Counted from the stretch's first letter, positions 1 to 42,038 are shown. The stretch: DNA of 42,038 nucleotides from an uncultured archaeon (GCA_903873955.1 CAIQQL010000131.1:1-42038), one strand, 5' to 3'. The notes: a model not told the origin generated them from the sequence alone. Program-made: numbers and translations.

Positions 1-446
1 AACTTGTATTTTCTTACACCTTTATCCTTGAGTATCTTCTTGATGTCTTTTGCATCAATTACTGGATCCTTGGTGTTTTGTATAAAAACACTCGGGGTAG
101 AAAAGTTTTCTATCCATTCTTCAAGAGGAATTCTATTCTCTCTTGCCCAATATACTGGCAGGCTTATGATCAGACATTTTCTAGGAGCAATCCTCTCTTC
201 TTTTATCCCTTTGATAGTGAGGAGCGCACCTGTTGAGCGTCCTAAAATAATATACTCTTTTTTATTTTTCAATTCTTTTGCGAGCAAGTCTAATTCCAGA
301 TCAAGGTCAATCATCCCTCTGCCCGTTTTCCAATGCTCATACTCGTGTATCAATGTCGAAGAAAAGAGCGGGCGCATCTCGCGCTCAACTGTCTCAATCC
401 ATGCTTTGTTATGTAGGCTGTTTCCAGCAAGTAAGATCAATTCCAT
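1..446 (-). CDS. Alpha/beta-hydrolase fold protein (runs off window start); paralogue of 471..1013
   Basis: Not in ORF track because no stop lies in the window. Manual translation from ATG at 446: MELILLAGNSLHNKAWIETVEREMRPLFSSTLIHEYEHWKTG...IILGRSTGALL...FIQNTKDP, with a G-x-S-x-G nucleophile elbow (GRSTG). Confidence 0.8.
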   Translation of the reverse strand, partial: MELILLAGNSLHNKAWIETVEREMRPLFSSTLIHEYEHWKTGRGMIDLDLELDLLAKELKNKKEYIILGRSTGALLTIKGIKEERIAPRKCLIISLPVYWARENRIPLEEWIENFSTPSVFIQNTKDPVIDAKDIKKILKDKGVRKYK

Positions 447-954
447 ATACTCCCTAAGACTCCTCTCTTTTTAATGGTTCTGCTTTTTTCTAAGAAGCTT
501 TTTCATAATCTTTTTTAATTTTATTATGTCTGGATAATTGTTGTCCTCTCCTTCGAAGGTAATCACTTTTTTCTTTTTCACTTCTTGCGCTTTCAAGAGT
601 TCTTTGAGGTCATGAGCACTCAATGAGGGGTCGTGCTTATTTTGTATAAACACAGTCTGTAATGCATAAGCTTCCAGGTATTTTTCTAAAATAGCATTAT
701 TATCATTAGATTCTATCGCAGGGATTTCACAAAACATGCACTTTGCCGGGTAAATCTTTCTCTCCTTTATTCCCTTCAGGCAAAGAATCGCCCCTATTGC
801 CCTGGCAAAAAGAACATATTTTTTCTCCTTTCTTAATTCGTGAGACAGGACCTTTAGCTCTAGATCAAGGTCAATCATGCCACTGCCGTTTTTCCAATGC
901 TCATACTCGTGTATCAATGTCGAAGAAAAGAGCGGGCGCATCTCGCGCTCAACT
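326..954. repeat. 65-bp identical direct repeat (326-390 and 890-954) inside the two hydrolase paralogues
   Basis: ttttccaatgctcatactcgtgtatcaatgtcgaagaaaagagcgggcgcatctcgcgctcaact occurs at both positions. Confidence 0.95.
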
Positions 955-1013
955 TGTTTTATCCAGGCTTTGTTATGTATGCTATTGCCGGCAAGTAAGA
1001 CCAGCTTCATCAA
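471..1013 (-). CDS. Alpha/beta-hydrolase fold protein, nucleophile Ser apparently replaced
   Basis: Colinear with 1..446 paralogue; elbow reads ARAIG instead of GRSTG; FIQNKHDP retained. Confidence 0.8.
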   Translation of the reverse strand: MMKLVLLAGNSIHNKAWIKQVEREMRPLFSSTLIHEYEHWKNGSGMIDLDLELKVLSHELRKEKKYVLFARAIGAILCLKGIKERKIYPAKCMFCEIPAIESNDNNAILEKYLEAYALQTVFIQNKHDPSLSAHDLKELLKAQEVKKKKVITFEGEDNNYPDIIKLKKIMKKLLRKKQNH

Positions 1014-1051
1014 TATCTGGAGGGTCTTGGTCTATATATTTTTTATGTTTT

Positions 1052-2611
1052 TCACGCCTTTGCAATCTTTCCCCTATCCAGAAAACTATCTAGAGATGGG
1101 TTCTTTTTTTCCTCTGCAAGCTGAGATTTTATCTGCTCCAACGTCTTATACATCTTGCGCTCTCTTGCCCCTGAAACATAATGGGAGATTTCATCTTTAG
1201 TGCCTTTGGTGACCAAGATTATCAACTTACCCTTTACGACCCTTGCAGTTCGTCCAGCCCTCTGAATCTTCCTGATTGCGGAAGGGATAGGTTCATAGAA
1301 AAGCACGGCATTGACCTCTGGGATGTCCAATCCCTCCTCTCCAATCGATGTAGCGCACAGGACGTTAATCGCCCCCTCCTTAAACTGGCTAATAACCTCT
1401 TTCTGCTCTTTTTGTGAGAGGCCGGTTTCTTTCTTTTTTGCCTGGCCGACAAACATCGCCGAACGAACTCCCTGAATCTGATTTAACCTGCGGGTTATGC
1501 TTGCAGAAGTTTCACGAAACTGTGAAAAAATCATAATCTTTGCCAGCGGATTATCTGTCATTTCTTTACTGATAATCTTTGCAGTCTCCTCAATCTTGGG
1601 ATGTTCCATGCCTTTGCCCAAGACCTTGTCCAAGGAGATCCTTGCCGCCTGGAACTCAGGCATAGCCACAAGCTTCTGCACTCCTCTGCTTTTTTTCTCA
1701 TTGGCCTGCTGCACCAATCCTTCCAGGTAATCTTTCAATCCCGATAAGGTCTGTGTCTCGAGCAGTTCTTGGGCATGGCTGATCTTTATTGCCTGTGCCG
1801 TAAGGGACATTCCTCTCATCGCATTGAAGTCGTTGCCTTGCGCCTGGGATGCAAGGCGGTTTTGCAGCATCAGCAAGGTTATCTTATTTGCTGGACCTTG
1901 CAATAATCCTCGTTTCTTTAACTGATCGACCTGGGCATCAAATATCCGTCTAAGCAGTATTTTCATCTCGATGAACTCGGTAGGGAACTTCACCTCAACT
2001 TTCTCAAATTCTCTCTCCTGCAGATAAGGTTTGACATCAGAGGATTCCCTACTACGGATCTCGATCTCCTCCACGTCAAGATGTCTGCAGATTTCCCGCA
2101 CCAATGCCGGATCTGAGCCGGGTGAGGCTGTCAGTCCTATGATGCGCTGGTTTCTTGCCTGCCGTTTGTAAAAATCAACCACTTTTGTGTAATCATAATT
2201 CTTCAGACATCTATGGGCCTCGTCAAAGATAATCAACGAAACCTCCTCCAGATTGTACAATCCTTTCACCAGATCGTTTCCGATACATTGCGGTGTTGAA
2301 AAGATTATCTCTGCAGTCTGGAAAATCTTCTTTCTTTTTATCGCAGGTACCTCTCCGGTGAACAGTTGACGGTCAGCATACAACTCAGAGAGGTGCTTTT
2401 GGAAGTATTCATAATGCTGCTCAGCAAGAGGTCTTGTTGGCGCAAGAAAAAGGACTTTGCTTGGTGCAAAAGCTTTCAGTCTTTCTACGGTGATGAGCAG
2501 GGCAATCAGTGTCTTTCCGAGCCCGGTCGGAAGCACCACCAGGGTATTGCGGTCTTTGGCCGTCTCAAAGATCTTTTGCTGGTATTGTCTGGGAGAGATG
2601 TCAATGAGCAT
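1052..2611 (-). CDS. hef: Hef/FANCM(Mph1)-like SF2 DEAH helicase, no C-terminal nuclease domain
   Basis: LPTGLGKT (motif I), LAPTRPL, DEAH, GLTASPG, ATSIGEEGLDIP, QRAGRTAR; start taken at MLIDISPR (2611). Confidence 0.9.
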   Translation of the reverse strand: MLIDISPRQYQQKIFETAKDRNTLVVLPTGLGKTLIALLITVERLKAFAPSKVLFLAPTRPLAEQHYEYFQKHLSELYADRQLFTGEVPAIKRKKIFQTAEIIFSTPQCIGNDLVKGLYNLEEVSLIIFDEAHRCLKNYDYTKVVDFYKRQARNQRIIGLTASPGSDPALVREICRHLDVEEIEIRSRESSDVKPYLQEREFEKVEVKFPTEFIEMKILLRRIFDAQVDQLKKRGLLQGPANKITLLMLQNRLASQAQGNDFNAMRGMSLTAQAIKISHAQELLETQTLSGLKDYLEGLVQQANEKKSRGVQKLVAMPEFQAARISLDKVLGKGMEHPKIEETAKIISKEMTDNPLAKIMIFSQFRETSASITRRLNQIQGVRSAMFVGQAKKKETGLSQKEQKEVISQFKEGAINVLCATSIGEEGLDIPEVNAVLFYEPIPSAIRKIQRAGRTARVVKGKLIILVTKGTKDEISHYVSGARERKMYKTLEQIKSQLAEEKKNPSLDSFLDRGKIAKA

Positions 2612-2740
2612 GTATCTTAGAAGTTTGCATAAGATTTTAAATTGTCCTTTTTTCAATTCAATTCGCTTCCTTTTTTTCTTTCTCTCTCCCCTAAACTGTG
2701 AAATTTCCCTTTTTTTCCTGAACTTTTTAGTATAGAAAGC

Positions 2741-2747
2741 TTTAAAA
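2741..2747 (+). promoter_or_regulatory. Archaeal TATA box for 2770 gene
   Basis: gaaagc-tttaaaa ~25 nt upstream of ATG 2770. Confidence 0.5.
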
Positions 2748-2769
2748 TCCTAAAGTTCGTTTAATCTTC

Positions 2770-5700
2770 ATGGGTTCTTATAGGAGAATGCTTGCAACAG
2801 GGTGGTTTCTTTTAGCATTTGCAATGGCTCTTTTTTCCTCTTTTTCAGGCGGAGCCGCGGAAAATAACGAACAAGCGGATTTTAACCTAACAACTCTCAA
2901 TTGTATTTCCTCTTACACCTTTGATCATTCTATTAATTTCTGCTCGGTCGCAAACGAGAATCTTACGGGATATTATTGGAAGGAGATAAACAACTGCACT
3001 AATGATACTTTTAACTATACTTCTGGTGTTGGTTTCCCCTGCACCACTCCTACAACTCCTATCTGTGTACCTCGCTGGGGTTGTGTTGGTAATGGGTCGG
3101 ATGGAATTTGCAGGCTTGAAAAAGGGAGCAGAGAATATATGCGCTGCGGCTCACCCATTGACTTCAATAACTGTTATGCCATCAGCCATAATACTTCTGA
3201 CATCTATCATGGAGACTATACTGATCTGCTTCCCTTCCCTTGCGACTATTGTATCCCGAACTGGACTGCTCCGGTCAGCGCTTGTTTCTCCAATAATATT
3301 GCAACCTTCAATTTTACTGATGCTAATGGCTGCTATGCCAAAACTCTGCTTGCGTCTGACCTTATCGGCGAGGTACAAACCGGCAGTTGTGATTATTGCG
3401 TTCCTTCTTGGCAATGCACAAGTTATAATGCCTGTCAAGCCAGTGGTTATCAAACCTGTAAAACCGTCACGGACACCAATAGCTGCTTTGCAAAAACCGG
3501 ACAATTGAATGACCAGTTTCCAGGGAACTATGAATCTTTGCCAAGACAAAGTTGTGAGTATGACACCTGCTCTCCTAGCTGGACAGAACAAAAGTCCATA
3601 TGCCGAGCGGACAGCACTACCATTTCCTGGTTCAATGATTCCAATGACTGCTATGGAAAAACCGGGCTTTCTAAATATCTCGATATGAGGCCAGCCAATG
3701 TAACTTCTGCTTGCACGTATCTTCCTGCAGGTCCTATAAAAGTCACCAGCGGGTGTGTCGTGCCTAGTGATGGGATGGTGATTACCCAAGATACGACTCT
3801 CTGTCAGGGTTACTTTACTTCTATTCACCGCGGCATCAAGTTTGGAGCAGACCACATCACTCTTGATTGCAACGGGGCTTATCTTGATGGTGGATTGCCT
3901 TACCCTGCAAGTACATCTAATATCAATCTTTTAGACTATGGGTACCCTATGTACTATGGGCTTATCGATACTAACTCCCGAATTGATGTCACCATTAAAA
4001 ACTGTAATCTTCTTGGGCATATCAATGGTATCCTCTCCGCAAATACTAATAGCCCTTTCCCTATCAAAATTATCAACAATACTATCAAATGGAATACCTA
4101 TGGCATCAATGCGAAAGGCAATCAACTTATTTCCGGCAATACTATTGTAGATAATGCTCAAGCGGGAATCTATGCGATTCTCGCTAATAGCTCAGATTAT
4201 CACATCAACCAAAATAATATCTTCCATAACGGAAATTATATGATATATATCTATGGACAGAATCTTAATTATAACACTTTAGGGGGCTCAAATATTGATG
4301 CTACGAATAACTGGTGGAGCTTGAATTATCCAGTGGTTGCACAATCTATTTTAGGTACGGTAACTTATCTTCCTCTTTCTCCTACCTCTTTTGCTGCTAA
4401 TCCCGACTTCTGCTTGCCTTTATGGGTCAATGACACGAACTGGTCTGCCTGCGACGATTTCGGATTTAAGTACCAGACTTGGAGAGACGCGCGTTCTTGC
4501 GGAAATCTGTCAACGCAACCTGCGATGAAGAAGGCTTCGTGCAGTTCTTTTCCTGTAACTATTACTTCGCCTTATAATAAAGAAATGGTTACTTCTTCAG
4601 GTCTTAGCATCCAGATATTCAAACCCTCGGATACGAGTTGCATTGCTTCTATCTCTTCCTGTTCTGCAACCGATGTCTGTCAGAAAGTGACTCCTCTTTT
4701 ATATTATAATGATTCTTATTCCGGTCCAGGCACGGTCAGTTGGGCCAACTGGGTAATCTTTAACCAACTTCCTGAGAATATTAATGGAAGTTATTATCTT
4801 GCTAGTGTGCGATGCGTGAACCTCTCCAAGGCTGATGCAACCAGTGTCGTCACATCCATCTTTTATGTTGATGCAACCGCTTCTACATTCCTCGCTCAAG
4901 CTCCATTCAATGGTACGCTCGTCCATCCTGATGTGCAGCAACTCTTTAGTATCAATTACAGCGAGCTTAATTTAGACAGCATAACTTTGCATCTTGGAAG
5001 AGTCTACCCAGGATATACAGTTCCCTTTGACTTGACCTTAACCAATTGTCCTAGCGGCATTAATCAAACCTGCTCCGCTTTGATTGATTTATCCCTTGAA
5101 TCTGAGGGAGTTGCTTTGTCTTATTATTTTACTCTTCTTGACAAGGCAGGAAATAGTCTTGATACTCCTACTTATCAACTATCTGTCAGTGAGTGCCTTG
5201 CACGGTGGGCGCCGATGGACAGCTGTTATCCTGATGAGAGTATCTTCAGAACCTATTCTGATGCAAATTCGTGTTTTGTTAAGCATGGGTATTATGCTAA
5301 ACCTTGGGCATACGGACCAAACCTCAGTGTTTCTGCAGTATATTTCCCTGCAGGCACTGTCCGAGATTATTATTTTAGTGCGTTATCTGGAAATATTACT
5401 CTTAATCAGCTCATTAGCGCATTCACTCCTACCTTTTCAGATATTAACCTGCGTCCTACAGAAATTCTTTTCTTCGCAAACAGTTCTGCTTTGATAACTT
5501 CCAACTCGACTTATTCTTACTGGACGATTACTGGTTTCACAGGTTGGCACAGAGTAGATCGAAACGATGTTCTCTTTAATGACGTCAATGGAGATGCCCC
5601 TATAGTCACTCCTTATTTTGTCATCCGTCAAAACATAGGTTCTTTACCCCGCTCTTTAACTTTGCCTGCAGGAGTGTTATACTATGGCTCCACTGAAAAG

Positions 5701-6657
5701 AATTCTACTGCATTATTTGGCAAACCTCAAGATGTTTTTGTGCCTTATAGCTGTGATGCAAATGGAGATGGTTTTATTGGTAATCTTAATTTAGTAAACA
5801 CTAATTTGAATCTGACTTACACTCGATACGCGAATAGCATGGAATTTAGAGATGCAGGAAAACTTTTTCTGGAATTCGGCTTTAACTTCCTACTTGTACC
5901 CTTTAATTTCGCATCATTATATCTTGAAAAGCAACAGTCTGGTAGCAGCGCAGCTTATCTGATAGTTCGCGGACTGAATCTTAGTGTACAAGGAACGAAT
6001 AAGACTGTCTACATGGATCGTATTCTTGCAGGAACAGGTGTGTGCATAAAGGATGCTGAGATTTTGAACATAAGTGAAATTTCTTCAACATGCACAGGCA
6101 CTAACGAGGTTGGTGTAAGATGCCCTGGCTCTAAAGGTAATTATACTTGTAATCTGGTTGATAGTGATACTCGCTATCAAATAACTGGACTAAGCCACTC
6201 AGGCGTCAAAGAGCTCTCTGCTTTTTGCGGTGATGGCGTCTGCAACAATGGTGAATCCTGTTCAAGCTGTTCTTCAGACTGTGGAGGTTGCGGCGGAGGC
6301 GGTGGTGGAGGTGGAGGCGGCGGAGGCAGTTCGGGTGGCGGATCAGGTTCAGGAAGCATCATGCTCCAAAGCAATTCCTTGAATTTGACGGATCATGCTA
6401 ACAAGACTACAAATGTTTCATCCGTTCAAGGGCAGTCCCTCAATAACTCCACTCCTGTAAAAGTTGTCAATGTCTCTGTCCAGAGCCAGAATGCCTCTCA
6501 TCCTGTCACAGGATTTTCTATCTTGGAAAACAGTTCCTATCTAACCGGAGGAGTCATTGTTCTTGGAATACTTATCGTGCTCGGGTTAGTCTGGAAATAC
6601 ACTTCTAGAAAAAAAGATGTCGCTGTACCAGCTTCCTCTTTGGCACCTTCGCAATAA
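2770..6657 (+). CDS. Large Cys-rich cell-surface protein: signal peptide, repeated C-x-P-x-W...D-x-N-x-C modules, beta-helix (NosD/pectin lyase-like) region, CGDG-x-C module, poly-Gly linker, C-terminal TM anchor
   Basis: N-terminal hydrophobic signal; ITLDCNG/VTIKNC/IINNTI/ISGNTI/INQNNI/DATNNWW beta-helix motifs; many N-x-S/T sequons; C-terminal GVIVLGILIVLGLVW followed by KYTSRKK. Confidence 0.85.
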   Translation: MGSYRRMLATGWFLLAFAMALFSSFSGGAAENNEQADFNLTTLNCISSYTFDHSINFCSVANENLTGYYWKEINNCTNDTFNYTSGVGFPCTTPTTPICVPRWGCVGNGSDGICRLEKGSREYMRCGSPIDFNNCYAISHNTSDIYHGDYTDLLPFPCDYCIPNWTAPVSACFSNNIATFNFTDANGCYAKTLLASDLIGEVQTGSCDYCVPSWQCTSYNACQASGYQTCKTVTDTNSCFAKTGQLNDQFPGNYESLPRQSCEYDTCSPSWTEQKSICRADSTTISWFNDSNDCYGKTGLSKYLDMRPANVTSACTYLPAGPIKVTSGCVVPSDGMVITQDTTLCQGYFTSIHRGIKFGADHITLDCNGAYLDGGLPYPASTSNINLLDYGYPMYYGLIDTNSRIDVTIKNCNLLGHINGILSANTNSPFPIKIINNTIKWNTYGINAKGNQLISGNTIVDNAQAGIYAILANSSDYHINQNNIFHNGNYMIYIYGQNLNYNTLGGSNIDATNNWWSLNYPVVAQSILGTVTYLPLSPTSFAANPDFCLPLWVNDTNWSACDDFGFKYQTWRDARSCGNLSTQPAMKKASCSSFPVTITSPYNKEMVTSSGLSIQIFKPSDTSCIASISSCSATDVCQKVTPLLYYNDSYSGPGTVSWANWVIFNQLPENINGSYYLASVRCVNLSKADATSVVTSIFYVDATASTFLAQAPFNGTLVHPDVQQLFSINYSELNLDSITLHLGRVYPGYTVPFDLTLTNCPSGINQTCSALIDLSLESEGVALSYYFTLLDKAGNSLDTPTYQLSVSECLARWAPMDSCYPDESIFRTYSDANSCFVKHGYYAKPWAYGPNLSVSAVYFPAGTVRDYYFSALSGNITLNQLISAFTPTFSDINLRPTEILFFANSSALITSNSTYSYWTITGFTGWHRVDRNDVLFNDVNGDAPIVTPYFVIRQNIGSLPRSLTLPAGVLYYGSTEKNSTALFGKPQDVFVPYSCDANGDGFIGNLNLVNTNLNLTYTRYANSMEFRDAGKLFLEFGFNFLLVPFNFASLYLEKQQSGSSAAYLIVRGLNLSVQGTNKTVYMDRILAGTGVCIKDAEILNISEISSTCTGTNEVGVRCPGSKGNYTCNLVDSDTRYQITGLSHSGVKELSAFCGDGVCNNGESCSSCSSDCGGCGGGGGGGGGGGGSSGGGSGSGSIMLQSNSLNLTDHANKTTNVSSVQGQSLNNSTPVKVVNVSVQSQNASHPVTGFSILENSSYLTGGVIVLGILIVLGLVWKYTSRKKDVAVPASSLAPSQ

Positions 6658-6683
6658 AAACCGAACTGCCCTATTTCCAGACC

Positions 6684-7331
6684 TTACATCGTATTGGCCA
6701 AGATGAGCAAAGCATAGAATGTGAACAACAAGGTGATACATGCCAGAATTGCCCAAAGAACTCTTGAACCAAACAGGATCTGTGTCCCGTCCAATTTTGA
6801 AAGCGGGATCATATTCACGAAGGCATAGGCTGTGGCCAATAATGCATAAGGCTCAAGACTGTATGTATAGAACACAATCGTCAGGATAAGCACACCTAAA
6901 ATCCCTGCAGCACCTATCAACCCGTTATGCCATTCTGTCATTTCACTATGGCTATAATATCCGAATCTACGTGCTGCCCTGCGCAAGAGCGGACGAGATT
7001 CATATGTGAGCAGAGTTGGTGCCTTAAGCAGGCCCAGAGAAAAGAAACTAATTGCAAGAGGAGCAATTATGCCTGTGGGGACCGGATCTTTGAAATGTTC
7101 ATGCGGTTTGAATCCATAACGATCCACTTTCCAGATCTCATGTTCGACATCTGCGTCCAGCAGTCGTGCCATGATCTTTCGACAACCAACGGCTGCCAGA
7201 AGTATTATTGCGGTAAAAATCATGATCTCCGGAATGGCATCCCATTTTCCTGCGAGAGCCGCCCCAAAACCTGTGAGGGCAATAAATACCAACCATGCAA
7301 CAAAGATGTGTACCCCCTCCTCTTTTTTCAT
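6684..7331 (-). CDS. Site-2 protease (M50)-like membrane protein lacking HEXXH
   Basis: Multiple TMs; GLIGAAG and NMIPLSKLDG (N-x-x-P-x4-DG) motifs; start reassigned to MKKEEG at 7331. Confidence 0.7.
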   Translation of the reverse strand: MKKEEGVHIFVAWLVFIALTGFGAALAGKWDAIPEIMIFTAIILLAAVGCRKIMARLLDADVEHEIWKVDRYGFKPHEHFKDPVPTGIIAPLAISFFSLGLLKAPTLLTYESRPLLRRAARRFGYYSHSEMTEWHNGLIGAAGILGVLILTIVFYTYSLEPYALLATAYAFVNMIPLSKLDGTQILFGSRVLWAILACITLLFTFYALLILANTM

Positions 7332-7470
7332 CCTTCTTTTTATCTTCTGGTTTATATAAAGATTATGTTCCTTCTCTCGTTTTCTCTTCGACATTTCCCC
7401 TATTTTTTTCAATCGAATATAGCAATTCCAAAAACATAAAATATAAATACTGCCCCTGTGACTTTACATC

Positions 7471-7785
7471 ATGTTGAAAGTAAAAAATATAAGCGAGGTG
7501 CTTGGAAAGAGAGTGTTTACGTCCGAAGGAGACATGTTCGGTTCGATTGAAGAAGTAAACCTTGTTGATAACCGCATCGATGGCTGGAAAATCCGCATCA
7601 GCACAGGATTTGCTGGAACGCTGGGCGGGGCACGAGGAGTGGTTATACCACATCAATTCGTGAAGTCCATTGGTGATGTTTTTATAATCAATAAGGCAAT
7701 GCTTCCATCGATACGTGAAGACTCTTTTGATAGTCTCCCACAAGGGGAGCTTTCTGGCGCCGAAGGCGAAGAAGACGTTATTTAA
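7471..7785 (+). CDS. PRC-barrel domain protein (possibly CdpB-like)
   Basis: LGKRVFTSEGDMFGSIEEV...IPHQFVKSIGDVFII PRC-barrel pattern; acidic tail. Confidence 0.8.
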   Translation: MLKVKNISEVLGKRVFTSEGDMFGSIEEVNLVDNRIDGWKIRISTGFAGTLGGARGVVIPHQFVKSIGDVFIINKAMLPSIREDSFDSLPQGELSGAEGEEDVI

Positions 7786-8148
7786 CTCTCCTCTTCCTCT
7801 CTTTTGTGAGAACTAGTGCTGGGTTCGGGCTTAGGTTAGCCTGGTTTCTTATTCCTAGAGAGCATATTCTGTCCTTGCCCTCAGAACTTAAATCTTAATT
7901 TTATCTCCTTTGTCTTGCTGGCTCTTTATCCATTAGCGCTCTTTCCATGCTTTGCCTTCGCCAGGAGTACTCCCTTTCCAAAAATCTATATCCCCTTACT
8001 TCAATAAACAATCCTTTTTTTTGTTTTTGGCTCATTTCTATATTTTATCATTAGTTGACCTGCCGGGGCCTCCCCTAAAATCCCCTCTTAAGAACCTCCT
8101 TTTTACCCATTCATTTTATTGTTCATGCAATTTTTTCTTCTCGAAGGG

Positions 8149-8156
8149 TTTAAATA
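8149..8156 (+). promoter_or_regulatory. BRE/TATA box for probably leaderless 8178 gene
   Basis: cgaaggg-tttaaata centred ~26 nt upstream of ATG 8178. Confidence 0.55.
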
Positions 8157-8177
8157 TTTCGCCTTATAATTGTACTC

Positions 8178-8657
8178 ATGGCGGATGTGTACACGACAAT
8201 TTTTTCAAGCGCAATATCCCAAACAGTATTGGTCTTTCTTTTGGTTTTTGCCCTTGTCTTCGCGGTTCTCCAGAAGTCAAAAATCCTCGGGGATAACAAA
8301 CGACAGATTGATTCCATTGTCGCCTTGGTCATTGCTCTGCTTACCACTTCGGTAGGCTATGCGCTCCATCTTATCGCCGGTCTTGCACCTTTTCTGGCAG
8401 TAAGCCTGGTCATCGTTCTGGTATTTCTTCTCCTAGTCGGCGTGTTTGCAAAGGGTGCCTTTGAAATGCCTGAAAGCCTACGTATCACCTTTGGAGTTGT
8501 AGCCTTCCTTGCGGTCGTTGCTGCAGTACTCTATCTTCTAGGAGTATTTGACAACTTTGACTCCCTGATGACCAACTATTCCTCGATTATCGGTAACGCC
8601 GTCTTGATCGGCGCAATTGTCGTTGTTATCGTCATCGCCTGGCGTAAAGAGAGTTAG
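8178..8657 (+). CDS. 5-TM membrane protein, paralogue 1 of 3
   Basis: FLLVFALVFAVLQKSKILGDNK motif shared with 10701 and 11206 genes. Confidence 0.85.
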   Translation: MADVYTTIFSSAISQTVLVFLLVFALVFAVLQKSKILGDNKRQIDSIVALVIALLTTSVGYALHLIAGLAPFLAVSLVIVLVFLLLVGVFAKGAFEMPESLRITFGVVAFLAVVAAVLYLLGVFDNFDSLMTNYSSIIGNAVLIGAIVVVIVIAWRKES

Positions 8658-8682
8658 TAACCTTTTTTAAGAGGCTTTCTTC

Positions 8683-9795
8683 ATGTTCTTTATGTACGAT
8701 AGATTAATCTCATTGCACTTCAGGTTCAGTCGTTTTGTCTATACGCATCTGGTCAAGAAGTTCTTTTTTTTATTTGATGCCGAGGCCATGCACCACTTCT
8801 TCATCAATGTCGGTAAAATACTAGGCAAGTTCTGGCTTACTCGAAGGGCCACCTCCCTTTTCTTCTCTTATCAGGACCCTGTCCTTGAACAAGACCTGCT
8901 TGGGATTCATTTTCGCAATCCTTTAGGGCTTGCCGCTGGCTTTGATAAAGACGCAGAAATCGTGCCTATCATCGATTCTGTCGGATTTGGTTTTTCCGAG
9001 GTAGGCAGCATCAGCGCCTCTCCTTGTCTCGGGAACAGCGGTGTACGCATCAAACGTATGAAAAAGGAGAACAGTCTCTGGATTAATCTCGGACTTAACA
9101 ATCTTGGAGCTAAAACCATCTCTGACAACCTGCGCAAGCAAACAATCTCCCTTCCCTTTGGCATCAATGTCGCACGTACCAACTGCAAGGCTACCGCAGA
9201 TGAGGATCTTGCTGTGCAGGATTATTGTGAGAGCCTAAAGCTCTGCAAAGATCTTGGAAAATATTATGTGCTCAACATCAGCTGCCCAAACGCATTCGGA
9301 GGGCAGCCTTTTTCTGAAAAAGGCAGGCTTGAAAAACTATTAAAAGCGGTCGCAAAGCTTAAGCTTTCCAAGCCAATTTTCATTAAACTTTCCCCTGACC
9401 TTTCTTCTGGAGAGCTTGACGCAATCATCGCACTGGCTGGAAAGTATCATATCTCGGGCTTCATCTGTTCCAATCTCACTAAAGACAAGCGTTTCTCCAG
9501 TGGGGGTATCTCTGGAAAAGTGCTAGAACCCAAGGCGGACAAAGTTCTGTCTTATGTCTATCAGAAGACCAAAGGGAAGTTCTTGCTTATCGGTCTTGGT
9601 GGAGTCTTTTCTGCAGAGGATGCCTATCGAAAAATCCGTTCAGGAGCAAATCTTGTGCAGCTAGTCACTGGCATGATCTTTGAAGGTCCAGAAGTCATCG
9701 GGGAGATCAATCTTGGACTGAAGCAACTGCTGCTTCGTGATGGATACAAAACTGTCGGTGAAGCGGTTGGAACCGGCGTAACCTTGTCGGAATAA
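8683..9795 (+). CDS. pyrD: Dihydroorotate dehydrogenase, class 2 (quinone-type) architecture
   Basis: N-terminal helical extension (DAEAMHH), NPLGLAAGFDK, LNISCPN, IKLSPD, GGISG, IGLGGV, GANLVQL. Confidence 0.93.
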   Translation: MFFMYDRLISLHFRFSRFVYTHLVKKFFFLFDAEAMHHFFINVGKILGKFWLTRRATSLFFSYQDPVLEQDLLGIHFRNPLGLAAGFDKDAEIVPIIDSVGFGFSEVGSISASPCLGNSGVRIKRMKKENSLWINLGLNNLGAKTISDNLRKQTISLPFGINVARTNCKATADEDLAVQDYCESLKLCKDLGKYYVLNISCPNAFGGQPFSEKGRLEKLLKAVAKLKLSKPIFIKLSPDLSSGELDAIIALAGKYHISGFICSNLTKDKRFSSGGISGKVLEPKADKVLSYVYQKTKGKFLLIGLGGVFSAEDAYRKIRSGANLVQLVTGMIFEGPEVIGEINLGLKQLLLRDGYKTVGEAVGTGVTLSE

Positions 9796-9823
9796 TTATA
9801 TAGTTCTTTTTCATTCTGTTTTT

Positions 9824-10651
9824 ATGAAGATTCGGGGTGATGAAATATTCTTTCAAAGAGGTTTAGCAAAGCATCTTTATCTTTATTTTTTCATTTTCCT
9901 ATTTGCCATCCTTCTGGTCCTTTCCCTTTGGTACTTTTTCCCCTATTTCTCTTTCACGGGGCATTCTGTCCTCAGTTCGCATTTTCGTTGTGTCGACAGC
10001 AACCGCGGTCTCCTGAGCCTCTCCAAAAACACCTCTTTGTATTCAGCAGAATTTCCCGAAAGCCCTTCCCAGGTTTATTTTGACCGATGCAGCTCGGATG
10101 GTCGTTATCTCTACTCCTATCAATGTGCTGCTGATGCCCCTGAAGGGTATCGCACCACAAAAACATTCTGCTCCTTTGGCTGCGCGGACCTTGCCTGTCT
10201 GTCTGGAAATTCGCTCGAAGGATGCTTTGTTTCCCTGGATCATCTCCAGGCTCTTGCTAGTACCTACTCTTTCAATCTCTCTTCTTTTTATGGCCTAAAA
10301 CCCGTCTTGCAAGGTGAACGGGCCCAAGAATCCCTTCTTTTGTTTGATACTTCAGGTAATCTTATCTCCACTATCCCTCTTTATCTTTCTTCTGGCTCGC
10401 TGTCTACTACGTTCTCTTTCGATTCCCGTATAACCTCCTTGGCCTTAAACCTGACTACAAGAATAGTCCCCTTAGCGTTTTCAGCAGCCGCTCTTGGTTG
10501 CAAGAAGTCCTGTGCAGGCCTGGGCTCATCCTTCACTGCATTTGAAGGAAAGGTCTGCTGTACCGGACTAACTCCCATCAAGCACGTGAACGCGCCCCAA
10601 ATCTCGGGTGCTGTTGGAATCACTACTACAAACATCACCTGCAGCCTTTAA
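9824..10651 (+). CDS. Membrane-anchored Cys-rich extracellular protein
   Basis: N-terminal TM then FTGHSV; CVDS...DRC...YQC...CSFGC...AC module; QRG before the TM may be a class III site. Confidence 0.7.
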   Translation: MKIRGDEIFFQRGLAKHLYLYFFIFLFAILLVLSLWYFFPYFSFTGHSVLSSHFRCVDSNRGLLSLSKNTSLYSAEFPESPSQVYFDRCSSDGRYLYSYQCAADAPEGYRTTKTFCSFGCADLACLSGNSLEGCFVSLDHLQALASTYSFNLSSFYGLKPVLQGERAQESLLLFDTSGNLISTIPLYLSSGSLSTTFSFDSRITSLALNLTTRIVPLAFSAAALGCKKSCAGLGSSFTAFEGKVCCTGLTPIKHVNAPQISGAVGITTTNITCSL

Positions 10652-10700
10652 CGAAAAATTTCTGCGAAACATATTTAAAGAGCATTTGGAATATACGGAT

Positions 10701-11183
10701 ATGCCATTTAGTATTGGTGATGTATTGAATAGTTGGCAACAAGGAGGCGTATTTGATTATCTTCTACCCTTTCTTCTTATCTTTGCTTTAGTCTTTGGTA
10801 TCCTCCAGAAATCTAAAATTCTTGGGGAAAACAAGGGCATCCATATCATTATCTCCATTGTCCTAGGCTTGATGGCCTTGCAGGGAGGGATTGTCCAGCG
10901 CTTTTTCCAGCCTCTTTTCCCTCGTCTTGCCATGGGGCTTGGCGTCATCTTAACTGTTATTATCCTCGTGGGTCTTTTTATCAATGACACCGACAAGAAG
11001 TATTGGTTCTGGGGTCTTGGTGCGTTAGGCGCGGTAGTTGCAATTATCGTTATCAGCAATGCTTTCACTGAGTATGGCTGGTATTCTTCCGCTAGCTATT
11101 ATTCTGATAATGCGGGATGGATTATTGGGGGAGTTCTTCTAATCGGCGTCATCATCGCTGTTGCTGCGAGTAGCAACAAATAA
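10701..11183 (+). CDS. 5-TM membrane protein, paralogue 2 of 3
   Basis: LPFLLIFALVFGILQKSKILGENK; start MPFSIG at 10701 with tttaaa at 10674-10679. Confidence 0.85.
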   Translation: MPFSIGDVLNSWQQGGVFDYLLPFLLIFALVFGILQKSKILGENKGIHIIISIVLGLMALQGGIVQRFFQPLFPRLAMGLGVILTVIILVGLFINDTDKKYWFWGLGALGAVVAIIVISNAFTEYGWYSSASYYSDNAGWIIGGVLLIGVIIAVAASSNK

Positions 11184-11205
11184 CGCTTTTTAATAGAACA
11201 CTAAA

Positions 11206-11727
11206 ATGGTAGCTGAACAAATCGATCTTGGTTCTTTGAGTTATTTCATTCCCCTCATCAGTTTTCTCGTCGTATTCATCATCGTCTTTGCAGTATTGCA
11301 GAAGACCAAAGTCCTTGAGAATAAATGGGTCCAACTGTTCGTCTCTTTCCTCTTTGCAACAGTCTTTGTTACTTCAGTTGGTGCGCGGGGCTTTGTCTCT
11401 AGCATCATCCCCTGGTTTGCAATATTGATGGTCTGCTTATTTCTCATCTTCATTGTCTTGGCCTTTGTCGGGAAAGACCTGGACTCCATGAAAAAAGGGA
11501 TAGGCATCACTTTTGTCGTGCTTTTGATCGTCGTCTTTTTGGTAGCCGCCATCTTCTTCTTTTCTTCGGTCGTCAGCCCTTATCTTCCTGGTGGTGCGAC
11601 CTCTCCTGATGCCAATCCTGATCTTATGCGATTAAGTGAGTGGATAACTTCCTCACGTATTGGTGGAGGCATCATTCTAATCATCGTTAGCGCTGTCGTC
11701 TCTTGGGTCCTTGTCAGGGCTAAATAA
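11206..11727 (+). CDS. 5-TM membrane protein, paralogue 3 of 3
   Basis: FLVVFIIVFAVLQKTKVLENK. Confidence 0.85.
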   Translation: MVAEQIDLGSLSYFIPLISFLVVFIIVFAVLQKTKVLENKWVQLFVSFLFATVFVTSVGARGFVSSIIPWFAILMVCLFLIFIVLAFVGKDLDSMKKGIGITFVVLLIVVFLVAAIFFFSSVVSPYLPGGATSPDANPDLMRLSEWITSSRIGGGIILIIVSAVVSWVLVRAK

Positions 11728-11750
11728 TCCTCGAATCTTGTTCTAGAATT

Positions 11751-12617
11751 CTACTTCTTCTGTGCCACTGGAGGCAAACGATTTGTATTTATGGTCTGAG
11801 GGGGGGATTGCGGATGTGGCATCGGTTGCTGATTGAATACTCCGGCTTTTACAGCCATTGCCTTGAAAGTCTGCTGTGTTTCTGCAAGCTCGTGTTTTAT
11901 ATCTTCGATATTGGTGATATAATCTCCCACTTTTTGGAGCACTGAGAGTTGCAACCTATCAATGGTCTTCTCGATTCTTTTGATACGCTCATCCATGAAA
12001 TCAACCCGTGATTCCATCATATTCTTGAAGCTCAGTGCCTCTTCAATCTTCTTTTGCAGAGGCCCTAGTTTTTCAGCCATGATCTGATCGGAGATTTCAT
12101 TCAAAGTGTCCGTACTCACTCCGCCTGCTCCGTATGACCCTGAGTTGTATCCTCCTGAACTTTCAGCTTGATAACTCTGCTCAGGATAGGTACTTGGTTG
12201 CGGAGGCGCATATTCTCCCTGCATCTGGTTATATCCTGCATTAGCAAGGTAATCTGGTTGCGGAGGGTAGGCTTGCTGGTCCAGGGCAGGATAAGGCTGT
12301 TGAGGGGGTTGCTGGTAGTTCTCTTCTGGAGAAGGTATCGGTGCCTGTAGGGGTGTCTGTGGAGCAGGAGGGGCCTGGGTTGCAGGGTTTCGGTTTGGTA
12401 CGTCTAACATTGAAGGTTGCATAGACTCTGTCGCAGGTGTTGCTTGCACGTCTGATGGATCCTGTTGAGGGCTGTTCACAGCCTGTTTTATTTTTGCCTG
12501 TGCCAGTGCATCTCGGATTTCTCCAACAGGCGTTCCCTGCGTTTGCAGAGAGAAGATAATCTCCTGATCTGTCCTTCCCTCTTGTTGCATCCTCTTGATT
12601 GTTTCAATTGTCCCCAT
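11751..12617 (-). CDS. Cytoplasmic protein: small N-terminal helical domain, Q/P/Y-rich disordered linker, C-terminal coiled coil
   Basis: Composition; heptad-like LQKKIEE...MDERIKRIEKTIDRLQ region. Confidence 0.8.
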   Translation of the reverse strand: MGTIETIKRMQQEGRTDQEIIFSLQTQGTPVGEIRDALAQAKIKQAVNSPQQDPSDVQATPATESMQPSMLDVPNRNPATQAPPAPQTPLQAPIPSPEENYQQPPQQPYPALDQQAYPPQPDYLANAGYNQMQGEYAPPQPSTYPEQSYQAESSGGYNSGSYGAGGVSTDTLNEISDQIMAEKLGPLQKKIEEALSFKNMMESRVDFMDERIKRIEKTIDRLQLSVLQKVGDYITNIEDIKHELAETQQTFKAMAVKAGVFNQQPMPHPQSPPQTINTNRLPPVAQKK

Positions 12618-12656
12618 CTTTTTTATGTTGTTTTAAGCGTTGTTTGGTTTAAATCT

Positions 12657-12962
12657 TTATTCTTTTCTAAGCAAATCTATCTGCCTTTGGATTATCATCA
12701 GCTCTTCTTTTCTCGCCACTCCTGAGAGCTGTTCGGTAACCCTCTGTATGAACTCCTTCATACGTCTCATCTCTTCTTTGAGCAGCGTTACTTCTTTTTG
12801 CAGTGTCTGTTTCTCTTTGAAATTGCTTTCACGCTCTTCAATTAATGTTTGCCCTAATAACAGGACCCGATCCTTGAGCAGCCTTTGTTTTTCCTCCAAG
12901 TCTCGAATTTGTGTGGCAAGATCAACATTTACTTGCGAAACTTCCGGATAGTCTTCAGCCAT
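12657..12962 (-). CDS. Small coiled-coil protein
   Basis: 101 aa of nearly continuous heptads (IRDLEEKQRLLKDRV...LKEEMRRMKE). Confidence 0.8.
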   Translation of the reverse strand: MAEDYPEVSQVNVDLATQIRDLEEKQRLLKDRVLLLGQTLIEERESNFKEKQTLQKEVTLLKEEMRRMKEFIQRVTEQLSGVARKEELMIIQRQIDLLRKE

Positions 12963-13131
12963 TTCTATTAATAACCTCCTCGAGTTTAAAATAGTTTGGT
13001 TATGGTTTTTTACGGGCCGGTTTCTTTCTTGCGTGCCTGTTTTCTTAGGGTATCTGCTCTCCTTTTTGCCGATTATCTACGAAATCTATTTAATCCTCTC
13101 TTGGTTCTTCGCCTGAGGGAGAGATGAGCTT

Positions 13132-15402
13132 ATGATGTTTAAACCGGATGCACCACTTTATGCTACAGAAGTCGAGCGTAAGCAAGGTGAAGACACTCTC
13201 TATATCAATTTCCTCTCAGCTCCCTTCGTCCCGAGTCTTGCAGAGAATGCAATGGTCATGGAACGTGTCCTTGATTTGATGCTTGAACATCCCCAGGTGT
13301 CCCATCTCGTCTTTGTCCAGCAGCGTAATTATCATTATCCCTCTGAGCAAGTCCTTCTTTTGAGTGAGATTGCAAATATCTACAATTACATCACCAAACA
13401 AGAAAATCTGCTCTCCCTTGCCAAACTCAACTTTTTTGGAGATATCCAGCAAGCATACACTGAAGTGAGTGCGCTCACTCTTTTTTTGAGGGAGGACCCT
13501 CTAGGATGTTATACCCATCTTAAAAAGAGAATCCTCACCATCCGTAATGAACTTTCCTACCCCGGTTCTGACAACGAGGGAAGAAGAAACCTTGTGCTAT
13601 TTCTAGAGCGCCTTCTTACCATGCTTGAACAAACTACCTTAATCCGTAAATTTGCCCCCCGTCTCTCGGATTTTCCTTCTGGCAGCCGTGAAATCTATGG
13701 CCTGATCTTTCGTCCTGACATCCTTCCTAACTTCACCTTTACGCGTCTCGTCTCCCAACTCCCTCTCAATGCCGAACTTATCGACCAGTATATGCTAACC
13801 TCTGAGGGTGACGACATCACCGTCACCATCCTCCGAAGACGTGGAGATGTCAAGCATTTCTATCATATCATGCCTCCCGAATATTCCCTTTCTGAAGAGC
13901 AGCACATGCTTCTTACCCTTGCAAGAAATGTCATCATCGAACATCGTCCTAAAGCGGAAGAATTTACTGACCCTGAAAAGACCCGTCAAGTCTTTTTCAA
14001 CGTGGCAAGGGACCTCATCTCAGAACTTGCCGTATCCAAGAATATCATGATCAGTCATCGTGACCTTGCGAAACTTGCCCGTATCCTTGTCCGTTATACC
14101 ATCGGTTTTGGCCTTCTTGAAATCCTGCTCATGGATACGCATCTTCAGGATATTTCTGTTAACGCCCCTATCGCCCTCAATCCAGTCTTTGTCAGGCATG
14201 AAAAATATGACGAATGCGTAACGAACATCATCCCCAGTTTTGAAGATGCAGACTCCTGGGCAGCCAAGTTGCGTCTGCAATCCGGCAGACCTCTTGATGA
14301 AGCGAATCCCGTCCTTGATACCGATCTTGTCTTTTCCCATGCGCGGGCCAGGGTCGCTGCAGTAAAGGAGCCCTTATCACCTTCAGGGCTCGCCTATTCC
14401 TTGCGTAGGCACAGGGACAATCCTTGGACGCTGCCTCTTTTCATCAAGTTAAAAACAATCAATTCTTTCGGTGCAGGGCTCCTGAGTTTCATCATTGACG
14501 GGAATCGTACGCTTCTTGTCGCCGGGACAAGAAGCTCAGGAAAGACTTCTCTTTTGGGAAGTCTGATGCTGGAGATTATGCCGAAAGTCAGGACGATCGT
14601 CATTGAAGACACACTTGAACTTCCTGTCGATGCCTTGCGCAAAGTCGGTTACGATATCCTCCGTATGAAAGTGAGGAGCGCTTTAGTCACCGGAACGACT
14701 GAAGTTGAAGCTTCAGAAGGTATCCGTACAAGCTTGCGTCTTGGTGATTCTGCGCTTATTGTTGGTGAAGTGAGAAGTTCCGAAGCCAGGGCTTTATATG
14801 AGGCCATGCGTGTCGGCGCTCTTGCCAACGTTGTCGCAGGAACCATCCATGGTGACTCCCCCTATGGTGTGTTTGACAGAGTCGTGAATGATCTTAATGT
14901 CCCTGCAACCAGCTTTAAAGCAACCGACATCATCGTGATCACCAATCCAGTAAAGACACCGGACGGGATCCATTCTTTACGACGTGTCATGAGCATCACT
15001 GAAGTCCGTAAACACTGGGATAAAGACCCTTTACAGGAAGGAGGGTTTGTCGATCTCATGCGTTACAATGTCGAGACTGATATCCTTGAGCCAACTCCCG
15101 AGCTTATCAACGGCGAGTCTGAGGTCCTGAAAAGCATTGCGGGAAGTGTGCGAGGATGGGCAGGGAACTGGAATGCCATCTATGACAATATCATACTGCG
15201 CGGGAGAATAAAACAAGAAATCGTCGATGCAGCTCTTCGCTTCAATAAACCTGACATCCTTGAAGCCGAGTTCTGTACTGCATCTAATAACATGTTCCAT
15301 ATCCTGAGCGAAAAGTTCAAGGATGAAAAGGGTGTCCCTTTGAGTGAACAAATCTTTGCAGAATGGAAAAACTGGTTATACAGTTCGGTTGAAGATTACT
15401 GA
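13132..15402 (+). CDS. Type II/IV secretion / pilus assembly ATPase (ArlI/PilB/TadA-like) with long N-terminal extension
   Basis: Walker A AGTRSSGKTS, Asp box IEDTLEL, Walker B LIVGEVR, His box GTIHG. Confidence 0.93.
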   Translation: MMFKPDAPLYATEVERKQGEDTLYINFLSAPFVPSLAENAMVMERVLDLMLEHPQVSHLVFVQQRNYHYPSEQVLLLSEIANIYNYITKQENLLSLAKLNFFGDIQQAYTEVSALTLFLREDPLGCYTHLKKRILTIRNELSYPGSDNEGRRNLVLFLERLLTMLEQTTLIRKFAPRLSDFPSGSREIYGLIFRPDILPNFTFTRLVSQLPLNAELIDQYMLTSEGDDITVTILRRRGDVKHFYHIMPPEYSLSEEQHMLLTLARNVIIEHRPKAEEFTDPEKTRQVFFNVARDLISELAVSKNIMISHRDLAKLARILVRYTIGFGLLEILLMDTHLQDISVNAPIALNPVFVRHEKYDECVTNIIPSFEDADSWAAKLRLQSGRPLDEANPVLDTDLVFSHARARVAAVKEPLSPSGLAYSLRRHRDNPWTLPLFIKLKTINSFGAGLLSFIIDGNRTLLVAGTRSSGKTSLLGSLMLEIMPKVRTIVIEDTLELPVDALRKVGYDILRMKVRSALVTGTTEVEASEGIRTSLRLGDSALIVGEVRSSEARALYEAMRVGALANVVAGTIHGDSPYGVFDRVVNDLNVPATSFKATDIIVITNPVKTPDGIHSLRRVMSITEVRKHWDKDPLQEGGFVDLMRYNVETDILEPTPELINGESEVLKSIAGSVRGWAGNWNAIYDNIILRGRIKQEIVDAALRFNKPDILEAEFCTASNNMFHILSEKFKDEKGVPLSEQIFAEWKNWLYSSVEDY

Positions 15403-15411
15403 ATCTTTTTC

Positions 15412-17616
15412 TTACCCCGCCCCGCCCATCACCGTTGCTGCAATATATCCGAGCACTATCGTTGAAAGGAATGCCAAGATAAAATAGAGCAGCATGGCGG
15501 CTTTGAGGTTTCCAGCAATATCAAATTTTTCTCTTAACGCATCCTTGCCCGCGTCAATCGTCACCAATGCAACGGTGAGGATAAAAATAATCTCTATCAA
15601 ATAAATCCCTATCGATATCTGTAGGAAATAGGGGGGTATCATCCCCGTTGGATCGAACAATTTTAGGATCTGTGCAAAAGAACCTAAGGTGCTATCTCCT
15701 CCGGAAAGCAGGCTCTTAGAGTTCAAAAGCTTCCCGAGCACGGTAATGATCATCGCCGAGAGACCGACAACAATTCCTGACAATGCCGGCGCAAGGAAAG
15801 TCATATTTGACTTCATGTCTGATACGACTTCCGCCAGCAGATCCTTGAGACGTTCATTGATCTTCTGGATATTCTTTACATATTCAGAGATTGACATCAA
15901 GGAGTTTGCCGCAACCTGCAATCCTTTCTTTACTGACTCAACAAGGATGCGCATGGATGTTGCAATCAATGCAGAAGGGAAGTAAATAATTGCACCCCTC
16001 TTCTTATCGAAAATCGCTTTTTCAACTGGCATGCCCAATTGCTGTATATTCTGATTGATGATCACAAAAAACTGGTTGGTAGTCTGTCCCGTAGTCGATT
16101 CTGCAACCCTTGCGAATGCAATCTCTGCAGGGATACCGTCACCTAATCTGTTCCCTAGCTGGAAGAGGGAGCTGGTAAACTCATTCTCCAAAAGCTTTGT
16201 CTTCTCTCTTGATTTTATGAGATCCTTGGTCTTTTCTTTGTATGCAATAATAAAAAATACAGCGACTGCCAGCGGAATGAACAGGCTCAGGAGCACACCT
16301 AAAATTCCAAACGGTCCTGTCTTTTCAGGAGTTGCAAGGACAGTTCCATCTGAACTCACATTATTGATCTTGAAATCAAAGAGTTGTCCTTGACCAAGAA
16401 AAGTCAATCCTACGTCTTGATAAGTATAATCGCTCTGCAGATGAACTGCTGTCATCAGGGGTCCAATCTGGAAAATAAAAGGAATAAGCCCAATCAGCAA
16501 CAGCGGGAATGCAATAGCAAACGCTTTGTAATACGGCTTTTTGGAAATATATTTCGGATAGTCGGGATTGAGTTCCAGTATAGTCGAGTCTCCATATCCG
16601 CCAGGTCTTTTGAGAAGGACTTCTGATGTCAGGAAGAATACCATGAACGGGATGATGATATTAAACAGAATGACAATATGATATGCCTTTATCACTCCTC
16701 CAAGAAGAGTGGATGCTAAAGGAATCAGGGCGAGCCCTAAAGTCGGGAGGATGATGCCCAACATATAGATGGTCGATATTGGTCCGCGGATCTCCCGTGA
16801 ATACTTGAGCATCTTTTCATAGACCCCGTCAAGAATGACCTGCAGTGACTTCTCCAGAATCTGTACTCTTCGTTGTTCTGAGGGTTCATAGAGTGAAGAC
16901 TCTATCAAATGAAACGCTTCCACAAATTCAGGGGCGTACTCAACCCAGTGGTCGAGATAGGCATCAAGAGACTGTTTAATCGTAGAGTACTTTCCTGTTT
17001 CCACATCATAGAATATCTTCTTGAAATCCAGCGCCAATGCGCCTTCCAGATGCGCCGATGCAAATTCCACTGCGCGTTCGAGATTGGATGTATGTTTCAT
17101 ATAAATGACCACATACAGCACCGCCGGAACCATCTGTGAGGATGCTTTCAATTTCCAGCTATTTGCCAAACGCTGGGGCATCGTATATGCGTAATAGAAA
17201 ACAAACAAGCTGGTGATGACTCCTAAAAAAACAAACGCCAGCAGTGAACCTGGAACGGTATGTAGATTATATACCAGATAAATCCCTGTTGCAGAAAGAA
17301 GTGTCCCCAGGAATATCGCAAGCATCGAAAGTGCGGCAAGTGAGAGTGCCTGGCTTGGAGTCACATCAACATGCGCTTCGTCAAGATACTTCTGTATCTT
17401 GACCCTATCTTTTTCAGCAACCTTGATAGAAAACATGCTTCCCAATGACTTCGTCCATCGTTCATACCCGCTGATTTCCGGGACCATGTCCCGTTTGAAT
17501 TGTGAATAATCTGCAGATTCCCCCCCAGAACCTGCTGAAGCCTCATTCCCTCCTCCACCTATCTCTGATTCAATCCGTGCACTATATTTTTTTAAGATAT
17601 CGTCTGCGCTAACCAT
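15412..17616 (-). CDS. Pilus membrane platform protein (T2SS F domain; TadB/TadC/ArlJ-like)
   Basis: Two TM clusters, each preceded by a soluble helical domain (SNLERAVEFAS...LALDFKKI; LGNRLGDGIPAEIAF); adjacent to ATPase and pilins. Confidence 0.82.
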   Translation of the reverse strand: MVSADDILKKYSARIESEIGGGGNEASAGSGGESADYSQFKRDMVPEISGYERWTKSLGSMFSIKVAEKDRVKIQKYLDEAHVDVTPSQALSLAALSMLAIFLGTLLSATGIYLVYNLHTVPGSLLAFVFLGVITSLFVFYYAYTMPQRLANSWKLKASSQMVPAVLYVVIYMKHTSNLERAVEFASAHLEGALALDFKKIFYDVETGKYSTIKQSLDAYLDHWVEYAPEFVEAFHLIESSLYEPSEQRRVQILEKSLQVILDGVYEKMLKYSREIRGPISTIYMLGIILPTLGLALIPLASTLLGGVIKAYHIVILFNIIIPFMVFFLTSEVLLKRPGGYGDSTILELNPDYPKYISKKPYYKAFAIAFPLLLIGLIPFIFQIGPLMTAVHLQSDYTYQDVGLTFLGQGQLFDFKINNVSSDGTVLATPEKTGPFGILGVLLSLFIPLAVAVFFIIAYKEKTKDLIKSREKTKLLENEFTSSLFQLGNRLGDGIPAEIAFARVAESTTGQTTNQFFVIINQNIQQLGMPVEKAIFDKKRGAIIYFPSALIATSMRILVESVKKGLQVAANSLMSISEYVKNIQKINERLKDLLAEVVSDMKSNMTFLAPALSGIVVGLSAMIITVLGKLLNSKSLLSGGDSTLGSFAQILKLFDPTGMIPPYFLQISIGIYLIEIIFILTVALVTIDAGKDALREKFDIAGNLKAAMLLYFILAFLSTIVLGYIAATVMGGAG

Positions 17617-17720
17617 GTCCTCTTTTACCTTTTTTTCTATGGGAAAAGAGTATTATAAACTGTGCGGTGGCGTTGCTGATATGCCATAGGATTTAATAAG
17701 AGCTGTCGCATTGATTTTTT

Positions 17721-17897
17721 ATGTATCGGGTCACAAAAAGGGGGCAGATGAGCGCCATTGGATGGAATTATTTTGTCCCACTCATCATTGCAGTGGTAGT
17801 GCTTGCGTTAGTGCTTATCTCTTATTTTGCCTTGCGTGACAGTGGAAACGGCGCCCTTGATTTTTTTAAAAATCTGTTCCGATTAGGCAAACCATGA
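17721..17897 (+). CDS. Micro-pilin 1 (58 aa, class III signal peptide)
   Basis: Manual translation MYRVTKRG/QMSAIGWNYFVPLIIAVVVLALVLISYFALRDSGNGALDFFKNLFRLGKP; stop overlaps next ATG (ATGA). Confidence 0.82.
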   Translation: MYRVTKRGQMSAIGWNYFVPLIIAVVVLALVLISYFALRDSGNGALDFFKNLFRLGKP

Positions 17898-19018
17898 ACA
17901 AAAAAGGAATGACCGAAACTGAGGTGGTAGTGGCAGTTGTCGCAGTCTCAATCATGGTTATCGTTCTCCTTTTTTTCGGGCCTTACTTCATTAAAGTCAT
18001 CATCCCGATCATACGGGGCACGGCGATCAATGGTTCTGTGCAGATGACTACCGGGCCAGAGATTTTACGTTATAGACTTCTGACTGGGGAAGTGCAATGG
18101 TATGATGGGACCAATTGGCAAGTATTTCCCTCTGATCCAATCATTCTCGGGACTAAGTTTCTTAAACAGAACGATGTAAAATCCGCATTTGAGCAACGCC
18201 TAGGGTCCACCTTTTCACAATCCACTTCGTTTACTCTTGGAGGATCCTCTTATGTTTTCAGCGGGCTAATGACCGGGGCCTACACCCTTGAGAAAGATAT
18301 CTTGATTGCGACTCCTAACATGCGTTCCTATCCTTTAACCTCTTTTTATGTATTCAATGAGGGAGAGGTCATTATCACCACCGATGGTTCGGTCTACCAG
18401 CGTACTTCTCCCGCAGATTCCCTTTCTGTCGGGTCGCTCAGCTTTAACAATGATCAGGCAACGTTTAGCGTCAAACTCTCTGATTCTTTGTCTCCTGCCC
18501 AAAAAGCCTTCCTTACCCCGCTAGATGGCCTGACTTTTTCACTTTCAAAACCCCTTCCTGCACGTCTAAGCCTAGACTCTTCCACATCTCTTCTTTTTTC
18601 CTCTGAGAAGAGCTATACTGATGGTGCGTTGTTCAATCCCACCAATTTTCATGAAACAGTATACACTTTCAGAAGCAGTGCCAAAGCGGTGCCAGGGGCA
18701 GAGCTGACCATTGTTCAATCAGGCCCTAATGATGATCCTAAGACCATGACTTTTATCAGAGGTACGCTCACCTTCCATCCCGCACTAGGGGGGAAGTTTA
18801 CCTTGCAGAGCACTCCTACGGGTAATGCCGCTGCCTTATTGTCCCAGACCAATAAACTAATTGATCAGTCTTTCTCTCGGCCTCTCTCAATCCCTTACCA
18901 GCCCGTGAAGGATGGCAAACCCTTTGGTCCGGTCCAATCAGTATCTGTTTGCACGAAAAAAGTAAATGGGGCCGATCTTGTTGTCGATTTGACTGCTCCT
19001 GCAGTAAGCTGTTCATGA
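17894..19018 (+). CDS. Pilin-like protein, 374 aa
   Basis: MNKKG/MTETE + hydrophobic stretch; S/T-rich beta-type body; C-terminal Cys pair. Confidence 0.85.
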   Translation: MNKKGMTETEVVVAVVAVSIMVIVLLFFGPYFIKVIIPIIRGTAINGSVQMTTGPEILRYRLLTGEVQWYDGTNWQVFPSDPIILGTKFLKQNDVKSAFEQRLGSTFSQSTSFTLGGSSYVFSGLMTGAYTLEKDILIATPNMRSYPLTSFYVFNEGEVIITTDGSVYQRTSPADSLSVGSLSFNNDQATFSVKLSDSLSPAQKAFLTPLDGLTFSLSKPLPARLSLDSSTSLLFSSEKSYTDGALFNPTNFHETVYTFRSSAKAVPGAELTIVQSGPNDDPKTMTFIRGTLTFHPALGGKFTLQSTPTGNAAALLSQTNKLIDQSFSRPLSIPYQPVKDGKPFGPVQSVSVCTKKVNGADLVVDLTAPAVSCS

Positions 19019-19143
19019 ACCTCTGGTCAAAAAAAGGTGAAAAGCTGGAGAGCGAAGGGATGCTGGGGACACTTATCTGGGTGATTGTGCTCATCCTTTT
19101 TCTTGGGGCCGCTTACTATATCTTCAAACGACTAACTTCGTAA
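19015..19143 (+). CDS. Micro-pilin 2 (42 aa, class III signal peptide)
   Basis: MNLWSKKG/EKLESEGMLGTLIWVIVLILFLGAAYYIFKRLTS; ATGA overlap with upstream stop. Confidence 0.75.
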   Translation: MNLWSKKGEKLESEGMLGTLIWVIVLILFLGAAYYIFKRLTS

Positions 19144-19174
19144 TTGTTTTAAACTTCATTTTCATTGGTACCAT

Positions 19175-20290
19175 ATGAGTTTTAGAGTAAAAAAAGGGGA
19201 GCTTACTTCCGAGCAGATTGTAATCTGGGTGATTGTCATAGCTTCGTTCATCATCATCATCGCATTCATAGCCGGTCTTAATCTTACAGGCATGACTGAT
19301 GAAGAGCAATGCAAGCTTTCTGTCGTCAGCCGAGCGACCATGCCCCTTGATGTCGCTAAAAGCTTTATTCCTCTCAACTGCAACACGAAAAAGATCTGTA
19401 TCACCAGCGGCAAAGGCAACTGCGGAGATGTTTTTGGAGGAGAGTCGCCACAAATCATCTCTCTCCCGGGTGACCCTAAAGCGGCAATAAAACTCATCGA
19501 AAAGACAAGCGCAGACGAAATGTACTCTTGCTGGAATGTGATGGGAAAAGGAAAGCTAGACCTTTTTAACAATGCGAAAGCAAAGTTTGGAGTAAACAGC
19601 GCAAAACGCGTTTGTGTTATGTGCTCGAGAATAGCCATCGACCCGAGCGTTAATGCCTCCCTGCTTGAGCAGGTCGATATTAATACCTATATGCAACTCA
19701 ATCAGATTTCATCTAACAGTGAGCAGACCTATCTGCAGGCTATGACTGATAATCAGTTCAATGCCTATGCGAAATCCATCAATGATTTCAAGTACAGGGA
19801 AGAACTCAATACGACCTCTTCTGGTCAAACTGCCATTGGAACGACAAGCAAAGAAAAAGTAACCCTCAATGGTCAAACCGAAATAATCAACCGCCAGATG
19901 GCTTTTATCTTCACTCAAATAAAATCTCCTTCCGTTTCAACTGTTCTAGCTAACCAATTTGAGACTGCTGCAGCTGTGGGGGCAGGTTTCGCCCTCGCTC
20001 CTGGAAAAGGCCTGGTGACGAAAACCGCTGGTTGGGCCCTTCAGCTTGTCGCAGGCAAATATATCAAGATTGTAAAGGTAGCCGTTGCTGTTGCTGCCGT
20101 GGCTGGAGCCGCCACCGTTGCAGGTTATGGTGTATACAATTCCCGTCAGGGTCAACTTATCGCTGCATCTTACTGTGGCAATTTCACTTCAAATGAGCAA
20201 GTCAAAACGGGATGTTCCATCGTCCAAGGCGTCAATTATGATGTTCCGGACATTAATTCATTTTGTGATTATTTTGATGGCAACTTATGA
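19175..20290 (+). CDS. Pilin-like protein, 371 aa, Cys-rich with distal Gly/Ala-rich hydrophobic segment
   Basis: MSFRVKKG/ELTSE + TM; multiple Cys (CKLS, LNCNT, CW, CVMC). Confidence 0.85.
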   Translation: MSFRVKKGELTSEQIVIWVIVIASFIIIIAFIAGLNLTGMTDEEQCKLSVVSRATMPLDVAKSFIPLNCNTKKICITSGKGNCGDVFGGESPQIISLPGDPKAAIKLIEKTSADEMYSCWNVMGKGKLDLFNNAKAKFGVNSAKRVCVMCSRIAIDPSVNASLLEQVDINTYMQLNQISSNSEQTYLQAMTDNQFNAYAKSINDFKYREELNTTSSGQTAIGTTSKEKVTLNGQTEIINRQMAFIFTQIKSPSVSTVLANQFETAAAVGAGFALAPGKGLVTKTAGWALQLVAGKYIKIVKVAVAVAAVAGAATVAGYGVYNSRQGQLIAASYCGNFTSNEQVKTGCSIVQGVNYDVPDINSFCDYFDGNL

Positions 20291-22485
20291 AGTTACGAAA
20301 GAGAGGCATGCTAGAGAAAGAAGTTTTGGGGTTAATTATTGCAGTCCTTGCGCTCAGTCTTTTTATCTATGCGGGTTTCAAACTCTACAGCCTCTGGATT
20401 AACCAAGAGGACCAAAATGCGCAAAAGATTATTGACCTTGTCAATGCCAAAGCCAAGTCATTAAGTGAAGGCCAAACAAAGGATTTTCCCATCCGAGGTC
20501 TCGATGACTGGATGCTTACCGGCTGGGGTGTGAACGAGGTGGGAAGGCCTGACCAATGCTATTTCAAGAGTTGTGTCTGTATCTGCAAATACGCTTCCTC
20601 TCGCGCCGATCAGGCCGCGAGCTGCAAGAGCAAAAGCCATTGTTTTTTTACTGATGACAAAGCAATCTATACCTATAACGACCAGCGCGGGATAAAACTT
20701 GCTCAGACACCTGCACTGATGGAAATTGAAATCTCCCGCAAAGGAGGTGTCTTCTCCATGAAAAACACTGCAGGAGAAGGGGATGTGTGGACCGCATATG
20801 ATTATCTTAAGGCCATGTGCTTTATGCGTGATATCGATAATCCCGACATGGACAAGGCTGTCTCTGCAGTGGTTGACCGCTCCGCTCAAAGCGCAGGACT
20901 TATTGTTGCAGACGCCAGGACTCTTTCTGCCGCTGACTCGCTCCAGGCAGCAATAAATGCCGGCGCAGATGTCATGATCCAAGATGGAACCAGGGTCAGC
21001 GGTCTTGACTCTTACCTGAATTCTCTCAAGGGTTTTTCTGAAAGCACACTTGAACTAAAATCTGCCGCGGAGAATGCAGTCATAAAAAACTTTCCTGAAC
21101 AAGGAATCTACAATATCGTGTGGGATCCAGTAAACAAGAAAGTCATCGGTCAAGTCACTCAGGGAGGTATGATAAAAAAAGTCTCTCAGTCAACTTTAGA
21201 TGTCTTACTTAAATCCAAGGACATTACAGGTGTGGCCGGACTTTATGGCCAAACCGGTGGAAGCATCATAAAAGCCAGTCCAAAAATTGCCGAAGATGCT
21301 GTTGTCCTTGCCAAAGATGGCACAACCTTGGGGAAATTTAGTGACGCTGTTTTGCAGTCCAAGAATGGAGTGCTCAAATTTATCCCTAAAAGCACGACGG
21401 TGGGAAAAACTCTTGCAAAGCTTGGAGGAAAAGTGTTTGCAGTCTGGGGTCTCGCGTGTGATATCACCACCATAGGCATTGCAGGGGTTGAATTTGCGAA
21501 GATGATCAATGCCCAAACGCAGGAGACGGTCGCAGGTCAGGCACTTGACCAACTCATCACGCAAACCATGCCTGAAACAGCTTCCAGAGTTGTTGATCAA
21601 GAAAAAAATACCCTTACTGATTTTGAAAGTGTAAACACACAGACTCTTTCAACTTTGCCTCAAGCTCGTACTCTTATCTTCCAAATGCATGCCTTCTTGG
21701 ATGATGCGACAAGTGAAGTTTCCTATCTCGCGAATCGTACGCGTCGCTTCTCAACTAACTATGACCAAGAGGGGAGCTCGACTATAACCTATGCTGAACA
21801 GAAAATTCTTCAATTGCAACTTGGGCATTTGAGGGAGCAACTCGCCCTTTATGATGCCCAATTCCAAATCCTAAATGAATCGGTCTTAAGAAACTCTGAT
21901 GTAAGCTCTGCCTCTCCTTTCATATTCGAGAAAACTCCACAAACTCCTTTTGACCTGACTATGGACTATGCCCGTTTTTCAACTGACCCTAAGAGCTACT
22001 TCTCAGATGTCATACGAGACAACACCCCTAACCCCAATGTTCCCGTAAGCATTTATAGCTCCGCAAACACTCTTTTTTCCTTTGATAAAACCGATACTTC
22101 CCCGCCTTTTCTTGCCTTCAGTCATCAAAAGATCGGAACTGTCGCTGGCGATGGAACCATCACTATCGATCCGACCCTTCGGTCCAATCTTCTGCAACAA
22201 AATGCCAACAATGCTCCGGTCCTTGCGCAGTTAAGTCATTATCTTCCCCTATTAGACCATGCAAAAGTAAGCCGTTATGAGATCTTCCCTTATATTCCTG
22301 CCCAAGACACGAAAGACAATGCGGACCAGAATTCTTTTCTGAATGATCTGCAGACCCTTCCTGATCCCAATACTGATCTTGAGGTGTATACTTCCTCAGC
22401 TCCACCTGAAGGGTCACTTCCTCAGGACCTCACGAGCTCATCTGACAGCATTTCCTCTTCAATCACTCAGGAGGCAGTTAGTTAA
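20287..22485 (+). CDS. Pilin-like protein with long C-terminal extension, 732 aa
   Basis: MKLRKRG/MLEKE + TM; RPDQCYFKSCVCIC Cys cluster; ATGA overlap. Confidence 0.85.
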   Translation: MKLRKRGMLEKEVLGLIIAVLALSLFIYAGFKLYSLWINQEDQNAQKIIDLVNAKAKSLSEGQTKDFPIRGLDDWMLTGWGVNEVGRPDQCYFKSCVCICKYASSRADQAASCKSKSHCFFTDDKAIYTYNDQRGIKLAQTPALMEIEISRKGGVFSMKNTAGEGDVWTAYDYLKAMCFMRDIDNPDMDKAVSAVVDRSAQSAGLIVADARTLSAADSLQAAINAGADVMIQDGTRVSGLDSYLNSLKGFSESTLELKSAAENAVIKNFPEQGIYNIVWDPVNKKVIGQVTQGGMIKKVSQSTLDVLLKSKDITGVAGLYGQTGGSIIKASPKIAEDAVVLAKDGTTLGKFSDAVLQSKNGVLKFIPKSTTVGKTLAKLGGKVFAVWGLACDITTIGIAGVEFAKMINAQTQETVAGQALDQLITQTMPETASRVVDQEKNTLTDFESVNTQTLSTLPQARTLIFQMHAFLDDATSEVSYLANRTRRFSTNYDQEGSSTITYAEQKILQLQLGHLREQLALYDAQFQILNESVLRNSDVSSASPFIFEKTPQTPFDLTMDYARFSTDPKSYFSDVIRDNTPNPNVPVSIYSSANTLFSFDKTDTSPPFLAFSHQKIGTVAGDGTITIDPTLRSNLLQQNANNAPVLAQLSHYLPLLDHAKVSRYEIFPYIPAQDTKDNADQNSFLNDLQTLPDPNTDLEVYTSSAPPEGSLPQDLTSSSDSISSSITQEAVS

Positions 22486-22487
22486 CC

Positions 22488-22931
22488 ATGCTTTCGCTAG
22501 GGCGCAGAGGGGGAGTTGGAGACATGCTTTGGGACAATATCGTCTACATCCTTTTCATTCTTGCATTTACGACAATCATGGCATTTTATGTCTATGCCCA
22601 GCAAGATGCCTCAGCGGTTTGGGCAGACTATTATGCAAAGGAGATTGTCAAGGTTGTCGATACCTCTCAACCTGGAGAGGCGATCACCCTGGATGTGCAT
22701 CGTGCGACCATCATCGCAAAGGACCATCAAATACCTTACAATCAAATCTTCTCTTTTGACAATCTCCACCATGCTGTCTGTGTGCAATTAAGCAGGGGTA
22801 GAGCGACCTGTTATGGTTATTTTACCGATGTCCTCCTTACTGAGCCTACTATTGAATTGGGAGTGCCCATCAATGTTTTGCATTTTAATGTCACGGAAAC
22901 CTCCTATGCTCCTGGCAAGGTGTCTTCATGA
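22488..22931 (+). CDS. Pilin-like protein, 147 aa
   Basis: LGRRG/GVGD + hydrophobic stretch. Confidence 0.8.
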   Translation: MLSLGRRGGVGDMLWDNIVYILFILAFTTIMAFYVYAQQDASAVWADYYAKEIVKVVDTSQPGEAITLDVHRATIIAKDHQIPYNQIFSFDNLHHAVCVQLSRGRATCYGYFTDVLLTEPTIELGVPINVLHFNVTETSYAPGKVSS

Positions 22932-23407
22932 ACCTGCGAGCCCAGTTAGGGGATCAGGTCATGGTCTTCACCTATCTTTTTATCATGGTCATGGTTGCAG
23001 GATCCATCGTAGGCGGGGTTGTTCTTTTTTATGGAACGGAAATTGACTTTCGTCCAACTGAAGTGCAGCTTTTAACCCGTGCAGTCGACCATTGTTTAAC
23101 TTTAGACACCTTTAACTGGGACAAGGCGCAAAACGATTCTTCATATTTTTTCACCGTCTGCAATCTAAACAAATCAGCTTTGGAATCCCATACCAATCAA
23201 TTGAAAGTTTGCGTGAACTCAAAGGGCTGTATCTCTGAACCTCATCCCCTTATCGCTGTTGGATCCGATTTCCTTTTTTGCGGACTTTCCGGTGTACAAG
23301 CAAATGAAAAGCTTCCCCGTTGTCTTGTTAGTTCCTTAGTCATCTCCGGAAAGAATGTGCAGATCATTGCAAGCAGCAACCAAAAAGCAACACAGGGGGT
23401 CGCCTGA
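22928..23407 (+). CDS. Pilin-like protein, 159 aa
   Basis: MNLRA/QLGD + hydrophobic stretch; 6 Cys; ATGA overlap. Confidence 0.8.
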   Translation: MNLRAQLGDQVMVFTYLFIMVMVAGSIVGGVVLFYGTEIDFRPTEVQLLTRAVDHCLTLDTFNWDKAQNDSSYFFTVCNLNKSALESHTNQLKVCVNSKGCISEPHPLIAVGSDFLFCGLSGVQANEKLPRCLVSSLVISGKNVQIIASSNQKATQGVA

Positions 23408-24009
23408 TGCGCCTCTTGAACAAACGAGGAATTATGGGGAAGCTCTTAAGTGCTATCCCTGTCCTTTTTATCCTCTTTTTTGTCATTATCATCTTCTTTG
23501 TCCTTACTGCCTCGATGAGTGGCACTCTTTTTTCCAGCGGTTCAGGGAATTCTCTCACCCTCTCTCCTGTCCTTTTACCTCCTAGTCCCCTTCTTTTCCA
23601 AGAAATTGCGTTTCCTGTCCAAGAAAAGGGCCAGACCCTACTAGTCTCGGATAGCCTCATCCTTTGGGACAAGGGGCAAATCACTCCGGAGCAACTTTCT
23701 TCAGCATTAGAGAAATTACCTGTTCCTGATGGTACCTGTCTTGCCCTTGCTGCCGCATTGGACTCAAATCCTAGCGATGTTAGCTTTTCGATCGATGGTG
23801 CGCCTGGGAACAAACTGGTTCTCTTTCTCGAATTCCATAATGGAAAGGTCACCAATAGATGGTGGGTCTATTCTTATCTGAGTGATTATAAGAAAGCCAA
23901 TCTGCTCTATCCTCTCCAGCTCACCTATCTCTCTGGTGGAAAATCCCGAACCGTGTTTGCTGAATCCTATCTCGGTCCGTGCCTGTCTGCCGCAGGAGGA
24001 TCATCATGA
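23407..24009 (+). CDS. Pilin-like protein, 200 aa
   Basis: LNKRG/IMGK + hydrophobic stretch; TGATG overlap. Confidence 0.8.
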   Translation: MRLLNKRGIMGKLLSAIPVLFILFFVIIIFFVLTASMSGTLFSSGSGNSLTLSPVLLPPSPLLFQEIAFPVQEKGQTLLVSDSLILWDKGQITPEQLSSALEKLPVPDGTCLALAAALDSNPSDVSFSIDGAPGNKLVLFLEFHNGKVTNRWWVYSYLSDYKKANLLYPLQLTYLSGGKSRTVFAESYLGPCLSAAGGSS

Positions 24010-24443
24010 ATCGGAGAGCAAACCTTCCTATGACCCTTCTCTTTTTTGTGTGTCTGTTTTTACTTACCCTTGCGCTTTTTTCGTTCGCTACCTTCAAAAA
24101 AACCCAGGACCAAACCCTGTCAGACAGTTCTATGCTCACCTCTCAGTTGGAGTTCAAAGAGCAGTACGTCCGAGCGACAGCAAGGTCTTTATTCACCGAG
24201 GCTTTGGTGCATCCCTCTTCTGATGTCTCCGCTCAATTGCAGTCTGTAGCTGTACGCAGGGATTTGGGTTTAGTCGGTATCGGCAATCTTTTTGCAAAGA
24301 TCAGGGATAAGGACTTCACCCTTGAAGACAAAGGTGATCGCTGGGTACTGACCCTGAAAGACGTTTTTGTGACCTCTCAAGTCGGTCAACACAGGCTTAC
24401 CCGGACATTCACAATTATCCTCGAATCTCGAAAAGGTTTATAA
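24006..24443 (+). CDS. Pilin-like protein, 145 aa
   Basis: MNRRA/NLPM + hydrophobic stretch; start reassigned to ATGA overlap at 24006. Confidence 0.8.
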   Translation: MNRRANLPMTLLFFVCLFLLTLALFSFATFKKTQDQTLSDSSMLTSQLEFKEQYVRATARSLFTEALVHPSSDVSAQLQSVAVRRDLGLVGIGNLFAKIRDKDFTLEDKGDRWVLTLKDVFVTSQVGQHRLTRTFTIILESRKGL

Positions 24444-24444
24444 A
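24429..24444 (+). promoter_or_regulatory. Near-consensus BRE-TATA upstream of last pilin gene
   Basis: cgaaaagg-tttataaa, TATA at 24437-24444, ATG at 24467. Confidence 0.6.
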
Positions 24445-24466
24445 TAATGAGTGTTTACGTTAGTTT

Positions 24467-25039
24467 ATGATAAGGAGGTTGAACAGAAAGAGGGCCAAAT
24501 GGCTGGGTAGCAAAGGTGCTGCTGATGAAGGGAGCATGGTCATCTGGCTTGTTGTCGCTATTGCGGCAGCGGTCATTGTTCTCCTGTTCTTCTATGGAGG
24601 TTATGATATGATCAAAGGACTTTTTCCTTCGAAAGCCCTCACTATGGAGGCAGCCGTACAAGTTTGTAAGAACATAGGGCCTTCCTTTACAACAACACTT
24701 TGCGATAACTGGAAAGCAGTCACCATTGCGGGTGGCGACCAACTTGTTAATTGTCAATATCCCGATATACAGAACAAAATGGACTTGTCTTCGCAATTGA
24801 GATGCGGAAATACTACTGACTATAAAGATTATGGTGCGCAATATTGCATGACTCTTTTTAAGGTTAACAAAGATTATACCTCTGAACTTCGCGTCAATGG
24901 CGTACTCTGTTCGAGTTTGAGTTGTGAGGGGCTTGGAGGAAGCAGTATTGCTTCCAATAGTTCTTGTGCAACAGGTTCCGTAGAAAGAACTAAAGGGTTT
25001 GCCGGGGTTTCAGGTTCCAAGTGTTGTGTCACAGCTTAA
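24467..25039 (+). CDS. Pilin-like protein, 190 aa, Cys-rich
   Basis: GSKG/AADEG + hydrophobic stretch; ~10 Cys ending KCCV. Confidence 0.8.
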   Translation: MIRRLNRKRAKWLGSKGAADEGSMVIWLVVAIAAAVIVLLFFYGGYDMIKGLFPSKALTMEAAVQVCKNIGPSFTTTLCDNWKAVTIAGGDQLVNCQYPDIQNKMDLSSQLRCGNTTDYKDYGAQYCMTLFKVNKDYTSELRVNGVLCSSLSCEGLGGSSIASNSSCATGSVERTKGFAGVSGSKCCVTA

Positions 25040-25048
25040 AGTAATTCT

Positions 25049-25183
25049 ATGAGCGATTATTGCGTCCCCGAACGTCGAAAGAATAAGAACGATAAACGTG
25101 CAAAGTCCCGTTTTAACAAATATAAGCGGGGCGGGGCGCAGAGGTCAACTACCATCACCCTGTCCAGCACCAAGTCTGAATAA
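25049..25183 (+). CDS. Small basic protein (44 aa), unknown function
   Basis: Manual translation MSDYCVPERRKNKNDKRAKSRFNKYKRGGAQRSTTITLSSTKSE; starts 9 nt after the pilin stop. Confidence 0.5.
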   Translation: MSDYCVPERRKNKNDKRAKSRFNKYKRGGAQRSTTITLSSTKSE

Positions 25184-25227
25184 TACTTCTCTGGACTATT
25201 AGAATCTCGGATTAAAAAAAGATTTTC

Positions 25228-26199
25228 CTATCTGGCTTTCTCTTGAATAATCTTTATCGCATAGAAAAGAATAAGCGGTCCTACTATCACTCCCACTATA
25301 CCAAAAAGAGGCACTCCGCCGACAACCCCGATCAACATGAGCAAGGGATTCATCTGGGTCCCTTCACCCATAAGCTTGCTTCGTAGAACCGTGTCTATGC
25401 CTATCATGATCACTATTGCCCCAATGACCAATATCCCTATCCCTGCAACCATATTGCCCATCGCAATATAGATGACCCCTAATGGGAGCCAGATACCCGC
25501 GGTCCCAATTCCCGGGACGAATGCAAACAAGCCGAGCAACGCGCCATAAAAGAGGGGGGCGTTAACTCCAAGGGCTGAAAACACAACTGACGCAATGATA
25601 AAGTCTACAATCGCAACAATCAATGTCCCGCGTATTATTGCATGTGTTGCTTGGTCTATCTCCTTTGCGATCTTATCCTTATTCTTGAACGGAAGATACT
25701 GCTGCAGGAACACCGTGATCTCATCCCAATGTACGAGGAAATAATACATCCCCCAGAAGATGATCAGAAGCGCGAGGATGAGAAAGGGAATATATGAGAC
25801 GAGTGAGGTGATTGTTGATATGATAAAATTCACTCCGCTTTGCCGTAAGCCATTCAAATCGAGACCTGAATTTTTCAAGAATTCATTCTGGGAAATCTTG
25901 TTTAGAAGTGCCTGAACATCATTCTGATTCAAAGACGTATATGCCTGTTGGGCTACTCCTCCAATAATGAGCAGCAGCGGGAAAAAAATAATGAATCCCA
26001 TAAATACTATACAGACCAGGGCAGAATTCCTGTCCGACATCCTCTTCCTCAATCGCAGGTACACCGGACGGAGGAGGTACGCCAGGATGAATGAAGAAAT
26101 TATCGTGATGATATATCTTTTGACAATATAGTAACTGAGCACTAAAAGCAGGGCTACTATCCCCCAGAACATGTACTTCTCAAAACCCTCTTTTTCCAT
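25228..26199 (-). CDS. AI-2E (PerM/UPF0118) family transporter
   Basis: LAYLLRPVY, FAFVPGIG..IWLP, DTVLRSKL, NPLLMLIGVVGG..LFGIVG.IVGP. Confidence 0.9.
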   Translation of the reverse strand: MEKEGFEKYMFWGIVALLLVLSYYIVKRYIITIISSFILAYLLRPVYLRLRKRMSDRNSALVCIVFMGFIIFFPLLLIIGGVAQQAYTSLNQNDVQALLNKISQNEFLKNSGLDLNGLRQSGVNFIISTITSLVSYIPFLILALLIIFWGMYYFLVHWDEITVFLQQYLPFKNKDKIAKEIDQATHAIIRGTLIVAIVDFIIASVVFSALGVNAPLFYGALLGLFAFVPGIGTAGIWLPLGVIYIAMGNMVAGIGILVIGAIVIMIGIDTVLRSKLMGEGTQMNPLLMLIGVVGGVPLFGIVGVIVGPLILFYAIKIIQEKAR

Positions 26200-26250
26200 T
26201 ATTCTATCTACGATACTAAGGTTAATAAAGATTCTTTATATTACAGGGGC

Positions 26251-27102
26251 ATGGAGGAATACTATTTTCTATTTGGGTTGGCTATCCTCTGGACTTTTTT
26301 TGCAACCATCCAGGACCTCAAGACGCGGGAAGTCGCAAATTGGATCACTTTTTCCCTGATTGGATTTGCGTTGACCTATAGAGGTTTCTATGCGCTTCTG
26401 TATCACGACTTTGCGTTTTTCTATCTCGGTGTTCTAGGCTGTCTTATCTTTGTAGCTTTGGCCTTCATGTTTTATTATGGGCGTGTTTTTGCGGGAGGTG
26501 ATGCCAAACTTCTTATGGGTATCGGGGCAATCCTGCCTTTTACCGGCGTACTGCAATTCGCTTTATGGAGTGCTTTGTTTTTGTTCCTTCTTTTCTTCTC
26601 AGGTGCCTGTTATAGTGTGTTTTATAGCCTGCTTCTTGTCACGAGAAACTATGCCTCCTTCAAACGGTCATTCAAGCAAAAGCTGCATACTTTTCGTCTA
26701 ATCCTTCTTCTCGCAGCAGTTTGCGCTATGGTCGTTCTTCTTGCCTTAGGACTGCATACCCTGGGCATAGTGTCCGCATTATTTGTCTTTGGTATTCCTA
26801 TCCTGTATGCCTATCTTAAATCTCTTGAAGAGACTTGCATGATAAAACTCACTTCCCCTGACAAGCTTACTGAAGGCGACTGGCTTGAAAAAGAAGTTCG
26901 TCTGGGGAAACGTCTCATCTCGAGGAGTGTGCATGGCCTGACCTTAGAAGAGATTGGACTTTTACGCAAAGCCAAGAAAAAAGTTTACATCAAGGAAGGA
27001 ATCCCCTTTGTTCCTGCATTTTTTATCGCGCTGGTCTTTACGGCACTCTTCTTTTTAATTTTACGACTGGATTTTCAGACGATTTTTTGGTTTCTATTTT
27101 AA
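26251..27102 (+). CDS. Prepilin/class III signal peptidase (A24; PibD/ArlK-like)
   Basis: Catalytic Asp motifs QDLKTREV and AGGDAKL; C-terminal GIPFVPAF. Confidence 0.92.
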   Translation: MEEYYFLFGLAILWTFFATIQDLKTREVANWITFSLIGFALTYRGFYALLYHDFAFFYLGVLGCLIFVALAFMFYYGRVFAGGDAKLLMGIGAILPFTGVLQFALWSALFLFLLFFSGACYSVFYSLLLVTRNYASFKRSFKQKLHTFRLILLLAAVCAMVVLLALGLHTLGIVSALFVFGIPILYAYLKSLEETCMIKLTSPDKLTEGDWLEKEVRLGKRLISRSVHGLTLEEIGLLRKAKKKVYIKEGIPFVPAFFIALVFTALFFLILRLDFQTIFWFLF

Positions 27103-27655
27103 TCACTTCTTTCTTAGGTTTTGGTTCTAGTTTCTTTGCAACACTTTCCAATTCGGTTTTTTCCGCTTTTTTTCTTGGAGAGTTCAAGGTAAGCGGACCG
27201 TTGTACACCGGGATCAGGTTCAGGATCTTTTCGCCAAACTTTACCTCAGACTGCATCTCGACTGATTTTGCAGAGAGCCCCTCCATCAGCTTGATCACCA
27301 TCTTCTGTCCAAACAGCAAAACCTTCTGAGGCATCTCTTTTTGGTCGGTTATCGCCTCTTTTGGGATAATCAGGGTGTGTCCTTCTGAGGCAGGGTTTAT
27401 CTCAAGAACCGCAATGGCGCTGTCATCTTCTCCAATGCGCACTGAATCTACCTCTTTGTCTACCAACATCCTAAAAATCGTTTTACTGCCTGCTCTCCCC
27501 TGAGTGCGCTGTTCATTGACCAACTCTTCTATGGCCTCTGGAGTTAGTTCATTGATCTGCTTTTCCGCCTTGGCACGCTGGTCTGGGTGTAAATGAGCAA
27601 CCTGGGCATAGAGCTGTTTTTTTACTTCATTGATCTCTTCAGAGGTAAGGGCCAT
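27038..27655 (-). CDS. HIT-fold protein with degenerate histidine triad
   Basis: IFRMLV...AVLEINPASEGHTLIIPK; triad position reads EKILNLIP. Confidence 0.75.
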   Translation of the reverse strand: MALTSEEINEVKKQLYAQVAHLHPDQRAKAEKQINELTPEAIEELVNEQRTQGRAGSKTIFRMLVDKEVDSVRIGEDDSAIAVLEINPASEGHTLIIPKEAITDQKEMPQKVLLFGQKMVIKLMEGLSAKSVEMQSEVKFGEKILNLIPVYNGPLTLNSPRKKAEKTELESVAKKLEPKPKKEVIKIETKKSSENPVVKLKRRVP

Positions 27656-27692
27656 ATTCTAGTGAACAAAGAATAGTTTAAAGATTTTAGGT

Positions 27693-27965
27693 TTAGCCAA
27701 ACGCTCTGCGGTAATCTTCAATGGTTGCTGAGGAGACGTGTTCGATGGCTGCTAGTTTGTCTTCAACTATGCTCGTATCCTTCTCTTCCTGCCAAGCCAT
27801 CTTCATCATGACGGCTATCAAACCAAATGCGATAGGCCTTTCTTCAAAAGAGATATTCTTTGCGCCTTCTTGCTCAAGCAGAGCCTTGGCTGACTTCTTG
27901 ATTGCTTCAAGGTTAGCCTGAGGAGAATCAGGCATTATTTTCACAATTATTGCTGCAATTGCCAT
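27693..27965 (-). CDS. ef1b: Archaeal elongation factor 1-beta
   Basis: KIMPDSPQANLE...ERPIAFGL. Confidence 0.93.
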   Translation of the reverse strand: MAIAAIIVKIMPDSPQANLEAIKKSAKALLEQEGAKNISFEERPIAFGLIAVMMKMAWQEEKDTSIVEDKLAAIEHVSSATIEDYRRAFG

Positions 27966-27991
27966 AGTAAATAGGAAATGCTCTTGAAGGT

Positions 27992-28543
27992 TTATAAATC
28001 TACCCGTCCCTTAATCTGATTTTTTTCTACTAAACCGTAGGTAGTACTGTCAATGCTAACTTTTCGATTATCCCCCAACAAGAGATACTCTCCTGATGGG
28101 ATGACATTGTGGTAGTATCGAAGTTGGGTCTCAATTATCTGATTTGAGGTATTATAAAACGATTTTTCTAGAACATAAGTCTCATTAACCTGTTGTCCAT
28201 TACGATAAAGCTCTCCCTGATCTCCAAAGCTAATACTGTCTCCAGGTATTGCAATCACTCTCTTTACTACCTCTCCTTCCTTAGGATCTATTAACGCCGC
28301 TACGACATCTCCTTGCTGGATGGAATGAGAGAGATAATATCCATATCTTTCCGTCACAACCTGGCCATCATTTAACGTCGGTTCCATGGATGTCCCGGCT
28401 ATCATTTTCTTTACACCAGGAATCTCCTTTTGTGGTATGGGCTCTTTTTTCTGTAAAAAGGCAAACGAAAGCACACAGCACAGTATCAGGATTGTCCCGA
28501 CCAAAAAGAAGAGACTTCTATCTTTTTTTCTCATGACTCTCAC
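27992..28543 (-). CDS. lepB: Signal peptidase I (S26), Ser-Lys type
   Basis: N-terminal TM; GTSMEPTL, VVKRVIAIPGD, LGDNR..S.DS..YG. Confidence 0.9.
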   Translation of the reverse strand: MRVMRKKDRSLFFLVGTILILCCVLSFAFLQKKEPIPQKEIPGVKKMIAGTSMEPTLNDGQVVTERYGYYLSHSIQQGDVVAALIDPKEGEVVKRVIAIPGDSISFGDQGELYRNGQQVNETYVLEKSFYNTSNQIIETQLRYYHNVIPSGEYLLLGDNRKVSIDSTTYGLVEKNQIKGRVDL

Positions 28544-28625
28544 AGGTTTTTTTGCTTTATGTAGTCTTCGCCTTTTTGTTTTTCATCAACACAATACTTT
28601 TAAATGACCCTCGCTTCGATAGTTT

Positions 28626-29576
28626 ATGAATGATAACTATCTGCAACTGGTCGAACGTATTGCAAAGGCATCTGGACTTGAGACCGGCGAGATAGAACGA
28701 AAAGTTGAGGGGAAAAGAGCAAAGCTATCCGGTCTTGTTTCTAAAGAAGGGGCAGCGCAGATTGTAGCTGCTGAGCTAGGTATCAACTTTGACAAAGAAC
28801 GGATGAAAATCTCTGAGATTGTCTCTGGCATGAAACGTGTTAATGTCATTGGCAAGATCATCAATATCTCTCCTGTGCGTACTTTCTCAAAGAACGGGCG
28901 GGAAGGAAAGGTCTGTAATATTGTCCTTGCTGATGAGAGTTCCAATATCAAGCTAGTTCTCTGGGACACAAATCATATCTCTCTTTTTGAGAACAATACC
29001 TTCAAACTTGGTGATGTCATAGAAGTCTCCAATGGTCAGATGCGCACGGGTGAAATCCATCTTTCCTCTTTTGGAGATATCAAACTCAGTAACGAAAAGC
29101 TAAATGTTGTGGTGTCGGAGAGGGTTTTCAATACAGTCAAGCTTTTAGACGCAAAGAGCGGGCAGAGCCTGAAAGTTAGAGCCGTGATAGTGCAAGTCTT
29201 TGATCCCCGTTATTTCGAAGTATGCCCTGAATGTGGCAAGCGTGCCCTTGAAGGAGAATGCAAAGTGCATGGGAAAATTGAGCCTCGGAAACGTGCATTG
29301 CTTAATGTTGTGCTTGATGATGGCTCAGAGACCATCCGTTCTGTCCTTTTCAATGAAGGCATTTCCCTTTTAGGCTTTACCGACGAGGAAGTCTACTCCC
29401 TTGAAAAGTTCCTTGAGAAAAAGAACAGCATCCTTGGCGAAGAAAAGTATTTTTATGGTGCCGTACGTACCAATGCCCTCTATAATACCACTGAACTGTC
29501 TATTGAAAAAGTTGAACCTGTCGATCCAACCATCCTTATCACGGAATTAGAGCAGACCATCGCGAAAAAATCCTAG
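28626..29576 (+). CDS. rpa: Replication protein A-like OB-fold ssDNA-binding protein with Zn finger
   Basis: GKVCNIVLADES..IKLVLW OB fold; CPEC...CKVH. Confidence 0.85.
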   Translation: MNDNYLQLVERIAKASGLETGEIERKVEGKRAKLSGLVSKEGAAQIVAAELGINFDKERMKISEIVSGMKRVNVIGKIINISPVRTFSKNGREGKVCNIVLADESSNIKLVLWDTNHISLFENNTFKLGDVIEVSNGQMRTGEIHLSSFGDIKLSNEKLNVVVSERVFNTVKLLDAKSGQSLKVRAVIVQVFDPRYFEVCPECGKRALEGECKVHGKIEPRKRALLNVVLDDGSETIRSVLFNEGISLLGFTDEEVYSLEKFLEKKNSILGEEKYFYGAVRTNALYNTTELSIEKVEPVDPTILITELEQTIAKKS

Positions 29577-29613
29577 GCATTACCTTTATATCTTTCTTTA
29601 CTCTTTTTAGTCC

Positions 29614-30072
29614 ATGCTGATGCGCACCCATCTTGCCCTTACCCTTGTTTTTTGTTTAGTCCTTGCTCCCTATCTCGTCCATCCCCTCATTGTTACTGCT
29701 TTAGCCGCAGGATTCACCTCCTTGCCAGATATCGACAGTGCACATTCTTTTTTTGGAAAGCGCTGGTTCTTACGTCCTTTACAACTTATCACCAAGCATC
29801 GAGGGATGCTGCATAGCTTCACTCTTTGCATCCTTCTTTCTTTCTTGTTCGCATTTATCCTGCCTATTTTGTCTCTCCCTCTCTTTGTAGGATATTCAAG
29901 CCATCTTCTAGCAGACAGCACAACTATTGAAGGTATTACTCCTTTTTGGCCATCCCAAAAAAAGATTACAGGCGCTTTACGGACTGGTGGGAAACGTGAG
30001 ATTTTCCTTTTTTATGGCTTGCTTGGCGTAAGTTTGGTCCTTTTCCTCCGTTATCTTTACCTTTTTTCATAA
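29614..30072 (+). CDS. YdjM/LexA-binding-like membrane metal-dependent hydrolase
   Basis: RTH, LPDID, HRGMLHS, SHLLAD motifs. Confidence 0.85.
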   Translation: MLMRTHLALTLVFCLVLAPYLVHPLIVTALAAGFTSLPDIDSAHSFFGKRWFLRPLQLITKHRGMLHSFTLCILLSFLFAFILPILSLPLFVGYSSHLLADSTTIEGITPFWPSQKKITGALRTGGKREIFLFYGLLGVSLVLFLRYLYLFS

Positions 30073-30106
30073 TTTTCCTCGAAGGTTGTTTTTGAGTGTT
30101 ATAAAG

Positions 30107-30114
30107 TTTATAAA
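30107..30114 (+). promoter_or_regulatory. TATA box for radA
   Basis: aaag-tttataaa ~25 nt upstream of ATG 30136. Confidence 0.55.
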
Positions 30115-30135
30115 GCGGTCCGCTTTCTGTTCACT

Positions 30136-31167
30136 ATGGTCAAATCCGACGAAGAGAAGAAAGTAAAAGAGGTCAAGGAAAAAGAAGAGAAGCCCAAAGA
30201 AGAGGAAAAAGAAAAAGAAGTCAGTATCACAGACGTCCCTGGTATCGGCCCGGGCATAGCCGCAAAACTTGAGGCTGCAGGAGTGTATGATCTCATGGGC
30301 CTTGCCGTCATGAGTCCCGTTAACCTTGCAAACATGGCCGGGATTGGAGAGGCTGTTGCCCGAAAGGCTATCCAGGCAGCACGAGGTATGTTACAGCTTG
30401 GTTTTATCGACGGCGTAGAATTTTCCAAAAAACGTGAAGATATCATCTATATCACCTCAGGCTCACAGAATTTGAATAATCTTCTGGGTGGAAGAGGAGT
30501 GGAAACGAAGTCCCTGACAGAGGCGTATGGTGCCTTTGGCAGTGGCAAAACGCAGCTAGGTTTAACCCTAGCTGTGAATGTTCAATTACCCAAGGACAAA
30601 GGGGGGGCGAATGCCAAAGCAGTCTTTATCGATACTGAAGGAACCTTCAGACCTGAAAGAATCCGTCAAATTGCTGAAGGCGTAGGTGCAAATCCCGAAA
30701 AAGTCCTTAAAAATATTCTCGTAGCCCGTGCATTCAATTCCGATCATCAAATCCTTCTTGTTGACAAAATCAGTGAGATGATCAAAAATGGTGAACCTAT
30801 AAAACTAGTGGTCATCGACTCCCTGACCGCACATTTCCGTGCAGAGTTTACAGGGAGAGGAGAACTTGCAGACCGTCAGCATAAACTCAATCGATATCTG
30901 CATACGCTTATCACCCTTTCTGAAAAGCATAACCTTGCTGTTTATGTCACCAATCAGGTCATGGCAAACCCTGCAATGATGTTTGGAGACCCTACAACCG
31001 CTGTTGGAGGGAATATTGTCGGGCATGCGTCTACTTATCGCCTTTATCTCAGAAAGGGTAAGCAAGGGAGCAGAGTCGCAAAACTGATTGACTCCCCAAA
31101 TCTTCCAGACAATGAATGCCAGTTCTTTGTCACCATGGCTGGTGTCCGTGACGGAGACACTTCCTAA
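30136..31167 (+). CDS. radA: DNA repair and recombination protein RadA
   Basis: HhH (PGIGP), GAFGSGKTQ, IDTEGTFRPER, VIDSL, GRGELADRQ, LIDSPNLP. Confidence 0.97.
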   Translation: MVKSDEEKKVKEVKEKEEKPKEEEKEKEVSITDVPGIGPGIAAKLEAAGVYDLMGLAVMSPVNLANMAGIGEAVARKAIQAARGMLQLGFIDGVEFSKKREDIIYITSGSQNLNNLLGGRGVETKSLTEAYGAFGSGKTQLGLTLAVNVQLPKDKGGANAKAVFIDTEGTFRPERIRQIAEGVGANPEKVLKNILVARAFNSDHQILLVDKISEMIKNGEPIKLVVIDSLTAHFRAEFTGRGELADRQHKLNRYLHTLITLSEKHNLAVYVTNQVMANPAMMFGDPTTAVGGNIVGHASTYRLYLRKGKQGSRVAKLIDSPNLPDNECQFFVTMAGVRDGDTS

Positions 31168-31172
31168 TTTCT

Positions 31173-31877
31173 TTAGAGTTTTCTCACTCTGAACTTCACA
31201 GGCGCAACAGCCATACCTGCCAATGGACTGAGTCTCTGGGTGATGAGCACCTGACTTGGAAGGGAATCTTGCATGTAAAGCTCGATCTTCTCCCTTATCT
31301 TTCCTTCTGCTGATTCCTGGAAAGTCACATTTTGACGAATAAACTGTCTTGGTGCGTCATTGGTAGTTCCTTGGTATTGAAATTGCGGATGATACGGGGC
31401 ATCTTTAGGCCGAAGATAAACCAAACTGACTCGAATCATATTGTCGACAATCTCTGCCTGTGCGCTTTCAGTTTCGACCTCAAACCAAGGTACTTCTTCA
31501 GAAATATCACTTTCGATTCTTGCATTAGGAGGTTTACCTTTATAAGCCGTGACGGCAAAATAAAATGCGGTGGCTAAGGGGAATCCGTTGGTAAACTGGA
31601 GGATATTGGTATATCCTACGTCTGTTGTATTAGTATACTGTCTTCTTTCTCCGCCAAAAAACACCTGAAATCCATCTATCATATCGGGTTGGTTATTATG
31701 GTCCCACTTCAAAGAAATCTTTGTTTTTCCCATGTATCTTGCGATAGGCACTTCCGGAGAGCTTTGGGCCAAGGAATTAGCTGCAACATTCCCGGCAGCA
31801 AGAGCACATACTAAAGATACCAATCCTTTCAATTTACTTATTTTGAAATTATTTTCTTTTTTCATTTTCTCTGACAC
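31173..31877 (-). CDS. Secreted fibronectin type III-like domain protein, paralogue A
   Basis: Signal peptide; LKWD...GFQVFFG...YTNTTDVG...YFAVTAY...ES..SEEV. Confidence 0.7.
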   Translation of the reverse strand: MSEKMKKENNFKISKLKGLVSLVCALAAGNVAANSLAQSSPEVPIARYMGKTKISLKWDHNNQPDMIDGFQVFFGGERRQYTNTTDVGYTNILQFTNGFPLATAFYFAVTAYKGKPPNARIESDISEEVPWFEVETESAQAEIVDNMIRVSLVYLRPKDAPYHPQFQYQGTTNDAPRQFIRQNVTFQESAEGKIREKIELYMQDSLPSQVLITQRLSPLAGMAVAPVKFRVRKL

Positions 31878-31900
31878 AACGTTTTCAAAGATTTATTCAT

Positions 31901-32566
31901 TTAGAGTTTTCTTACTCTAAACTTCGAAGGTGCAACGGCTTTTGGTCCTTGAGAGGCATATGCCTGACTTACCAATATCTGGTCCAGATTTTCCTGCAAA
32001 ACAAGTTCGACTGTCTCGCGTACGTATTGAGCATTCACTGGAGTTTGAGAGATTACCCTTTCACTGAGAAATGGTTTGTATGCACTATTTGTCGAAGCTC
32101 GGTAATTAAACCTCATAGTGTATGACGCATCCCTTTGTCTTTGATAGGTCATCGTCACCTTGACACCATTGCTGATTATCTGACTGAATATGCTTTCGCC
32201 TTCTATTTCATACCAACTGATCTGATTTGAATGCGCGCTTTTATTTTTATAGGCATCATAAGCATCAACCACAAAAAAATGCTCTAACTTTAATGGGAAG
32301 CTTTCGGGGAAGGAATACACGGTCACGTTTCCTACATCTCTATTGGTGACATAGTTGCCGCTTTTGAACCCCCATAAAATCTCATATCCTGCAACTCTCT
32401 GATCGCGGCTAGCATCCCATCCTACTCCCAGCGTTGTTCGTATCTCATAGTTGACGGGTGGAGGGAGCTGTACGTTCTGGGCAGGAGCATGTGAAGTGAT
32501 GGAGGTCATTGCCAGAGCACCAATCGAGGTCGTTAGACTCTTTATTTTTTTAAATTTCCTCTTCAT
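31901..32566 (-). CDS. Secreted fibronectin type III-like domain protein, paralogue B
   Basis: Signal peptide; VGWD...GYEILWG..SGNY...DVGN...FFVVDAYD...SNQI; same C-terminus pattern VAP.KFRVRKL. Confidence 0.7.
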   Translation of the reverse strand: MKRKFKKIKSLTTSIGALAMTSITSHAPAQNVQLPPPVNYEIRTTLGVGWDASRDQRVAGYEILWGFKSGNYVTNRDVGNVTVYSFPESFPLKLEHFFVVDAYDAYKNKSAHSNQISWYEIEGESIFSQIISNGVKVTMTYQRQRDASYTMRFNYRASTNSAYKPFLSERVISQTPVNAQYVRETVELVLQENLDQILVSQAYASQGPKAVAPSKFRVRKL

Positions 32567-32676
32567 TTGGTTAGATATCCCCTCTTCATTATATTCTTTT
32601 CTCTTCTTGGGAACTTTTAAACTATATTGTGCTCTTGTTTCATAATCCTTTAAAAGTACCTTCTTTTCTTTTTCTC

Positions 32677-33135
32677 ATGTCCTTAGACCCTTCTTTTCGC
32701 TTAACCTCTTCTTTAGTCATCCCTCAAGCCTCCGACTCCCTGTTTTGGTACGTCCTTAACAAGAAAGATGGCAAATGGGGTCTTCCTGGCGGAAAAGTTG
32801 AATTGTTTGAACACTTACCTAATGCAGGCGCAAGAGAAGCACAAGAAGAGCTGGGCTGTATGGCTCTTACCCAATATCATATCGGAACTTATTACTTCAG
32901 AAGCGAGCATGGAAATCCCGTTATCAATTTTGTTTATGCAGCCACTCTCTCTGGTGGAGCGCCTCATGCAGATCTTCAAAGCAATATCTTGGAAGTAAAA
33001 GCATTTTCCCTTTCTGAACTTGAAGATCTCTTGCGCAGGGGCAGTTTGCGTGCCAACGAGGCAAATCTTGCGCCGGTGCAAGATTATCTTAGGGGGAACA
33101 AGTTCCCTCTTGATTTTATCAAGACTTTTTTTTAA
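32677..33135 (+). CDS. NUDIX hydrolase
   Basis: Nudix box GKVELFEHLPNAGAREAQEELG; ATG start at 32677. Confidence 0.9.
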   Translation: MSLDPSFRLTSSLVIPQASDSLFWYVLNKKDGKWGLPGGKVELFEHLPNAGAREAQEELGCMALTQYHIGTYYFRSEHGNPVINFVYAATLSGGAPHADLQSNILEVKAFSLSELEDLLRRGSLRANEANLAPVQDYLRGNKFPLDFIKTFF

Positions 33136-34284
33136 TCATTTGCCGCGGGCTAGAAATGGTTTGGGAACTTTCTCAAAAGCTCTTTTGTCCTCTTCTAGCA
33201 CCCTTTGCACACTGTCTATATCCACATCGTTCAGTTTTATCCCACATGCAAGCTTTGCTAAAATAGAAGGGATATAAAATCTTGTATCATCTGCCAGTCT
33301 CCAAACCTGCATAAACATGTCGGGATGACCTGAAGGTATAAACACATCACAGATATTATCTGTCCCTAGCTGTACGGGGATTTTCTTTGCTACAAAATCC
33401 CAGACTCTTGCAATACTATTATGGGTAGGCGTATCAACACATCGGTATTGCCTCATACCGATTGCTGCTGAAGGACAGCAAACGAATCCGATATTATATT
33501 TTTTCATGCCGTCTGCCACTTTCTGGAATCTTTCTTCAGTATAGCATGAGGGGGATATTGCATGAATTGCCCAGACCATAGGCTCTGTTTTTTCAGCTCC
33601 CCTAAAGTTCTCCGGCCAAATCCATCTCACTGCATCAATGAGCGTTTCCGTTCCATTTTCCCAAGGCACATTTCCCTGATCCACATGCACATGTACCTGT
33701 TTACCAAGTTTTTTCCCTAAACTCAGGATTCTTTTTAAGTGCTCATCGTACCCTACCCTTCCATCTCCCTCATCCCTCTCAGGAAGGGCTGCCAGAAAGT
33801 CCGCTTTTTGGGCTGCCGCCTCAAATGTTTCCCATCTCTCCGGAATACTATCCTTAAATCCAAAGATGGGATAGGCTGCAAGCTTCAAATCAATTCTTTC
33901 TTTGTATTTCTCCTTCATCTCCAATGCAATCGCGAACGCATCCCTTGCTTCATCATTGGTTGTGTCTATAAGACTCCAGATCTGACGGGTGTTGAACGCT
34001 ATTGATGCATTAAGCACTTCTCTAAGCCTTCTCTCCAAGTCTTTTCTTGCGTACGCTGGACCTTTATGCAAATCCCCTGTCAGCGACTGTTTAACGGCTA
34101 ATGGATAGGCCGAGGCCTGCAAAGGGTTTAGTCCTACATGACTCAAGTAAGCTTTATCTGTCGTGTTTGCCCGATCAAGATGCGCATGGGCATTGACATA
34201 CCCCCCATAAGAAGCAACGGCCTCTTTTAGTATCCCCTCCCAATGTGTGGCATACTCTCTTGGACTGACCCGGCCTTTTCCCAT
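33136..34284 (-). CDS. Amidohydrolase superfamily, cytosine deaminase (CodA)-like
   Basis: VNAHAHLD, HVHVDQ, AIHAIS, VCCPS, LGTDN. Confidence 0.85.
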   Translation of the reverse strand: MGKGRVSPREYATHWEGILKEAVASYGGYVNAHAHLDRANTTDKAYLSHVGLNPLQASAYPLAVKQSLTGDLHKGPAYARKDLERRLREVLNASIAFNTRQIWSLIDTTNDEARDAFAIALEMKEKYKERIDLKLAAYPIFGFKDSIPERWETFEAAAQKADFLAALPERDEGDGRVGYDEHLKRILSLGKKLGKQVHVHVDQGNVPWENGTETLIDAVRWIWPENFRGAEKTEPMVWAIHAISPSCYTEERFQKVADGMKKYNIGFVCCPSAAIGMRQYRCVDTPTHNSIARVWDFVAKKIPVQLGTDNICDVFIPSGHPDMFMQVWRLADDTRFYIPSILAKLACGIKLNDVDIDSVQRVLEEDKRAFEKVPKPFLARGK

Positions 34285-34453
34285 TACGGTTTGTGAGGCA
34301 GTCAGAACTTATAAACAAATAAGATTCTGCAATACAGCTTTTACATCGCATAAACCTTATAAACTCCGCGACTCTTTTTGATTTATATTCTTCTCTCTTG
34401 ACCAACAAATGCCTTTTATCTTCTTTTTTGATCGATCTTAAAGAAATAGTTAT

Positions 34454-34864
34454 CTAGACTATCTGCCGCAAATCCTGATTGATGATCTTCGGTCTGAATG
34501 CGCAGATTTCATCTTTTAACATTCCTTCAGGTATAGGATTATACAAAAAGATCTTTTTCTCCAGTCTCCACGCCTGAAACATCTCTAAAAATGTCGCTCC
34601 TCCAATATAATTCGGAATCTTCTTTTTCTCCATGTTCAGTACGAGAATCGCATCATTCTCCCTGACTTTCTGTTCCTGCCTGCGGATCATGTTTGATTTC
34701 CATTCGGCATGCAGTTCATCTCCCTCTTTCTTCACTTCTTCTTCTTTCATGGGAGCATCGAAACTATTCGGGAGCGTGATGATATGGCCCTGGCTTTCAA
34801 GCAACGCTTTAATCTTGGGAATCTTATTATAGATATGCTTGCTGCAGCAGATAAATATCTTCAT
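34454..34864 (-). CDS. Nucleoside 2-deoxyribosyltransferase-like small alpha/beta protein
   Basis: KIFICCS...LESQGH...DAILVLN...NYIGGATFLEM..AW.LEKKIF pattern. Confidence 0.6.
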   Translation of the reverse strand: MKIFICCSKHIYNKIPKIKALLESQGHIITLPNSFDAPMKEEEVKKEGDELHAEWKSNMIRRQEQKVRENDAILVLNMEKKKIPNYIGGATFLEMFQAWRLEKKIFLYNPIPEGMLKDEICAFRPKIINQDLRQIV

Positions 34865-34904
34865 CTTCAAAGATACCCTCTTTTTATTATAAATCTTTTC
34901 AGGA

Positions 34905-34978
34905 CGCCCCTACTAGGATTTGAACCTAGGTTTTAACCTCCGCAAGGTCACGTTCTATCCAGGCTGAACTATAAGGGC
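34905..34978 (-). tRNA. tRNA-Arg(GCG), no encoded CCA, no intron
   Basis: GCCCTTA/TAGGGGC acceptor stem, TGACC-TTGCGGA-GGTTA anticodon arm, CTAGG-TTCAAAT-CCTAG T arm. Confidence 0.95.
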
Positions 34979-35032
34979 TTGCACCCTAGTGAGTAATTCA
35001 GGGTTTAAAAGGTTAATAGTAACTGCTTCTTA

Positions 35033-35545
35033 CTACTTCCAGAATGTCTGTTCTACTTCCACTTTCAATTTTTCAGTTGGATAGAGGATTTCAGCCAGTT
35101 CACTCGGTTGAAACCATAACTTAATCTCTTTTTCAGCATTTTCTGTGGAATCTGAAGCATGGATCACATTCTCAAAGACTCCTGTTTTCGAGTGGATTCT
35201 ACCATATCTCCCTCTGATTGACACCGGGTCTGCATCTTCAGGATTGGTTGAACCGCAAATCCTTCTTATCTTCTCAATCGCATCCTCTCCCTGATAGACG
35301 AGCACGAGCACACGGTCTGTATGATATTTACCCGTGATATAGTCCACCGTTCCTACGAAGACATGCGGTTTTCTCTCTTTCAGTTCCGCATAATGCCGTT
35401 CGGCAAGTTCTCTCGGAACTTTAAGCACCTTTGCGCCTACAATCTTCAGTTTTGTTTCAGATAACGCAGTAATAATATTTCCCGTAAGGCTTTTTATGAG
35501 CCCATCGGGTTTAATGATGACCAGACATTGCTGTTGTTCTACCAT
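35033..35545 (-). CDS. ndk: Nucleoside diphosphate kinase
   Basis: IIKPDG, G.TNP..A...SIRG, NVIHASDS. Confidence 0.96.
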   Translation of the reverse strand: MVEQQQCLVIIKPDGLIKSLTGNIITALSETKLKIVGAKVLKVPRELAERHYAELKERKPHVFVGTVDYITGKYHTDRVLVLVYQGEDAIEKIRRICGSTNPEDADPVSIRGRYGRIHSKTGVFENVIHASDSTENAEKEIKLWFQPSELAEILYPTEKLKVEVEQTFWK

Positions 35546-35606
35546 TGCTTTGCATATTCCACGGTCAATTTAAAGCTTGCTATTTTTCAGGTTTTGTCCT
35601 GGTTTA

Positions 35607-36605
35607 TCAAGAAGTGCACGCGTATTTGCAAGCATAACTCTCGCAAGTAGTCGTAACTTTTCCATTTGCACATGCATTCTTACTTGGGGCCGGGCAATCC
35701 CTAAATGTGCAACAAGGTGTGCCACTTGAAGGTTTTGAGACAATCTGATCACCGCAACAAAGACTTGTCGACTCGCTATATCCTTTCTTGTACAAAGAAC
35801 CACAACACGACAATCCTGCAGGAGAAGACACGTCTCCTGTTTTAAACGCACCTACACAGCAGGTCTGTGTCTTTGGATCAAATACATTTACTGGGCTACT
35901 TGTACCGCAACAGGAGGATCCCTTAGGCCCTATCACTCCTCCAAGGGAGCCTTCATCTTGGAGACAACAGACCTGTGTGGCCGGATCATAAAAATCAACC
36001 GCAGATTTCCCAGTACCGCAACAGGACATACCTGCAGAACCACCAACATACCCGTTATTATCTGAGTCCTGACAACATTTTTGCGACTTAGGGTCATATA
36101 CCTTCACTGAATTTTTGCCACAGCATGACAACCCTGATGATTCCCCTCCGACAAATCCCTCCCCCAACCAATTTTTGCAGCAGGTCTGTGTTTTCGAATT
36201 ATATGCGACCTGTGAATTAGCACTTCCACAACAGGCTCCTCCTGAACTATCTGCTACGCTGCCCTTTCCATCCTTAACACAGCATATTTGTTTTGCCGGA
36301 TCATAGGTTGTATCTCCACATTGCGCCAAAATAGGCGCTGGTTTAGGCCCTGTCTCTGGAGAAACAGAAGGGTTTGCATTCCCCTGTCCATATCCCATCT
36401 CTGGAGAAACAGAAGGGTTTGCATTCCCATGTCCTGGTCCGGTCTCCGAAGAGTCATTTCCATATCCATAGCCATAACCCGTCTCCGGAGAAAAAACAGG
36501 GTTCATCTTCTTTTCAAAAGAGATATTTTTCGCCAATATAAGAACTAGACCTATAAGCACACATAAAAAGCCCAGCATTATCGCCTGCCTCTTTGTTAGA
36601 CCCAT
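35607..36605 (-). CDS. Membrane-anchored protein with galaxin-like di-cysteine repeats
   Basis: N-terminal TM; ~6 repeats of CCG-x(5-8)-[YF][DN]-x3-Q-x-CC. Confidence 0.8.
   Translation of the reverse strand: MGLTKRQAIMLGFLCVLIGLVLILAKNISFEKKMNPVFSPETGYGYGYGNDSSETGPGHGNANPSVSPEMGYGQGNANPSVSPETGPKPAPILAQCGDTTYDPAKQICCVKDGKGSVADSSGGACCGSANSQVAYNSKTQTCCKNWLGEGFVGGESSGLSCCGKNSVKVYDPKSQKCCQDSDNNGYVGGSAGMSCCGTGKSAVDFYDPATQVCCLQDEGSLGGVIGPKGSSCCGTSSPVNVFDPKTQTCCVGAFKTGDVSSPAGLSCCGSLYKKGYSESTSLCCGDQIVSKPSSGTPCCTFRDCPAPSKNACANGKVTTTCESYACKYACTS
36353..36428. repeat. 31-bp identical repeat with 45-bp period (encodes GNANPSVSPE twice)
   Basis: tctctggagaaacagaagggtttgcattccc at 36353-36383 and 36398-36428. 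Confidence 0.9.
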
Positions 36606-36709
36606 AAAGAGGTCAACGTTTATTTTTATTTAAACTTATGTTTTTTGCCAGGTTATTCTTTCTTCTTTTATGAAGAAACCCTTAAAAAGCCGATGATGAT
36701 AGAAGAGGT

Positions 36710-37294
36710 ATGGCTGATGTTGACCCTGTTCTTCTTGCGAAAGAAACTCAGATTTGCAAGGATTGCAAAAACATAGTTGTTGGAAAGGGAAATTTACAGG
36801 CAAGTATTCTTTTTGTTGGAGAGGCCCCTGGAGCAAATGAGGATGAACAGGGTCTGCCCTTTGTTGGTGCTGCCGGCAAGAACTTAGATGCTCTGCTCTC
36901 TGCTGTAGGTCTTAGTCTGCAGGATATCTATGTAACCAATATCCTAAAATGCCGGCCTCCACAGAATCGGGCACCTCTGCCTGATGAAATAAAAGCACAT
37001 ACTCCCTGGTTAATCTCCCAAATAAGGGAAATGCGGCCAAGAGTGGTGTGCAGCCTGGGCAATTATGCCACCAAGTTCTTTTTATCCGGGCTCAATCCCG
37101 ACTTAATGGACAAACAACCCGGTATAACCAGTGTTCATGGCAAGGTGAGGAAAATCACCTTTGAGGGCATGACTTTCACTCTTATCCCTTTGTTTCATCC
37201 TGCTGCAATCATCTACAATCGCGCCCTTTTGCCATTATGGGAAAAAGATATGGGTATTGTCAAATCAGAAATCGCGCAGAAAACGCTCGGGTAA
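36710..37294 (+). CDS. udg: Uracil-DNA glycosylase family 4
   Basis: VGEAPG..ED..G.PFVG.AG, TNILKCRPP.NR.P, FHPAA. Confidence 0.93.
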   Translation: MADVDPVLLAKETQICKDCKNIVVGKGNLQASILFVGEAPGANEDEQGLPFVGAAGKNLDALLSAVGLSLQDIYVTNILKCRPPQNRAPLPDEIKAHTPWLISQIREMRPRVVCSLGNYATKFFLSGLNPDLMDKQPGITSVHGKVRKITFEGMTFTLIPLFHPAAIIYNRALLPLWEKDMGIVKSEIAQKTLG

Positions 37295-37430
37295 CTTTTT
37301 CGGCTCCTCTTCTCCCTTCTTGAGGTCATCACATGGTTTTTAAGAGTTGTGAATCTACTTTCCCGATTTAGTTTTCCTAACCTCCTAATATATCCTAACC
37401 TTATCTTTCTCATAAAGGAGGAAAAATCCT

Positions 37431-37574
37431 ATGAAGACCAAACAAAAAACAATGATGCTTCGAAGGGCAAGAGCGCAGAAAGCATGGAGGGCCTATGCAT
37501 TCTCCTCTCTTTTTAGTACCCGTCACCCTGCTGAGCAGATTGCCGTTACCTCTCCTTTTATTTTTAAACGCTGA
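37431..37574 (+). CDS. Small basic protein (47 aa) with strong Shine-Dalgarno
   Basis: AGGAGG at 37416-37421, 9 nt before ATG; MKTKQKTMMLRRARAQKAWRAYAFSSLFSTRHPAEQIAVTSPFIFKR. Confidence 0.5.
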   Translation: MKTKQKTMMLRRARAQKAWRAYAFSSLFSTRHPAEQIAVTSPFIFKR

Positions 37575-37648
37575 ATCAGTCCGGGTTTAATCGACCCGCC
37601 TCCCTTCAATGATACGGCTAATGGGAATTAACTCCTGGAACTGATGGC

Positions 37649-37671
37649 AAGCCGAGGTAGCTCGGCTTTTT
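37649..37671 (+). terminator. Hairpin followed by T run, terminator-like
   Basis: aagccgag-gtag-ctcggctt perfect stem, T5 tail. Confidence 0.65.
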
Positions 37672-37690
37672 ACTCCCGCATTAAACTTTC

Positions 37691-38257
37691 CTAGTTTTGA
37701 TTATCAATATATGCAGCCTTTCCGCTCGAAACGAGTATTTCCGCGATTTCTATTTGAATATTTACCAGTTGTCCTCCTTTAAAGGGGCCCACTAAATTTC
37801 CAGAAATGTCAACAAACTGTTCGACGTCCTGATTGAACATCACCATCTTATTCTCCTCCTTTGGTTTGTCCTTCTTGCCATTCATCTGTTTTGCGAGTTG
37901 TTTGTCCCCTTCCTCAAATGCCTTCACTAGCTTGTCAAACATCTCCTTTTCAAACGGGAGCATATTCTCAAAATCCCTTTTCATCATACCTGTCTCAGTC
38001 GCGACAAACACCAGACTGAGCAGCTTCTTCTTTCTGATCCTGATCAACTCCTTGAAAATCGAGATGGAATTCTCATATTGTTTCTTTGCCTTATCTACCG
38101 CATCGGCAAACATTTCATCTTCTTTGACAACCGCCAGATTCTTCTTTTCGGCAAGGTAGTCGCAAATATCTATCAGGAAGTTCTTTGGCAACTGCTGCAG
38201 GATGTCATTATATTTCTCTTTGCGCAGGAGATCGTACAGGTCTGTGTAGCTTAACAT
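37691..38257 (-). CDS. DNA replication factor GINS (Gins51/Gins15-type)
   Basis: Helical A domain (LRKEKY...LQQLPKNF...RKKKL...MLPFEKEMF) then beta B domain (FVDISG..VGPFK.G..VN....AEILV..GKA). Confidence 0.85.
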   Translation of the reverse strand: MLSYTDLYDLLRKEKYNDILQQLPKNFLIDICDYLAEKKNLAVVKEDEMFADAVDKAKKQYENSISIFKELIRIRKKKLLSLVFVATETGMMKRDFENMLPFEKEMFDKLVKAFEEGDKQLAKQMNGKKDKPKEENKMVMFNQDVEQFVDISGNLVGPFKGGQLVNIQIEIAEILVSSGKAAYIDNQN

Positions 38258-38355
38258 ATACTTATCTTCCCTTTGCGCTTTATAAAAATGATTATACTCT
38301 TTTGAGAGACATCATAGTAAAAAAGATTTATAATCTTCCCTATCTTGAGGCATTG

Positions 38356-39021
38356 ATGAAAAAAGAGTTGAAGATCTATCTTTTCAGGCATGGCCGGACT
38401 TTTTACAATGAACGGCATATCTTTACGGGATGGAAAGATGCCAGGCTAAGCCCCAGAGGCATTCAGGACGCTAAGGTCATTGCCCGAAAGCTTGCCCATG
38501 CCAAGATTGACCTTGCCTTCTCCTCTGATCTAAGTCGCGCGAAACTGACCTTAAAAGAAGTTCTGCGAAAACATCCTCCTGTCAAAGTGATCATCGATCG
38601 CCGCTTGCGTGAACGTTCTTATGGTTCTCTTGAAGGAAAAAGTCATCAACATTATATTTTAGATGAAGGCAAAGATAGCTACAAGACGCTCCTTCATTGG
38701 CATAAGATAGATCATCTTCATGGAAAAGAACGTGTTGCCTTTGTCAAGGCCCTTGGTGAAGCAGAACTACGCATTGTCCGGCGTAGTTATTTTGTAAGCC
38801 CTCCGAAGGGGGAATCAGTTAAGATGGTTGAAAAAAGAGTTAACTCCTTCATCAAAGACCTTCTCAGCATCATGAAGCGTGATAAAGTCAATGTGGCAAT
38901 CTCAGCACATGGTAACTCCATCAGACCCTTCAGGAAATATTTTGAGCATTTGTCCATTCAGGAGATGATGCAGCTTGAGCAACCTTTTGATTCCTATTTT
39001 GAATACACCGTAAAGGTCTGA
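38356..39021 (+). CDS. gpmA: Histidine phosphatase / 2,3-BPG-dependent phosphoglycerate mutase
   Basis: FRHG, FTGW.D..LS, LRERSYG.LEG, PPKGES, AHGNSIR; start at MKKELK (38356). Confidence 0.85.
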   Translation: MKKELKIYLFRHGRTFYNERHIFTGWKDARLSPRGIQDAKVIARKLAHAKIDLAFSSDLSRAKLTLKEVLRKHPPVKVIIDRRLRERSYGSLEGKSHQHYILDEGKDSYKTLLHWHKIDHLHGKERVAFVKALGEAELRIVRRSYFVSPPKGESVKMVEKRVNSFIKDLLSIMKRDKVNVAISAHGNSIRPFRKYFEHLSIQEMMQLEQPFDSYFEYTVKV

Positions 39022-39076
39022 ACCTTTTTTAGTCTGTTTTCGTTAGTTTAATAAACAGGGTTGGCTCTTTATTTTT

Positions 39077-40636
39077 ATGTTTGGCTTTCTGAAAAAGAAA
39101 CTTTCTGGCTGGTTAGGCAAAGAAAAAGGCGAAGAAGCTTCTTTGAACCAAGAAACTGTGCAAGAAGAGACGCCTGCAGTCCCTACCGTAAAAACTCCTT
39201 CTTCGAAGGAAACTGAACAAAATCCCTTACCTGAAGTGGAAAAAGTTCAGGTGTCCAAGATTATTCCTAAGAAGGCTTCTAAGCAGGCAAAATCGATAGA
39301 AAAAGAGGAGCCTCCTCATCTTCTTGAGCAGTCCGAAAAACCAGTTGTCTCTTCTCAAACTACCCCTGCAACTCCTCTCTTGGATTCTGAACCTGAAAAA
39401 AAGGAAGTTCTTAATGAACCTGCTTCTCAACATTCTCCTTCTATCGTTAAGAAGTCTTCTAAGAAAGATAAGGGCTTGAATAGGGACACCTCGATTCTTT
39501 ATGGAAAGACCCTTCCTACCTTGCCCAAACAAATGGAAGACCCTTCTTCAGAAAAGAAGTCCTGGTTCTCTTTTGGCAAACGAAAAAAGAAAGAGCCTTC
39601 TCAGGAATCAATAGACCAGCCTGAAAAGGTCCAAGGGACGGAACTTGAAAAAGCAAGTAGTGAGGAACAGCATCTTGAGCATATCGAAGAGCACCTTGAA
39701 AAGATTGAAGTTCCATCACAGGAAGAATCTCCTCCTTTATCTGAGGAACCTGAAGAAAGCGAGGGTTTCTTCAGTAAGCTTATCCATAAGATAACTACTT
39801 CCACGCTCACCCAAGACCAGTTTGATGAGCTTTTCTTGGAACTTGAGCTAACCCTTCTTGAGAACAATGTTGCACTGGAGGCAGTAGATGCAATCAAACT
39901 AAACCTTTCCAAGAGTCTTGTCGGACAAGATATCAAAAAAACCGATGCAGAAAAAAAGGTGTTTGATGCCCTTGCTTCTTCTATACTTTCCTTGCTCATT
40001 GATCCTCCTGCTCTACTTGACCAAATTAAAGAGAAAAAAGGCATCTTCACCATCCTTTTTTTCGGTATCAACGGCACAGGAAAAACAACAAGCATAGCCA
40101 AACTTGCCTATTTGCTCAAAAAGAACGGTATAAGCTGCGTCTTGGCTGCTGCAGATACTTTCCGTGCAGCTTCCATCGAACAACTTAAAATCCATGGTGA
40201 GCGTATCGGGGTTGAGGTTATTAGCCAGCAATATGGGTCAGATCCTGCCGCCGTTGCTTTCGATGCACGAAAGTATGCAGAGAAGAACAATATCAAAGTG
40301 GTCCTTATTGACACTGCAGGGAGAATGTACACTCGTGATAATCTTCTCAAAGAGATGGACAAGATTGTGCGTATCGCCCAGCCTGACCTGAAAATATTTG
40401 TCGGTGAGTCTATCACCGGGAATGATGCAGTTGATCAAGCCAAAGCATTCCAGGATACCATTGGCATCGATGGTTTAATTCTTTCCAAAGCAGATATTGA
40501 TGAAAAGGCGGGAACCATTCTCTCTGTAAGCTATGTGACTGGCAAACCTATCTATTTTCTTGGTGTCGGCCAGGAATATGCTGATCTTGAAGCATTCTCC
40601 AAGAAGAATGTGTTAAAGCATTTGGGCCTTGGTTAA
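39077..40636 (+). CDS. ftsY: SRP receptor FtsY with long charged N-terminal region
   Basis: GINGTGKTT, DTFRAA, DTAGR, SKAD.D.KAG, G.GQ.Y.DL. Confidence 0.96.
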   Translation: MFGFLKKKLSGWLGKEKGEEASLNQETVQEETPAVPTVKTPSSKETEQNPLPEVEKVQVSKIIPKKASKQAKSIEKEEPPHLLEQSEKPVVSSQTTPATPLLDSEPEKKEVLNEPASQHSPSIVKKSSKKDKGLNRDTSILYGKTLPTLPKQMEDPSSEKKSWFSFGKRKKKEPSQESIDQPEKVQGTELEKASSEEQHLEHIEEHLEKIEVPSQEESPPLSEEPEESEGFFSKLIHKITTSTLTQDQFDELFLELELTLLENNVALEAVDAIKLNLSKSLVGQDIKKTDAEKKVFDALASSILSLLIDPPALLDQIKEKKGIFTILFFGINGTGKTTSIAKLAYLLKKNGISCVLAAADTFRAASIEQLKIHGERIGVEVISQQYGSDPAAVAFDARKYAEKNNIKVVLIDTAGRMYTRDNLLKEMDKIVRIAQPDLKIFVGESITGNDAVDQAKAFQDTIGIDGLILSKADIDEKAGTILSVSYVTGKPIYFLGVGQEYADLEAFSKKNVLKHLGLG

Positions 40637-40870
40637 TTCCTATTCCTGAACTTCTGTGCGCATACTTGCCTTTTCTTCTTAAAAAGTCTTGAAAATCCCT
40701 TGATTAGCTACTGGCTCTCTTCGCATTGCGTTCAATCAAACACGAAACGTATCTTTTTACACTCGCTTTCTTTTCAAATAACCTCTTCCCTAATTTTCTA
40801 CTTGCACTCTTTTCATTAAGGAAATTTAGCCAACCATAACCTTATTAACCTTTTGGGGGCTCTTTTTTTC

Positions 40871-42038
40871 ATGCTTGATAAGCTCTCTGGTGTGCTCAAG
40901 AAGACGACAGATAAGATAGCGAATGCCATCTTTCTTGATAAAACCCTTGTGGATCAAATCATCAAAGACCTTCAACGTGCCCTTATTGAGGCTGATGTTA
41001 ATGTTCGTCTTGTACTGGAGATCACCCAACGTATAAAAAAGGAGGCTCTAGATGAGCGTATCAAAGGAATTGAGAAGAAAGAGCATGTCATAAAGCTTCT
41101 TCATGATGAGCTTTTAAACCTCCTTGGTCAAAAACGCGAGATCATCCTAGGCGAGCATAACATCTTTCTCATGCTTGGCCTTTACGGTGCCGGAAAGACC
41201 ACTACCATCTCCAAACTCGCCTCCTATTATGCGAAAAGGGGGAACAAGGTTTGTGCAGTGGGATTAGACGTTCATCGTCCTGCTGCCAGTGAGCAACTTA
41301 AGCAGCTTTGCGATAAACTCAACATTCCAGTGTTTATCAAACCCGAAGAAAAAGACCCTAAGAAAATCTGGAAACTCTATGAGAACGAAATTAAAAAACA
41401 CACCTTGGTCTTGGTCGATACTGCCGGCAGAGATTCTTTAAGCGAGGACCTTGTTAAGGAGATCAAGGAGATAAGCGCGTTTACAAAACCAACCGAAACT
41501 TTCTTGGTCATGACTGCGGATATTGGCCAAACGGCAAAGAAACAAGCGCAAACCTTCAAGGAAGCCGTCCAGATAACCGGCGTCATTATCACCAAGATGG
41601 ACTCCACTGCAAAGGCAGGAGGCGCCTTGACAGCCTGTGCCGAAGTTAAGGCCCCAGTAGTCTTCATTGGCACCGGTGAGAAACCTGCAGACCTTGAAAG
41701 TTTTGACCCTGATTCCTTTCTTTCACGTTTGCTGGGCATGGGTGACCTGAAAACTCTACTTGAAAAGATTCAATCCGTAGTCGACAAAGACAAAATAGAA
41801 GAAACCCAAAAGAAACTGCAGGAAGGAAAGTTTACCTTGCGCGATCTTCAGTCCCAGCTTGAATCCATGGAATCTCTAGGGTCTTTTGATAAGATCATGG
41901 GAATGATTCCCGGCCTTGGAAAAGCAAAGATCCCTGATGAAGCAATGCAAATGCAACAAGCCAAGGTAAAAAGCTGGAAACATGCCATCAATTCTATGTC
42001 TTATTCCATTGCTACCACGAACTGCAAAAGGCAAATTG
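40871..42038 (+). CDS. srp54: Signal recognition particle protein SRP54 (runs off window end)
   Basis: Not in ORF track. Manual translation MLDKLSGVLKK...ALIEADVNV...GLYGAGKTTT...DVHRPAA...DTAGR...TKMDSTAKAGG...RLLGMGDL...FTLRD...MIPG. Confidence 0.95.
   Translation, partial: MLDKLSGVLKKTTDKIANAIFLDKTLVDQIIKDLQRALIEADVNVRLVLEITQRIKKEALDERIKGIEKKEHVIKLLHDELLNLLGQKREIILGEHNIFLMLGLYGAGKTTTISKLASYYAKRGNKVCAVGLDVHRPAASEQLKQLCDKLNIPVFIKPEEKDPKKIWKLYENEIKKHTLVLVDTAGRDSLSEDLVKEIKEISAFTKPTETFLVMTADIGQTAKKQAQTFKEAVQITGVIITKMDSTAKAGGALTACAEVKAPVVFIGTGEKPADLESFDPDSFLSRLLGMGDLKTLLEKIQSVVDKDKIEETQKKLQEGKFTLRDLQSQLESMESLGSFDKIMGMIPGLGKAKIPDEAMQMQQAKVKSWKHAINSMSYSIATTNCKRQI

Follow-up and report, generated by a model that had tools for sequence, protein, structure and literature searches.

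Does the DNA between positions 11751 and 27102 hold everything that is required to build a surface filament, and if so, which kind of filament would it be and what would it serve? The window analysed here, a stretch of 42,038 nucleotides from an uncultured archaeon (GCA_903873955.1 CAIQQL010000131.1:1-42038), carries in this region a secretion ATPase, a platform protein, an A24 prepilin peptidase and ten pilin-like genes. A preliminary description made from the sequence alone had proposed a complete type IV pilus-like locus with ten dissimilar pilins in a DPANN archaeon, and our analysis supports this. In a tiny archaeon of the Pacearchaeota type, these genes make up a real cluster, complete for a surface filament resembling a type IV pilus. 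We put the probability that they are the type IV filament (T4F) genes typical of this DPANN lineage at about 0.8.

The features are listed with their coordinates in the window, strand, description and basis (TM, transmembrane; a slash marks the predicted cleavage site). Most of the locus had been missed by standard annotation.

11751-27102: whole locus; ATPase, platform, A24 peptidase and ten pilin-like genes
10608-11183, + strand: u2, 191-aa membrane protein, about five TM segments; conserved upstream of the ATPase block
11206-11727, + strand: u1, 173-aa membrane protein, five to six TM segments; conserved beside u2
11751-12617, - strand: g01, 288-aa protein; found in 13 of 15 loci
12657-12962, - strand: g02, 101-aa coiled-coil protein, no TM segment; found in 11 of 15 loci, alignment
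13132-15402, + strand: secretion ATPase, 756 aa, ArlI/GspE2/CpaF (VirB11) type; Pfam T2SSE, NCBIfam and PDB matches, motifs
15412-17616, - strand: platform protein, 734 aa, about 9-10 TM segments; T2SSF in orthologues, matches of the AF2 model
17721-17897, + strand: p1, 58-aa mini-pilin, signal ..TKRG/Q; pattern, conserved C-terminus
17894-19018, + strand: p2, 374-aa pilin-like protein with variable C-terminal part, signal MNKKG/M; signal pattern
19015-19143, + strand: p2b, 42-aa mini-pilin-like peptide, signal ..SKKG/E; signal pattern
19175-20290, + strand: p3, 371-aa Cys-rich pilin-like protein, signal ..VKKG/E; homologues, AF2 model
20287-22485, + strand: p4, 732-aa pilin-like protein, signal ..RKRG/M; homologue coverage
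22488-22931, + strand: p5, 147-aa pilin-like protein, signal ..GRRG/G; homologues in 6 of 15 loci
22928-23407, + strand: p6, 159-aa pilin-like protein, signal MNLRA/Q; homologues in 4 of 15 loci
23407-24009, + strand: p7, 200-aa pilin-like protein, signal ..NKRG/I; signal pattern
24006-24443, + strand: p8, 145-aa pilin-like protein, signal MNRRA/N; signal pattern
24467-25039, + strand: p9, 190-aa Cys-rich pilin-like protein with 10 Cys, signal ..GSKG/A; signal pattern
25049-25183, + strand: p10, 44-aa very basic peptide without hydrophobic segment; conserved 3' of the operon
26251-27102, + strand: A24 (FlaK/PibD-type) prepilin peptidase, 283 aa; Pfam, FlaK structure match, motifs

The assembly machinery

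The preliminary description had named three machine components, and all three could be confirmed. The ATPase matches Pfam T2SSE with an E-value of 1.4e-12 (47.4 bits, cut-off 24.9), and among PDB sequences it matches 2oap (E 1.8e-29, 106 bits), CpaF (E 7.7e-24, 87 bits) and FlaI (E 4e-18, 69 bits). A Walker A motif (GTRSSGKT at 465), a Walker B motif (ALIVGEVR near 545) and a His box (TIHG near 572) are present, and some 225-290 aa at the N-terminus form a conserved extension. The best NCBIfam match is the TadA family TIGR03819 with 134 bits, under the cut-off of 373; the FlaI model NF058587 is matched over most of its length with 132 bits (cut-off 550), and BasE with 62 bits (cut-off 1000). 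The ATPase thus stays below the curated cut-offs for FlaI, TadA and BasE. It is a very divergent ArlI/CpaF-type enzyme which, judged by its motifs, is catalytically intact. As a VirB11-like protein of the GspE/ArlI/CpaF kind with Walker A, Walker B and His box, it has the features by which the ATPase family of T4F (TFF) systems is defined; the hexamer is putative.

The platform protein in the window did not match Pfam T2SSF even at E ≤ 10, so that no database match could have led to the preliminary platform call. However, three of the five orthologues that were scanned match this family in two stretches each (E 5e-6 to 3e-5), with scores of 24.5-26.9 bits that lie around the cut-off of 25.2. 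An AF2 model of the protein (pLDDT 77.8) gave five best structural matches that are all cytoplasmic domains of PilC, EpsF, TcpE or SpoIIIAB, with Z-scores from 12.0 to 9.1 and the next row at 7.6. PilC 2whn ranks first (Z 12.0, rmsd 2.5, 103 of 103 residues), followed by 3jc8_Ca, also PilC (Z 11.9), 6bs9 (10.7), 2vma (10.5) and 4hhx (9.1), and the matches fall on residues 463-597. A Z-score near 12 is at the level which the structure tool grades as uncertain for helical bundles; we accepted the platform identity because five family members in the structure search agree with the Pfam matches of the orthologues. The 734-aa membrane protein is thus a very divergent platform of the GspF/PilC/TadC type. 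This one gene fuses two cytoplasmic domains of the GspF/T2SSF kind (residues ~155-290 and ~465-600), and in this genus it runs opposite to the ATPase gene.

The peptidase matches Pfam PF01478 (E 2.7e-12, 47.5 bits, cut-off 26.5) and the FlaK structure 3s0x (E 3.7e-6), and it holds Asp22 and a GGD84 motif, the aspartates of which we take to be the catalytic pair from what is known of FlaK and PibD. The gene lies close to the pilus genes in 9 of 15 loci. Since it is the sole A24 peptidase found in the genome, its position need not mark the pilin-like genes as special substrates.

Upstream, four further genes belong to the conserved block; two of them encode cytoplasmic coiled-coil proteins and the other two encode small membrane proteins. 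The membrane proteins u2 and u1 are paralogues for which the Pfam scan returned no family. By BLAST, u2 was found in 11 of 15 order-level loci and u1 in 9 of them; the class-level loci L120, L123 and L126 contain both, and L125 contains u1. The protein g01 begins with a small helical domain, continues with a linker rich in Pro and Gln and ends in a coiled coil; it has no TM segment. Its atlas neighbours are Nanobdellota hypothetical proteins only, and one structural neighbour is nucleoporin p62/Nsp1_C.

The pilin-like operon

Ten co-directional, single-copy and tightly packed genes on the + strand occupy positions 17721-25039, as had been described, and encode proteins of 58, 374, 42, 371, 732, 147, 159, 200, 145 and 190 aa in this order. 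At six of the junctions the neighbouring genes overlap, by ATGA in five cases and by TGATG in one. In all ten proteins [KR][GA] directly precedes a single N-terminal hydrophobic segment, and pairwise BLAST among them shows no similarity beyond the N-terminus (best E 0.005); these observations of the preliminary description were confirmed.

The ten proteins therefore carry the hallmarks of class III signals, i.e. a basic leader, G or A at position -1 and a hydrophobic helix, with cleavage predicted. A FlaFind-type pattern, applied as a plain motif in place of the program itself, is matched by eight of the ten. To judge these numbers, the genomic background has to be considered: 47 of the 138 single-TM ORFs outside the ten also have [KR][GA] before an N-terminal TM segment, so that ten out of ten exceeds chance and is not overwhelming alone. 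Many of these 47 ORFs may themselves be true substrates. The weight thus rests on the comparative evidence from 26 related loci, in which a strict signal pattern was found in 78 of the 318 ORFs within 9 kb downstream of the ATPase/platform, versus 11 of 319 elsewhere in the same stretches. Among the 78 signal ORFs, K stands at -3 in 67 and N at -4 in 42, and this N-K-[KR]-[GA] motif before the cleavage site is kept across pilin-like orthologues that otherwise diverge fast. The C-terminal parts vary among relatives.

A Pfam scan of the nine pilin-like proteins p1 to p9 detected no pilin family at E ≤ 0.01, Flp and TadE included. The NCBIfam scan of these nine proteins returned one chance-level match, PsbJ on p9, with 16 bits versus a cut-off of 57.

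The first gene, p1, encodes one TM helix followed by a conserved amphipathic C-terminus ending in L/F-R-F/L-G, a pattern that was also read in 10 related loci. The helix-only p1, in this respect like Flp or EpdE, is the candidate major subunit. Peptides of 41-45 aa occupy the position of p2b in loci L021, L023 and L025, and p2 has a BLAST homologue in only one of 15 loci.

In p3, the N-terminal helix is followed by an alpha/beta domain (AF2 pLDDT 76.2). Its 101 homologues share eight invariant Cys and none of them has a Pfam domain; the p3 profile is found in 53 of 81 genomes of the phylum. A Foldseek search with the p3 model gave nothing at E ≤ 1e-3, and the best match in VIA had a Z of 3.7; the model bears no likeness to known pilins. 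The p4 protein joins a conserved pilin-like module of about 130 aa to an extension of about 530 aa that is seldom seen in homologues: it has 732 aa here versus 170-206 aa in relatives. It has homologues in 673 representatives at E ≤ 1e-3, and among the 150 of these matches that were listed, only P0224 and P0225, besides p4 itself, reach past residue ~170. The length of p8 also differs, with 145 aa here versus 467 aa in the L021 orthologue. We placed its start at the ATG at 24006, which overlaps the stop codon of p7; translation could alternatively begin at a GTG at 23979. The peptide p10 has no hydrophobic segment and is not a pilin; its membership of the pilus system is uncertain.

Conservation in related archaea

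The relatives carry the labels Pacearchaeota, Woesearchaeota or Nanoarchaeota. The ATPase is present in 41 of 41 order-level genomes. Of the 301 genomes sampled across the phylum, 299 have the platform; when the unpublished genomes G283 and G284 are set aside, the count is 297 of 299. In 12 of the 26 related loci the pilin operon adjoins the ATPase/platform. In other families the genes for ATPase, platform and pilins all point the same way and are separated by tens of bases.

Relation to known systems

Parts of such loci have been noted in print. Passages in Hamm et al. 2024 (Nat Commun, PMC11291902) describe type IV pilus-like loci, conserved across cluster-2 DPANN including Pacearchaeota, that encode CpaF, TadC and coiled-coil proteins (CCPs), and report that proteomics detected some of the locus proteins in a cultivated nanohaloarchaeon. 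Our locus fits this description in composition, neighbourhood and lineage, a correspondence drawn from the passages describing those loci and not from sequence: the lineages (Pacearchaeota and Woesearchaeota), a CpaF-like ATPase, a TadC-like platform and adjacent coiled-coil proteins recur. The CCPs are said there to have "putative nucleopore domains" and are likened to viral attachment proteins. Due to its nucleoporin-like structural neighbour, g01 is probably such a CCP; unlike what the likeness to viral attachment proteins would suggest, however, g01 and g02 have neither a signal nor a TM segment. The only filament proteins named in those passages are FlaF and PilA, in one of two loci, and the ten-gene operon, the mini-pilins, the NK[KR][GA] motif and the peptidase do not appear in them.

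A second comparison is offered by the census of archaeal T4F by Sivabalasarma & Albers 2026 (PMC13705601), in which such ATPase/platform pairs were counted in 2942 DPANN genomes. Its supplement S4 lists adjacent pairs in Woesearchaeota, Aenigmarchaeota, Nanobdella and N. equitans. The adjacent pair in our locus resembles the arCOG01818 ATPase and arCOG01814 platform of Nanobdellati in that census, with the arCOG mapping inferred on our side; subclade 4F of Makarova et al. 2016 (PMC4858521) is a further comparator. In the census, DPANN loci are rarely ordered and their pilins are scattered, whereas here and in the 12 related loci mentioned above they form one ordered operon beside the motor.

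According to section 11 of the same work, the Epd pilus of Methanococcus maripaludis ("system 1") and the bacterial Tad (Flp) pilus have a major pilin that lacks a globular domain, along with several minor pilins, an A24 peptidase dedicated to them and an operon of many genes. Our locus is similar in these respects (p1 being a candidate for such a major pilin by likeness only), but its pilin-like genes exceed theirs in number and variety. Further marks of "system 1" are its own pilin and accessory arCOGs (arCOG06620, 07792, 03821 and others) and a peptidase of the EppA type (arCOG02300). The two separate platform genes of "system 1" contrast with the one 734-aa gene at this locus, which for this reason was not assigned to "system 1"; the two-gene form occurs on another contig of the genome, C123. 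Membership of the bacterial Tad pilus was likewise rejected, since the ATPase misses the TadA cut-off (134 versus 373 bits) and no Flp or TadE match was found by Pfam in nine pilin-like proteins.

The novelty implied by the preliminary description was therefore overstated in view of the census and of the passages in Hamm et al., while its statement that no experimentally characterised system has such a make-up still stands. The locus is standard equipment of the lineage, and its core has already been noted in outline. For the make-up of the pilin operon, including a helix-only mini-pilin of about 50 aa and a Cys-rich protein without structural match, we found no description in the literature that could be searched.

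Proposed assembly and function, and alternative explanations

From these components, the following working model can be proposed. The peptidase would cut the pilins after the conserved N-K-[KR]-[G/A]. A hexamer of the ATPase would dock on the platform, with the two cytoplasmic coiled-coil proteins perhaps serving as its scaffold, and would then extract the hydrophobic N-terminal helices from the membrane and add them to a thin filament. Its shaft would consist mostly of p1, the helix-only mini-pilin of about 50 aa, and possibly of p2b too, while the eight larger pilin-like proteins (p2-p9) would act as its primers or caps and display globular domains that vary and are in part rich in Cys. Both a complex tip and a host-contact apparatus, putative as they are, can reasonably be inferred. 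Because the lifestyle of the group is reduced and host-dependent, attachment to a host cell or a surface would be the likeliest use; a host-contact role is plausible, and adhesion is predicted from the genes. A search for RNA runs that contain this stretch listed none, which speaks neither for nor against expression.

Outside this locus, passages in a 2020 preprint report Pacearchaeota as enriched in the large-cell size fraction, which is read there as host attachment. Studies of episymbiotic Saccharibacteria (CPR) report type IV pili that are needed for host association (PMC9894109, PMC11623550). By analogy, ultrasmall host-dependent cells may keep T4P-type machines for host contact in both groups. 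The bacterial machine, however, is a T4aP (PilB/PilC/PilT, in a secretin-less monoderm) with unrelated subunits, and its role has been tested, whereas the role proposed here is predicted.

The products might instead form no more than a short pseudopilus of the kind known from type II secretion and Com/competence systems, for uptake of DNA or other host material or for protein secretion. The operon has eight larger minor-pilin-like genes and only tiny shaft candidates, and a system that is near-universal in a phylum of reduced genomes would suit a nutritional role. Moreover, genes for an RPA-like OB-fold protein, YdjM and RadA follow the pilin operon here and in 10 related loci, which would fit DNA uptake. 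This neighbourhood may be plain inherited synteny among kin, however, and Pfam scans of the window showed no ComEC-like channel, DprA or nuclease. Helix-only mini-pilins, moreover, make long Tad/Epd filaments (PMC13705601, section 11). We regard a mere pseudopilus as unlikely and prefer a filament with a mini-pilin shaft.

The adjacency of the ten genes to the divergent ATPase/platform pair could also be fortuitous, with their products being subunits of a canonical system (Epd or "system 1"-like). Contig C123 of the same genome encodes a second, canonical ATPase of 509 aa and two T2SSF platform genes, which could in principle assemble the ten pilins instead. In line with this, supplement S5 of PMC13705601 places many Pacearchaeota genomes in "system 1" on scattered pilin arCOGs, 14 of the 26 related loci have no cluster of at least four class III-signal genes next to the ATPase/platform, and the p3 gene is frequently distant from the platform. 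But the C123 locus is adjoined by class III-type genes of its own, and in several families and orders the adjacent pilins run co-directionally behind the divergent platform with very short gaps. We thus consider it improbable that the ten genes serve the C123 machine, and assign them to the ATPase and platform beside them.

It is quite improbable that the ten proteins are N-terminally anchored surface proteins (signal-anchored or bindosome-like) that stay membrane-bound and do not polymerise. The frequency of [KR][GA] before N-terminal TM segments in the genome, the missing pilin-family matches and the lack of a pilin-like structural match for p3 would agree with such anchoring. The conservation of N-K-[KR]-[GA] across fast-diverging orthologues and the linkage of the genes to ATPase, platform and peptidase argue against it, as do two members (42 and 58 aa) which are too small for anything but a helix.

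A degenerate archaellum, i.e. a motility structure, can be dismissed in spite of the FlaI match over most of the model and the FlaK-like peptidase, as the ATPase reaches 132 of the 550 bits required for FlaI, archaellin PF01917 was not found at E ≤ 0.01 in the 89%-complete genome (the control was positive in four archaeal genomes; the preliminary description had not recognised an archaellin either), and ArlH, ArlF/G and ArlCDE/X had no matches in Pfam and NCBIfam scans of the locus proteins or the Pfam scan of the other window proteins.

Returning to the filament, a wider and rather doubtful extension is that the divergent ATPase/platform pair, present in almost all genomes of the phylum, builds the general host-contact organelle of Pacearchaeota and Woesearchaeota. 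This would be a Flp-like filament of mini-pilins of about 50 aa, with as many as eight proteins in its tip complex. Host specificity would be set by the Cys-rich domains of p3, p9 and the p4 extension, which evolve fast and would have a new fold, and the same machine might pull in host DNA or other material. If this were true, the pilin operon would offer a first way to approach host range in a very large group without cultivated members, and a new family of extracellular folds would be defined by p3.

Structure of the locus

The block at 10608-27102 of the window is well supported as a type IV filament (T4F) locus, and every particular observed in the preliminary description proved correct. 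It lies on one of the 154 contigs of a 1.23 Mb genome that is 89% complete. A Pfam scan detected archaeal gene content in the window (RadA/Rad51, Gins51, SRP54/FtsY and an RPA-like OB-fold protein), and the relatives of its platform protein come from MAGs labelled as Pacearchaeota, Woesearchaeota or Nanoarchaeota (80 listed of 401 encoding stretches). The block is made up as follows:

10608 onwards, start of the block: u2 and u1, small membrane proteins paralogous to each other
upstream of the ATPase, - strand: g01, 288 aa, no TM segment, Pro/Gln-rich linker and coiled coil
upstream of the ATPase, - strand: g02, 101 aa, no TM segment, coiled coil
13132-15402, + strand: ATPase, 756 aa
15412-17616, - strand: platform, polytopic membrane protein, 734 aa
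17721-25039, + strand: ten pilin-like genes, p1 to p9 including p2b, of 58, 374, 42, 371, 732, 147, 159, 200, 145 and 190 aa
19015-19143, + strand: p2b, the 42-aa gene among these ten
25049-25183, + strand: basic peptide, 44 aa, without a hydrophobic segment
between basic peptide and peptidase, - strand: AI-2E family transporter
26251-27102, + strand: A24 prepilin peptidase, followed by a HIT-family gene

The number and sizes of the pilin-like genes match the first description, as do the overlaps at six junctions between them (five ATGA, one TGATG); the remaining gaps are 31, 2 and 23 bases, and the start of p8 is most likely the ATG at 24006. The AI-2E transporter, which among 15 order-level loci is common only to L021, a locus from the same genus, is probably unrelated to the T4F locus. 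The 44-aa basic peptide also directly follows the pilin operon in L021 and L023, loci of this genus, and is found elsewhere within the stretch in a further locus (L034).

Motor proteins

Identification of the 756-aa protein as a secretion ATPase was borne out by a match to Pfam T2SSE (E 1.4e-12) with the motifs in place (Walker A GTRSSGKT at 465, Walker B ALIVGEVR, His box TIHG and an IEDT box). Scores against curated models were 134 bits for TadA TIGR03819 (cut-off 373), 132 bits for the archaellum FlaI model (cut-off 550) and 62 bits for the bindosome BasE model (cut-off 1000). Among PDB sequences, A. fulgidus GspE2 (2oap) scored 106 bits, CpaF 87 and FlaI 69. By these curated-model and PDB bit scores, on which the placement rests, this ATPase is distant in sequence from every curated family. 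Its first 225-290 residues form an extension that is well conserved among orthologues (alignment A3). Complex prediction of the N-terminal 300 residues with the C-terminus of g01 and with g02 gave a score of 0.00, which has no bearing on binding. Several orthologues carry a long in-frame insert after approximately residue 488-495 (G010:C47:1486-5298, G014:C2:39898-43712, and G015 on contigs C82 and C39), with open frames of 874-1276 aa; this insert, just downstream of the Walker A region, looks like an intein.

The A24 peptidase was likewise confirmed, by Pfam Peptidase_A24 (E 2.7e-12) and FlaK 3s0x (E 3.7e-6), with D22 and the GGD84 motif in place.

The 734-aa protein had been called a T2SS-F platform, and this holds despite the lack of a Pfam match at E<=10 and of an NCBIfam match at E<=0.01. 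A profile of 12 platform sequences gave no matches to PDB sequences in hmmsearch. When the platform alignment was compared by hhalign with two T2SSF proteins from another contig of the genome (C123), using single-sequence templates, the probabilities were 0.6 and 2.2 and thus not significant. Among 120 listed of its 4594 homologues at E<=1e-3, three have a precomputed PF00482 match, and for five one source gives the name “Flp pilus assembly protein TadB”. T2SSF was found in three of five orthologues scanned directly, in two stretches each (E 5e-6 to 3e-5), the best stretch being 158-289 in one and 464-583 in the other two. We then aligned an AF2 model of the platform (pLDDT 77.8, pTM 0.73) to 48,161 PDB representatives by exhaustive VIA-align. 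The best match was 2whn, the N-terminal domain of PilC (Z 12.0, rmsd 2.5, 103/103 residues), and each of the top five (2whn, PilC in 3jc8, SpoIIIAB, EpsF and TcpE) maps to residues 463-597; the next structure is unrelated (Z 7.6). Foldseek with the whole model found nothing at E<=1e-3 and placed PilC 3jc8_Ca only at rank 8, so that among the profile, hhalign, Foldseek and VIA-align comparisons the GspF fold was found solely by the last. Because homologues are annotated with PF00482 or as TadB, orthologues contain T2SSF, and the structural matches are of GspF type, we conclude that the platform is encoded here by a single gene and contains two GspF-like domains.

Conservation and synteny

The ATPase is present in 41/41 genomes of the order, including this one, mostly at full length and with 55-77% identity. 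In a sample spread evenly across the phylum, the platform was found in 299 of 301 genomes, with all hits at least “same class” and identities outside the order typically 40-46% over the full length; without the unpublished G283 and G284, both positive, the count is 297/299. It was missed in G102, which is 97% complete, and in G317, which is 93% complete. A platform homologue with 55% identity is also encoded on DATJPO010000041.1 (L087), which is titled “Candidatus Omnitrophota bacterium” and is probably a mis-binned archaeal contig.

For synteny we compared 27 stretches, each of 20 kb. The order contributed 15; the other 12 represent other orders and, having been chosen for long contigs, are not a random sample. 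The ATPase was present in 26 of the 27. In 21 of the 26 the platform lies within 1.2 kb of it, in one at 2.1 kb, and in four the stretch does not include it; u2, u1, g01 and g02 are found upstream of the ATPase across families and orders. In other families, the ATPase, platform and pilins are co-directional in that order, with gaps of tens of bases. Inversion of the platform relative to the ATPase and pilin genes was seen in this genus only (the window, L021 and L023), all other families examined having a co-directional platform. In the window, the platform and p1 are divergent, with a 104-bp AT-rich intergenic region between them.

A first crude class III pattern, with 53 hits in 1416 ORFs, also caught ordinary Sec signals and was replaced by a stricter one. 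In the 9 kb that follow the ATPase and platform, 78 of 318 ORFs carried the strict pattern, compared with 11 of 319 elsewhere in the same stretches. In the 78 aligned sites, N occupies position -4 in 42 and K position -3 in 67; position -2 is K/R, and position -1 is G in 63 and A in 15. A few polar, often acidic residues and then a hydrophobic helix follow. With at least four such ORFs downstream in 12 of the 26 loci, pilins adjoin the motor in these; in the remaining 14 the pilin-like genes are not beside it. A profile of p3 had matches in 53 of the 81 genomes sampled, in many cases a long way from the platform. Both results agree with the “more scattered” DPANN pilins of PMC13705601.

Pilin-like subunits

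In all ten genes, the only hydrophobic segment is N-terminal and is directly preceded by the basic [KR][GA], in line with the preliminary description. The same pattern occurs in 47 of 138 single-TM ORFs of the remaining genome; ten out of ten is thus unlikely by chance (~0.34^10), yet with this background not decisive alone. The Pfam model Class_IIIsignal (PF04021) was not found in the genome, but it was positive in only 1 of 14 controls. The claim that the proteins share no obvious similarity beyond the N-terminal helix also stands (best mutual BLAST E 0.005). No paralogues were found elsewhere in the genome at E<=1e-3, and those proteins that were scanned had no pilin-family match in Pfam or NCBIfam.

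Members of the p1 family are peptides of ~50 aa in which a class III leader is followed by a single TM helix and then by a short, amphipathic tail, which in 10 related loci ends in L/F-R-F/L-G when read by eye. This is the build of the Epd major pilin and the bacterial Flp pilin, both described as having no globular domain (PMC13705601), and by this analogy p1 would be the likeliest shaft subunit of the filament. At E<=1e-5, p3 has 101 homologues, all of them lacking Pfam domains, and eight cysteines are invariant. Its model (mean pLDDT 76.2, most blocks of residues 11-200 and 330-371 above 85) has an N-terminal helix and an alpha/beta domain. It gave no structural match (nothing at E<=1e-3 in Foldseek, best VIA Z 3.7), which proves neither a new fold nor that p3 is not a pilin. 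In p4, a conserved module of ~130 aa, matched at E<=1e-3 by 673 representative clusters, carries here an extension of ~530 aa that only two others among 150 listed representatives share; its relatives have 170-206 aa. The p8 protein, of 145 aa in the window, reaches 467 aa in L021. Such a combination of conserved N-terminal modules and exchangeable outer domains would be expected of surface-exposed recognition proteins.

Other type IV filament genes in the genome

A second, canonical T4F locus lies on contig C123 (L036, 2595-9162). It has a 509-aa ATPase (T2SSE E 1.3e-29; 2oap 375 bits, CpaF 157, FlaI 262), two separate T2SSF platform genes and adjoining class III-type genes. An ATPase with two separate platform genes is the arrangement that PMC13705601 describes for archaeal “system 1”. 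A third T2SSF gene is on contig C40, and five tandem class III-like genes without a nearby motor are on contig C139 (L037, 1652-5047). Since the A24 peptidase of the window is the only one found in the genome, it probably serves the window, C123 and the other T4F genes alike.

Comparison with the literature

The locus is standard for its lineage and known in outline. Hamm et al. (PMC11291902) report such loci across cluster-2 DPANN, with Woesearchaeota and Pacearchaeota named, accompanied by coiled-coil proteins that were first noticed for “putative nucleopore domains”; proteomics of Ca. Nanohaloarchaeum antarcticus detected some of the locus proteins. The g01 protein, whose Atlas structural neighbours include nucleoporin p62/Nsp1_C, fits these coiled-coil proteins. 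A coiled-coil component was also described for subclade 4F in a passage of Makarova et al. 2016 (PMC4858521), which places the ATPase of this subclade in nanoarchaea without identifiable pilins. Sivabalasarma & Albers 2026 (PMC13705601), who found T4F components in 2942 DPANN genomes, report adjacent arCOG01818/arCOG01814 pairs in Woesearchaeota and others, describe DPANN T4F loci as rarely ordered, and use one to five arCOGs to file Pacearchaeota genomes under “system 1”, “aap pilus” or “ambiguous”. As the core is already in print, the value of the window is that of a clean, complete and ordered example.

Passages of a 2020 groundwater preprint (10.1101/2020.05.14.094862) use pili to separate CPR bacteria from DPANN cells, giving as the reason that type IV pilus components are “missing in DPANN genomes”, and report Pacearchaeota as enriched in the large size fraction. 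The impression that they are missing arises because neither Pfam nor NCBIfam recognises the platform or any of the pilin-like genes scanned; annotation thus thoroughly overlooks a surface machine of DPANN that is near-universal, judged by the platform count in sampled genomes.

Full-text searches of the literature turned up no account in print of the operon of ten genes, of the mini-pilins as a family, of the NK[KR][GA] motif or of p3 and its homologues; this holds for the texts searched, and supplementary figures 15-23 of Hamm et al. as well as supplements 4 (in part) and 7 of PMC13705601 may describe some of them. The interest of the locus rests on the annotation gap and on these subunit families. 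Candidate parts for experiments are the p1 mini-pilin, the motif conserved at the cleavage site, the family of the Cys-rich p3 and the variable modules at the C-termini.

Pacearchaeota and Woesearchaeota are abundant, uncultivated and host-dependent archaea, and the predicted function of the locus in host contact is plausible.

Neighbouring genes and occurrence

Five DNA runs containing the window were listed, from freshwater sediment or lake metagenomes; among the runs listed there were no RNA runs, which has no bearing on expression either way. Downstream of the pilin operon are genes for the RPA-like OB-fold protein, a YdjM membrane protein and RadA (28626-31167, + strand). The OB-fold gene is also downstream of the operon in 10 related loci, which may reflect no more than inherited synteny or may hint at a link to the handling of DNA. 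Further proteins of the window include one of 1295 aa (2770-6657, + strand), which may be a large surface protein. Its N-terminus is Sec-like, N-x-S/T motifs are numerous close to that end, and it matches no Pfam family. Two adjoining signal-peptide proteins of 234 and 221 aa (31173-32566, - strand) also have no Pfam family, and a 332-aa protein (35607-36605, - strand) combines galaxin-like repeats with an N-terminal part that is repetitive and rich in Gly/Pro/Ser.
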